This document shows positions 1-64,000 of a DNA stretch of 64,000 nt, piece by piece (positions within the stretch are counted from its first letter, which is position 1; each line of letters begins with the position of its first letter). Under the pieces are notes generated by a model that saw nothing but the letters and a program-made list of their open reading frames with translations, was not told where the DNA came from and searched no databases. A program made the position numbers and the translations under genes. The stretch is taken from the NCBI GenBank assembly GCA_951406725.2, contig OX597831.1:7626001-7690000 (forward strand), given 5' to 3'. Origin of the DNA: Octopus vulgaris. Taxonomy: Eukaryota.

Positions 1-900
1 AGTAAAATTGACATCAGCAGGAATTGAACCCAGAATGCAGAGTATTACAACAAATACCACGAGGTATTCTATTTAATGTCTTATCAACTTTGTCAAACCT
101 TGCCATCCATATATATGTTTTTCGTTCTTCTATTATCTTCTGACACTGTTAAGGAGGAGTTGGTCCTCACATCTCTGGACTCCTATGCAAGATCATTTCG
201 GCCAATATTGTATCATTCTAAGTATAGATTATTATTATTATTTTAGATGAGTTGCCAGAACAATGGAGTACCAGGGTTAGTCTTGGGAAGGTTGGTATCA
301 AAAGGGTTAAGATAACAGGGTGTGATTTGAGGGAAATTTGGCTGATATTTCTAGCATGCCATGTGACTGCATAGCAGCTTGGCATATTTCAAGCTTATTC
401 TCATCATTTTCAATATTATCAACACAACAGAATTTGTAGCATCTGTCAATTCTATTTCCTAAAAACCTTTCTGATAACAAACGTTCATTCTCTCATATAT
501 CTTTTAATTAATTCTTAAGATGCTAAGCTGACAGGATTGTGAACACATCAGACAAAATGCTTTGCAACATTTCTTCTGGCACTTTACATTCAGAGTTCAA
601 ATTCTGCTGCGGTCATCTTTGCTTTTCATCCTTTTGGGGGTGGATAAAATAAATACCAGTTGAACACTGGGGGGTGTCAATGTAATCAACTGAACTCTTC
701 CCACAAAAACTGCCGGCATGGTGCCAACATTTGAAGCCATTATTTAATCAGGGGAAGGGCAGCACCTAAGAGCATATGTAGTCCCCCCTAACTGGTGAGA
801 CAAATGTTGCCAATGTCCAATTAAAGCGGCTGCTTTCCTACCACAATTCCAAGAAAGCATTGCAAGTAAAAGGTATCCACAATCATATTAAAATAATATT

Positions 901-1129
901 TCTTTATTGCCCACAGGGGCTAAACACAGAGGGGACAAACAAGGACAGACAAGGGGATTAAGTCGATTGTATCGAGCCCAGTGCATAACTGGTATTTATT
1001 TAATCGATCCCGAAAGGATGTAAAGCAAAATTGACCTCGGCAGGAATTGAACGCAGAATGTAAAGGCAGACAAAATAGCGCTAAGCATTTCGCCAGTGTG
1101 CTAATGATTCTGCCAGCTCGTTGCCCTTA
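901..1129 (-). mobile_element. SINE with a Deu/Nin-type core (family A), full length with TSD
   Basis: Deu/Nin-like core (family form gcctttcatcctttcggggtcgataaattaagtacca). 14-bp TSD attaaaataatatt at 887-900 and 1130-1143. Many paralogues in the window. Confidence 0.85.
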
Positions 1130-1324
1130 ATTAAAATAATATTCAAAATGGTATAAAAATATAAGTTTAAATGTTCTATTTAATTGATACATTAAAGAAT
1201 TTGATATTGCTGTGGTTAACTTTACTCTTCAATCTTTTGGGATTAATAAAATAAAATACTGGTTGAGTACTGGAGTTTGACCACAAATTGTGGCCTTATA
1301 CCAATTGAGGTCCACAATAAAGTA

Positions 1325-1577
1325 CCTTGTGAAAGGTAGGAGAGTCCAGTTTACTGGACATTGTTGTAGAGCTGAAAAAGAGGTAATTTCTACTCTCCTC
1401 CTCTGGAAGCCATCTACTCGCAATGCCAGAGGGCGCACACTCTCCTACCCTGATGTAATCTCCAGGGATACAGGCATCCAGCAACAGGACCTCCGTAATG
1501 CCATGATGGACCGTGAAGTCTGGCGTAGCATAGTAAATTCGATTGTCTCGACCACAGTCGAACAATGATGATGATGA
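1325..1577 (+). mobile_element. 3' end of an RTE/RTE-X-like LINE
   Basis: Translates RRVQFTGHCCRAEKEVISTLLLWKP...DLRNAMMDREVWRSIV, followed by a (TGA)n tail. Confidence 0.75.
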
Positions 1578-1957
1578 AAGTATTTTACTTTCTGTTGTTG
1601 AGTCAAAGGAGGGCTGTTGCCAGAGTTTGGTGGAAGAAGGAGCATCTCCTAATTCCAAAAGGTGAAAGGACGAGCGGAATTATTGTGGTTTAAAACACAA
1701 GACTTGAAGAATTAACATTGAAATGCTTAACTAATGGTTAACAGATTGCACCATGAACTGATGGAGTGTGAGTCTAAGTCAGCAGAAGACACTGCTTCAG
1801 CTGGGCTGGCCATTGGGTATGAGAGAGACTGAACGTGTTTTTTTAGTTTTGTTTTATTTTATCTTTGTGTTTGATTTGTTTCTGTGATGAAAATGTAACT
1901 GGAAACACAGAAACACAGCAGGAAGCAGAAAGAAAAGAAACAAACAGAAATGTCTAG

Positions 1958-2279
1958 TGTGTGTGTGTGTTCATGTGTGTGTGTGTATGCATGTCTCTGT
2001 GTGTCTGTGTATGCATGTCTGTGTGTGTGTATGCATGTCTGTGTGTGTGTGTATGAATGTGTGTGTGTGTGCATGTGTGTGTGTATGCATGTGTGTGTGT
2101 GTAAGTCAGCATGTGTGTGTGTGTGTGTATGTATGTGTGTGTGTGTGTATGCATGTGTGTGTGTGTGTATGTATGTGTGTGTGTGTGTGTGTATGCATGT
2201 GTGTGTGTGTGTGTATGCATGTGTGTGTGTGTGTGTATGTATGTGTGTGTGTGTGTATGCATGTGTGTGTGTGTGTATG

Positions 2280-2322
<43 letters not shown>

Positions 2323-2346
2323 GTGTGTGTGCATGTGTGTGAGTGT
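1958..2346. repeat. Compound (TG)n/TATGCA microsatellite
   Basis: Directly visible. It is the source of the HT- and CV-rich spurious ORFs. Confidence 0.97.
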
Positions 2347-2867
2347 GAAATATAATTTTCTTTAGTTTATACATTAATGTGTGTTGCTGTCAGTGTTATT
2401 TATTTTTCCCCATCATTTCTTCACAGCATGGAGGAGAACGTAATGTCTTGGTTGGTGTCTAAGGAAAATACTCTAAGCGATAATTGTTCTCAAATTAATT
2501 TAAACTAAATAAATGCTGTAATATAAATATATAGAAATTATCACGTTGAATCTTTCCCCAACCCTTCCACAACTTAGACATTTTCTCCTACTAACAGATA
2601 GGAAGTAGTCTAATTCAACCAAACCCAGGGAGAGGGTGGGGTGGGGTAGAAAATTGATAATTTATAATTTGAAAGAAAATCCATAAAAAAATAATCGAGT
2701 TGAAAGTTTTGTTTTTCTGTTATTTTCACAGAGAATTTCTCAAGTTATTCAAAAAAGCAAGTACAAAACTTTAATAACTTGTCAGTTTATTATCTTACTT
2801 CATCTTAAGAAAGTATAATTAAAGTCTTCTCGGTGAAAATATCGAAATTGAACCGATAAACTTTAAA

Positions 2868-3175
2868 CTTTCAAGGCCCACAGCCCTTCTGAGGCCCACA
2901 GCTCTTCAATATCCTCCCGAAGAACCTAAGAGACCTGCATGGGGTGGATGCAGATGTCTTTAAAATGAAACTGGATCTCTTCTTGTCAGGTATCCCAGAT
3001 GAACCAACTTCACGGCAGGAGGTGCAGAAGAGGGCAGCTGCATTGAACTCTCTCATGCACCAAATGGCAGTTGCTAAAAAGCATTCGTGAAATAAAACCA
3101 TGTAGCAACACCAAATGGCGGTGCCCCAGCATGGCCACAGCTCGTGAGCTGAAACTAGAATCAATCAATCAATCA
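2868..3175 (+). mobile_element. 3' fragment of a CR1-like LINE
   Basis: Translates GPQLFNILPKNLRDLHGVDADVFKMKLDLFLSGIPDEP, a CR1 C-terminal pattern. Ends in an (ATCA)n tail at 3159-3175. Confidence 0.75.
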
Positions 3176-3187
3176 TACGTAACTTAC

Positions 3188-3397
3188 TTGATTTAGAGGG
3201 TAGTTAGCAGTTATTACCCTACGGAACATTTCCACCAACCACTGGAGATTTAAAATGACAAGGCTGCGTAAAATATTGTCGACTGCCGATAAACTGCCTC
3301 CGTAGTAGATAATGACACCAAGATCGTGGTAGAAATCCAACATTGTCTGCACTTCTTGTTCATCTTCAATTCCAATGTCTAAAGCCAAGTCTGCCAC
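3188..3397 (-). CDS. Coding exon 10: COR-A; the gene continues beyond the left edge of the window
   Basis: Acceptor tttcttccaagctcag, donor CAA|GTAAGT, 210 nt, phase 0. Reads VADLALDIGIEDEQEVQTMLDFYHDLGVIIYYGG...LRSLVILNLQWLVEMFRRVITANYPLNQ, with the COR motifs LxFYHDLGxII and VILxxQWL. Confidence 0.93.
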
Positions 3398-3984
3398 CTG
3401 AGCTTGGAAGAAACAATAACAACAGAACCAAAGAACTTTAATAAGCAATTTGTTTGTAACAATACACACGAATCTAGAGTGTCTAAAGTTCATAAAAAAA
3501 TATTCTAATTACTTTAATCAAAATGTATTGTTAAGAATAAAAATATAAACAGCTGCAATAATATTTCATAACTGAGAAACTGAATTTCACAGACTGAGAC
3601 GAGCATGTCTTTATTGTTATCTTTTAATGAGATAAAATTTGGAGAAAACTGTTTAGTTTTTTTCTGTGTTTACTGCAACAATATTGATGGTTTCAATATG
3701 ATGAATTGACAGAGTTGTAAGAATACCTTGTGGTATTTGTTGTGGATGTGTGCATTTTTGAGTGGACTGTAATTGAGGTCAACACTGAGGTTGATTTCTC
3801 TCTCCCTCTGGAAGGAAGGAATCAGCTGTGCACACAGGTATGGTCTGGAGAGGGATGGCCTTAATTGGATTTGATAAAAACCCAAGATACATTGAATATC
3901 CACTGAAAGATCCAATCCTTATTTTTGTTTTGGTGTGGTGCCCTTGAGTGTCCATGACCCTAAGAGTCATACCAGGCAGTGACG

Positions 3985-4057
3985 ACGACGACAACAACAT
4001 TGAAAAATACCTTAGGAACGATGAAGGCTGTGGAGGGTGTATCAGCCGAAATGTTGC

Positions 4058-4094
<37 letters not shown>

Positions 4095-4545
4095 GTTTAA
4101 CATCCTCTTTCCGTGCTAGCACAGGTTGGACAGTTCAACTGGGGTCTGGGAAGCCAGAAGGCTGCGCCAGGCCCAGTCTGATCTGGCAGTGTTTCTACAG
4201 CTGGATGCCCTTCATAATGCCAACCACTCCAAGAGTGTAGTGGGTGCTTTTGTACGTGCCACCAGCACAGGTGCCAGACGAGGCTGGCAAACAGCCACGA
4301 TCAGATGGTGCTTTTTACGTGCCACCAGCACGGAAGCTAGTCAGGGCAGCGCTGGCAACAGCCACGTTCGGATGGTTCTCTTACGTGCCACCGGCACTGG
4401 TATCACAGCTACAATTTCCATTGATGTTGATCGATTTCGATTTTGATTTTCGTGTTAACAACAAACAAGATGAGGGCAAATATTCATCAAATGTAAATAA
4501 TGTAAATAATGTACATAATTCCTCATCTCTTAAATATAGAACTGT
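3985..4545. mobile_element. Penelope-like terminal fragment with a nested RTE 3' end (about 4058-4450)
   Basis: The motif gatgaaggctg..gagggt.tatcagccgaaa.gttg|tgttaacaacaaacaagatgagg is split by the RTE tail. An uninterrupted copy lies in the opposite orientation at 56086-56240. Confidence 0.7.
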
Positions 4546-5564
4546 ATGAGTGAAAGACATATTGAGAGGGTTGTGGTTGAATAGTGTAGTGGAGAGATTA
4601 AATGGAGATTTAATCAGATTCCGAGGTAACATTACTGCCATGTTTATTAGAAGATAATCTGAAATGGAATATCTCATCTGGAGGACTGGATATTATTTCA
4701 TTTCAGGTTATCTTATCAACAGAAACGAGGGGAAAACCTGTGTTTACTTGCTTTGTAGAAACAGCAGCTAAATCTCACACAAATAAAAAAACCTTACTCT
4801 CTTGAAAAATAGAGAAGGACATGCAGGAAAAATGTAATCTATGTTAAAAGTTATAGTTGGAAAGATGAGATGGTCATGGCTAGAATGTCTTTCATTATAG
4901 ATGCGCATGTTAAATCAAAGATGACCCGGGGCTAAACAACAGCAACAAAAACAGAAGACCTTCATGTTTGTGTTTTGGTGGTGGTGGTGATTCCAAAACA
5001 CATCAGGCACAAACATGTTTTGAAGCAAAAGCTTTTATAATGTCATAGAAAAATAAAACAGAACAAGTACAAAACATGCAAAACTCATTGAGCTTTTGTC
5101 CTGTTCTGCCTTTTTGTCCTTAAATACATGAGAGGAACTGCAAGATTTGGAAATGAATGCAATGTGCATGATTCTCTGATTGTGGAACAGAAATCAATAA
5201 AGATTTTTCTTTCTTTCTTCTATTTTTTTTTCTTTTTTCGGGGAAACAACTGAACATGTCAAATCTTTTATATTAGACAAATGTTCTGCGTTACATGATA
5301 CGTGTACTGCTGGGCTGGGGTAAGTTGGTAAACCATTCCATTATGAGGACATTGCTGTAGGCATGTGTTCTCAATGAATGGCTTTTCTGATTAAGCAATA
5401 AATAATGCTTATCTCAGCAGAATTAAGTCACCGTTTCCAACTTGTACAATAAATATTAAACCACCGACAGCAGAAGAATTACTGCCACAACTGCACCAAG
5501 TCCATGAAGTCAGCCATTTCTCAATGGATTAACAAACTGGAGGGTAAAGATAATATATCGATGC

Positions 5565-5975
5565 AGGAATAGCCATGTGGTTGAGAAGCTGGTTTCTCGT
5601 GGTCTTGGGTTCAGTCCCACTGTGTGGCACCTTGGCCTCGGGTCAATCAAAGCCTTGTGAATGGATTTAGTGTATGGAAACTGAAAAGAAGCCCATCATA
5701 CGTGCATGTGCGTATGTGCATGTGTGTCTCTGTCTCTCTCCTTGTCTTGACATAGCATGATAGTTGTAAATGAGTGTCACTGTCATACAAGCAGTGTCGT
5801 TCATTTCCAATATTACAGGAAAACATGTCTGGCCATGGAGAAATATTACTTTGTTTGGAAATAGGTGGGGGTTGGTGACAGGAAGAGCATCCAGCCATAG
5901 ACAAATTTGCCTCAACAAACTGTATCCAATTCATGCAAGCATGGAAAAGTGTATATTAAAACAATGATGATGATG
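5565..5975 (+). mobile_element. Abundant tRNA-derived SINE, family B (representative copy)
   Basis: Motifs ggttcagtcccactg.gtggcaccttgg and gccttgtgagtggatttggtagacggaaactg. Other copies lie at about 7410, 14330, 19345, 22565, 24938, 37495, 40160, 41440, 46790, 50620, 52545 and 53180. Confidence 0.85.
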
Positions 5976-7022
5976 ATTACATTCAAAACTCACAAGTTCA
6001 AACCTTATCTCTGGTGATAATCAGGCTTCTTTCAGATTCAGTCAGCCTGGGGCTAGAGTAGAAGATGCTTGCCCCAGGGGCTGGGCAATGGAACTGAACT
6101 AAGAACCATGTGGTTGGGAAGCAAACATCTCAACCACACAGCCACATCTCTGCCTGTCTGATTTAATAAGGTGTTGGTGCCATGTAAAAAAAGCACCCAG
6201 TTCACCTTGTAAAGTGGTTGGTCTTAGGAAACCATACCGGAGCAGACAATCAGAGACTGGTGCAGCTCTTTGGCTTGCTCGCTCCTGTTAATTTGTCCAA
6301 ACCATGCCAGCATGGAAAACAGATTTTAAATGATGATGACGAATGTAGTCCTAGATAGACAGCAGCTGAGAAACAGATGGTCATGGTTGGACTGGCATTG
6401 ATCATAGCTTTGTTTGACCAGAGTTGGCCAGGAGTTCGACAACAACAACAAATACTTCTAATCATCAGCATCATCATCGTTTAGCATCTGCTTTCCATGC
6501 TAGCATGGGTTGGACGGTTCAACTGGGGTCTGGGAAGCCAGAAGGCTGCACCAGGCCCAGTCTGAACTGGCAATGTTTCTACGGCTGGATGCCCTTCCTA
6601 ACACCAACCACTCCATGAGTGTAGTGGGTGCTTTTTACATGCCACCTGCACAGGTGCCAGACGAGGCTGGCAAACAGCGAAACACGTAGAAAAATCTTGA
6701 CTAAGAGTAACATCCAACAGCTTGAAGAGAGCATGTGTATGCGAAGATATTTAGTAATTAGACTCTATTTATTGATAATATTTAAATTATCCGAGGAAAG
6801 ATTTGAATGAGAGAGTAACAAAAGTGACGATGTTATCAACACATCACAGGTAAACGAAGCTGACATTTACAGGATCTTTCATCCAATATCAATGGAAGAA
6901 GGATTCACTTTAAGATGCTCGAGAGACTTTGCATTTAATTCCTGATTTCCATAGAATAAGAGTGAAACAGAAGCAACATGTACCAAACACAGGTGAGATT
7001 TGGTAAGAAATAAAAGATCAAT

Positions 7023-7062
<40 letters not shown>

Positions 7063-7155
7063 TTCGGATTAATAACTGAAGTTTCTCCTTCGCTGAATGC
7101 TGTGATTTTGCATAATGAATTAAAGGTGCTAAGCATGTAGAACTTAATTACCTAC

Positions 7156-7299
7156 CTGGTCTATACTTGCATAATTATTAGAATTGTCAATTAGCTGATT
7201 AATTATGTCTTCAAACTGTAACCATCTTGTGGGGATCTTTTCTCCCATGTATGGTTCCTGAAGAGCCACTTTCTGGATATGTTCACGTAAGAGGCAAAT
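7156..7299 (-). CDS. Coding exon 9: ROC-COR junction
   Basis: Acceptor ttttttaaattttag, donor CAG|GTAGGT, 144 nt, phase 0. Reads ICLLREHIQKVALQEPYMGEKIPTRWLQFEDIINQLIDNSNNYASIDQ; YMGExIPxxWLxFE marks the COR start. Confidence 0.93.
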
Positions 7300-8228
7300 C
7301 TAAAATTTAAAAAATATTATAAATAATAATGAATACAGCCATCTTGATACACATATGTACTGTGGAGCTGTATTAGAGGAGGTGGTACGTCATGTTGCAG
7401 TTCATTTTGTAAGCATAGGGTTTTGAGTTCAGTCCCACTTCATGACACCTTGGGTAAGTGTCTTCTGCTTTAGCCCCAGGCTGATCACAAAGTTTGGTGA
7501 GGGGATTTGGCAAATGGAAACTGAAAGAAACCCTGTGTGTGTGAGAGGCAAGCATCTGTACAGTTTTTCTGTAGCAAATTCCACTCACAAAGCATTAGTC
7601 AACTGGAAGCTACAGGCAAAGGCACCACTCAGTAGTATAACTAGGTGTGATGGAGGGGAGAGGGTAACAGTCCACCCTGAGCAACACTTTTGGGGTCAGG
7701 TAAAGTGGGTGGGGAGAAGGCAGAGAGAGAGTAGCAGTGTCAAGGGCCACTGCAGGTGGCACACTCTAGAAACTGTACCATTCAGTGGGATCAAACGAAG
7801 AACCATAAGGATGTGAAATGTACCTCTGAACCCCATAGCTGTGCTTGCATGTGTACCCTAAGGGAAAGAAAATGGATGGCACAGCTTGAATCAGGGTAGG
7901 TCGGGTTAAATAATAGCAATAAATACATACATGCACAAACACACACATAATCTCACACACACAGGGACGCAAACACACATGGGAACACACACACATGGAC
8001 ACGGACACACACACACATACACATGCAGACACACAATGCACACATATGGATGCGGAACAGACACTCACAGACAGACAGACACACACACACACACACAGGG
8101 ATGCAGACACACAAACACACAGACACACAAACACACGGACACACATAAATAATCTATGGAATATATTAACACATGTATTCTCATTTTGAAAGCTTTTCCC
8201 TATGAATGTCTTCCTGAAGAGCTCATAC

Positions 8229-8348
8229 CTGTACATCCTCTTCATCCTCACTGCCATAGTTTTCAACAGCGAAGAATGGCTTTATTATATGTTTATAATA
8301 AGGTTTCCCAATTAGAAATTCCTCCAGGGCATTGAACTTCTCCTTCAC
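8229..8348 (-). CDS. Coding exon 8: ROC G5 region
   Basis: Acceptor gtattttgcag, donor CAG|GTATGA, 120 nt, phase 0. Reads VKEKFNALEEFLIGKPYYKHIIKPFFAVENYGSEDEEDVQ; FFAVEN is G5-like. Confidence 0.9.
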
Positions 8349-8688
8349 CTGCAAAATACAGCAAGATATTTTGAAAATAACAACAACAACAATTTCTTAC
8401 ATAAGTACAATGATTTGGCCACAAGAGCCAAAACACTGAGGACAGTACAAGGACCAATAAAGACACAGCAGTAGATTACATCAAGTAAAAGGACAAAATC
8501 TTCCAGTCTCCCACTCAGATTAAAAAGTGGAACATTATGTTGAACATTTATTGATGCTTACAGAAATACAGCCTCCTTACTTTATTGGATTATAAGCAAC
8601 CGCTAGTCTGAAGGCAGCACCTTTGCTGCTGTTTGCATTTAGCAACTAAGAGTTATCTAGGTCCAAGATCATCCACATCTTGGAATTT

Positions 8689-9120
8689 CAACCTTTAGCA
8701 TTCAGATTTTTTTGTCAAATGTATTCTTTTCTATTCTAGGCACAAAGCCTGAAATTTTGGGGGAAGGAGCCAGTCAATTAGATCAACTCCAGTATGCAAC
8801 TGGTACTTAATTTATCGACCCTGAAAGAATGAAAGGCAAAGTCAACCTTGGTGGAATTTGAACCCAGAATGTAAAGACAGACAAAATACTGCTAAGCATT
8901 TCGTCCAGCGTGCTAACTTTGTCAAATGTTTGCTTATTAATCGAGATTGTTTTGAATTAATCAAGCATTATTTTGTAGCTTCAACATTTCAATTAGTGAC
9001 TTTATATATTTTTAAAGTGGTACTGTAGGGTAGGTGTGAGAGGTTGGATGTGGTCAATTTTAACATAAAACAGGTAGAATATTTGGGTCAGATATGTCCG
9101 GATTAAATGCTAAAGGATTA
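8689..9120. mobile_element. piggyBac-type MITE with a nested family A SINE
   Basis: Body is homologous to 52644-52864. The SINE at about 8725-8918 is flanked by a ttgtcaaatgt duplication. Confidence 0.65.
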
Positions 9121-10180
9121 AACCTTTCCAAAACAACTCTACAACCACACCTTCTGGTCTTGGCCAATCCCAAAATACATGACTCCAAAGTCTTCAAAGT
9201 TGGGCATGAGTGTGTAGGCCCTGGAAATCTTGTTCTTGATGGCCTGAGGTGAGTGAGCAAAGGACTTTGCTTCTAAGCCAACACCAGGCCACATGCATTT
9301 AGATATATCCTACTCTGTATATAGCTGGGTGAACTGGAGCAATAACTGGTGAAATAAAGTATCTTGCTCAAGAATACAACACACAGCCTAGTCCAGGATT
9401 CGAACTCACTGCATCATGATTGTGAGCCCGATGCTCTAACTACTGAACCATGCATCTTCACTCAGCCGTAAAAATGAGTTACAGTGCTGTTGGTGCCCAG
9501 CTGTATCGGCCCCTTTGCCTTTCCCTTGGATAACATCAGTGGTGTGGAGAGGGGAGGTTGGTATGCATGGGCGACTGCTGGTCTTCTATAAACAACCTTG
9601 CCTGGACTTGTGCCTTTGAGGGTAACTTTCTAGGTGCAATCCCATGGTCATTCATGACCGAAGGAGGTCTTTACTCTGCATATAACCAGGTTGTTAGCTG
9701 GAAGAAAAGAAGTGAAAGCCTGCTCTTTCTGTTGTTTTAAGCTGATAGTACAAAGCTCCTCCCCTTAAACAAGACACCAGTCCATCTCACAATTAACCCC
9801 ACCAGATGTCACTGAGTTTCCCTTTTTTAAATTGGAGAATTGGAGCAACATAAAATGAAGTCTTCTACTCAAAGATGCATTTCCTTCTCTGAGAATCAAA
9901 CCCAAGTCCTATTAATGACTTGGCCATCCACCTTCACAGTTGATCAACACAAGCTATTAAAATATGGCCTTACTCACAAATACTGAAACAAGAATGAGGC
10001 AAACATGCATGGCATAGAACCGACATTCTATCCGCAGATGTTTCCATTTTATACTTATTTGGTATTTGTCAAAGCTTGGTGTTTTGAGTGTCACTCAAGT
10101 TGAGTGACAGTTTCCATCACTCTGATCTGATAAGAGACTCTTACAGAGTTGGGAAGTGATCCATTTTCTTAGACACAATA

Positions 10181-10735
10181 TCATCATCATCATCGTTTAA
10201 CATCCACTTTCCATGCCAGCATGGGTTGGACGGTTCAACCAGGAGGCTGCACCAGGCCCAGTCTGATCTGGCAGTGTTTCTACAGCTGGATGCCCTTCCT
10301 AACACCAACCACTCTATGAGTGTAGTGGGTGCTTTTTACATACCACCGGCACAGGTGCCAGGTGAGGCTGGCAACAGCCACAATCGGTTGGTGCTTTTTA
10401 CGTGCCACCGGCACGGAGGCCAGTCGAGGCGGCACTGGTAATGGCCATGTTCGGATGGTTCTTTTACGTGCCACCGGCACTGGTATCACAACTGCAATTT
10501 CCATTGATTTTTGATCGATTTCGATTTCACTTGCCTCAACAGGTCTTTGCAAGCAGAGTTTTGTGTCACAAGACGGAAACGCATGCATAAGTGGACTGGC
10601 TACATCCCAGGTAAAGGCCACTGGTTATGGTCTCACTTGTCCTGCCAGGTCTTCTCATGCACAGTACATTTCCAAAGGTCTCGGTCACTAGTCATTGCCT
10701 CGGTGAAACCTAAAGTTTGAAGGTCGTGCTTCAAC
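10181..10735 (-). mobile_element. 5'-truncated RTE LINE 3' end (ORF2 tail, 3' UTR and (GAT)n)
   Basis: KHDLQTLGFTEAMTSDRDLW matches the ORF end at about 23500-23800. The same 3' UTR occurs at about 4058, 6470, 18535, 26520, 32990, 36130, 45900, 53970 and 55200. Confidence 0.85.
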
Positions 10736-10776
10736 AAAATGAAAACATAAAACAACAAAATAAAAACTAAACTTAC

Positions 10777-10962
10777 CATCTGTTTCAGGATGTCTTGGTC
10801 ATCATCTAAGCTGTTTCGATGAGTGCCGACTATAAATATTGGTGGTGAGAGTGTGGAGTTTGTGATTGTGTTTTTTGTATTCTCTGCTGAATGAGCATGG
10901 ATAGACTTCATCCAATAATCTATGTAACCCAGATTGGACATGTTCTCAACAGTCTGGTCTTC
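10777..10962 (-). CDS. Coding exon 7: ROC G4 region
   Basis: Acceptor ttcttctcttcttgaag, donor ATG|GTAAGT, 186 nt, phase 0. Reads EDQTVENMSNLGYIDYWMKSIHAHSAENTKNTITNSTLSPPIFIVGTHRNSLDDDQDILKQM, with the Roco motifs YWxxSI and PPIFIVGTH. Confidence 0.93.
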
Positions 10963-11064
10963 CTTCAAGAAGAGAAGAAATTTGCTATAAATATGGAAAA
11001 ATGTTAAATTCATGCATAATACCAAAAACAGAGGTAATTTAAGGTCAACTAGCTTAAAAACTAG

Positions 11065-11387
11065 CATGCTGTCGGTTACAAGGATAAGGGTTCCAGTTGG
11101 TCCAATCAATGGAACATCCTACTCGTGAAATTAAAGTGCAAGTGGCTGAGTGCTCCACAGACCTGTGTCTACTCTGAATGTAGTTGTCAGGGAGATTCAG
11201 CATGACACAAAAAGTGATAAGTCTGGCCTTTTGAATTACAGACACGATTCACTTTTGCCAGCTGAGCAGACTGGCATGGCGTGAAATAAAGAGTCTTGCT
11301 CAAGGACACAAAGCACTATCGGGAATTGAACTCATGGCCTTATGATCATGAGGTGCATACCTGAACCACTGAGCCATGTGCCTTCAC
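11065..11387 (-). mobile_element. tRNA-derived SINE (head H2, tail T1)
   Basis: Head gtgaaggcacatggctcagtgg with A-box and B-box gagttcaattcc. The 3' part is shared with 29380-29570. Confidence 0.75.
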
Positions 11388-11877
11388 AACTAATTTACTT
11401 CTGTCCCAGTAACAATGAGTCAATAATAAAACAAGAGAAAACAGGGCAAAATTCTTAGCAGCCTTTTGTTCGTCTCTGTGTTCTGAGTTCAAATTCCACT
11501 GAAATCAACTTTGCCTTTCATCCATTCAGGGTTGATAAAATAAGTACCAGTTGTGTACTGGGGTTGATGTGATTGACTTACACCCCACCCCTACAATCAA
11601 CTTGCTGGCCTCGTACCACCATTTGAAGCCAATAATAATATAGTACAGTCGTTAGTGCTGGCAGATTCGTTAGCATGCCAGGCAAAATGCTGAGTGGCAT
11701 TTCTTCCAACTGATTAAGTTCTGTGTTCAAATACCACTGAGGTCAACTTTGTCTTTCATCCTCCCGGGATTGATGAAATAAAAATCACTTGAGCACTGGG
11801 GGTCAAATGTAATCGACACCCCTCCCCCGAAATTGCTGGCCTTGTTCCAAACTTTGAAATCATCATCATTATTATTA

Positions 11878-13412
11878 TATGTTTGACTTTGTATTTGTAC
11901 AAGTTTACTCCAAGTCTCACCCAGAGACCTCAAGAGACAAGTTAGAAGTTGGTGTTATGCCTGGGGTGTCATATATTTGGTTTTACAAAGTATTGTTTTA
12001 GAGAATGTTTAAGAAAACCTAAAATTGTAAGTTTGTTTTAAAATTTGAGACTACAAAATATTTTACATAGGATATGGGCAGTTCCCATGAGCACTATCTT
12101 TTGAATTTCTGCCATTTTGGGGTTTCCTGATATCTAAGCTAGGTAAGAATCAGCCCCTTTTGCTATCATTCCTAGGGCACCTATGACGACAGGTATTGTT
12201 TTAGTCTTGAGGCTCTACATTTTACCAATCTCTATTTTAAGGTCTTTATACTTGCTCAGTTTTTGATAGGTCTTTACAGATACATTTATGTCAATTGGGA
12301 CAGTCATATCAATGAGGACGCATGATTTTCATCTGAAGTCCTCCAACACAATGTCTGTCCTATTCGCATCTATTTTTCTGTCAGTTTAAATGGTGAAGTT
12401 CCAGAGGAGTGAGATGTGGTCATTTTCAAGTACTAGAGATGATTTGTGTTACTACCAGTTTTTATCATGGGGCAGGTCCAAGTTTTTGAAAATTACCCAG
12501 TGAATATATTGTGCTGCTCTATCATGCCTGTTGAGATCTCTGTAGACACAAGAAGACTGCACATGGAGACAACATGATCAATGGTCTCATTTTGTTGTTT
12601 ACATACACTACATGTTGGGCTACTGCCGTTCTTTAATATATTGACCTGGTAGTTCCTTGCAGATAGACAGTGATCTTGGGCCGCTATGATAAACCCTTCT
12701 GTTTCTGATTTTAAGCCAGAAGACACTAACCATTGATGGGTAAGGGCTTTGTTGACATCAGCATTATTAGCTCTCTTTTGGGTATTTGGTATTGAGAAGT
12801 TTTTCTTGCTATTTATCGGTAAGAATATCTAAGGCAGCAGTTTTAGCACAGGTTTTCATATGCTTGGCTTTTCCTGTGTTTGTTTCTGGTATATCTAATT
12901 CTGGAATTTGTTGTATTTGAAATTCACTTAGATATTCTTTTGCCTGTTTTGTTACTGAGTATGATGCTTTCTTGTTTTCGTGCTTTAAGACAAGTTTTAA
13001 CATCCAGTCATCAGTGTTTTTCAGGTAGGTGTTTAGGCCAATTGTGGCAATCTTCATTGCAAATTCCAGTTGTTATAGTCCACTCTCTTTTTGTGGCAGG
13101 TAAAGTTGTTTTATATATCTGCCTTACGGTTGTGCAATCTCTGCATTGCCAACAATTTTCGTATTTTTCTGTCAAGATTACATATTTCAGTAATCGACCA
13201 GTTAATGATACTGAAACTGTAAGTCACGACCGGTATGGCTAAAGTATTGATCGCTTCGATCCTGTTTCTTGCATTCAGCTTTGTCTTGAGTTTTGTCCTT
13301 ACCCTGCGATAACATTTTCTTCTGATCCTTTCCCTCATCACTGAATGTTTGATTCCATCACCTTTAAATACTCCTACGTATTTGTAGCTCTCCGCTGGTT
13401 CTAACTCCTTTT
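11878..13412 (-). mobile_element. R4/Dong-clade non-LTR retrotransposon, decayed 3' portion (RT end, CCHC knuckle, restriction-like endonuclease)
   Basis: Translates YKYVG..., INTLAIPVVTYSFSIINW, LKSETEGFIIAAQD, CSVCKQQNETIDHVVSMC and IDMTVP...KLSKYKDL...IPVVIGALG across frameshifts and stops. Flanked by (TAA)n on both sides. Confidence 0.85.
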
Positions 13413-15325
13413 TATTATTATTATTATTATCATCATCATCATTATTATTAAATGGTGGTGGTGGTGGTGGTGGTGGTGGTGGTAGTGGTAGTAGCAGCAG
13501 TTGTAACACTGTCATATGACAAAAAAACTGGGTCTTTGGATTTGCTTGCACTACCTTCGTGCCAGTTCCACTTATTACCATTTCTAGTTCTGCAGTGAAC
13601 TCGTTTATCTTGAGAGAGCAAAAGAGAATTTTATTGTCTTTATAATTGGATTGAATATCAAGAGATTATTGCAAACAAGAGATATCAACTATCTTAACCG
13701 AACAGCTGTAATTTATGTAGAAATGGAGAAAAGGAAAAAGCTTACGTAAGTAAGATTGTGACATATAATAGAGATGTGGAAAAACTGATTGCTTATAGTC
13801 AACCATAGGAGAAAAAAAAAAATACAAAAATATTTAAATAAGAAATGGAAAATATACAGAGATTGCAAAGTTGGAATAAGAGTCCTCAAGAAGCAAGAAT
13901 ATGGCAAGGAAGCATGGAGCTAAGCACAGAGAAATGGTTTAGAAAAAGGAAAAACGAAACACAGAAAAAGAATTTTTTTAAAAATAGTAATTGGTAAGAA
14001 ATCTTTGCTTAGAGGCTGAAGGTTAATGGTAAAGGAGAATCAAAGGTCTTCAGGAAAAGCCAAAAAGTAACTGAAAAGAAAAAACAGGAATTTTATTTTA
14101 AAGAAAAAAATAAAGTTAAATGTCATCAGAAACTGAAGATTGTATAAAGAAGTGAACACACATTGACAGTGTGTCGAATGGCTATAAAGGCAGAAGGGTC
14201 GTTTAGGGTTATAGAAATGTGGCAAAGTTCATGAATGGGAATCAATCTTTATGTCAGAAGGAGAACGGTCGTTCTAATTTACATAACAATTTACAGGACA
14301 TGGCAGGGTAAATTGATTAATTAGGGACAGGAATGGCTGTGTGGTTGAGAAGCTGACTTTCCAAACACATGGTTATGGGTTCAGTCCCACTGTATGGGAT
14401 CCTGGACCATGTCTACAACTATGGCCCCAGCCTGACCAAAGAATTATGAGTGGATTTGGTAGACAGAAACTGTAAGAAGCCTACTGTGTGTGTGTATGTG
14501 TGTGTTCATGTATACAGTGTGTGTGTATATATGTCAGTGTGAGTGCTTGTGTGTGTGTTTGTGTCTTGACATTGTGTGATAGCTGCTGTAAATGAGGGCC
14601 ACTGTCATACAAGCAGTGATATTTCTTTCCAATATTCTGTGAAAACATGTCTGATTAATATGGGGAAATATTTGTTTAGAAACATATGAGGGTTAGTGAC
14701 AGGAAAGGCATCTGACCACAGAAAATCTGTCTCATGCAAGCATAGTAAAGATGACATTAAAACGATGATGATGATGATGATGATGATGACAATGATAACG
14801 ATGAGTAAATGGCATATTACAGAGGTTTTTTTTGTTTCACAACAGAGGTTTTTTGTTGTTTCTTTGTTTCACAGAGGCCTTTTGTTTTTATTTTGTTTCA
14901 GAGTTTTTTTTTTGGTTCACAAAGGTTTTTTGTTTTTGTTTCGGTTAATTTGAAATGTGAAGTAAATCTTTATTAAAGAATCTAACCTCACAGTATGGTT
15001 AAATTCCAAATTTTCTAAAAAGTTTACCTTATGTTTAAAACTTTGGTCAAAAAAATTCCTTTCCTCAAAGTCAAAGAGTCTTTGCTGAAGCATCAGATTT
15101 TTCCTCTGCTTCCTGGCAGACAAATTTATCCAAACTATTGAACTTTCTGCATAATTGTTGCCGACACAGTCCTCCAACGCCCTCCTTCACACTGGTTTCC
15201 TTAGATTGCATTTTTTATATTGTATCTTTAAATATAAACCAATGTAACTTAATCATAATTAATGCTAAATTAATCAGAGCACCACTCCTTCAGATGATGT
15301 TGATAGTGTTGCTGCTGTTGTTGTT

Positions 15326-15577
15326 GTTGAGCGGAGCGGTCTTCGTCCCACTGTAGTGGGAGAAGTCCGAAACGTGGTCCTTTGCTCAGCGGTTGCGTAG
15401 GAAGTCAGGGACAAGAAACAGGAAGAAAGAGTGAGAGAAAGCTGGAGCAAAAGAGTACAACAGGGGTCGCCACCCCACCCCCCTGCTGGAGCCTCATGGT
15501 GCTTTAGGTGTTTTCGCTCAATAAACACACACAACGGCCAGTCCACTGCCCTAACCATTGGGCCATTGCGCCTCCAC
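15326..15577 (-). mobile_element. tRNA-derived SINE (head H1 with internal deletion, tail T2)
   Basis: Head gtggaggcgcaatggcccaatggttagggcag and core shared with 29380-29770 and 61634-61970. (CAA)n tail. Confidence 0.75.
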
Positions 15578-17274
15578 TGGTTGTGGTGGTGGCAGTGGCA
15601 CTGTTGAACTCTGCAACTGACAGAGAATGGTTTTGCTTAAAGATTATTTTTGTTTTTCAAATTATGTATTTGAATCCTTTTGTGACCATATTCTTAAAAT
15701 TAAAGACATTGTCATTGTAATTCAATTAATTTTGAAAACCAATCCAAAATTGGAAATAAATTCAATAATTAAATCATTTTTACCTAATTAATCTGGTGGT
15801 TTTATCTTTTATCTTGTTTGTTTCAGTTGTTGGACTGAGGCCATGCTGGAGCACCACATTCAAGGTTTCACTGAATCAAATCATCCCCAGTTCTTGTTTT
15901 CTAAAGTCTGGTACTTATTTTGTTGATCTCATTTGTCAAACCACTAAGTTATGGAGACATAAACAAACCAACACCAGCTGTCAAGCAGCGGTGGGGGATA
16001 TAAACACACACAAGACAGAAGGCTTCCACACAGTTTCCATCTACCAAATTCACTGACAAGATATGTTTGGAACATAACTTTCTCCAAAATTTTCATGACG
16101 AAACATTTCAACCCTTTAACACAAACCGTTTCTTCCACAGAATCAAAAGCAGTCTCAAATGTAATGGCATCAAAAGGGTTAAGGAAATTCAGCTTTGTAT
16201 GGGGCCCATCTTGCACCGAGTTTCCCCTAAGATGGGAGAAATTCAAATGAAACCTTGCCAACTAACGAAATACAGCTCCATCATGCAGTGCTCCAGCATG
16301 GCGCTTATCTACAGCCGAAAGACTGGGCCAACAGCAGTTAATAACAGAGGGGGAGTGCTAAGCAGTGGCAAATAGAATTGTCATGTTATTATCAATCCAA
16401 ATATGCCTGAGACACAGAAAAAATATTTCGCTTGTTGACAAACGGTGTGTATACACCTAGATCAGTTCACAGCGCCACCTACCCAGACTGTGAGATGGAA
16501 GCATTTCAGAGTGGTTATCTCCTCTTTGGCCTATGTAGGTGGTGCTACGAGCTGACATATTTTTCATGACAGAACGCAGTGAGTAGCTTGTTCACCGGTT
16601 CAAACGTGCCTAAAGCATATATAGATTGATAACAACATTACAACATTGAATCGTCTCTCCAGCACAAGACAAAAGAAAGAACACAAACCGTCAACTCATT
16701 AACCAAATGTTGCCAACACACTATCATCAACTCAGCTCAACTGGTTTAAGCAATATTGCAATTGATTGAAATTTTCAATAAATGTTTCTTAATGAATATA
16801 ATTAGGAGTCTCTATAAATATTTATTAATTAAGTACGAGTCTCTACAAATGTTTAATAAATCAGACAAAGAATTCTATCGATGCTTAGTAATTAAAATTA
16901 GGTTCTTTGTCAATGCTTAACATTTAAAAGAAATCTCTTGAGAATTTCCAGGAAGTTATTTGAAGTAATCAGTCGTAAGTGGTTTGATTTGCCACTTAAC
17001 TCCGCCCTCATTAATAGCTATATTAATTACACCATCAGCACTGGCAATTATATATAATTTACATAGATATTTACATTATGGAAACTGTCTAAATGCCATT
17101 TATTAAATCTATAGAATTCAAATTTTAGAATGAAGTTGACAGAACAAAACATTTAATCCGTATGGCATTTCTGGTTACCATTTGTCTCTGAGTAATTCAA
17201 GGTGAACATTAACTTCGTTAGTCGGATATGTAATTAAGCACTCACCCTCACTCATATCAAGGGAGCCTCTACAT

Positions 17275-17475
17275 CAGTGGTTTTCAACCAGGGTTCCGCC
17301 AGTACAGTTCAGGGTTTACGCAAGAAGTTACAAAACTGCTAAAATCGGCAGTAATTTTTAAGTCTCCTGTGCAGATATGTGTGCATAAGACTATTAAATT
17401 ATTGCACAGGGGTTCCTCGAGCCAGTGGAATGTTTCCTTGGGGTTCCGCTCCAGCAAAAAGTTTGAAAAGCACTG
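17275..17475. mobile_element. hAT-superfamily MITE, 201 bp
   Basis: TIRs cagtggttttcaacc and gtttgaaaagcactg. Exact 8-bp TSD ctctacat at 17267-17274 and 17476-17483. Confidence 0.92.
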
Positions 17476-17675
17476 CTCTACATAGTTGCTTGACTTTAGG
17501 AAATAACAACCAAATCAGTTACAAATCACACCTATCACTGATGTAACATTTCAAAAGATGGGATGGTCATGGCTGGAATGCCTTATCTTGGAGCATGCTG
17601 TCCTTAACAATTGTGACTAAGTCAGGCAGTCACCATTTTAAGCTCTAGAAATTAAAAGTCTGACTACCATTTTAA

Positions 17676-17885
17676 CCCTTTTGTAACCAAGCCAACTTGA
17701 GGCCACCCCTGCTTCCCTCATATAAAACTCCCTGATTTAATGTTGTTTAAATAAAAACCTCTGAAATTTTATGTTCCAGACACCAACTTAATAATGACAA
17801 AGCTGTTTTAGTAAATTCCTCATTATTTTCAAAAGTAATTGCAACAAAATTAATGTATTTCAACAGGAATTTGGTAACACAAGGG
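17676..17885. mobile_element. piggyBac-type MITE
   Basis: Structure TTAA|cccttttgtaacc ... ggtaacacaaggg|TTAA. Confidence 0.75.
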
Positions 17886-19549
17886 TTAAAACGGTTGGAA
17901 TTTGTTTAGGAAGATTTCTGCTGCTATATTGAATAGGTCACCACCAGACAACAAAGCAGTTTCTTGGGATGATCATTGGATGACCAGAACTGTTTTTTGA
18001 GCAGCATCTAGATAAACACCATTTTTATATTCCAAAATTTCAGAAAATTTAATATATATGACTGTCAGTAAGACGGCGAACTGGCAGAAGTGTTGCAGTG
18101 CCAGGAGAATGCTCAGTGGCATTTCTTCTGACTTTATGTTCTGAGTTCAAATGCTGCCAGGGTCGACTTTGCCTTTCCCCCTTTAAGGGTCAACAAAACA
18201 AGTAGTGCTAGTTGAACACTGGGGTTCTTGTAATCAACCTTACTCCCTTCCGCCAAATCACTGGCCTTGTGCCAAAACTTGAAACCAATATAAAGATGAC
18301 TGTCAGCAATTACCATCATTATTGCTTAAGCATCCACTTTCCCATGTTTGCAAGGGTCAGATGGACTTTGTTAGGCAGATTTCCCATGGTCAGCTGCCCA
18401 TCTGGTCACCAGCTCTCACCTATTTCCAAACAAGGTAATATTTCCCTATGGCCTGATATGTTTTTCACATCCCTTTACAACCCTCAAGCCATGTCAAAAC
18501 TAGGGTAACCCCAACATATGACATCGTTGTCATCATCATCATCATTTAATGTCCCCTAGCAAAGCCAGAAAACCACATCAAGCTCTACTGTCTGTTTTGG
18601 CAGGGTTTCTATGGCTGGATGCCCTTCCTAACACCAATCAATTTACAGAGTGTACTGGGTGCTTTTTATGTGGCACCAGCACCAGCAGGGGTCACCAAAT
18701 AACTCAGGGGACAAGAGCCCACAACTGATAGGGGGGGAGTTGTATTGAGGGAGGTGGGTTTGTGCCAGACGATGAGAGATCAAAGCATGAATAGGAAGGA
18801 GAGAAACGAGTGTCTTGTAGTAGAAGGGATCCATGGCTCCCTCGGTTGTGGGTAGGGTGGGGGGGGGGAGATGAGACGACGAAAATGTAACGGGGTTTAA
18901 CACCCTAGTTAAGGGGAAAGGGTATATAGTGAAGTGGATGAGGGACTGGATAGGGTGAGATTGTGAAAGGAAAGTGGAAGCACAGGGGGGGGGGGGGGCA
19001 TGTTGCGGGGGGAAGAGATTTGAAAGGGTCATATTGTGTGCAGGTAGGTTCACAAGGGAAAGTGGGAGATAGAAGGGAAGGGAATACAGCAGATGGTGAG
19101 CATGGGTGGTGGAAGAGGAGAGAAGGTGTTGAGAAGATGGATTACGGGGGAAGAAGTTTGTCAGGGATAGATTGGGGGGAGGGGGCTTGGACATAAAGGA
19201 CATACCTTTTTGGCCTCGATTTTACTTAGTTGAACAGGTCTTCTCAATCACAATAAATCACTAAAATTTGTCTCAGTCCTTTGTCACTTTCTTTGTGAAG
19301 CTCAACACTTGAAAATCATTTTACACCACATCAAAGACACACACACAACAAACCTCTTTCAGTTTCTGTCAGTCAAATCCACTCACAAGGCTTTGGTCAT
19401 CTCCAGGACTATAATAGAAGACATTTGTCCAAGGTGTTACACTGTGAGGACTGAACCTGAAACCATGTGGTTGAAAAACAAGTTTCTTAACACACAGCCA
19501 TGCCTACATCATAGTTTTACAGAAACATACTTAGCTGGGAAATACTTAC

Positions 19550-19648
19550 GAGGTTGCTGTCATTTGTAAATTTGGTGATGGGAGACGTAGAAAGGTCATC
19601 GCAAATGTTGAAAACAATAATGTAAACAGCTCGTGAAGATAAAAACAC
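19550..19648 (-). CDS. Coding exon 6: ROC strand after switch II
   Basis: Acceptor gtttcctttcag, donor GTAAGT, 99 nt, phase 0. Reads VFLSSRAVYIIVFNICDDLSTSPITKFTNDSNL, matching the Roco pattern xFLSxRAxYxxVFx. Confidence 0.93.
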
Positions 19649-20243
19649 CTGAAAGGAAACATTTAACGAAATTTCAGAAAAGGATATTTAACAACTGATT
19701 GTTTAATGAAATATGAATGACACTCGTGGCCTAGTGGTTAGGATGTTGCACTCGCAATCACCAAGTCATGGGTTCAATTCCAGGACTGGACAGTGTGTTG
19801 TGTTCTTGAACAAAATACTTCATTTTACATTACTCTAGTGTTGTGTGGGGACCAGCATGTCAAAGAATAGACCCCAAAGTTTCTTCTGCATGTCAAAAGA
19901 AGGCGACTAAAAAAGAAGATGCAGCAGTGGGCTCTAACACTTCTGCCAACTCACCACCATCATAATAATAATAATAACAACCCTTTCTATTAAAGCCACA
20001 AGGCCTGAAATTTTGTGGGAGGGTCTAGTTGATTGCATCGACCCCCCAATGTTTCACTGGTACTTGATTTATCAAACCTTAATGATGAAAGTCAAAGTTG
20101 ACCATGGCAGAATTTGAACTCAGAATGTAAAGACGGATAAAATGCTAATAATAATGATGATAATAATAATAATAATGATGATAATAATAATAATAATAAT
20201 GATAATAATAATGATAATAATGATGATAATAATAATAATAATA

Positions 20244-20799
20244 AATGCCTGATGCAGTACCAGGCAGTGGCTCTTGTGGCTTTTGATCTTCACTGATTGG
20301 AAGTGGTATCAGGTACATTGTTTTGTTTTGGTATAAAAGATGGGCTACAGCAAATATTCTGCTCAATTCCACAGATTTGCTTGCCAGTTGTTTGACCTTA
20401 ACCAGTTGAGCATGTCCCTTAGTGGCTGACGATATGTTCATCTCTGATCACGAGCAGAAGTAGTGGGGGAGCATCATAGCCATGTCTTGAGAGGGATTCT
20501 TTGGGGTTTGAATAATTCACCTCTGGAAACATGGGTGTTTCGTTCAACATCTTTAAACAACCCTTATTCAGGGACCTTTTGAGCGGGATGGGTTACTAGA
20601 CCAGAAGAAAATTCTAACTAGGCCTCACCTGGAAGGTCATGTGCTGTCTATCCTGATATGAGATCACCATGTCGCGCACATATGGTTGTGATGCATGTGC
20701 CTCGTGTACCCTTATCAGACGGGTAGTCATGATGGGTATACTGGGCTTCGTATATTTTACCCCAGTGTCACTTTGATAGCATGCACTACTCTCTCACTC

Positions 20800-20800
<1 letters not shown>
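20244..20800. mobile_element. About 555-bp non-coding interspersed element embedded in (TAA)n, copy 1
   Basis: Flanked on both sides by (TAA/TGA)n. It is an inverted, highly similar copy of 28348-28904. Confidence 0.9.
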
Positions 20801-20852
<52 letters not shown>

Positions 20853-21075
20853 GAATAATAACAGTTTCCAGTTTTGGCACTAGGTCAGCAACTTCAGGGT
20901 TGAGGCTAAGTCAATTACACTGACTCCAGTATTCAACCGGTACTTATTTTATCAAACCCCAAAAGGATGAAAGGCAACGTCAATCCCAGTGGAATTTGAA
21001 CTCAAAATGTTAAGACAAATGAAATGCTGCCAAACATTTTGCCCCAGCATGCTAACAATTCTGTCAGCTCACCAC

Positions 21076-21090
21076 AATAATAATAATAAC

Positions 21091-21134
<44 letters not shown>

Positions 21135-21206
21135 TGGTGGTGGTAGTAGTAGTGGTAGTGGTGGTGGTGGTGGTGGTGGTGGTGGTGGTGGTAGTAGTAG
21201 TAGTAA

Positions 21207-21243
<37 letters not shown>
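21076..21243. repeat. (AAT)n(GGT)n(AGT)n compound microsatellite
   Basis: Directly visible. Starts about 10 nt from the exon 5 donor. Confidence 0.97.
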
Positions 21244-21244
<1 letters not shown>

Positions 21245-21255
21245 AAACTTCCTAC

Positions 21256-21540
21256 CTGATGTGTGGTATAATAGACAGCCTGACCAGCAAAGTCCCAAAT
21301 ATCCAAAGTTACTTCTTGTTGAGGAATCTCCATGCTGCTTTCAAATGTTTTCTCACATTGGTTCTCAGCAAGCCATTTTTCCGGAGACTGAAGTTCTAGC
21401 ATTGCTTGTAATTTCTCTATGGCATCGGCCTGTATACCTTTCAGTAACTGCTGTGGCACTTGTGTGACGGCACCAGGAGACACTTTACTACCAGTGCTAC
21501 ACCCTAGCATGGTGCTGTATGATCGGTTTTCTTTTTCTGT
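21256..21540 (-). CDS. Coding exon 5: end of the insert and ROC G3 (WDFAGQ)
   Basis: Acceptor tttttatttccccacag, donor CAG|GTAGGA, 285 nt, phase 0 to 0. Reads TEKENRSYSTMLG...EVTLDIWDFAGQAVYYTTHQ, the Roco G3 signature WDFAGQxxYYxTHQ. Confidence 0.95.
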
Positions 21541-21872
21541 CTGTGGGGAAATAAAAATTAAAAAATTTCATATAGACATAGCAAATTATTCTGGTGGTGC
21601 TCCAGAATGGCTACAGCCTTCAGGTAGAAATGTATAACAAGATAAAAATCTCATAAAAGCAATGCAAGAGTCTCTGCAGTGCTGCTTGACCTGCTAGAAA
21701 TAGTAGCCAAATCTTACTCAAATCATACCTCATCACCAGCATCGTCAGTTTAATGTCCACTTTCTATGTTCACATAGGTTGAATGGGATATATTGAGGTG
21801 TTTCCAAGCAAGGTAATATTTCCCCTGCGACCTAGTTATTCATGGAAGGTTGGAATTGAAAATGTGTCACAG

Positions 21873-22095
21873 TGGCAGAATCGTTAGCACGGCAGGCGAA
21901 ATGCTTAGTGGTATTTCGCCTGCCATTACGTTCTGAATTCACATTCTGCCAAGGTCGACTTTGTCTTTCATCCTTTCAGGGTCGATTAAATAAGTACCAG
22001 TTATGCACTGGGGTCGATGTAATTGACTTAATCCCTTTGCCTGTCCTTGTTTGTCCCCTCTGCGTTTAGCCCCCTGTGGGCAATAAAGAAATAGA
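21873..22095 (+). mobile_element. Family A SINE (Deu/Nin-type core)
   Basis: Homologous to 31250-31489. Confidence 0.85.
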
Positions 22096-22195
22096 TATTC
22101 ATTCATGAATATGTGCATAAAATCAAGGCAATGAAACAGAAACACACACACTCATATATATATAATTTATATCTAAATAGATAGATAGATACATA

Positions 22196-22230
<35 letters not shown>

Positions 22231-22235
22231 ATTTA

Positions 22236-22527
22236 CAGAATGGCCCAAAATTTAAGAAACCCCTCTCTCTCTCTTTCGGAGAGGCACTGAGCAGCTATAC
22301 GCACACATACACACACGGCAGTAACTTCCACCTACCGAATTCAATCACAAAGCTCCGGTCGGCTCGGGGCTATAGTGGAAGACACCTACCCAAAGTGCCA
22401 CGCAGTGGGACTGAACCCGAAACCATGTAGCTAGGAAGCAAGCTCCCTAACCACACAGCCATGCCCGCGCCTACCATTTAATATATTTGTATGCATTAAA
22501 TGGGAGAACAAATTTTGGGCCACCCTG
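22236..22527. mobile_element. Tc1/mariner-type MITE with a nested SINE
   Basis: TIRs cagaatggcccaaaattt and aaattttgggccaccctg, preceded by TA. A SINE lies at about 22310-22472 on the minus strand. Confidence 0.65.
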
Positions 22528-23059
22528 TGTGTGTGTGTGTATATATATATAAATATATATATATTCTTTCATTTGTTTCAGTCATTTAACTGCGGCCATG
22601 CTGGAGCACTGCCTTTAGTCAAAGAAACCGACCCCAGCACTTATTCTTTGTAAGCTTAGTATTTATTCTATCGGTCTCTTTTGCCAAACCGCTAAGTTAC
22701 AGGGGCATAAACACACCAGCATTGGTTGTCAAGTGATGGTGGGGGCACAAACACAGACACACACACACGCACATATATATACAAAAGCTTCTTTCGGTTT
22801 CCATCTACCAATTCCACTCACAAGGCTCTGGTCGGCCCGAGGCTATAGTAGAAGACACTTGCCCAAGGTGCCATGCAGTAGGACTTGCCCAAGGTGCCAT
22901 GCAGTAGAACCATGTGGTTGGTAAGCAAGTTACTTACCAAAGGAAGGTTAACTGGGAAAATAGGTTTTGTGTGTGGAAGGTGCACAGGTACAATAAACAC
23001 CAAAAATTAACAGAAAATAAACCCCGTCAACTGCCAGGGAGGTAAGGTAGAGGTAGCAG

Positions 23060-24016
23060 ATGGCTCTAGGTGACCGATTTAGTGGCAGGGGTGGATGCTC
23101 CGAGTACGTAGCTGCAAGAATAGGAATAAGCTGGGAAAAGTTCAGAGAACTCCTACTTCTGCTGGCAACAAAGGGCCTCTCCCTCAGAGTGAAAGGCAGA
23201 CTGTATGATGCTTCTGTGCAAACAACTACACTACACGGCAGTGAAACATGGGCTGTGATGGCCAAGGACATGCGTAGGCTTGAAAGAAATGAAGCCAGCA
23301 TGCTTTGCTGGATGTGCAATGTCAGTGGGCATGTTTGACAGAGTGTAAGAATCTTGAGAGAAAAGCTGTGCAAGAGAGACAACTGTGCTGGTACGGTCAT
23401 GTGGTGCATATGGACAAGGACAGCTGTGAAAAGAAGTGCCGATATCTGTGGAGAGAACCTGTGGTAGAGGTAGACCCAGGAAGACATGGGACAAGGTGGT
23501 GAAGCATGACCTTCAAACTTTGGGCCTCATGGAGACATTGACTAGTGACTGAGACCTTTGGCAATATGCTGTACTTGAGAAAATCCATCAAGTCAATTGA
23601 AATCGTAACCAAGACCTTTGGCGATATGCTGTACTTGAGAAGACTTGTGAAGCCAATTGAAATCGTAGTCATAGCTGACCCTTGTAACTGGTACTTGAGC
23701 CAGTGGCATATAAAAAGCACCTTTCATGTGTTGGGCCTCACGGAGGCAATGACAAACGACCGAGACCTTTGGTATTATGCTGTGCTTGAGAAGAAGACCC
23801 ATCAAGCCAAGTGAAGTTCTAGTCACAGCAGATACTGGTGTCATGCAAATGGCACCTGTGCTGGTGGCACATAAAAGCATCCATTAAACCCTTGGAGTCA
23901 TTGGCATTAGGAAGGGCACCCAGCTGTAGAAACCATGCCAGCTTGCCAGCCCTGGTCAAACTGTCAAACCCATGCCAGAATGGACAATGGACACTAAATG
24001 ATGATGATGATGATGT
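23060..24016 (+). mobile_element. RTE-clade LINE 3' fragment (decayed ORF2 C-terminus and 3' UTR)
   Basis: Translates ARIGISWEKFREL...KGRLYDASVQTTTLHGSETWA...RRLERNEASMLCWMCNV...LCWYGHV. Contains internal tandem duplications and a (GAT)n tail. Confidence 0.85.
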
Positions 24017-24396
24017 TTTAAATGGACATCAGAATTCTTCTCAGCAGCAGTCGTTTCAGTATCAACACATGAACTCAGACCAAATCATTTGCCAACAAAC
24101 AAGTGCAACTATGAAGCAAACTGGTTTTGACTGGTAATTAATGCCAGGCAACACTTGGGACTAATCCCTTGTTTGACAGCCCAAATCACTCTAATGTATA
24201 ATTAATATAATTTAAAACTAAAATAACAAAAATAATACAGGTATAGCCCGTGTCAGTTAAAGAGTTTAATAAGATGTTAGCCAAGTCAGTGAATTTGAAG
24301 TGACAAAAAATAGTGGTGTGAAGATGAGCCAGAGGCTGGCTGGATGTAACAGAATTTTTATGGAATTCCTCTGGACAGACTTTCATATTATTGAAA

Positions 24397-24902
24397 TCTA
24401 TATATATAAAACTCTAGTTGTGTGAGTGTCTGTCCCCTTCGATTTAGATTCCTAACTCCTCCCACATTTTGCGGTGCAGTTTAACCAAATTCGGGTATCT
24501 TATAGTCGTGATTCATATCGAGCCCGTCTGACTATTAGCGCGCGTCAACGATGAGTCTACGATTTTAAAAATAATTTAACATCATTTTTTATTCCATTTT
24601 AATGCATAAAATGCATCGTATATCGATGGCGGCGGAGTTGGCGTCCACGCTCACAGCTGCACCTGTTTGCTTCTCCCCCTTCCCTCCCTCGTGAAGCTGT
24701 GGGGAAGGGAGTGTAAAGAAATCAACGTCGTAATGCGTTGTGAAGGAAACCAGCGTTCTTTTAGAACAACGACTTCATGGCTTGAAGACACCAAAACAAA
24801 AATGGCTAAGAGAGCCCGAATTTATAAGGGAAGTAACTCTCTAAAAATGCTTATATAGTTATTTCCCTTACAAACCCGAGCAACGCCGGGCGATACTGCT
24901 AG
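24397..24902 (+). mobile_element. Non-autonomous Helitron, family A, copy 1
   Basis: Structure A|TCtatatatataaa ... cccgagcaacgccggg hairpin ... CTAG|T with no TSD. Homologous to about 62550-62849. Confidence 0.88.
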
Positions 24903-25654
24903 TCAGATATAAAAGTGGAGAGAAGAAAGAACAAGTGCAAGCATGGCTGTGCAGTGAAGGCATTTCCTTTGCAACCACATGGTCTCAGGTTCAGTCTCAC
25001 TGCATGGCACCTAGGGAAAGTGCCCTCAACTCATAGATCTGGGATGACCAAAGCTTTGTGAGTGAATCTGGTAGACAAAAACTGTGTGGAAGTCTGTCGT
25101 ATGTATGTGTGTCCCCAACAGTGCTTGACAACTGGTGTTAGTTTGTTTATATTCCTGTAACTTAGCAGTTTGGAAAAAGAGAGCAACAGAATAAATTTGA
25201 TTGACTAAACTCTTCAAGGTGGTGCCCCAGCATGGTCGCAGTCCAGTGACTGAAACAAGTCAAAGACAACAGATTGCAAAATCAATGACTTTACGAACTT
25301 AATTGATGGCTGGGTTTAAACGAAGGAAACGGAGGCAACTGAGAGACATCAGGACCCACCCCCCCGGAGGAGAGATTGTGGAAGGGTGAAAACAGTTCTT
25401 GTGGTTGTTGGTGCAATTCACAAGGTGTCCAAAGTTGGCACCAAAGAAGCTGAAGGACACTGGAATTGAGATGCGTGTTGCTGAGTAGCAGAAAAGTGTT
25501 ATCGTGTGTACAGGATGGTAATATCCGAGGTACCACACAGTGGGATTGAACCCAAAAGTACACAGTGGTCATGTGAGCCCCTTAACCACACAGCCATGCC
25601 TGCACCTATTTACAATAAAAGTGTTTTTAAGGAAAATGGAAAAAGTTAACTTAC

Positions 25655-25782
25655 TTTTTTGTCGTTTTTCTGGAAGTTGTTCTTGTTTTTGAGCTCTTTT
25701 TCCTTTTGATGAAGAACCATTTCTAGATAGACATTTAAGGCCGAGGAATCTGTGAATTCCTCTTCCAAGGCAGCTACACCGC
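25655..25782 (-). CDS. Coding exon 4: charged helical insert within ROC
   Basis: Acceptor ctcctctgcttctctcag, donor GTAAGT, 128 nt, phase 1 to 0. Reads GGVAALEEEFTDSSALNVYLEMVLHQKEKELKNKNNFQKNDKK. It is needed to bridge the phases of exons 3 and 5. Confidence 0.85.
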
Positions 25783-27267
25783 CTGAGAGAAGCAGAGGAG
25801 ATAAAAATATTTCAATAAACCAGATCCTCTACACTTGTAGAAAAAAAAAAAAAGGTGGGACAGTCATGGCTGGAGCCTCTTTGGTTGGAGAGGAAAATCA
25901 ACCATAATATACAAGTTTCTCATGTAAAGAAGTCAGGATTTGAAATTGTGACCTTCGTTTATTATAATTGCAAAAGGGAATGAATAATGAGTATTTCTGT
26001 TAATCAGGCCATGATGCATGATACAGAATTAGTTACGTTCCACAGAATGAGGTTTATAAAGACAAATAAGAACTGGTAGATTCGTCCAGTTACAAGAGTA
26101 TTGGTTATAATAAGGAGAACCTTAAAAAGAAGATATGATGTTGCAGACAGTTTGTTATTACAAATGTCCAGAGTAGGAGTCAGTTTGGTGCTGCCATTTT
26201 GGCATCACTCACTTATTTACCATCAGACATTTTTTAACGTTTCTCTCATTTCAATGCCTCTCTTCTCTCCCTCTCCCTCTCTCTATATGTATGAGCATCT
26301 AGATGTGTTTGTATGTATACATGTCTCCCTCTCCCCCCTCTCTCCATCTGTATGTGTATATTTCTATCCATGTGCACCTGTATGGTTACTGCCAATACCA
26401 AAAAGTACTTTTGCCAAAACAGGTCCAATGGCCATCCACCTGTGCCTAATCGTCTCATTCCAAAATGTCCACATTCCAACTCCTGATAATCACCTCTACA
26501 GCCATATACCAACATCGTCATCATCACTGTCGTCGTTGTCGTTAAACGTCCGCTTTCCATGCTGGCATGGGTTGGACGGTTTGACTGAGGACTGGTGAGT
26601 CAGAAAGCTGCACCAGGCTCCGATCTGATCTGGCAAAGTTTCTACAGCTGGATGCCCTTCCTAATGCCAACCACTCTGAGAGTGTAGTGGGTGCTTTTAC
26701 GAGCCAGCAGCATGAGGGCAAGTCCGGCGGCACTGGCAACAACCAAAAGCATGAAAATGTTGATGATGTTTTTGTTGTATAGCCCCAATGCTGCACTGTT
26801 TGTGAAAGCTTATAAACCAAAGATTCAGCCGCTTTGGCCATCCCATCTTTTGCTCAGACATATCATACCTAGAATTATATAATCCAATGAACACATCCTT
26901 CTTTTAAGACAGCAGGGTGCGATTTGAGGGAGACTTGGTCGCTACTTGCAGCAGGTCAAGTGACAACTTAGTGGTAACCATTCTTTGGCTCGTAAAGGGT
27001 GAAGCATTGTGAAGAAACATTCAAGTTAATCCACTGGTATTCATAAAAACATGAAGCTGCTATTAGAAACATTGGGAAATTATTGGTCGAACAAAAGACC
27101 TTTGTGTTTCAATGAGCGATAAACATCAACTCACTAGAATGCACACTATAATCCAATGTTTTCACAAACACATAATGATGTTAAAACCCTATTTGCTGTG
27201 AAATAAGTGAGTTAGCTTATTTCCAAAACCACAACTACACAGTTGTGTGTGTGTGTATGTTTGTGCA

Positions 27268-27623
27268 TGCATGCAAACATTATATATATATATATATATA
27301 TACATACGCATGTATGTATGTATATATACATTATATATATATATTATATATATATATATATACATACACATGTATGTATGTATGTATATATATATATATA
27401 TTTATACATTAAATATATATACACATTATATATATATATATATATATATACACATTATATATATATACACATTATATATATATATATACATTATATATAC
27501 ACATTATATATAACATTTATATATATATATATATAATGTGTATCATCATCATCATCATCATCGTTAAGCGATGATGATGATGATGATGATACACATTATA
27601 TATATATATATAAAAATGTTATA
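27268..27623. repeat. (TA)n-rich microsatellite ending in a palindrome with 55-bp arms
   Basis: Arms 27509-27563 and 27569-27623 with one mismatch; loop ttaag. Confidence 0.93.
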
Positions 27624-28166
27624 GTGATGTTCAGAACCAGTTAAAAGAACATTTGTCATTATTTACGACAAATGTGTTCTTGCTGCGTGGAAAAAGCTTT
27701 GTATTGCTGTATTATGTATCAGGAACTGTGTGGTGCTGTACCACCATAAAAAGTAAAAAAAAGGAACACAAAAAAAAAAAAAAGGAAAGAAAAAGAAGAA
27801 AACGACAAAGAAAAACAAAGGTGGATAATTTCGAAGAACTGTAAAGAAATGATATGTTGGATGCATGAAATGAAAATAGGTTGGGTAGTAAAAAAAAAAA
27901 AAAAGGGTTCTGAACTTAATCAAGTTAATAATATCGCTGGCAATTGGATGCTTGAAATGTTGTCTTTGTAAGAAGAGGATGCAAATAATGGTAAAAACAT
28001 ATCATGCAAAATGATCAAGAGAGAATTGCAATGACAGTAAATGGGCAATGAACTGGGTCGGGGGGGGGGGCGTAGGGACATGAAATAAATTAGTTTGTAA
28101 CAAAATGGAAAACTGCCAAAATAATCTTCAAAGTTGTTATTATTATTATTGTTATTATTATTATTA

Positions 28167-28198
<32 letters not shown>

Positions 28199-28347
28199 TT
28201 TATTACTACTATTACTATTACTATTATTATTTCTATTACTAATATTATTATTATCATTATTATTATTATTATTACTACTATTACTATTACTATTATTATT
28301 TCTATTACTAATATTATTATTATCATTATCATTATTATTATTATTAT

Positions 28348-28901
28348 TGAGTGAGAGAGCAGTTCATGCCATCAAAGTGACACTGGGGTAAATATACGAA
28401 GCCCAATATACCCATCATGACTACCCGTCTGATAAAGGTACACCAGGCACATGCATCACAACCATATGTGCGCGACATGGTGATCTCATATCAAGATAAA
28501 CAGCACATGACCTTGCAGGTGGGGCCCAGTTAGAATTTTCTTCAGGTTGAGTAGCCCATCCTGCTCAAACGGTCCCTGAATAAGGGTTGCTTTAGGATGT
28601 TGAACGAAACACCTATGTTTCCAGAGGTGAACCATTCAAACTCCAAAGAATCCCTCTCAACACATGGCCATGATGCTCCCCCACTACTTCTGCTCGTGAT
28701 CAGAGATGCACATATCGTCAGCCACTAAGGGACATGCTCAACTGGTTACGGTCAAACAACTGACAAGCAAATCTGTGGTATTGAGCAGAATATTTGCTGT
28801 AGCCCATCTTTTATACCAAGACAAAACAATGTACATGATAACACTTCCAATCAGTTAAGATCAGAAGCCATGAGAGCCACTGCCTGGTACTGCATCAGGG
28901 C

Positions 28902-28904
<3 letters not shown>
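28348..28904. mobile_element. (TAA)n-embedded element, copy 2, inverted relative to copy 1
   Basis: Flanked by long (ATT/ACT)n tracts at 28135-28347 and 28905-29078. A partial third copy lies at about 29305-29840. Confidence 0.9.
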
Positions 28905-28976
<72 letters not shown>

Positions 28977-29017
28977 TACTATTACTATTACTATTTCTAT
29001 TACTAATATTATTATTA

Positions 29018-29052
<35 letters not shown>

Positions 29053-29379
29053 ATTATTATTATTATTATCATCATTATTAAGGCTGCGAGCTGGCATAAT
29101 TGTTCACACAGCAGACGAAATGCTTAGAGGTAGTTTATCAGTTTATATGTACTGAGTTCAAACTCCACCAAGGTTAAACTCTGCTGTTCATCCTTTTGGA
29201 GTCAGTAAAGTAAGTACAAGTTGAGCCCTGGGGTCAATTTAATTGATTTATCTCCCTCTCCAAAACTGTTGACCTTGTGCCTAAATTTGAGACAATTATT
29301 ATTATTGAGTGAGAGAGCAGTGCAAGTCAGCAAAGTGGTGCTGGGGCATGAATATTCAAAGCCCAATAAACCTATCATG

Positions 29380-29770
29380 GATTGGATTGGAAGCACTCCG
29401 TCGGTTACGACGACGAGGGTTCCGGTTGATCCGATCAACAGAACAGCCTGCTCGTGAAATTAATGTGTAAGTGGCTGAGCACTCCACAGACACGTGTACC
29501 CTTAACGCAGTTCTCGGGGATATTCAGCATGACACAGAGAGTGACAAGGCCGGCCCTTTGAAATACAGGTACAACAGAAACAGGAAGTAAGAGTGAGAGA
29601 AAGTTGTGGTGAAAGAGTATAGCAGGGGTCACCACCATCCCTGCCGGAGCCTTGTGGAGCTTTAGGTGTTTTCGCTCGATAAACACTCACAACGCCCGGT
29701 CTGGGAATCGAAACCGCGATCCTACGACCGCGAGTCCGCTGCCCTAACCACTGGGCCATTGTGCCTCCAC
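29380..29770 (-). mobile_element. tRNA-derived SINE (head H1, tail T1) nested in the third copy of the TAA-embedded element
   Basis: A-box TGGCCCAGTGG, B-box GGTTTCGATTCC, (CCAAT)n tail. 12-bp TSD aaacctatcatg at 29368-29379 and 29771-29782. Confidence 0.92.
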
Positions 29771-29912
29771 AAACCTATCATGACAACCCGTCTGATAAGG
29801 GTACACAAGGCACATGCATCACAACCATGGTGATCTCATATATAATAATAATAAGTTAGTTATTAAGTTATAAAATTAGATTTCAGAAATATTTAAACGT
29901 TAAATGATTTAC

Positions 29913-30067
29913 CAATAATATCTCTGGGAGCATCTGTTTTTTGGTGTTGTTCTTTGTCGACATTTTCACCATTAAGGTTTAGCCTCCAAGCTTTTGAATC
30001 AGATGTATTGAAAGAGCAAGACTCAGACAAATCCACACCATCCGTACTTTCCAGGGGTTGGTCATCT
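29913..30067 (-). CDS. Coding exon 3: ROC switch I (G2) and start of the insert
   Basis: Acceptor tttttatttacag, donor GTAAAT, 155 nt, phase 2 to 1. Reads KDDQPLESTDGVDLSESCSFNTSDSKAWRLNLNGENVDKEQHQKTDAPRDII. STDGVD is the Roco G2 motif. Confidence 0.9.
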
Positions 30068-31249
30068 CTGTAAATAAAAACTGTAAATGTTACTCAGAAT
30101 TATACTTAAATTATAAATTAAGATTTATTTTTTCTTTCAAGAGCAGGATATTTTTATCTTTTGTTCTTTGGAACAGATGGTTTTATAATGGATGCCCTTC
30201 CTATTGCTAAACACTTAGGTGTAAAGTGGAATTGGGACCTGCTCCTTTTTTCATATTTTTTCCTCCCTGGTTAAGCAAACTTGAACAAGTTGAATTGGGG
30301 CCTGGCTCTTATGGTAAGATTTGAACTTATGACTATTTCATCATCATCATCATTTTTAAGTTGCAACGGTCAGACGGAATTTATTGAGGCAAATTTTCTA
30401 TGGCTGAATGCGCTTCTTGCCACCAACACTTACCTGCTTCCAAGTTAAGTAGTATTCCTCCATGACCAGAGAAGTTTCCAGAGAAAAATGGAAATGAAGG
30501 ACACTGTTTGCATAATGGTGACATTTCTTTACAACTCTGGTGCACACACACATACACACACACACACATGTACATACACACACACAGATGAAGGACTTCT
30601 TTCAATTCCATCTAACGAATCCACTCAACCTTGATGCCATGCAGTGGGATTGAACCTGAAACCATGGGGTTGGGAAGCATACTTCTTAACCACACAACCA
30701 TGCAGTACTTATTAAGCGATCAATATTTTAGTCCACAGTCAAATTAAAGAAATAAAACGTTTTTTGTCCAGGTGTATACCTCACTACAATGACAGACGGT
30801 CGAAGCCTGTCCTTGTAATGTCTGGTTTTGTTTTCCCATGTCTTTAAAAAATATCAAAATTGGGTAAAATGTAGTATTTGAAAAGCAGCAATAACAGACA
30901 AAGAATTTCCTCAGTACAAAACGAAATCATCACCATCATCATCATTCGTCATCATTTAATGTCTGTTGTCCATGCTGGCAGAACAAAAATGGAAAAACAA
31001 AAATCTTTCAAGTTAGCAGCAAGAAAAAAAAAAGAAAAGAAAACAGAAAAAATGTCCAGCTTTACAAGAAATCTTGTAACAACAAATGGTTTCCTGAGAA
31101 GATTGGTCATCGATTGAGGTATTTCTTCATAATCTGGTAACAGAAAGACCTCAATGAAGTTTATGGAGAGAATTAACAGAAGTTGGTGGGGATGTATCAC
31201 AATCTAAACATATTCTTGAGGAATGTGACAGCACCGACATTAATGATAA

Positions 31250-31489
31250 AAAGGCGGCGAGCTGGCAGAACCGTTAGCACGCCGGACAAAATGCACAGCC
31301 GTATTTCGTCTGCTGTTACGTTCTGAGTTCAAATTCCGCCGAGGTCGACTTTGCCTTTCATCCTTTCGGGGTCGATAAATTAAGTACCAGTTACGCATTG
31401 GGGTCAGTGTAATCGACTTAATCCGTTTGTCTGTCCTTGTTTGTCCTCTCTGTGTTTAGGTTTAGCCTCTTGTGGGTAGTAAAGAAATA
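31250..31489 (+). mobile_element. Family A SINE (Deu/Nin-type core), full length
   Basis: 14-bp TSD gacattaatgataa at 31236-31249 and 31490-31503. Confidence 0.9.
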
Positions 31490-32099
31490 GACATTAATGA
31501 TAATAATGGTCTTTTAGCACAAGGCCAGCATTTTTATGGGGAGGGGGTTATCTCAGTTACACAGACCCTGGTACTTGACTGATACTTTATTTGATCAATC
31601 CCAGAAGGATGAAAGGCAAAAGGATTTGAACTCAGAACATAAAGAGACAAAATAAATGCTGCTAAGCATGTTGTCCAATGCACTAATTGCTTTGCAAGTT
31701 TGTTCTCTTAACGATAATTATAATAATCCTGTCAACTATAGGCAGAAGACCTGAAATTTGGGGGAAGTGGGGGAGGGGAGGTTAGTCATGTGTATCAACC
31801 CCAGTACTCAACTGGTACTTCGACTCTGAAAGAATAGATTAAGCAGATTCCTCTTAACCTATTAATCTTATATGATATCATTTTATCTTCGTTATTAGTT
31901 GTCAGTGAGGTAAATGCATCCTGACCTAATTAAGCTTTTTTGTCAACTACTAGATATATAAAATAACCCTTAAATTCTAAAAAGCTCATTCTAAACTATA
32001 GCCACATCAGATTTCAAAACAATCTCTACTACCATATTCACTAAGACTTTAAGATTGCCCCATCTAGAATATACTCCAAAGAAGGAGACTGTTTAATAC

Positions 32100-32447
32100 C
32101 AACGCCGAGCCATAGTTCTAGTGCATGCATATACAGCTACGTGCATGCGCACATACACGCGAGTACTGTCCAAATCTCCGACCAATCACATACAGCTAGC
32201 TGGCATTCAATTGGCGTATCAAGTTTCGGGCATTTTGATTGGGTTTTGGATAGAAAATTCACAAAAAAGTCACTTCTATTGATTTTTTAATGGCTCTGTG
32301 GGGGTGACTGGGGAAATGTAAAGATGTGCACAACCACCCTTGGACGGTTTTGAATGACCATGGAAAGTGCGAGCCCTCTAACTGAAAAATTGTGGATTTG
32401 TATAAAGGACACACACACAGACATTTTGGTGTATATATACAGAGAGA
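32100..32447 (-). mobile_element. Non-autonomous Helitron, family B, 3'-truncated copy
   Basis: Closely matches 57626-57991. The 5' TC end is intact and the 3' hairpin is half lost. Confidence 0.82.
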
Positions 32448-35400
32448 TTCCTCAGTTCACTTCCCCCACCCGAACGGGTGAAATCTTGATCAAAGCTGCA
32501 TAGGAACACCTACCCGGGATGAATATGTACTGCAAAGAAACCAACTCAATGCACAGACAATGCTACATCAAAGGACATTAGGATCACTTATCCATCAGAA
32601 ACACATGTTGGATGGGAATTTAATGGGAATTTAATGAGAATGATAATAATAATAATACTGGTCGTATACTGTCAACTCAATGTGACAGTCCCGTAAGGGA
32701 ATTACACCACCGCCATTTAGCCCTAGGAAACATCAACGCTTTGACACATTTTCTGTGTCCTTATATTTGCAAAGGGGAGGCAATCTAGTCCCAATAATAT
32801 TACTGTCATAAACAAATTTTGAAGATGTATAATCCTCCATTCTTCTTTAAATCTTGTGCATGTGTGCGTGTGTGTGTGTGTGGGGGTACACACACTATTT
32901 ATGAGAGGCATAAAGATCTTCACAAATTGTGACTCAGTTTTACATGACTGCTCATCAGACAGTTGCTATGACACCCTATATCATATATCATCATCATCAT
33001 CATTGTTTAACGTCCGCTTTCCACGCTGTCATGGGTTGGACGGTTTGACTGAGGACTGGCAAGCCAGAAGGCTGCACCAGGCTCCAATCTGATCTGGCAA
33101 GGTTTTCTACAGCTGGATGCCCTTCCTAACACCAACCACTCTGAGAGTGTAGTGGGTGCTTTTACGTGCCACCGGCATGATGGCCAGTCAGGCGGTTCTG
33201 GCAATGACCACGCTGTAAAGGTGTTTTTAACCTGCTACCTGCACGGGAGCCAGTCCGGCTGCACTGGCAACAACCGAACTCAAATGTTGTTTTCCACGTG
33301 TCACTGGCACGTGTGCCAGTAAGGCGATGATGGCAACGATCACACTCAAATGGTGCTTTTTACGTGCCACTAATACACACACATACACATACACACACAT
33401 ACACACACTCACACACACACACACACACACAACTATTATGAAAAAGCTTTTTGTGAAGACAATAATACACAAAATAATTTATATAAACTAATGTCTCTTA
33501 AGATTTTTGAGATTTTGAAATAAATGGCTGAAGTTGAAATGTCTGGAAAAATTTACTGAGAACAACTTGTGTCATTGTTATTGATTTCTGTCTTTATTTG
33601 TTGCTGTTGCTGTTGTTATGTGTGCTATAGCAGCCATGACCTCTGTCGGTTGTCATAGACTATTGAGATTAATGAGGTTGGTGTCCAACACGATCACCTT
33701 GTTGGTTAATGTCTGTAGGGGAACACATGGCACGGGAAGGGGCGGTGGTGGTGGTGGTGGTGGTGGTGAGGGTAAACAAGGTCACACACTTTTTGAAAAG
33801 GTACAGCAGTGGATTTAAATGTACTGATGTGTTTTGCTGATATTTATTTTATCAGTCTCTTTTTGATGTTCTGCTAGGTTACAGGGGACACAAACAAACC
33901 CATACTGGTTACCCAGTGGTGAGAGACAAATGTGTACACACACAAAGTATGCCCCTCCAAACCCATTGCATTTTGTCAAGCCTTCCAATCCACGTGAGCA
34001 TGGAAAGATGATGATGATGATGATGATGATGTGTGTGATGATGATGTGTGTGTATGTGTATGGATGAAAGCAGGAAAGGTGATAAACAAAAGTAGGCATC
34101 AAGAGTGTATTTATATGGTGGGTTGCATACAGAAATAAGTGAACAATACAATCAAGTGTTATCTTTACAGCTGTTTCGGATGAACAATGACTGGTGCCAT
34201 AACTAGGTATATTATGTGATAACATTGTAGGTGTATGGATTAGCATGATTCTGAAAGATCTGAGGCAAAATCATGTTAGCCTGATCAGAAACTCAGGCAA
34301 ATAGTTTAATAGAAAACAGTATTTATAAATATAAGTTCAATAGGGAATGAAAAGAGAAAGGTTCAGTGGGGTTAAAGTGAGAGTAAGATGAGATGGAGAG
34401 AGAAGGGTGGGGTTGATGGTCAGAAGAGTTAGTAATTAAAAGACATCAGTTAACAACATTAAAGAAAAAATAAAGGAGGATAAAAATGGCAATGAAAACA
34501 GAGAAGTAGGTAAGATTGAAGGGAGGCCAATGTCTAATGAAGAAGAGATTAAGTGGGAGAGATTAAAAAGACAGCAATGTTGTGGGCAATCAATAGAGAG
34601 ATGCAAGCAGAACAGTGGTCAGTCATGGAGACGAAAAAATATAAAGAAATTATGAAGAAGATGCTGACAGGGTGTCAGTTGAATAAAGAACACAGATCAA
34701 TAAAATGGGGGCAGGAGATGTGTGGGGTGCTAGTAAGAAAGAGAGGAGAGGGGGGAAGGTGAGAATATCTAAAGTGTGACTAAATTTAGTGGTACAGGAG
34801 CACAGTCACTGACTCAATTACGAGCCCTCCACATGGTTGCTTGATCTGTTAGAAACAGAAGAGAAATGACATTCAGATTTGTCAAATTCATTTTAATTAA
34901 GGGCAACATCAGATAAAATCATTCTTGAGGTTTACAGCTATTGAAGAAAAATAAATGGAGTGGTCATGTTCGGGATAAATCTGATCATAAGTCCACTGAA
35001 ACAGGGCTGACTTGAGGCCAAACAATAACAACAACTTTGTCTTTCATTACCAAGACTCTGAGGTTAATTATAACAAATTAATTATCAGCAACATACTATG
35101 TGATTAATAATTTAATCAGTTCTGCTCCAAGCTACAAATTTGGGGCTTCACAATAAAGTTAGAAATGAATTTCATTAGTTTCTTAAAAAAGGCAGTGGAT
35201 CTGAAGAATTGTTGGAGCACCTGACAAAATGCCTTGTGACATTTAGTTACAGCTCTTCACATTGTGATTTCAAATCCAGCTGAACTCATCTTTGTCTTTC
35301 ATCTTCCTTGATAAAATGAAATATCAGCCAAGTACTCAAGAGGAGAGGAGATTCTAATCAACTACCCCACGGCTGGCTAATTTTCTTACATTTCAAGTTT

Positions 35401-36957
35401 GAATTGAATTAAGTGTAATTCAATAAACCAGCATTAACGAACATTTTAGCAAATATATGGGAAAATGTAATTACATTTATTGTGAAAATGTAATTATGAA
35501 TATTCAGATTGGAAATTAAAACATAAATTTATTTTTACAGGTATTTTTGTGACAATTTAAGAACATTAGAATAAATAAAACACTATGTAATCAGCAAAAA
35601 TTAGATTTTTAATACAAAATCCAGACTTCTTTCAGAAAACAGCAATTACAGGTTTCAAAAATTTGCCTGAAGCTGTCTCTTAAGCTACAAGTTCCTCATT
35701 CCCAAATCAGCACAGAATTAACAGTATTATGGGCCCTGAGCAAAGCAATGCACAAGGGCCACTACATACACAAACATAGCATATATGCATCAGCACTGGA
35801 CCCCTAGATACATGGGGGCCTGAGTAAACACAAGCTTAATTTTCTAACCACATAGTTTCAGGTTCAGTCCTACTGTGCAGCACATTGACAAGTGTCTTCT
35901 GTTATGGCCCTGCTGCACTCTTTTCACCCTACCACACTTACCTACCCAACCTCTTTTTCAGTTCCTCCATCCCTATTCACTTTGAGGGTATGTCCACACC
36001 ATGTCTCTCTCACTTTCCAGCTGGGAAACCATGTATTCACCTCTTCATGCGGATTCCTCCTCCCGTCCTTTAATAAAAGACTCCATTCAGTTTGAAGGGC
36101 GTTGCCTTCAAAGTACTCGGTGACCTCACTAGTACTGGTACTACATCCAGAACACTCTGGCCGGCATCAGGAATGACATCCAGCTGGAGAAAGTATGGCC
36201 AAGGCAGAAATTGGAGCTTGGTGCAACCCACCCCTCATCCCTACCCAGTTCCTCAGTTTCTATCAAACTGTCCAACCCATGCCAGCATGGAAAATGGACA
36301 CTAAACGATGACGATGATGATGATGAAGGTCATGATATATCTATGTATGGGTGTGTTAGTGTTTTGTGTGCTCAACCGCCCCAGAAATTTGGCAAAGGAA
36401 ACCCAACAGATTATGTACCAGAACTACTGGGGCTGATCTGCTTGACCAAATCGTTTAAGGCCACAGTCCAATGCGGCCACAAGTAAAATGTTAAGAAAAG
36501 GGAGAAAAACTGCTCTGAACAACATCCACCCACCCATCCACCCAAGACGTTAAAATTAATATCTTAAAGACAGTGCAGTGTCTGAAATAGCACAAGAGTA
36601 TTTAGTTCTATCTTTGAACGTTTGGCAGAACGACTCGTTTTATTTCTTTCTTCTTAAACAGATGTGCCTGGCACATAGAGTGGTCAAGTCTGATTGATTA
36701 TTATCTTGTACTTCCAAGCGTCTGGCCTTGTGCCAATGGAAATAAAAGAAATCAATAGAAGTCATCAACCTCAAAGAGATGAAAGACGAAGACAGTCTGC
36801 AGTGGAACTCTAAAATGTAGATCAGTGTTTCTCAAAAGGTGTTGCACAAAGAGTAGCTTGGTATGCAGTGTTAAAAATATACTAAATGACTTCAGGAAAT
36901 TCATGATAATGTTTCAGTGTCTTGGAAAAGTGATTCATAATTTTGGTAAATACAGAA

Positions 36958-37484
36958 GTAGATTAATAAAACAGGGTAAGTAAATTAAAGGTAGATTAAT
37001 AAAACAGGGTAAGTAAATTAAAGGTAGATTAATGAAACAGGGAAGTAAATTAAGGTAGATTAATAAAATAAGGTAAGTTAATTAAAGGTAGATTAATAAA
37101 ATGGGGTAAGTAAATTAAGGTAGATTAATAAAACAAGGTAAGTTAATTAAAGGTAGATTAATAAAACAGGGAAGTAAATTAAGGTAGATTAATAAAACAA
37201 GGAAAGTTAATTAAGGTAGATTAATAAAACAAGGTAAGTTAAGGTAGATTAATAAAACAAGGTAAGTAAATTAAGGTAGATTAATAAAACAAGGAAAGTT
37301 AATTAAGGTAGATTAATAAAACAGGGAAGTAAATTAAGGTAGATTAATAAAACAAGGAAAGTTAATTAAGGTAGATTAATAAAACAAAGTAAATTAAGGT
37401 AGATTAATAAAACAAGGAAAGTTAATTAAGGTAGATTAATAAAACAAAGTAAATTAAGGTAGATTAATAAAACAAGGTAAGTAA
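36958..37484. repeat. AT-rich minisatellite, about 17 units of 27-33 bp (ggtagattaataaaacaaggtaagttaattaa)
   Basis: Directly visible. A 60-bp higher-order dimer occurs near 37371-37480. Confidence 0.96.
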
Positions 37485-39553
37485 ATAGTTTTATCTTGTA
37501 TCTTTCATTTGTTTCAGTCATTGGGCTGTGGCCATGCTGGGGCAGCCCCTCAAAAGGCTTAGTGAAACAAATCAACCCCAGCCTTTATTTTTCAAACTCT
37601 GATACTTATTTTATTAGTTTCTTTTGTTGAACCAGAGTTATGGGAATGTAAACAAACTAACATCGTTGTCAAGTGATGGTAGAAGGACAAACACAAACAT
37701 ACATTCAAATACATATATATACAACAAGCTTCCACACAGTTTCTGTCTACCAAATTCACGAGGTATTGGTCAGCCTAAGTCTATAGTGGAAGACACTTAT
37801 CCAAAATGCCATGCAGTGGAACTGAACCTAAACGACATCGTTGCAAAGTGAACGTGTAACATAGTGTTTTTTTGTTTTTTTTTAATGTGAAAGAGATTAG
37901 ACCCTACCTGGTTGGTGGGGGGAGGGGAATGGCATGGTCAAAGACAGAATGGTTTTCATCAGAGGATTGCTTGATCAGGGCTGACACCAAAGAGGTTTAA
38001 CAACAACAACTTAGAACAACGTAGAGGAACAAACCAAATATTTCAAATCACTCAACTGTTTCTGCCAAATTATCACCTTTCTCTCGTTAATATTGATTTC
38101 TTACTTTCAGAACAAGGCCATAAATTTAGCAGCAAAGGAAGAGACAAAATTTTATGACATTCATGCTCTCCCTCAGACCATTATTGGTTTAAGTGCAGTG
38201 AAATAGTTATGTCTAGAACCAGAGGTCATAAATGGTTCTTTTATTAAGACTGATTGCTTTTTTTTTACTTTCTTTCTTTTTTTGCTTTGTTTTGTTTATT
38301 TTGGACAAGGCACAAAGCCAATTTTAAATAGGAATTGGTATAGTTCTCTGAGAGGTATAGCTTGAGAGATGGTTTACCACGAACAAGCCTAATGTTTTTA
38401 CGATTATTATTAATAAGAGAAAATTAAGTAACAAATTTAGAAGAAGAAATTATCTCTTTCCCACTTTCCAAGGTGAACTGGTTTTATTCCTTCCCATTTG
38501 TCCATATTTGTTTGATTCTTAATAGCATATAATTTCACTGTTTTCCCCTTTGTTTTTGTAGATAATGTCTGACAGGTGGCAACTGGTAAAAGAGACAACA
38601 AAACAAAAAAGAAAAGAAAATGGCCCCTATTTGTTAGGCTGAAGTCTAGTGCCTGACCTTTCAAGTAGCTATTATCACAGACACAATGAAGGCATTAATC
38701 TTTTCATTTCTCTTTAAATGTAATTATAGAAAATTAGTTAATTAGCCATCTTGTCGTATCCATTATGAAGATTGGATTATTAAAAGTTCAACATCTGCAG
38801 TATTTTTGTTGTATTACAGGGGCGAGTTAATATTGAAAAGCCAAATCGATCAGAGCTATGAAGAAGATAAGAAGGTAAATGGGGTAAAACCAGATCAAAT
38901 GTTGAAGGAATTAAGAGATTAAACTAGACTGTCTTATGTATATATCTAAAGAAGAATCACCAATGTTTCTACGAGCACAATGGAGAAAAAAAATCAATGA
39001 GAAAATCAATCAAAAGTTTTGTCATGTAGCACAGCCTTTACAGACATGGCTATTCTTCTTGTTAAGTGTTTCCTTAATGAATATCTAAATGTGTTTCCAG
39101 GTATTTAATTAGAGGCAAATAAAACCTATTAATATATTTCAGTGAAATCAAACAATCAGAAAACTATGTAAATACAATTAGGACTCTGTCTGGGAGTGCA
39201 CAGAAGTGAGTCTGTTTTTAAGTGTGAATATGCAAATAGCAGAAACGCAAGTGTGCAGCGTTCCTTTCTTAAGACCAATGTAACAAGTGACACAAGTTTA
39301 ACAAAGTGGAAAACAACGAATCACAAGACATTACAAGATTAATTGTTGATTTCTGTTGACAGCTTTCAAAAATGGCTATACAGAGTCAAATCAACCCTGC
39401 TATATTACAGGTACTTATTTTATTAATTAGAATGACTGAAAAGCCCAGAAAGAAAAAGAGAAAGAGATTTCAACTCAGATCTGCAGAAAAATGAAACTAA
39501 TTATGATGCTTTTAGTCTACCATACTACATTGTCTACTACCTTATTAGTATAC

Positions 39554-39761
39554 CTATTTCTTTACTACCCACAAGGGGCTAAACACAGAGGGGACAAACA
39601 AGGACAGACAAATGGATTAAGTCGATTACATCGACCCCAGTTCGTAACAGGTACTTATTTAATCGACCCCAAAAGGATGAATTTGAACTCAGAACGTAGC
39701 GGCAGACGAAATACTAAGCATTTCGCCCGGCGTGCTAACAATTCTGCCAGCTCGCCTCCTT
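39554..39761 (-). mobile_element. Family A SINE with an internal deletion
   Basis: 19-bp TSD tactaccttattagtatac at 39535-39553 and 39780-39798. Confidence 0.88.
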
Positions 39762-40028
39762 ATAGTATACTGTACAGTATACTACCTTATTAGTATACTG
39801 TTAAGATTAACTTCAGATCCCTCAATTTGGAGTGTAGTATGGTGAATCAAATGGACAAAGCTCATTTGTTTTACATCTGTTCTCCATGCTAGCATGGGTT
39901 AGAAGATTACATGAATTGTTTATACATATATAGATAAGACAGAGTATAGTTTAATCTCCTAATACCTTCAAGATTTCATCTAGTTTTACTCCATTTAGCT
40001 TCTTATCTTACTCATAACTATGATTGAA

Positions 40029-40163
40029 AGAGCAGGTAAGAAGGTATCAGAGCAGGTAAGAAGGTACAGGTGCAGGTAAGAATGTATTGGAGCAGGTAAG
40101 AAGGTACTGGAGCAGGTAAGAAGGTATTGGAGCAGGTATGAAGGTATTGCAGCACGTAAGAAA
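40029..40163. repeat. 20-bp minisatellite, about 7 units (ggagcaggtaagaaggtatt), fused to a SINE head
   Basis: Directly visible. The last unit runs into the SINE sequence gtaagaaagcttacttcctaac...ggttcagtcc. Confidence 0.93.
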
Positions 40164-40375
40164 GCTTACTTCCTAACAATGTGGTTTCAGGTTCAGTCCT
40201 ACGACACAGCATCTTCAACAAGTGCCTTCTACTATATATAACCTGAGGCTATATATAGTATATATATATATATATATAATCTGAGGCTGACCAAAGCCTT
40301 GTGAGTGGATTTAGCAGACACAAACTGAAAGCAGTCCATTCTACACACACGCATATACATGTATGTATCTATGTA

Positions 40376-40440
<65 letters not shown>

Positions 40441-40555
40441 ACGTATGTATGTATACCATCAGTGTTTGATGCCCACTCTTCCATGTTTTTGTGAATTGGA
40501 CAGAATTTTTTTAAAGAAGATTTTCTGTAGCCAGATGCATAGATAATTACAATTA

Positions 40556-40717
40556 CCACATTTTAACATGTATAAGGAACCCTCTAATTTTGAAGGCTCA
40601 GAATTTGGAAAAACGGTTTTGTAAGGGATTATAATACTATCCATATATAAGAAACTCCCATATTTCTTTAAGCTAATTTTTGACAAAAAAGGGTTCCTTA
40701 TACATGTTAAAATACGG
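40556..40717. mobile_element. Tc1/mariner (Tc2/pogo-like) MITE, 162 bp
   Basis: 27-bp TIRs ccacattttaacatgtataaggaaccc and gggttccttatacatgttaaaatacgg with 2 mismatches. TA on both sides. Confidence 0.9.
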
Positions 40718-41163
40718 TAATCAAAGCTCTTTAAGTCACTATCTTATATTTGTGAGAGCCTACCGTATATGTATTTAGTATGTAGAATGCTCTCCTTTTG
40801 CTCAGCTGTTTCCACAACCACAGGACTACAAAGCCAAACTTCCTAATTGTACAACCCTGAGTAAGTATACTCTCTCTCATATGATGACACAAACACAGTC
40901 AATTTATTCTGTAGAGCACCATAAATTTCCTCAGTTGAACTTGTCATTGGCTTTTGGTTTTGGTTCTGATTATGAATTGCTTTTGGTTACATATGTGTGC
41001 AACAGCCCACTTTACACCCAACCCTTTCTGATTAGGGCATCCATCATCAGATAAATACCTTCCTTGGTCATGAAGGGACATGACACCTAGCATAGGATCT
41101 AACAAATCTAAGGGAAGCTTTACAGGTGAAATATTATAAGAAGAAAAAAATCTGAACTCTTAC

Positions 41164-41326
41164 TTTTGTCCCAGAAGTGAACGCTTGAGACTAGTTTTAC
41201 CAACTCTGTCTTTACCGACCAACATAAGCCGTGTACGATAGACAGCCTCACTTCCTGAACAGCAGGCCTTCTCATAGGCTTTGATAGCAGCCTCCCCTCG
41301 GACAAAGATTTCCTTAGGAGTATCAT
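41164..41326 (-). CDS. Coding exon 2: pre-ROC helix and ROC G1 P-loop
   Basis: Acceptor ttatattttag, donor GTAAGA, 163 nt, phase 1 to 2. Reads DDTPKEIFVRGEAAIKAYEKACCSGSEAVYRTRLMLVGKDRVGKTSLKRSLLGQ. GxxxxGKTS P-loop at 41190-41216. This frame is not shown in the ORF track. Confidence 0.93.
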
Positions 41327-42244
41327 CTAAAATATAATCATAGAAACAAAAATTAGAAGATTACAGAAATCTCAGTCAAAACAGTTGTACAAAACATACC
41401 CAGCAACACAAAAACCACCACTGCTACCATTTCCAAATCGCAGTGATTCAGAAGATTGCTTTCCAACCGTGTGGCTTCCAGTTCAGTTCCACTTTTTGGC
41501 ACCTTGGGCATATGTCTTCTACTATAGCCCCAGATCAATCAATGCTTTGTGAGTGAATTTGGCAGACAGAAAGTATGTGAAAGCCTATTATACGTGTGTG
41601 TGTGTGTGGAGGGGTCTTTGTGTTTGTCTTACTACCACATGACAACTGGTGTTGGTTTGTTTATATCCCAATGACTCAGCAGTTTAACAGGAACCCAACA
41701 GAATAAGTACCAGATTCCAAAAATAAGTACTGAAATTGATTTGTTCAATGAAACCCTTAAAGGCAGTGCTCCAGGATGGCCAGTCTAATGACTGAAACAA
41801 GTAAAAGATAAAAGAATAAAAGGGCCTGGTACTTAATTCTGGTCTTCAATAATATTTAGTAGATGAGAGATGAACAACCTCCTGAAGAGCAACATGGTCT
41901 GTTGTAACTAGTTTTTTCCTATCAGAAGGAATTAAACATAACATGTCAAAGCAACAAAATACACATCAATTTCAAAGTTCTTTGCCAACAGCAATGAAAC
42001 ATATCATTCATTGCACTGCTATACTCATGGTCATTGACAGTTAAGTATGTCTCCCTATGTCACAATGCAATATTAAAACGACAAACACTGAAATCAGATC
42101 CTTCCAAAGAAATATTTCTTTGTCCATTTTAGTATTGGTTTAACCGTCACCAGTTGAATACTACTTTCTCTTCACCTATTCTGAACTTCTGTAATAATTT
42201 CTTGATGTAAATCCCTCAGTCATATCCTATACATTTCTCCTACT

Positions 42245-42551
42245 GTTGTTGTTTGTTCCTTCTCGAGCCATACCTGGCTCATAAGGGCCAGTTTCCAGGT
42301 TTCCTTGGCGTATAGGTTCCACACCTGGACGGGACGCCAGTCCGTCGCAAGTGAGCTGCAAGATGCAGGAGGAAAGAGTGAGAGAAAGTTGTGGCGAAAG
42401 AGTCAGCAGAAGTTCGCCATTACCTTCTGCCAGAGCCACATGGAGCTTAGATGTTTTCGCTCATAAACACACACATCACCCGGTCTGAGATTCGAACTTG
42501 CGATCCCTCAACCGTGAGTCTGCTGCTCTAACCACTAGGCCATGTGCCTAC
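42245..42551 (-). mobile_element. tRNA-derived SINE (H1-type head and core, tail T3 with a V-SINE-like motif)
   Basis: Shared core gagtgagagaaagttgtggcgaaagag on the plus strand. The 3' part contains gcgacggactggcgtcccgtccagg. (CAA)n tail. Confidence 0.75.
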
Positions 42552-43202
42552 TAGTTGAGATAGGACTGACAAGATATGATACTAAACTAAACCTTATTTG
42601 CCATTTATTCTATGACCTTGTATTTTTTCAAGGCCTCCCAGGCTGATGGAAAGAAGAGACAAAGTTATCCTCAAACTGGTTCAAATGCTTGCAACGGAAT
42701 GAGGTCTGCTTACAGATCCAACAACCAATACAAAACAACTACAAGTTTTTTTGTTGTGTTCCTACAAAAGATGGTCTATCTGTAACTTTAACACACCAAA
42801 ATGATCTGAAGAGCAATGATCATCAGATCATCGGAAAAGTTACCCTAAATGTAGAACAGTTTTTTTTACAGGGGAAGAATTTTGACTTTTATCTGCTTAA
42901 CCCTATAAAACTAGACCCAAATAATGGTTCTTAAAAACTTAGCAGAGGAGGCTGAACCATTGAGGGGAGGGGGACAACAAGATAGCTGAGACAGCAAGGA
43001 GGATCTATAAGCCAGTGGTTGAATCAAGCCTTGGGGGGGCTATGTGACCCAATAGCTGAGCCACAAGCTGGCAGGGGAGTTTCTATGTGCTGACAAATTG
43101 TACCGAAAACAGCAGCAAAATCTTCATAAAGACAAGCAAACTGAATATGGCCCCAGATATAGTAAATCTGAACATAAAGTATGAGGTAGTTGAGGCTGAA
43201 AT

Positions 43203-43425
43203 TGTTTCTTTATTGCCCACAAGGGGCTAAACATAGAGGGGACAAACAAGGACAGACAAAGAGATTAAGTCGAATACATCGACCCCAATGCGTAACTGGT
43301 ACTTAATTTATCGACCCCGAAAGGATGAAAGGCAAAGTTGACCTCGGCGGAATTTGAACTCAGAACGTAACGGCAGACGAAATATGGCTACGCATTTCGC
43401 CCGGCGTGCTAACGTTTCTGCCAGT
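43203..43425 (-). mobile_element. Family A SINE
   Basis: Homologous to 31250-31489 and flanked by a ggctgaaat duplication. A further copy at about 47166-47395 is nested in another SINE with a ttcctaacc duplication. Confidence 0.85.
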
Positions 43426-45899
43426 GGCTGAAATGCTTTTGACTGTAATCTGCTCAATCAAGGCAGGTCTGGAGATTAAACAAATATGGACAAGTGGACA
43501 GTAAATGATGATGATGATGATGGTGATATATATCTGGAGAGAGAGAAACACACACAGACAGACGTTTGTTTTCATTAACTACGGATAATATTTTCTAAAC
43601 CTGTGATAACATAATCTCAATATGTTGTACATACAGTAGTGTGAAACGACTATCAGGCTGGCAACCAGATCAGCAGCTGTACAAAATAAATACATTGGCA
43701 TCAGCAGTGGCTGCGGCAAGGCCATCACCATCATCATCATCACCATCATCACCATCATCATCACCATCATCACCATCATCATCACCATCATCACCATCAT
43801 CATCACCATCATCACCATCATCATCCTCATCATCCTTCTATGATAAAGGCAAGTTCTTCACTGAGCCAAGAGAAGGTTCTCCTCTTGTTACTCTCTTTCA
43901 CCAGCCTTCAACACTAATCTATTTCAGTGTTTCCTACTTTTTGCCATTTTTGTCACTATTTCACACCAGACCAGTCTAGATCAGGCAGGTCTATGATCAA
44001 AGATATTATCATTGCAATTTCACATAATATGGAAGACTATATTATCAGATGTGCCTTCCTTTACTTTCCCCTTTTTTTTCTCAAGTGTGATTTGGCTGCT
44101 ATTTCTAGCATGCTGAGTGACTACATAAAGACTCTATCATTTAGCTTGATTTGGTAAAAAGATGAGAGGCCAGTATTTATTACTCTGGACTTTTTATCAG
44201 GGTAATCCTTTGTTAATGGTAAACAAAATATTAACGATCTAACCTCTATAATTAATAAGACCAAAATTTTAAAATTTTTGGTTTTACAAACTTTACTGAC
44301 AATTATGCTTGTAAATCAAATCGATGATAAATTAGATTTTTAGAACATCCAGGTGAAAAACAAGTAATTTCTTGAAAAGAATATTTAGATTAACTTGAGC
44401 AATTAAATTTTAAAGAAAATAAATTAAACTAAGAGGCAATATTAAAATTATTTGTTTTTTCATAATTGCTTTGCTAAAGACACACAGATTATTTTATCGT
44501 TTAACAATTCACCGGAAGTTGCAGGTTAAAAAAAAAAAAAGAATTTAAATTATTAGTTTTATTGAAAACAAATTTTCAAAGAAGAGATTGGATTAAAGAA
44601 CTGATTTCATCATAATGAATTAATGATTAATTAAGCAATGATGTTAACCTGTTGAGTCACTGGGATATCACGAACAATTTGTTCATTAAAGTTTATCTAA
44701 AGCAAAACAGCTGGCGGAACCCAGCATTTCCACCAAGCTTTACTCATAGCAACATTTGAGCAATACTTTAAAAAAATATAGGAAATAATTAACAAATTAA
44801 CGAAATCATATTAGCGCAAACTTAAGGAAACAGTTGCAACACTGACTGCCATCATTGTTATCCTCACCACCACTAATATTGAAGTTGAGGGAACTCCTTT
44901 TCTAGAAGAATAATTCTAATACAATCTGCTAGAAGTAAGAGCTAAATCTCTCTCAAATCACATCCTATTGTCTTTAACATCTTTAAAGAAGGAAAAACAT
45001 TGGAAAATGTAGTCGAAAATATGGCATATCTGCAAATTGGAAAACAAGATGGCTATAAACTAGAATGCCTTGAATAACAGGTCTGCACCATAAAGACTGA
45101 CCCAGGCTAAACACAAACAACAACCCCTTGCTTGTCAACCAGCCACTTCTCCACCCTACCACCGCCACTGCTCTCATCACCAGTTTTATGCCTATTTACA
45201 AATCTAGCTGGATAAATCTACCCTTAATAGCATCTCTTCTCCACTTATCTTCATTCTGTGTAATCTCTTTGCTGGGCAGACAACCTACCAATATACAGCA
45301 TCATATAGGGAGAGTTTACGCAAAAAACAAAAGACAAAGACAGGTGGTGTACAAAACAAACAGATGTATTAGTATAACACTCAGGAATAGAAAAAGTCCT
45401 TTACATTTCGAGCCGACGCTCTTCTACAGAAAGAGACACAGAAAAAAAAAACAAGGGGAGAAAAAAATGTGTGTAGTGGCTAACGATCTATCATACAAAC
45501 ATCACTCCATGCCTAGCTCTCTCTACATCATCTGCTTATTCTGTCCACGGGTCACTGAGATACAGCCTCATACATGGTGCACAGGCTTAATCCTGTAATG
45601 CCTAAATTATCAATATACAGATAAAAACAAATTATTTGTTGGTGTTTTGCAATTTATTTAAGGGTATGGAGTATGATTGATGTAAAACATTGAATTTTAT
45701 TTCAGATGTACATATATAAATTCTTCAACTGGTGAATAATTTCATACCAACACTGACCAAATATTACAATTGTTTGCATGCAATAATGTTGTTCAACTGC
45801 AAATAATTATTACAAACTATCAATTTTGTTGTTTTCTTCCAATAAGAGTATACTACTTGAAGCAGCAAAAATTAACAATATGCATTTTAAGATTAATAA

Positions 45900-46278
45900 C
45901 TAGACCCGTTGAGGCAAGTGAAATCGAAATCGGTCAAAAATCAATGGAAATTGCAGTTGTGATACCAGTGCCAGTGGCACGTTAAAGAACCCTCCGAACG
46001 TGGCCGTTGCCAGCGCCACCTCGACTGGCCTCCATGCCAGTGGCACGTAAAAAGCACAAACCGATTGTGGCCGTTGCTAGCCCCGCCTGGGCACCTGTGC
46101 TGATGGCATGTAAAAACACCCACTACACTTATGGAGTGGTTGGCGTTAGGAAGGGCATCCAGCTGTAGAAACACTGCCAGATCAGACTGGGTCTGGTGCA
46201 GCCTCCTGGTTTCCCAGACCCCAGTCGAACTGTCCAACCCATGCTAGCATGGAAAGTGGACGTTAAACAATGATGATG
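45900..46278 (+). mobile_element. RTE LINE 3' UTR fragment
   Basis: Reverse complement of the 10181-10545 segment, with a (GAT)n tail. Confidence 0.85.
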
Positions 46279-46494
46279 GCATTCACAGAGGAAAACATTT
46301 GGTTTCAAACAGAGACAAATAGTTCCAGCAATTTTCCCTGCTTCAGTTATATTCGCATTGCTTGCTCTTCCGGCTCCTAATTACAAAATATGTCACCCAG
46401 ATATCAGAGATTAATGTCAAGACACAGTGATATGAAAAATTCACGTCAGTATTAAATGCTTGCAGTGATGTGAAGTCTGCAAAAATACTTACTG

Positions 46495-46750
46495 GGTGGT
46501 GGTGATGATGATGATGGTGGTGGTGGTGGTGGTGATGGTGGTGGTGACAGTGGTAGCAGTGGTGGTAGCGAAGGTGGTGGTGGCGGTGGCAGTGATGGTG
46601 GTGGCAGTGATGGTGGTGGTGGTAGCGAAGGTGGTGGTGGCAGTGGCAGTGATGGTGGTGGTAGTGACGGTGGTAATGATGGTGATGGTGGTGGTGGTGG
46701 TAGTGATGGTGGTAGCAGTGATGGTGGTAGCAGTGATGGTGGTGGTGGTA
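46495..46750. repeat. (GGT/GAT/GCA)n cryptic trinucleotide repeat
   Basis: Directly visible. A similar (CAT/CAC)n tract lies at 43723-43835. Confidence 0.95.
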
Positions 46751-49011
46751 TTTAATCCCAAGATGCACTTAAGTAAACCTAACTTTAACCATTTACTTTT
46801 TACCTGTTTTAGTCCTGGACTGTGGCCATGCTGGCGCACCATCTAGAAGGGTTTAGCTGAACAAATTGTTCCTCAGCACTTTTTGTTTAAAATTTGGCAT
46901 TTATTCTACTGGTCTTCTTTGTTGGACTGCTAAATTAAGGGGACATAAACAAACCAACACCAGTTGTCAAGGGATGGTAGTGGAACAAACATAGACACAA
47001 AGATACATATGTACATATATATGACAGGCTTCCACACAGTTTCCATTTAACAAATTCACTCGCAAGGCATTGGTCACCCTAGGGCTATATAAAAGATATT
47101 TGCTCAAAGTGCCACACAATGGGACTGAACTCCAAGCTATGTGCTTGCAAAGACACTTCCTAACCTATTTCTTTACTGCCCACAAGGGGCTACACACAGA
47201 GGGGACAAACAAGGACAGACAAACGGATCAAGTTGATTATATCAACCCCAGTGCGTAACTGGTACTTAATTTATCGACCCCCAAAAAGATGAAAGGCATA
47301 GTCGACCTCGGCGGAATTTGAACTCAGAACGTAACGGCAGACGAAATACGGCTACGCATTTCGCCCGGTGTGCTAACGTTTCTGCCAGCTTGCCACTTTT
47401 CCTAACCACAAAGCCATACCTGTGCCTGACTTTCATTATAGGAGGCCTTCTAAATGTAACGAGGGTCCATAATTAATGCAGAGTTATTCAGTCGTTTCTG
47501 TATGGATGCAAAGTGATGAAAACGGAATTTTATGAAGATTCCATTTTGGGGAATGAAAGCATTTCAATTCCTTCATTTCGGTCAGTTCTATCTCCTGTAA
47601 TCATTGCATGTCTTAATGTTGGATATGCACAGAGTCCTAAACTAGATTTGAACTCGTAACCTTTGTTTATAAGCTCAGAGATACAATGTTCCTATCCACT
47701 GGACGTAGTGGACAGTGTTTTTATCCAAGTTGATGTTCCTAATTTGGAACTGAGTGCACATGTGCAGTGAAAGCGTGTGCTTAGTGCTAAGATGTTGAGC
47801 TCATGATCAGAAGGTTGTCGGTTCTATTCTTGCACTAAGCAACATTTCATGTCTTTGAGTAAGGTACTTCATTTTAAAGTACTCAGTAAAAAATGAGTAC
47901 CAATGAAGTGCTGGGATAGTCCTGGGACAAGGGTGGGAGAACTGTGACAGTGCCTATGTCTGTTCACATTGGCATAGATACATGAAACAAGAAGTGAAAA
48001 CATGATACACACTTCTACTAAGTGATGAATCCTCTGAGTAATGGCCAAAGCAATTAGTACACATCCAGGAGTAAGACACCTGAAGAGACAGGTGGAGACT
48101 GATTAAAATCTAGACTGAAAAATTGTTCATCTATAAAGATGAAGCAAATAATCTGAAAAAATTATAGAGGTTATTAAAAAGAGAGCATCTCAAGCATTTT
48201 GACATTTAAAGAAAACTTTCTGTATTTACCAGAATCTAAGACATGCATGAGATGCACCCCTATCTTTTCAAGAATATTTTGTGGAAAAAACAAATTTAGT
48301 AAGTTTTATAATACACACTTATTGAAAGATATTTTAAATTGGTTTTTCAGAGAAAATGTGTGATTCTGTGAATGTAAGTAAAATGTGACAATATACTGGA
48401 ATAAAATATGAAACCATGAATTTATCAGAAATACACTACGTTACAGGAGCACCATATTTCAACTTTGTCTTTTTTTCAGTTCAACTGTATGGTTGTTTAT
48501 GTTTTGGTCGAGAGAATTGCCATACAAGATGTAAAACTCTTATTTTTGGCTGTGATGTTTTGTGTAGCTATTATTGGCCATCAGGGGTGGCACATCCCCA
48601 CTACTATGACTTTGTTGTCATCCACCCACTGCAAATAGCCGACAAGCACATGGGAGTTTGGTAACATTTCTTTCATCTTTCTAAGGAAATTTTTCATTAA
48701 GATAATTAAAGAAATATTTCTTAAAGGCAAAAACCAGTCATTAAATAATGAAAGATATATATCAGGTATGGATTATGTATGCTGGGCAAGAAGGTATAAC
48801 GAGATGATGTGACTTACCTACATAACATCCAGCATACTGTAAACAATTTTTTGTTAGTTTGAGTTAACATTTTATGGTAATTTGGCTTGTTAACAATATT
48901 TTATCAGTTCTTCTGATACATTCAAAATAAAATTTTAAAAACCACACATTTTATAGGCCAATAAATATAGCAAATTTGTATTTGTGCAATCAGAAAATGA
49001 AAGTTAATTAC

Positions 49012-49480
49012 CTGTAATAACCAATTTGACAGCTGATGTATTTCCATAGAGGTCAAGCAGGAACCACAATTGGAGGTGTGTTGGAATTCCATTCAGCAGA
49101 ACACCAATGTAGTGATTGTTGACAAACAGTTGAAGCTCTCCCATGGAATTCACATAAAATGTTATGATGTGATAAGAAACAGCAAACTTTTCGTTCACTA
49201 AACGTGCCCAGTATCCTTCCTGTTTAACCAGATCAGGATAAAGGTAACGTGGTAATGTGTGCTGTTCAAGGAAACACTGTGGGTCATTGGATGTAACTCC
49301 TATTCGTAAGGCCCCTTTCCAAGTCGTAATGCAAGTCATCTGGAGAGAGATCCGAACACCAATTTTCAGAGGTTGGTCACCAAATACAATACCATCACAG
49401 AAGTGCTTTTCATCTCGGTTAGCGTGTAGCCGATTGTTGGACAAAGTGACAGCTGACCCATGCACATGATGAAATCGCAT
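49012..49480 (-). CDS. Coding exon 1 of the NHR-ROC-COR (Roco) gene: Neuralized homology repeat (NHR/NEUZ) domain
   Basis: ATG at 49480 in context gaccATGc. Translates MRFHHVHGSAVTLSNNRLHANRDEKHFCDGIVFGDQPL...WKGALRIGVTSNDP...LPRYLYPDL...YWAR...LWFLLDLYGNTSAVKL, matching the NHR hallmarks FHxxHG, FCxGIVF, WxGALRxGxTxxDP, LPxYxxPDL and LWxxxDxYG. Donor G|GTAATT at 49011, phase 1. A likely acceptor tttattgtag at 49585-49586 would add 5' UTR 49481-49584. Confidence 0.93.
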
Positions 49481-51400
49481 GGTCACTGATCAGCCTCACT
49501 CTTAAATGTTTCTTTCTCATATATTTATGTTAAACAGTTGCACACTTAGCATTGTAATACACCAGAGAACAGCTTCACTTTTTCCTACAATAAATTACAA
49601 AATATACGTTAGGCTCAAAATTAATTCAACACAACACATTTTATATAAAAATCACAATTATTATCCTCATATCTTCCTCTCTCCCATGTCTTGTTGGTTT
49701 TCAGTTGTCTTTGATGCTTCTACAAATTTGCTTTTTCCTAGGTCGGGGTATTGGCCCTACACAAACCTTTTTTACCTCTGGGAAGAGTAGGTCCCTATTA
49801 GTCAAGCCTCTATCCTTTGACTTGTCCAGCATGGGAGGCCCTATAAGGAGCTTGTATTCTGGTAGTATAGCTCTCTGGGTCACTGAGGCATACAAGCCAC
49901 CACACCACACCACACCAAGGACTGAATCTTGTGGTGGATCGGATGAAATACTTTATTAATAAACGAACATTCATTGGTTTGTTTTTTCATTCTATGTCTG
50001 TTTTCCATGCTAGCACCGTTCAAAAGAATATCATTGAGGGACTGTTTTAATATGCAAATACCTTTCCAGTCACCAACCCTCATCTATTTTACAAGGTGAG
50101 GAAGTTTTTGTCCCACTTGTCTTTAAAGCAGAGCAACCAAGCAATTTGTCGACAGCAAAACGTCAGCATCACTGTCCAGATCTTAGTGAATTTTCAGGGA
50201 AGTGGAGAATATAAACAGTCACAGTCATATACACACATATATATACATACAGGTCAGGTTTTAGTACTCACAAGGCATTAGTCAACCCAGGGCCACAGTA
50301 GGAAGATACTCTCCCAGTGACTGAACACAAAACCACATGGTTGCAAAGCAAACGTCTTAACCACTCAGCCGTTCCTGCAGATAACGGAAGTTACTGTATT
50401 TGATGACACATAAAACACACAGGGTCTCAAAAAAAAAAAAGCCCCACCCTGGTCCTGGATGACAGGTTGCTTTAAATATTCCATGCTTTAATGAACTAAA
50501 AACTTCTTTCCCTGAACATACCCTGCCAGAATAGGGATATGTCTAATATGCCTGTGTTCCATTTTGTGACATCAAATACGGTAACTCTAAAAGATCATGA
50601 GGAATTTTCTGATTTATCTGTCATCTTTTATTTGTTTCAGTCAGCTGAGACTGTGGCCATGCTGGAACACTGTTTTGAAAAATTTTCGTCAAACAAATTG
50701 ACCTTCATACTTTTTTTTTTAATAAACCTGGTACTTATCCTATCAGTCTCTTTTGCTGAACTGCTAAGTTATGGGGGCCATAAACACACCTACACCAGTT
50801 GCCAAACGGTGGGGGAGGGTGGCACAGACACAGATACATATATATACATAATGGTCTTCTTTCAGTTTCCATCTATCGATTCCATTCACAAGGCTTTGGG
50901 TCAGCCCAACGCTATAGTAGAAGACACTTGCCCAAGGTGCCAAGCAGTAGGACTTGAACCAAGAACCATTCTTACCACACATAATTTTAGTAATTTGCAT
51001 ATACAATAAATTACACTTGATATATATAACATATAACGAGTGTATATAATTTTCAGTTAGTATATATAACAGAAGAGCCAAAACGGCAAAAGAGTAAGAT
51101 GACATTTTACTACTGAAGGGGAAAACCAGTGGAAAGCCAAAAACTGTTGGGTAGGGGCTTAATCTGACCGAATCAACCCCAGAAAAATCAATATTGGAAG
51201 GATTTTAACTTGTAAAGTTAAGCAGCTGAACCAAATGCTACAGAGGCATTTAGTGTTGCCAACATGAAAACTCTTTGGCAGAAGAGAAATTAAATAAAAA
51301 CACTTGTTCTATCATGAGTTAGGTAAACAGCTTCCTCCATTCATTTATCCACCAAACAGTGCGTTATGTTCTTCAATATAGTTGTTGTGTTTTATTGAGC

Positions 51401-51464
<64 letters not shown>

Positions 51465-51650
51465 ATGCACACACACACTGCTATCATGCCTATACACATT
51501 CTTTTTCAAGTGAAGTTTTATGCGGTACAATTTCACTTGCAAATTATTTCACAGTATAATCAAACACACTTGTGATCCTACAAAGAAATTGCTAACAGTA
51601 TAGACATAAAGCAATTTCCTTACATTACTGTGTGTGAGTGTATGTGTGTT

Positions 51651-51713
<63 letters not shown>

Positions 51714-51718
51714 GTATG

Positions 51719-51759
<41 letters not shown>

Positions 51760-52643
51760 AAACCGCTTTTCATGATAAAATGGTTCTTCAAATAACTACT
51801 AGCATCTTCAAACCTGGCAGTTTATTATCAAAGACTACTTCAAGAATCAGCATTATTCTAGAATACTTCTATTCTTCGTAGCTTACATTTCATTTTCAAG
51901 ATCTGTTATACAGAAAACAAATAATCAATGATATTCAAGAAATACCACACACACACACACATGTACACAGACACACACACACACATGCAGAGATACATGT
52001 GCATAGCCTCCATGTCTATTTGTTAGTTTAATATAGTTTCCAAACTGCTTATTCAAGCTTGGAAAGGAATCAGTTGAAATTGTGAAATAAGGGGGAAAAA
52101 AAAAAAGGAACTGGGGTGGGTAATTCAATTCTAGATGGATGTCTCCAATGTCATGACACTGGTACTTCAGTTCTGTGCATTAAAAGTACCACTGCAACAA
52201 CAACAACAAGTCCAAATAAGGCAACATGTAGCTAGCTGATGGGGTTAGCAACACATTGATGAAGGGTTAGCAACTTATTGATCCGCAAAGCACAAACCAA
52301 CAGCCTTGTTGGCAGTTGAACAGCTGCAAAGCATTAAAATTCTTTAAACATTGTATTATCACATACATGAGGCTGCTGGATAAAAATCAACTGAATGTCA
52401 GATTAAGGGGAGGGGAAATGTTATGTCGCTTCTCTTGATATCCAATCCAACTGGAATTAACTTTATCCTTAACCCCACACACATACCCCACCTCCAATAT
52501 CAATAAAACATGGAAAAATATCAGAAGTAAATATAGGATTTCATTCTATCTTTCACTTGCTTCAGTCATTGGACAGCGGCCATGCTGGGGTACTTCCTTG
52601 GAGGGTTTAGCTGAACACATCAACCCTAGGACTTATTTTTTAA

Positions 52644-52864
52644 CCCTTTAGTGCTTGCATTATTCCGCCAAAATTAATCCTTTTTTATCCACATTGTTTT
52701 GAACTAATCATGCATTATCTTGTAGCTGTGAGATTTTGATGAGGTAACTGTTAATTTTTAAAACGATATTGTAGGGTTGGTGTGAGAGACCAGATCTGGC
52801 CAGTTTGAACATAAAACAGGCAGAATACTTTTAGTCGGATATGGCCAGTTTAAGTGCTGAAGGG
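52644..52864. mobile_element. piggyBac-type MITE inserted in a SINE
   Basis: Structure TTAA|ccctttag ... ctgaaggg|TTAA. The host SINE reads through (acttattttttaaatctggtacttatt) when the MITE is removed. Confidence 0.85.
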
Positions 52865-54796
52865 TTAAATCTGGTACTTATTCCATTGGCCTCTTTTGCC
52901 AAACTGCTGAGTTATGAAGACCACCAAGCAACACTGGTTGTCAAGTGGTGGTGGTGGTGGTGGTGGGGATCAAACAGAGGTACACCCACCCACACATTAA
53001 TGTTTGTTTTTATGTTACAATAAAAACAATTTTGTTAGATTGTAAGACCACTCAACCCATTTGGTAGAGAACAAATTTACTATTTTTTAACAAGAATAAC
53101 ATTGTTAGTGACTTAGTTTCAGCCAGCAGTTACTAGCCTATAAATGTTTGGAGTTCATCTTGGCTCCTACACACACACATATTCTTTTACTTGTTTCAGT
53201 CATTTGACTGTGGCCATGCTGGAGCACCGCCTTTAATCGAGCAAATCACCCCCAGGACTTATTCTTTATAAGCCAAGTACTTATTCTGTCGGTCTCTTTT
53301 GCCGAACTGCTAAGTTACGGTGACATAAACTGTGTGGGACTGAACCCAGAACCACGTTTTCTGTTGTCTTTTCTGAGAACTATCATTCTAAAGTGAGTAA
53401 ACATATCTTTGGTAGCATGACAATTCTTGTCAAAGATGAGAGAGTAAACTTTGAAACTGTATAAAAAAAAATTGTACTTGTCTGTATGTTTGACAAGCAG
53501 AAGTCCTTCCTGGGAAATTTTCCACTGTCAAGAAAGTAAAAGAAATGCTTGACCTTAAATAGGTGAGTCATGCTTTAAATAGGAGTCAACAAATAACTAT
53601 GAGAATCTAAAACAATGTCAGTGAACCTGGGCTGGTAATCTTATCTGCAGCATTCCTAGTTTCTTAAACACAGAATAACCATAAATGGCAAAAGTCTTTC
53701 ACATTCAACTCTACAAATGAATTGAGGTGATTAAATCTTCATTTTTGACAAGAAACACTTAACAAGAATGAAATCATTTGATAGAATGGTCCCCTTCCAT
53801 TTTTGAAACGCAAATGCAGCTTGTCCATATTCAGTGCAAACAGTTGGTTCTCACCCTTCAACTAAAGAACACCATAATGCATACAGTGAAATGAGATATA
53901 GAAATAATAAATTTGTAGCTTCCGGTTTTAACTTTTCTGCTGCTTTCCAGATCTGTTTTTGACCAACAATCATCATCATCATCGTTTAATTTCTGCTTTC
54001 CATGCTAGCATGGGTTGGATGATTTGACTGAGGACTGGCGAACCACATGGCTGCACCAAGCTCCAATCTGATCTGGCAGAGTTTCTAAATGTCAACCACT
54101 CAGAGAGTGTAGTGGGTGCTTTTACATGCCACCGGCACGAGGGCCAGTCAGGCAGTACTGGCAATGGCCACGCTCAAGTGGTGTTTTTCACATGCCCCCT
54201 GCACAGGAGCCAATCCAGCAGCACTGGCAACAACCTCACTTGAATGTTTTTCACGTGCCGCCGGCACAAGTGCCAGTAAGGCGACGCTGGTAATGATCAC
54301 GTTTGAATGGTGCTTTTTATGTGCCACCGGCACAGAAGCCAGTTAGCTGCTCTGGCAGCAATCACGCTCAGATAGTGCTCGCTGCCAGAACAGCTGATTG
54401 GCTTCCATGCCGGTGGCTCATAAAAAAGGAAATTCAAATTCTTCAACCTGCTCCTACTCATGATTACTAAACCCAATTCTGCAACATTCCACTGCAATAC
54501 TCATCAACAGAACAGCCACAGCCTATTTGGGTGACCATCTTCAACAGGTCAACATTACAACATCCATCGGTAAAACTCTCTTCAATGGAACCACAGTGTA
54601 ACCAATTTCCTGTGCAGCTCAGTCTTCCAAATGGAATTCTGTTTCTAGTAGAGATAAATGTCAATTTGACCACCTGGGTCACCATTATCTTCTCTCTCTC
54701 TCCTCCTATAGCAGTAACCACATATTTCTGCTACAATCATCTGTCTCTATCCTTATATCATATTTTAACCACTGAGCCATGTACCTTCAGCTGGCA

Positions 54797-55137
54797 GTGA
54801 AGGTACATGGCTCAGTGGTTAGAGTATCAGGCTTACAATCGTGACATTGTAAGTTCAATTCTCAGACCAGGCTATGTGTTCTGTTCTCAAGCAAGACACT
54901 AATATTTCATGTTGTTCCAGTTCACTCAGCTGTAGAAAGGAGTTGTGATGTCCCACTGGTGCCAAGCTGTTTTGGCCATTGTCTTTCCCTTGGACAACAT
55001 TGGTGGCGTGGAAGAGGGGAGGCTGGTATGCATGGGTGACTGGTGGTCTTCCCTAAAACAACCTTGCCTGGACTTGTGCCTTGGAGTGGAACTTTCTAGG
55101 TGCAATCCCATGGTCATTCATGACCAAAGGGGTCTTT
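54797..55137 (+). mobile_element. tRNA-derived SINE (head H2, tail T4)
   Basis: Head gtgaaggtacatggctcagtgg. The tail is shared with 9460-9675. Confidence 0.8.
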
Positions 55138-56299
55138 TGTTGTTTTTTTTTTATCATCTGGCACAAAGCTACCTCCTTTAATATTACACCTACCTCAGTT
55201 GAAGCCTTGTCTTACAAGTTACTTGGCAACCTGACTGGTGCCAGTGCCATGTATAAAGCACCCAATCCACTCTGTGAAATGGTTGGCATTAGGAAGGGAA
55301 TCCTACCATAGAAATCTTGCCAAAGCAGACAGACAGAAAAGCTTGATGCAACCCTATGGATTGCCAGCCCCCGTTGAAGTGTCTAGCTCATGGAAAACAG
55401 ATGCGAAATGGTGATGATGATGATGATAAGTTGTGTCACCACCATGCATAATGATGACACTACAAGCTTAATGATGAGCAAGGTTAATTAATTTAACAGG
55501 ACTGACCTTCAACTCATAATAATTATTATGATTAAACTGTATTAAATGATGATGATGATTAAACCAATTAAGCAAATCTCCAGGTTTAGTCAGATTGTTC
55601 AAGTAAAGACTGTTCTATTGAGGAGTGGAAGTTAGTCTTTTTGTAAGATATCTGGTGGGTTGCAGGGCAAAGGAATAATTTAATTGCATAGAAAAAGGAT
55701 TGCCTCAAAATGTAATTCCTTCATTTTTCTGTCATTTCCCTTGAACAAAAGGGAAAGTGTTTCCAACAAAATTCCCCTTTGATGTGCTTCACTGTTTTCA
55801 GTAGGACCTGTTGTTTAGGCTTGAATATCATTGTTTCTAACCCCTCCCCCCTTTTACCATTCACCTCCTCCATGGGGGTCTTATTAGAAGCGTTTTGTCA
55901 TTACATTTTTTGGTTGGATTTCCAAATATGACTAACTTAGACTATGGATGTTAACCAAGCATCTCATTCTTGGTCTACCCTGCCAGTCGGCTCCAATTGT
56001 AGAATTTGTATCTTGGAACATAAATTTGGATACTCAGGTTAAGTGGATTGAAGATAGAGCGTTAATGACGATGAATTTACAGGTCTGTATTTAAGAGATG
56101 AGGAATTATGTACATTATTTACATTTGACAGATATTTGTCCTCATCTTGTTTGTTGTTAACACAACGTTTCGGCTGATATACCCTCCAGCCTTCATCAGG
56201 TATCTTGGGGAAATTTCGAACCTGGGTTCTCATTCCTAATAGAGAGCCATAATCGAATCGCTCTCCAAAATGGTACAATAGCTGACATAAAACCGATTC

Positions 56300-57100
56300 C
56301 AAATGTTATAGATGAGCATCTGATATGAGCATCACAAGCCATGTTATCTTTGGCAGGTTTGTGTCAAACATCATAATTTTAGAGTGATAATCATACACAG
56401 CAATGAAGAATATCATCATTCCATTTTTACCTCTGCCTTTGAGGTTAAATACGAATGAGATGGCTTACTGAGCAATGAGTAATATAGAATAGCATCAAAG
56501 TAAAAATGTTTGTCATTTCCTGAAACTTTTTGCAAAAGCCATAGACTCCTTTTCAACAAAAGATTTTGCTTGGAGCAAACAAGAGTTCTGGAGAAGAAAG
56601 TGACAGGTTTATTACACTGTGAAAAAACAGCCAAAATTATAGTTTGAGAAACAAGTTTCAGCATGTAGTTGAACTTTGGGTAAGAGAGAAAGAGAGAGAG
56701 AGAGAGAGATTAGCAATTGAAGCTTTAAACAGATTAATGTCTTTAGGTGTCTCTTCTGCAATGATAAAGCAATATTTAGTAACAGCTGAATTAGTTCTGA
56801 GAAAGGAGATACCTATCAAGATTGATAATTAAACAAACCTACAAGTTATTTAGTATTCCAGACATCAGGAAATCAATGAGGAGAGGGTCTCAATCTTTCT
56901 GGGTCAAGTTGCAGAGAATTATTTTCTATTTTGTATCCAAGGAAACAAATGGATGTTTCAGTCAAGATCCTACTGAACTTCTCGGTAGTTTTGCTAATGG
57001 CGGTAACATCAAGACAGGCCAGACTCTTTTGATATCGTTGTTGGTAATTACACCATCCATCACTCTTAGAAAAGTGCTTACGGAACAAGACACACGAAAT
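56300..57100 (-). mobile_element. Decayed Gypsy/Ty3 pol fragment (RT and RNase H)
   Basis: Translates FLGYKIENNSLQLDPERLRP (RT C-terminal pattern LGxxI...PDPER) and AVFSQCNKPVTFFSRTL (RNase H) across frameshifts. Confidence 0.75.
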
Positions 57101-57625
57101 GGTAAGCATCCACCGGCTTGATTTGCAATGTGTATATATATATATATACATCATATATAATTTGTATATATATACATCATTGTATGCTGCTTTCAGAATC
57201 AGTTTACTGTTGAATTCATTGTAGAAAATAAAATGCAGAAGATCTTGATTTTCAGTATAAGGAAATGGATGTGCATCTGGAGAGCAAAAGCAATTTGTTA
57301 TTTGTGAAAAGTCAATAACCTGGTTATTGCACTGGTTTCTTGCAGCTACCAATGGTACTTGCCATGGAGTGAGTGACAGCTCAATGATAATGTCATGAAG
57401 AAGTCATTTTCTATTCTCTCTGATAAAGATTTTATCAAACTGAAAAGTGGTGAAGTTTAGAAACAATTGGCGGAGAAGCAAAGAGAAATCACAAACATTG
57501 GGATAAATTGATTAACGTAAACTTTTATGTTCTTCCCAAGTTATGCTTTCTAAGTCATGTCCCAGAAAGAATCATAAAAGGCCAAATTTAAATGTGTCTT
57601 TTCAAACAAATAACTATATATAAGA

Positions 57626-57991
57626 CTAGCATTATGACCCGTCAACGCCGGGTCATAGTGCTAGTGCATGCATATACAGCTGCATGCATATGCACATACG
57701 CGCGAGTACTGTCCAAATCTCCAACCAATCGCATACAGCTAGCTGGCATTCAATTGGCGTATCAAGTTTCAGGCATTTTGATTGGGTTTTGGATAGAAAA
57801 TTCACAAAAAAGTCACTTCTATTGATTTTTTTAATGGCTTTGCATGGTGACTGGGGAAATGTAAAGATGTGCATGACCACCCTTGGACGGTTTTGAATGA
57901 CCACAGAAAGTGCGAGCCCTCTAACTGAAAAATTGTGGATTTGTATAAAGGACACACACACACAGACATTTGCCGTTTATATATATAGAGA
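57626..57991 (-). mobile_element. Non-autonomous Helitron, family B, complete
   Basis: On the minus strand A|TCtctatatatataaac ... hairpin ... CTAG|T. The terminal hairpin has a 16-bp stem at 57626-57664. Confidence 0.88.
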
Positions 57992-58134
57992 TGTCTGAGA
58001 TACAGAAAAATGAAAAAAACAGGGCTTCGTTTGAGTTCAGAATTCAAAGACATTGTTAAGATGCTGAGAGGGAAAGATTTTTGTAAACTTGCTCATCCAT
58101 CAAACTGGCTAGACTACCATATGATACACTATCA

Positions 58135-58183
<49 letters not shown>

Positions 58184-59008
58184 CTATATAATATTATATG
58201 ATAGTCTCATGATAGCCAAATTATTAAATGCTTTCCTGCCAGAAATAGAGAGTTAATTCCAACAACCATCAAAAATAGGTGAATGAGACTGTAACACAAT
58301 ATTATATTTTTAAAAATAAATGATGATGATGATGGTGATGATGATGATAATCCTTCCTACTATAGGCACAAGGCCTGAACTGTTAGGGAAGGAGCTAGTT
58401 GATTACATCAACCCCAGTATTCAACTGGTACTTATTTTACTGACACTAAAAGGATGAAAAGCAAAGTTGACCTTCATCCTTTGTTGAATTTGAAGTGAGA
58501 ACATAAAGGCGGACGAAATACCCCTAGGCATTCTACTTAGAGGAGTGGGGAGCATATCAATAATAATAATAATAATAATAATAAACCACACTATTAACTA
58601 ATATATGGGTACATGTTTTCCTCATTTCTGGATTTTTGACAACTGTGTGTATGTGTGTGTGTGTACACTGAGAATAGCTTTTAAGTCCATTTCCTTGATG
58701 TGTCCGAGTTATAAATGTTGATGGTGTGGATAGGCTTATGAAAAATATCCAATCATTTTGGCAGTTGAGACATGTTTCATTCTTTGCTTGACCAGCACAA
58801 AAATTGTACTTCCATCTCTGGAAATTCAGTTGTGTGCTCACTAATAAGGGAGTTCGACTGTATTTGCAACATTTTCTGAAACCATTGAGACTAAGGAAAA
58901 ATTGTTGGTCAGTCTCTGTATGTCTCTTCACAGCTTCCAGAGTTTGATCTGGAAATTTAATGAAAAGTTTTCAAGAAATCTTTATCAAGAATTTTGGTTA
59001 ATGCTCAC

Positions 59009-59620
59009 CTAATGATAGCAATTTATAGTTTCACTATCTGATGAGGATGCCTAGAATTGTATCATAAGAGTGTCTTCTTCGCTTAGTAACTGTTTTCACA
59101 ATTACAATTGAAATCTACAAAATTTATATATTTCTGTTTAATGATGCTATCAAGGGAAACTTTTGCAATGCTGTAGTTGATACAATTTTCAATATGGCTG
59201 AAGAGGGAAGATGAGAAGTTGTTAGTTGAACCAAGTGAATCGTTGTTATTCAGTTGAGTCTGAGAATTCAACAAGAAACTTTAAGAATCTGGTTTCCAAC
59301 TGTGTCCACTCTGTGCTTGTATCTAATGAAGTCCCACCAAAGAAAATTTTCCATTGTTAATTCTTCTGTTCCATTGAGGAAAGACGTGTCCCAGACCCAG
59401 AATACTTTCTGGTTGAAATTGTGAATATAATTGTTTCGGAATTTCAGCAGAATTGCTGTGACGTGAAATAATTGTTGAGAATGAAATGGTTTCATTCGGC
59501 TAAAACGTTCATCTTAATAATTCAAAGCACGAGTGTAAAGCAGACGTATTACAAATGGCTGGCTGCCAGTTTATTATAATGCAATTGGACAGAAAGTAGC
59601 AACGATTTCGTAGCAATGTG
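59009..59620 (-). promoter_or_regulatory. Candidate non-coding first exon and promoter of the Roco gene
   Basis: Repeat-free unique block ending in donor TAG|GTGAGC at 59008. Tandem GTAGCAAC and GTAGCAAT (RFX half-site-like) at 59596-59617. Inference only. Confidence 0.25.
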
Positions 59621-60940
59621 TCAAATAGTTGTCAAACTAATGAGACCTTTGTACCTTCACTTATAAATCAATTCACATCTTCGATGTGGTATAAGAATAT
59701 AAGTCAATCCCAATGTTTTATATTAGCGACACCGCCTCGACGATGAAAGACTAAGTTCACTTCGGTGTGATTTCAACTCAGAACATAAATGGCTGTAACT
59801 TAAGACAGCACAGAATTTTGTTGAACGGTTTAATGATTCAGTTAATCTAAATTATTGTTGTCTCCTTAATGACGTGGTACATTTGTAATTAATTTTCTAA
59901 CCACACACAACACCAACGACATCAAAATATCACAAAAAGAACCATGAGCGAACCTCAAGCAGCAGTCAATTATTCAAATGACATCCTACAATCTTTAAGA
60001 AACGATGGAGTCCCTAATATAAAAAAAGAGACGGGATCTTAAACGGTAAACAGCCGAATGTCTTTTAGTCCTTAGGTTTTTGATCGATCATTGCTGACCT
60101 GGGGCTAAACAACGACGCAAAGCACTTACAGAAAAAAATTTATCAAATAATTTTAAATATTTTATCAATGAAGTTATTTTTCTAGAAAATAAAACTCCTT
60201 TCAACGGTCTAAAAATTAAAGTCGTCTTTATTTGTACACAGTCTATCTTGAACTATATTATTCAATGTTTCCTCCCCGCTTTTTTGAAGATGGTAGAGCA
60301 TGATTTAAGGAAAATATGGTTGCTATTTCTTGCAAGTTCAGTGACCTTGAAGTCCCAATGAGAATAGATTATTGTAAGATGTATATTAGTGATACTGGAA
60401 GTGCCTTAAATGAAGAATTCCAGGTAAAGTGGCGAGAAGTAGATAGGAATAGGGGCGGAAGATCAATATGATATCGAAGATGGAAAGAATAAGGCATTTT
60501 GTTTCTGATAAAATGCTAAGATTCACAAAGGCGAAGCAGGAAAGACATGGGGATGCTACAGAAACTATGAAATGTCTGGCAATTCCTACTAAAATTAAAA
60601 TTAAGATTTGTAATACAAAACCAGTTTTGGAATGGTTACCCTTGAAGTTCCATACTTCATGAAAAAGGAAGAGTATTTGGGGGTTGGTTGTGGGAGCGGG
60701 GAGTTCTTTCAATCTTATTATTCCTGTGCTCCATGCATCGACAATTATGTTCCCGAAGAAAAAAAGTTCCCCCAACTTTCCACTTCTTTTTACATTTTTG
60801 CCCCTCACCATCGCCACTTTGGTATTCCCATTTCCTTTCTCAAGAGGTATGGGACATCAAAGAATAAACTATTCTAAAACACCTCCCTAGACAACAAAAC
60901 TATAGAACTCATGTTCTATATATATATATATATATATATA

Positions 60941-61150
60941 TAGTTAATCCAAACAAGAAAACACAGAAAGCACAGCAACGCGAGGACGTGGAACAAATAA
61001 AGTATTATTGGACGCTCAGGAAAGAAGGGAAGAAGGAGGGTTTAACGTTTCGAGCGGAGCTCTTCGTCGGAAACAAAGGAGAAGGAAAGATCCCGAGAAA
61101 GGAAGACAGAGGAAAAAAATTGCTGGCGGTGCTCACGAGGTCACACGTTG
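60941..61150. mobile_element. Penelope-like terminal fragment in (TA)n
   Basis: Motif acgtttcgagcggagctcttcgtcgg. A related remnant lies at about 45320-45500. Confidence 0.5.
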
Positions 61151-61206
<56 letters not shown>

Positions 61207-61633
61207 GACAGTAGTTCATATATCCGAAAAGAGGTGCACTCTAGACATTAGAGCAGTAAAACAACAATTTGGGGTTAAAAAGAAAGAAAAGCTCTCAGAT
61301 ACGCTACACTCGACATAAAGAGATAACAAGAAAATGAGCGAGGAAATGGAAACTGAAGCGTTTAATATCTTTAGAAAAATTAGAAAAACAGACGAAAGGC
61401 TATAAAACACACTGCAGAAAATATTGAAGAGTCAACTGATCATGAAAATGATTGGCGACATAATGTGGTGTACAAGACCAGCAGAAAGAACTTTGCTATC
61501 GCAAGAAATACGGTAACCATTGGCGTCAATAACCGTTTAATTGGCATGTTTAATGAAGCTGACAATGAGGTCCTCGCTAAATCAGGCATGGGCAATCTTT
61601 ATCAGAGAAGTAGGCCGCATGAGACGTGGTTGA

Positions 61634-61970
61634 GCGGTCCAAAACGTGGTCCTATGTTATTCGTAAGACCCGCAGAAGAGAATGCAGGTCAACTCCCGAC
61701 ACCGAGAGCATCGACGGATGGATGAATGAATGCGCATCCAGGCTCAGCGGTTGCGCAGGAAGTCGGGGACAAGAAACAGGAAGAAAGAGTGAAAGAAAAG
61801 TTGGAGCGAAAGAGTACCACAGCCCCCCCCCCTGCCGGAGCCTCGTGGAGCTTTATTTAGGTGTTTTCGCTCAATAAACACAACACACACAACGCCCGGT
61901 CTGGGAATCGAAACCGCGATCCTCCGACCGCGAGTCCGCTGCCCTAACCATTGGGCCCTTGCGCCTCCAC
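61634..61970 (-). mobile_element. tRNA-derived SINE (head H1, tail T2), young copy
   Basis: CpG-rich with intact A and B boxes. 14-bp TSD tgagacgtggttga at 61620-61633 and 61972-61985. Confidence 0.92.
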
Positions 61971-62110
61971 TTGAGACGTGGTTGATCCTCAGGTGGGCCA
62001 CACTACTAGAAAAAAAAATTAAAGATCATTTTTCATTAGGCGTGCCATTTAGAAAGTTCCGGGGGCAGCAGCTTGCCTCTGACTATTCTAAATGATTACT
62101 TGACCAGCTA

Positions 62111-62222
62111 TAAAATCTTCAAAACACGCTCATCTACCTTTGAAAAAGAAAAAAATACGTAGAACTAAAATCTTCAAAACACGCTCATCTACCTTTGAAA
62201 AAGAAAAAAATACGTAGAACTA
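62111..62222. repeat. Exact 55-bp tandem duplication
   Basis: taaaatcttc...tacgtagaac occurs twice. Confidence 0.93.
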
Positions 62223-62549
62223 CTTCATATGATGACAGATTGAAAATGGAATGGGATAGTCGTGTCTGGGACGACTTAATCGATTAAGAGGTTGATATTT
62301 GCAACTTGTAACTAAACAAAACTTCCCTGTCCATAGATTGCGAATTCTTGATTACGACTAATTAGGGAATTGGTAATTTGGAGAGATGAGATTGAGTAGA
62401 AGACAGAAGAGGCACTTTTGGTTTAGATATAAATGGAATAGTTTGAGACATAATCAAGCATCGAATCTATTACTTGATCAAATACAGGGATTTAAGAAAA
62501 TAGATTACTACACACACATCAAAATAGGAGATGGTCAAATATTTCTGAT

Positions 62550-62849
62550 ATATTTATATATAGAAGTGAAGTTGTGTGTCTGTCTCCTACGATTTAGATT
62601 CCTAACTACTCCCACATTTTGCGGTGCAGTTTAACCAAAACCGGGTATCTTATAGTCGTGATTCATATCGAGCCCTTCTGGGTATTAGCGCGCGTCTACA
62701 ATGAGTCTACGATTTAAAAAAAATTTACCATCATTTTTTTCCCATTTTTAATGCATTTTTTTTGCTATTATATAAGGGAAGTAACTCTCTAAAAATGCTT
62801 ATATACTTATTTCCCTTACAAACCGAGCAACGCCGGGCGATACTGCTAG
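62550..62849 (+). mobile_element. Non-autonomous Helitron, family A, copy 2 (internally shorter)
   Basis: Same 3' end ccgagcaacgccgggcgatactgCTAG|T as the copy ending at 24902. The 5' boundary is approximate. Confidence 0.85.
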
Positions 62850-63896
62850 TTTATTATATAAGTGTATGTGTATATGTGTAAATATATATATACGCATACA
62901 TGTATGTGTGTGTATGTGCGTGTGTGTGTGTTTCAAAAATTTGACAAAAACACAACAAATGGAAAATTTTACAAAAAACAAAGCAGAAAATTCGTAGCTA
63001 ATTCCTCACCAGTCAACGTCCCAGAGATCATTACAATTTCGTGCCTTATGTCCAGCATGGCCGCAGTCTAATGACTAAGACAAGTAAAAGATAAAAGTTA
63101 TATAGACATACTTGTATGTATGCATGTATGATGTATATGTGTGTGTATATGTCTGTGTATGTGGCATCGTTATTCATTTCCAGGTATACTTTCGTTACAT
63201 GCGAGATGCTTCAGGTGTGGTGTCCTAAACCTTGAGAACTACTAACATATCTACGACTACACTTTGCAAACAAAATATCATAAACAACCGTGACCGTTGT
63301 ATAAGGAATAATAAAAACACGGCAGGCGAAGGTGAGCAGTCGGACTTTAAAGTTCGATTTCATAAGAAAAGAAGGAAAATTCATAATTTAATAAACAAAG
63401 GAAAACTGATGGAAAGTATATATGTATATATATGTTTTTATTATCGTTGAAATTAATATAGCCCAGAGTATGTTGATAAACCAAACAGAAATGAAATGTG
63501 TATATGTTGTTCTACTTACCTTCGAGTGTCAGATCAATATCTGCCACAGAGTTCGCCGATCACTAGTAACATACTTCCATAACAACCGAAAACTTATCAT
63601 CTGTGCCATAATGACTGACTACAAACAGTGTCAAGTTTTTAATTCACACACCGTCTAAAGTTGGATACAATCAAGTGGTTTATAGAAGCAGAGTAACTAG
63701 AATAATAAGAATTAATTATTCAGTCCGACAGCTGCTATGGCGATTGCGAACAGGTCCAAGGAAAGATTAAAAAAAAGAAAAGAAAAGAAAAGAAAAGGAA
63801 AAGCAACCTAGGGAAGCTGGAAAAGTATTTTTTCCAGTGAGTGTGCGCGCGTGTGTGTGTGTGTGTGTGTGTGTGCGTGTGTTGTGCGTGTATATG

Positions 63897-63934
<38 letters not shown>

Positions 63935-64000
63935 GGTGCGTTGTATATTGTAAAACGATGAGAAAGTAATGCAGTAGTGGACAACGAGTAGCTTCCAATA

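Follow-up and report, generated by a model that had tools for sequence, protein, structure and literature searches.

Within a window of 64,000 nucleotides of Octopus vulgaris contig OX597831.1, an exon encoding a Neuralized-type NHR domain lies upstream of a series of exons encoding a ROC-COR GTPase core. This arrangement raises the question of whether the two belong to one protein and, if so, what such a protein would sense and which output it would drive. We find that the octopus gene is an intact 21-exon NHR-ROC-COR-Death-TIR gene with a CaaL tail. The reading that we favor, with a probability of roughly 40%, is that its product acts as a prenylated membrane switch: a peptide bound to the NHR would shift the GTPase and cluster the Death and TIR domains, with the TIR predicted to cleave NAD+.

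Structure and transcript support of the gene

The ten exons and 653-codon frame proposed in the initial annotation are borne out. The exons total 1959 nucleotides, equal to 653 codons, and are free of stop codons; GT donors are present at 10 of 10 exons and AG acceptors at all 9 internal exons. Motifs G1, G2, G3 and G4 each lie on an exon of their own, all on the minus strand (Table 1). The effector had been placed beyond the window, and it was indeed found there: 11 further exons to the left (G000:C18:7624277 to 7587284) encode the rest of COR, a Death domain, a TIR domain and a CGLCNVL end. The complete protein of 1267 amino acids ends in CNVL followed by a stop codon, and it aligns without gaps to the RefSeq octopus model P0206 (1267/1267 positions, 99.7% identity).

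Table 1. Exons of the NHR-Roco gene in the window; residue numbers refer to the encoded protein.
Feature	Coordinates	Strand	Content	Support
Exon 1	49012..49480	-	start ATG and entire NHR (Neuralized NHR1-type), residues 1-157; phase 1 end	Pfam PF07177 E 8.4e-35; PDB 2YUE/4KG0 E 7.1e-32; contig junction to exon 2
Exon 2	41164..41326	-	Roco hinge helix and G1 P-loop GKDRVGKTS, residues 194-202	helix aligns to pre-Roc helix of PDB 4WNR, 3DPU, 6HLU; both ends spliced in contigs
Exon 3	29913..30067	-	G2 STDGVD (218-223) and beginning of long switch-I insert	contig junction from exon 2
Exon 4	25655..25782	-	helical portion of G2-G3 insert	tblastn, splice signals, frame; long helix in ortholog model
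Exon 5	21256..21540	-	remainder of G2-G3 insert and G3 WDFAGQ (387-392)	
Exon 6	19550..19648	-	ROC strand FLSSRAVYIIVFN	in models P0002 and P0206, missing from model P0001
Exon 7	10777..10962	-	G4 region VGTHRN (478-483); Asn at LRRK2's Asp position	
Exon 8	8229..8348	-	ROC end, FFAVEN (520-525); putative G5 position	
Exon 9	7156..7299	-	ROC-COR linker and beginning of COR-A	Pfam COR-A 555-715 on P0001
Exon 10	3188..3397	-	COR-A	E 4.3e-6

An artefact, in which the NHR exon comes from another transcript or the locus is a decaying chimera, might be suspected from the length of the first intron (7.7 kb) and from database models that are missing the NHR. This explanation is refuted. Sequences joining 49012 to 41326, the check proposed at the outset, are present in runs X1 and X4 (two of four runs, from two studies). 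Their contigs on exon 2 end at the exon edges, with overhangs that correspond to 49014-49043, where the NHR exon ends, and to 30038-30067, where exon 3 starts. X1 and X4 are Logan contigs whose RNA status is a guess; none of the runs listed is recorded as RNA. Of the other two runs, X15 reads through both introns flanking exon 2, like genomic DNA, and X9 yielded no contig at this place, which is uninformative. Junctions beyond exons 1-2-3 are placed by splice signals, frame and the P0206 alignment, not by reads. Relatives show the same fusion in short Logan contigs (P0003-P0005), it recurs across many phyla, and the frame is open over all 1267 codons. Among the 12 other frames in the window, 11 have no Pfam match and one has a zf-RVT match below the cut-off; no tRNA genes were found in the window.

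A family already listed in bilaterian invertebrates

Pfam identifies Neuralized, Roc, COR-A, Death and TIR_2 in all five proteins scanned, and all five families are listed in 45 of the 65 matches of one search and 44 of the 110 matches of another. Orthologs are present in molluscs, annelids, nemerteans, rotifers, chelicerates, a centipede, echinoderms, hemichordates and amphioxus. The locus had been proposed to represent a little-studied, and possibly novel, invertebrate Roco class with the NHR directly before ROC-COR. The locus does belong to such a class, an invertebrate one that has been little studied. Its novelty does not stand, as the five-domain order is already tabulated for centipede and oyster in Table S10 of PMC5094078. 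A member from that table, T1IR33 (P0067), and the octopus protein fall within one 27-row family branch (SH-aLRT 99) of a quick, midpoint-rooted tree of 61 proteins selected from 205, which contains no LRRK, DAPK or MFHAS1 rows and in which two long outgroup branches meet. The octopus gene is thus an ortholog of a listed family and nothing different in kind, and the gene, with its list of domains, has already been entered in databases and published. The CaaL tail, the NHR1 origin and the invariant TIR Glu described below are absent from the excerpts of the published domain listings that concern us here. Our literature search found no functional study of the family, and a passage citing the classification of the ecTIR-DC families does not mention this architecture. 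An Aplysia figure legend names NHR among the domains of TIR+COR proteins, from which we infer that the NHR belongs to the ROCO-bearing Aplysia locus. A search of the Atlas returned only Roc clusters, below 0.9.

The NHR domain and the ROC-COR core

The NHR belongs to the NHR1 type of Neuralized, with which it has an exon end in common. Neuralized NHR1 was the best of three octopus references for 39 of 39 sequences (33-51% identity), the other two references being partial or insertion-bearing. A profile search gave E 1.2e-47 for NHR1 in the PDB versus E 2.7e-11 for NEURL4, which is represented there by a single repeat, and the fold superimposes on 4KG0 with an rmsd of 1.1 A over 155 columns. 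Moreover, the NHR exon ends in a phase-1 GT at the identical codon as the NHR1 exon of the genome's own neuralized gene. Neuralized binds the NxxN motif of Delta through NHR1 (PMC5675594). The fold is like those of Neuralized and NEURL4; however, Pfam detected one NHR stretch and neither a second NHR nor a RING in the five proteins scanned, and the octopus protein is therefore not an E3 ligase by itself.

The NHR1-type domain and its shared exon end would also suit a role in development or trafficking, with the protein as a binder of Neuralized type, but with no RING, that sits on endomembranes, competes there for motifs of the Delta/Serrate or Bearded type and directs their recycling; the Death-TIR output would be secondary. 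LRRK2, together with NEURL4 and HERC2, controls the recycling of Delta-like 1 (PMC4565672), and the ortholog tree roughly tracks species groups, as expected of a conserved cell-biology gene. We consider this role quite unlikely, since mean column conservation is higher in the TIR (0.77) than in the NHR (0.57), and seven family records (P0039, P0042, P0043, P0051-P0054), some of them partial or short isoform models, have no NHR by Pfam yet have Roc, COR-A, Death and TIR. In addition, no five-domain protein of a fly, nematode or vertebrate is among the named matches of the 65- and 110-match searches, a weak blank, although Notch ligands are used in these animals. For the membrane switch, the slow, species-tree-like evolution would suggest that a conserved host protein is watched rather than a variable pathogen pattern.

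A further alternative is that the NHR faces inward, as a fused form of the NEURL4-LRRK2 ROC contact that serves as a nucleotide-state clamp or ubiquitin-ligase recruiter and not as a ligand sensor. NHR3-4 of NEURL4 binds the LRRK2 ROC in a manner dependent on ROC mutations (PMC4565672), and the distance from NHR to G1 is constant (39-43 residues in 40 of 40 sequences). However, the hinge helix common to Rocos also explains this spacing, and the domain resembles Neuralized NHR1 much more than it does the single NEURL4 repeat available from the PDB, making an inward-facing NHR improbable. Complex predictions between the NHR (P0002 8-165) and ROC-COR (172-935) scored 0.00 twice, with the alignment unused and the controls not folded, and so weigh neither for nor against this reading.

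The ROC-COR core resembles that of known Rocos, and an ortholog model (pTM 0.64) matches LRRK1, the C. tepidum Roco and LRRK2. With these proteins and M. barkeri Roco2 the family shares the ROC-COR tandem, in sequence and fold, and a hinge helix preceding Roc. The short helix noted after the NHR corresponds to this hinge helix in the C. tepidum LRR-Roc-COR protein, and thus the NHR occupies the LRR position. The proposal that NHR replaces LRR holds in this positional sense but not otherwise: LRR was found in 0 of 39 close relatives scanned, which carry ankyrin, kinase, NACHT, CARD-fn3, DED-Macro, TAZ, HEPN or Bcl-2 modules. Context in favor of the membrane switch comes from related ROC-COR cores, which bear caspase, CARD, DED, NACHT, HEPN, Bcl-2 and RIG-I-type modules. 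In contrast to LRRK1, LRRK2, DAPK1 and MFHAS1, with their flanking LRR, ankyrin or kinase modules, no such module flanks ROC-COR by Pfam in five of five full-length octopus-type proteins (E up to 0.05). Relative to LRRK and prokaryotic Rocos, the family also lacks WD40, has a Death-TIR-CaaL output, and mostly has Asn in place of the G4 Asp. The cnidarian 'Novel Gene 3' (Nematostella A7RN39), compared by its description in PMC5094078, has the same Roc-COR-Death-TIR chassis but carries kinase-SH3 where the octopus protein has NHR.

Among 40 aligned orthologs, the G1 Lys and Thr/Ser are each present in 40, the G2 Thr in 38, the G3 Asp in 39 and the G3 Gly in 40, and G1-G3 are intact in the octopus gene. 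The spacing of G2 to G3 is 139-222 residues, versus about 23 in 4WNR. The G4 column, in a register set by LRRK2 VGTHLD, contains Asn in 25, Asp in 10 and other residues in 5 of the 40, with Asn in octopus. A natural xanthine-nucleotide switch through G4 Asp-to-Asn, an idea that comes from engineered GTPases, was dropped because this column is variable. Non-canonical P-loops occur in two spider orthologs (GPPDGKKT) and two mussel records (GQDQ[IV]EKTS), and GTP gating is therefore unlikely to be universal in the family. The description of the core as a dimerising GTPase needs qualification, as the bacterial homologue, for which GTP binding and hydrolysis are also known, is a dimer when empty or GDP-bound and a monomer with GTP (PMC5714945).

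The Death-TIR output and the proposed switch

The TIR is the most conserved of the domains, and the linker before the tail has a mean column conservation of 0.20. A Glu at the catalytic position is present in all 66 family sequences and in 63 of 64 sister-family TIRs. MyD88 is not known to have a Glu at this position, and TLR TIRs may carry it without strong activity. SARM1 and AbTir share it with the family, whose Glu aligns with that of AbTir WTNYE, the catalytic E208 (bioRxiv 2022.05.07.491051). Unlike these, the family lacks the Trp of WxxxE, which is replaced by His in 21, Leu in 21, Asn in 6 and Ser in 5 of the 66 (Leu in the octopus gene). This is the aromatic residue of TIRs that produce cyclic ADPR; in AbTir, cyclisation and some of the activity have been linked to it (bioRxiv 2022.05.07.491051), and its loss makes a cyclase less likely without lowering the case for a hydrolase. 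Profile matches of the TIR include Cat1, bacterial TIRs and SARM1, those to NADases being weak (E 1e-4 to 1e-6), and Pfam scores TIR_2 at 84 bits versus 18 bits for TIR. The octopus-type protein differs from SARM1 in that ARM and SAM were not detected, and Death and ROC-COR would be the source of its oligomerisation.

In the published passages bearing on this point, animal TIRs are mostly viewed as scaffolds, and SARM1 is the one established animal NADase. The protein could be a non-enzymatic, MyD88-like membrane adaptor, with the same sensing and GTP gating, whose Death-TIR part only recruits IRAK-type kinases, TLR TIRs or a p75NTR/UNC5-type death partner and leads to NF-kB, JNK or apoptosis. 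Death followed by TIR is the MyD88 order, the ROCO-bearing Aplysia gene is classed as MyD88-like in an immunome paper (PMC9334734), and the missing Trp would fit an adaptor. The best PDB matches of the death domain are NRADD/p75NTR (E 1.2e-11 to 9e-9), followed by the MyD88 death domain (3e-6). In the TIR fold search, Hydra TRR-2 (Z 17.1) precedes MyD88 (Z 15.8, rmsd 2.7, 129 aligned) and SARM1 (Z 15.7, rmsd 2.6, 128 aligned); with MyD88 and SARM1 tied, these model-based searches do not separate enzyme from scaffold. Against an adaptor are the Glu, which is invariant in the family, nearly so in its sister family and not known in MyD88, and the result that no MyD88 or TLR TIR is among the best 60 of 71 profile matches. 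We regard the adaptor as possible, though on the whole rather unlikely.

The tail matches CxxL in 50 of 58 proteins and CxxCxx[LI] in 45 of 58, and the targets of GGTase-I are CaaL/I/M (PMC11152559). In the membrane switch, each step of which is inferred, CNVL would be geranylgeranylated and hold the protein on a membrane, where the NHR1-type domain would bind a short motif of the NxxN kind, as Neuralized reads in Delta, on a membrane protein or adaptor. Binding would alter the nucleotide and monomer-dimer cycle of ROC-COR, and the Death domains would seed an assembly that brings TIRs together. The TIRs would then hydrolyse NAD+, with linear ADPR a likelier product than a cyclic one, leading to immune or cell-death signalling. 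The initial annotation had suggested a coupling to ubiquitin or innate-immune signalling. With an effector composed of Death-TIR and a CaaL tail, the immune or death side is favored over ubiquitin transfer, for which no RING was detected. An X-Death-TIR-TIR-CaaX sister family was considered as an obligate partner and rejected in this genome; with a one-member query and 16 candidates, a lower bound, the only TIR matches were the two TIR exons of this gene.

A broader and more doubtful proposal is that the bilaterian ancestor had a second, SARM1-like NAD-cleaving executioner, assembled by fusing a copied Neuralized NHR1 exon with a Roco GTPase and a Death-TIR tail that is prenylated. At the membrane, a GTP cycle like that of LRRK2 would register whether an NxxN-motif protein, such as a Notch ligand, is engaged or lost, and the response would be NAD+ breakdown; most invertebrate phyla would have retained the system, and vertebrates, flies and nematodes would apparently have lost it. 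As the family spans both bilaterian branches with an invariant Glu at the catalytic position, it offers an inexpensive, direct way to test whether animals have a second TIR NADase. Should the TIR prove to be no more than a scaffold, the protein is still likely to be a MyD88 alternative in molluscs, echinoderms and amphioxus. Roco biology gains a kinase-free animal model with NHR input and TIR output on one chain, which bears on signal transmission by the LRRK2 ROC-COR. A clam transcript named 'neuralized pats1', a putative ortholog, is 758.9-fold lower in parasite nodules (PMC4769524), an observation on the side of the membrane switch that is weakened by its downward direction and by its basis in one assembled isoform.

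Gene structure and the NHR-ROC junction

The G1 to G4 nucleotide-binding motifs all lie on the minus strand of the window in separate short frames, and ten exons were located there by tblastn with relatives as queries. Joining these at splice sites, with AG/GT at the boundaries, gave 1959 nt without a single stop, which reproduces the ten exons and 653-codon open frame of the initial annotation. Eleven further exons lie to the left of the window in the genome assembly searched (G000), for a total of 21 coding exons over 88.2 kb. The encoded protein has 1267 amino acids, ends in CGLCNVL-stop, and aligns without gaps and with four differences to the RefSeq model from Octopus sinensis (P0206). 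In P0001, a 96% identical database model, Pfam places Neuralized at residues 3-154, followed by Roc, COR-A (555-715), Death (958-1026) and TIR_2 (1036-1146).

The NHR exon had also been proposed to join the ROC exon in one transcript, and contigs from sequencing runs X1 and X4 span this junction. Logan contigs of four runs (X1, X4, X15 and X9) were placed on window 41100-41500, to which X9 contributed none. Those of X1 and X4, from two studies, cover exon 2 alone within this interval, and their loose ends match the last part of the NHR exon on one side and the first part of exon 3 on the other. The RNA nature of the runs is a tool's guess only; the X1 and X4 contigs are taken as spliced transcript because the join crosses a 7.7-kb intron at GT-AG. 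X15 contigs continue into the intron sequence flanking exon 2. An X1 contig carries 667 letters ahead of exon 2 and thus exceeds the coding part of exon 1 by about 198, indicating a 5' untranslated stretch; an in-frame TGA lies four codons 5' of the ATG. Database models depart from this structure at exons 6, 7 and 9 and at the C-terminus, and these differences are likely model errors or isoforms; that the gene itself is an artefact has next to no probability beside the junction-spanning contigs, the open frame of the whole gene and the recurrence of the fusion in other phyla.

Coordinates of features of the NHR-ROC-COR-Death-TIR gene and of other loci in the octopus genome
Feature	Location	Coordinates	Observation
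5' untranslated stretch	window	49481-49700 (region)	
NHR exon (exon 1), minus strand	window	49012-49480	
Tandem array	window	36958-37486	intronic, 530 bp, periods of 32, 60 and 155 bp; many microsatellites around
Exon 6	window	19550-19648	missing from P0001, which also runs exon 7 into intron
Decayed LINE-like piece, minus strand	window	12496-13665	intronic; zf-RVT match below cut-off
Exon 9	window	7156-7299	P0207 without 48 residues, and with a different C-terminus without the CaaL end
COR-B Cys/His cluster (CxC...H...C at COR-B end)	G000:C18	7613371-7604614	exons 15-16; invariant in 40/40
Second COR-A match	G000:C10	44439401-44439898	within a 1068-codon open frame
TIR gene cluster	G000:C3	22891945-23160760	seven single-frame genes, about 690-710 codons each

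NHR and ROC-COR domains

We propose, with a probability of roughly 0.4, that the protein is a prenylated, GTP-gated Death-TIR switch, in which the NHR would act as a peptide sensor, the ROC-COR GTPase would gate the output of a Death-TIR unit bearing a prenylated tail, and the TIR would likely hydrolyse NAD+ to linear ADPR. The closest match of the NHR is NHR1 of Drosophila Neuralized (E 1.2e-47), and octopus NHR1 was the best of three references, two of them partial or with an insertion, for 39 of 39. The NHR exon ends in a phase-1 GT, and the donor predicted for the NHR1 exon of octopus neuralized falls at the identical codon position, which supports shared descent of the two exons; the direction of copying is one that we infer. 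Neuralized binds the NxxN motif of Delta via NHR1 (PMC5675594). A regulator of Notch-ligand trafficking, for which Death-TIR would be a side output, is an improbable reading of the octopus protein. NHR3-4 of NEURL4 binds the ROC of LRRK2 (PMC4565672). An inward-facing, NEURL4-like clamp, with the NHR acting on its own protein, is less probable still, and a NEURL4 repeat is a far weaker match to the octopus NHR (2.7e-11).

The helix that follows the NHR can be aligned to the pre-Roc helix of Rocos from bacteria and archaea, 6HLU, an LRR-Roc-COR structure, among them, and the spacing from NHR to G1 is 39-43 residues in 40/40. No LRR was found in the 39 relatives scanned. Among 40 aligned orthologs the G1-G3 residues are near-invariant, and at G4 25 carry Asn and 10 carry Asp. 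G2 and G3 lie 139-222 residues apart; in the structure model the insert forms a long helix and is otherwise disordered. The invariant COR-B residues Cys882, Cys884, His903 and Cys910 (P0002 numbering) could form a zinc site. A bacterial Roco homologue is monomeric with GTP and dimeric with GDP or when empty (PMC5714945). The P-loop is altered, with the other domains kept, in two spider records (P0058 and P0212, GPPDGKKT) and two from freshwater mussels (P0022 and P0049, GQDQ[IV]EKTS), suggesting independent drift to a pseudo-GTPase.

Death, TIR and C-terminal tail

The TIR is the best-conserved domain of the family. Its Glu is present in 66/66 and aligns with that of the AbTir WTNYE motif; the Trp of WxxxE is absent. 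In the octopus TIR, at about residues 1035-1190, this Glu sits in CNREL. In AbTir this Glu is catalytic and the Trp governs cyclisation (bioRxiv 2022.05.07.491051). SARM1 is described as the established animal TIR NADase, other animal TIRs being mostly regarded as scaffolds (bioRxiv 2026.04.30.722052, 2026.05.20.726525). Fold comparison left SARM1 and MyD88 tied, and the Death domain is nearest NRADD/p75NTR with MyD88 next; a non-enzymatic MyD88-like adaptor is somewhat less probable than the gated switch. An enzymatic TIR, as that switch would have it, would give animals a second family of TIR enzymes, here under the control of a Roco GTPase. The C-terminus is CxxL in 50/58, the other eight being seven truncated or differently ending sequences and one CIII; CaaL/I/M is a GGTase-I signal (PMC11152559).

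A sister family (P0089-P0144, for example P0095 from Lottia and P0104 from Tubulanus) has a long Pfam-blank N-terminus, then Death-TIR-TIR, and often ends in a basic CaaX such as KSKSCVIL. Its two TIRs carry the Glu in 31/32 and 32/32, with Asn replacing Trp. No member was found in G000.

Copy number, distribution and standing of the family

The Neuralized family matched at least 17 places on four G000 contigs, one being the studied gene; we read the others, in part from the repeat count, as probable neuralized, NEURL2 and a NEURL4-like locus with several repeats. COR-A matched at least two places, the studied gene and a putative further Roco gene, and a TIR query from the sister family matched the studied gene only, this count too being a lower bound. 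The gene looks single-copy in G000. The clustered TIR genes on another contig are likely a TLR array.

All five Pfam families were listed for 45 of 65 matches in one search and 44 of 110 in another. Named orthologs come from molluscs (cephalopods, chiton, gastropods, bivalves), other protostomes (annelids, nemerteans, rotifers, spiders, tick, centipede) and deuterostomes (every echinoderm group sampled, hemichordates, amphioxus). No five-domain match was named vertebrate, fly, nematode or cnidarian, a weak absence because only about 8000 candidates were scored per search.

The five-domain architecture is already on record for centipede and oyster (PMC5094078, Table S10). An Aplysia immunome study describes a MyD88-like ROCO gene and names the NHR in a figure legend (PMC9334734), and a 'neuralized pats1' transcript is lowered in parasite nodules (PMC4769524). 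The available parts of PMC8195603 make no mention of an NHR-Roco fusion, and those of PMC6321704, which cites the ecTIR-DC classification, do not describe the architecture; the original classification may already number the family. The non-subscription literature searched yielded no functional study of it. Judged by its sequence, the octopus gene is a real, intact ortholog of an already catalogued family whose function is predicted.

Of 61 rows chosen for a quick ROC-COR tree, the 27 that belong to the family fell on one side of a branch with SH-aLRT 99; within it deuterostome and protostome rows roughly separate and molluscs group together. The adjoining rows are shuffled Rocos, echinoderm wherever named, and in the wider set ROC-COR is partnered with ankyrin, kinase, NACHT, CARD-fn3, DED-Macro, TAZ/KIX, HEPN, Bcl-2, caspase, GT4 and trypsin modules. 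The studied gene is the stable member of this highly shuffled, immune-flavoured Roco clade. Two proteins of Amphiura filiformis (P0230 and P0235) reuse the ROC-COR core, as NHR-ROC-COR plus kinase and as CARD plus RIG-I-type helicase domains plus ROC-COR plus Death.

Follow-up and report, generated by a model that had tools for sequence, protein, structure and literature searches.

The window, here the whole 64,000-nucleotide stretch of Octopus vulgaris DNA under analysis, contains ten coding exons of one minus-strand gene, mapped by tblastn with four homologues and running from an ATG at 49480 down to 3188. These exons were mostly more than 90% identical to named Octopus proteins, and motifs G1, G2, G3, G4, and G5 followed in order within the one gene:

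49012..49480, minus strand: exon 1, from the ATG, Neuralized homology repeat (NHR) (tblastn, Pfam)
41164..41326, minus strand: exon 2, with the G1 P-loop GKDRVGKTS at 41216-41190 (tblastn)
29913..30067, minus strand: exon 3, with G2 STDG at 30048-30037 (tblastn)
25655..25782, minus strand: exon 4, contributing to the long G2-G3 insertion (tblastn, model)
21256..21540, minus strand: exon 5, with G3 WDFAGQ at 21297-21280 (tblastn)
19550..19648, minus strand: exon 6, ROC strand 4, its 3' end matching contig loose ends (tblastn, contigs)
10777..10962, minus strand: exon 7, ROC helix 3 to G4, with AG/GT ends and spliced on both sides in contigs
10813..10830, minus strand: G4 motif VGTHRN, with Asn at the LRRK2 D1455 position (sequence, family profile)
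8229..8348, minus strand: exon 8, with G5 FAVEN at 8273-8259 (contigs, profile)
7156..7299, minus strand: exon 9, end of ROC and start of COR-A (Pfam, tblastn)
3188..3397, minus strand: exon 10, COR-A (tblastn)

The remaining COR sequence, the death domain, the TIR domain, and a CaaX end lie to the left of the window, down to about G000:C18:7587287; the gene spans about 88 kb. It was single-copy in the O. vulgaris genome, both in a genome search and in a second search with a stricter first look. A paralogue or pseudogene was rejected, as there was one genomic locus and the stops within matches were overruns into introns.

Contigs from eight public runs covered exon 7 (10962-10777), which they joined to exon 6 at its 19550 end and to exon 8 at its 8348 start. 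The loose ends of four contigs continued into exons 19648-19550 and 8348-8229, and single records of runs X2, X10, and X18 placed exons 10962 and 8348 at adjacent positions. Because the contigs span neighbouring exons, exon 7 is spliced and expressed in octopus species, with the kind of run being a guess on the record. Two public protein models contained errors elsewhere in the gene: P0001 reads through an intron instead of using exon 19648-19550, and in P0221 exon 7299-7156 is missing and the C terminus differs. Broken frames at 13665-12496 (minus strand), within an intron, have translations resembling the end of a retrotransposon reverse transcriptase and a zinc-finger region. The intron at 8680-10735 is full of high-copy repeats, which the contigs of X2, X6, X10, and X18, the four runs of the second contig set, contain in abundance.

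Pfam analysis of three orthologues identified a Neuralized repeat, Roc (PF08477), COR-A (PF16095), Death, and TIR_2 domains; neither an LRR nor a kinase domain was found. The preliminary description had compared this domain with the LRRK-type ROCs. Membership in the Roco proteins stood, with ROC followed by COR and with G1 GxxxxGK[TS], G2 Thr, and G3 DxxG all present, but the protein is not an LRRK, because the LRR before ROC and the kinase after COR that mark the LRRK1/LRRK2 subfamily are both absent. Its G4 ends in Asn (THRN) rather than Asp, which leaves Roco membership unaffected, since Roco G4 and G5 motifs are variable; Roco affinities are micromolar (both from excerpts of PMC6337361). 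Orthologues share the five-domain order NHR-ROC-COR-death-TIR and a single branch of the ROC-COR tree. One of them, Saccoglossus P0029, carries the name “neuralized PATS1” from its source annotation only and has the same five domains. An Aplysia MyD88-like protein, compared by annotation only, has ROC-COR, with NHR listed in the figure key of the portion of PMC9334734 available.

An AlphaFold model of ROC-COR from the Octopus sinensis orthologue P0220 had a mean pLDDT of 85.3. Its best fold matches were LRRK1, Chlorobium tepidum Roco, and LRRK2, with top matches at E values of 4e-22 to 1e-13. Together with Methanosarcina barkeri Roco2, these proteins share with the octopus protein the ROC-COR tandem, a place among the top fold matches, and intact G1 to G3 motifs. 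Unlike them, the octopus protein lacks LRR and kinase domains, has NHR in front and death, TIR, and CaaX elements behind, and shows a relaxed G4 Asp, a G5 Glu-Asn where LRRK2 has Asn-Ala, and an insertion of about 150 residues between G2 and G3 (window 30036-21298, minus strand, exons 3 to 5). The insertion was modelled as a long helix (model residues 108 to 143) with disordered linkers.

The G4 motif is encoded by GTC GGC ACT CAT CGA AAC on the minus strand (10830-10813), and position 10815 is the first A of the Asn codon AAC (10815-10813). The earlier reading of VGTHRN in place of VGTHxD was therefore correct in its codons, which lie inside a spliced exon of a gene with all G motifs in order. 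In the family profile, VGTHRN aligned with VGTHLD of LRRK2, whose G4 likewise begins Thr-His, and the Asn thus occupies the D1455 position. The G5 stretch aligned with LRRK2 FVNAT, placing Glu at N1489 and Asn at A1490. In LRRK2, guanine is bonded by H1453, D1455, and A1490 (excerpt of PMC8467336). The AlphaFold model ended a strand at the G4 Thr and continued with a one-turn helix, at a pLDDT of 97 in that block. VGTHRN was also present in named Octopus, Argonauta, and Sepia proteins, which excludes a sequencing error as the source of the Asn.

A homologue search returned 71 proteins, of which the 48 with an E value of 0 were taken as orthologues. VGTH was invariant (48/48), and the fourth position of the motif was variable, with Asn in 28 orthologues, Asp in 11, Ala in 4 (two of them isoforms of one gene), and Ser, Lys, His, Glu, and Gly in 1 each. 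Asn was found in Patella, Littorina, Lymnaea, Pomacea, oysters, mussels, scallop, Owenia, and Macrostomum, as well as in Ptychodera, Saccoglossus, Diadema, and Branchiostoma. Named records with Asp came from Haliotis, Lottia, a chiton, Mercenaria, Mactra, and several snails. No Nautilus orthologue was present among the 71 homologues or the best 150 of 20,393 profile matches. The five-domain gene also occurs in a centipede (P0077) and a tick (P0110), and the named matches included no insect, nematode, or vertebrate copies.

On a tree built without the G4 column, parsimony required a minimum of 13 changes at this site, and 8 of these exchanged Asp with another residue; V, G, T, and H each required 0, and the median for 661 columns was 10. 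The site therefore changes at about the rate of an average column (62nd to 65th percentile). Its root state by parsimony was Asn, and on this sequence reconstruction the octopus has kept an old Asn rather than losing Asp recently. A hydrophobic residue was never found there, and the site led the 14 Asn-majority columns in changes to or from Asp (8). Elsewhere in the nucleotide-binding site, 47 orthologues retained the G1 Gly/Gly/Lys/Ser and the G3 Asp/Gly in every case (47/47) and the G2 Thr in all but one (46/47).

One explanation offered for the Asn was that coleoid ADAR enzymes edit the A at 10815 in some tissues, with Asp replacing Asn so as to toggle a canonical GTPase. AAC to GAC is an allowed change that appears among the listed coleoid recoding events, and if the columns match, the published lists put first-base editing at about 5% of AAC codons in O. 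vulgaris (1,078 versus 20,634; PMC8382921, ST6 and ST7, available in part). Asp is also natural in 11 of the 48 orthologues. However, T>C at 10815 was absent from four of four spliced contigs, drawn from four studies and three organisms, in a table that did report differences at 10816 and 10806. In the second contig set, it was absent from X2, X6, and X18, which had zero, one, and one exon differences, the single ones falling at 10888; the X10 contig had two exon differences, with a position given for one of them only. Intronic differences in this second set were ignored because they derive from repeat copies. Run X14 contained T>C differences, including one at 10816 beside the site, but these were rejected as edits, being at full depth and from another organism. 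Those at 10837, 10880, and 10806 yield the residues of the genome-derived protein P0001, and the one at 10816 is synonymous.

Contigs represent majority alleles from unspecified tissues, so these results bear on majority editing only, and minority alleles would be hidden in them. All 13 full-length Logan proteins, which were seen on 125 contigs and fell into two decapodiform-like clusters, retained Asn as VGTHRN; one cluster includes a named Sepia member, and ten fragments fall short of the site. These contigs were taken as transcripts because long frames stayed intact across 4 to 6 kb. In addition, each of three local fold predictions left 10815 unpaired (pair probability, 0.20), and a search through 50 kb of the gene yielded no complementary partner that includes it. 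Since Asn is genome encoded in limpet, oyster, worm, and lancelet genes, it is an old trait of an animal family that works unedited across many phyla, and because Asn and Asp interchange freely, an edit would likely alter little. The resemblance to coleoid A-to-I sites (PMC8382921, in the part available) extends to the codon type, AAC to GAC, but the octopus Asn is not specific to coleoids and no edit was seen. The preliminary description had held that a lack of A-to-G mismatches, combined with Asn in molluscs without heavy recoding, would refute the switch. That is largely what contigs and orthologues gave, with no A-to-G change in seven of eight spliced contigs, and we consider such an editing switch at 10815 very improbable.

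To place the orthologues among other Rocos, they were combined with near relatives, namely the best 150 of 20,393 profile matches, a sample biased to the profile. From 213 proteins, 33 without a G3 anchor under the pattern used and two without an alignable G4 were left out, giving 178 ROC-COR rows. Among these rows, G4 ended in Asp in only 22 of 92 members of one clade versus 85 of 86 proteins outside it. This clade had a support of 97/97 in a 53-row subsample from which the G4 and G5 motifs were removed and two long-branch clade rows were left out. Its G4 residues were Asn (41), Asp (22), Glu (12), Ala (5), Arg (4), Lys (3), and Gln (2), along with Gly, His, and Ser. The rest of the motif was tightly kept, with Thr in 92/92, His in 91/92 (compared to 63/86 outside), and Arg or Lys at the third position in 84/92, and G5 had Glu in 74/92 versus 0/86 outside, for a clade signature of TH[RK]xS ... 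[VI]EN.

The clade contained the orthologues and paralogues with varied domains. All ten basal members looked up were echinoderm, named members of the sister group were cnidarian, and the centipede orthologue lay inside, which makes a bilaterian-stem age for the relaxation likely. Tick P0110, with the same architecture and THRD, was placed on a long branch outside the clade, probably wrongly. In paralogues P0049 to P0062, P0076, P0087, P0089, and P0153 (echinoderm where named), the partners were macro, DED, CARD, helicase, kinase, fn3, HEPN, and Ras domains, a variety that suggests an immune-type expansion. A fusion of Bcl-2, ROC, COR, and caspase domains was found outside the clade in P0106 (Owenia).

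Altered specificity or affinity had also been proposed from the Asn. In the form of a relaxed base pocket, this proposal appears plausible from the alignments, but a shift to xanthine nucleotides does not fit a clade site at which N, D, E, A, R, K, Q, G, H, and S all occur. The same exchange at the same motif position in Ras D119N and EF-Tu D138N was an engineered single change to a pocket that is canonical elsewhere, while the octopus site is natural, variable, and set in a pocket changed at several positions. For a naturally xanthine-specific ROC like engineered Ras D119N, one can cite Asn as the commonest and root state and the statement that Asp-to-Asn at G4 switches Ras to xanthine (excerpt of PMC7952092). 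Yet 20 of 48 orthologues of this one conserved gene have D, A, S, G, K, H, or E, so that Asn is not fixed. A freely varying site makes a dedicated XTP pocket, which would need a fixed Asn, unlikely, and XTP is scarce in cells. This explanation is scarcely credible, even less so than editing.

We favor, at a probability of roughly 0.55, the reading that the Asn is encoded in the genome and inherited within a bilaterian Roco clade that no longer needs the G4 Asp, and that its ROC likely remains a GTP switch with a remodelled and less strict base pocket. The near-invariance of the phosphate and Mg motifs indicates that nucleotide binding is still under selection and that only the base-reading Asp is loose. 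The lack of hydrophobic residues and the lead in changes to or from Asp fit a retained but optional guanine-type contact, although helix capping and the easy AAY/GAY transition could alone account for the preference for Asn and Asp. In such a pocket, the G4 His and G5 loop would secure the base, and the Asn or Asp contact would be optional. Affinity would be low and exchange fast with no exchange factor needed, a behavior shared with other Rocos, and the nucleotide state might govern how the death and TIR domains assemble at a membrane, with the C-terminal CaaX box as the anchor.

Sequence beyond the window bears on that last step. In the O. vulgaris genome, the reading frame ends CGLCNVL-stop (L004:135-155, minus strand; G000:C18 near 7587290). 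This kind of terminus, Cys-x-x-Leu closely preceded by another Cys, was present in 47 of 53 orthologues, with the other six being truncated or alternative models, compared to a CaaX-like tail in 5 of 160 other rows. By the CaaX rule, Cys-x-x-Leu is presumably a geranylgeranylation signal, and the C terminus is likely a prenylation signal on a Roco protein. The TIR domain contains CNREL (L002:132-323, minus strand), and CxxE[LIV] was found in 47 of 49 TIRs that were long enough; its Glu aligns with TNYELD of bacterial TIR NADases of solved structure. We take this Glu to be the catalytic residue of the NADases, and the octopus TIR is possibly catalytic. Many animal TIRs make cADPR via this Glu, according to the accessible part of a 2026 preprint (10.64898/2026.04.20.719644) whose figure key includes Roc and COR.

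A different view of the G4 changes treats the ROC as a scaffold that binds weakly or does not cycle, and whose base-reading residue drifts because the nucleotide state has lost its importance. The near-average rate of change at the site is what such drift would give, the insertion of about 150 residues sits between G2 and G3, and Ras D119N has lowered nucleotide affinity (excerpt of PMC8936000). However, decay is limited to one residue: across the 47 orthologues, the Lys of the P-loop, the Thr/Ser that binds Mg, the Thr of G2, and DxxG in G3 are all near-invariant, and we regard a scaffold as unlikely.

A stronger competitor, though still a doubtful one, is that the clade ROC lost guanine discrimination and uses mainly ATP, or ATP and GTP alike, acting as an NTPase that switches the death and TIR domains. 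At the G4 site, none of Lys, Arg, Ala, and Gly can read guanine in the way of Asp, and cellular ATP exceeds GTP. The combination of G4 Asp loss with a clade-specific G5 change also resembles SpoIVA and RhoBTB3, TRAFAC GTPases in which natural G4/G5 changes yielded an ATPase (PMC7952092 and PMC4931677, both in excerpt). For those two proteins ATP use was measured, while in the clade of the octopus protein the site flips frequently to Asp and the G5 acid lies elsewhere. In SpoIVA the Glu lies two residues past the G5 Ser, whereas here it is at the Ser/Asn position itself, and this different placement implies a geometry unlike that of SpoIVA. Also against ATP reading, Asn and Asp still account for 63 of the 92 states in the clade, with at least 8 Asp changes, and the G4 His is kept more inside the clade than outside. 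The recurrent Asp states are themselves not proof of GTP use, because restoring Asp alone to SpoIVA left ATP and GTP efficiency unaltered (excerpt of PMC7952092).

The G5 Glu was considered as a strict compensation for the lost Asp, which neither independent pairs (median p = 1) nor a covariation scan supported; no covarying column survived 2,111 tests. Loss of the G4 Asp and the G5 change fall on the same branch, a single origin that gives no phylogenetic replication. Eighteen clade members have Asp at G5, and 10 of these 18 nonetheless lack the G4 Asp.

The gene is conserved from octopus to amphioxus and is uncharacterised in the literature searched. No paper on the G4 state of the relaxed clade was found in that literature, which omits most subscription journals; PMC8195603 and PMC2575513, available as excerpts, offered general context only. 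The most far-reaching version of the argument is a speculative one to which we give a low probability: the clade may have rebuilt its base pocket and become an ATP-driven or base-indifferent switch, which in one conserved member would sit on a prenylated, membrane-anchored protein and gate a death domain and an NAD+-cleaving TIR. A rebuild of this kind in bilaterians would date to more than 550 million years ago, and such a clade, if real, would to our knowledge give the first demonstrated case of a Roco that is not a GTPase.

For cephalopod biology, an attractive story of an editing switch loses support, because the Asn is shared with animals that do not recode heavily. For the Roco family, the locus offers a natural experiment on the base pocket, in which one clade dropped an Asp that its sister clades keep almost always. 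Close relatives differ at the G4 residue, with Asn in Patella versus Asp in Lottia and Asn in Nucella versus Asp in Babylonia, and such pairs, differing at one residue, make nucleotide reading by a ROC of the LRRK2 fold directly testable. If base-indifferent or ATP reading were true, the protein would be a self-contained immune or cell-death machine that is absent from vertebrates.
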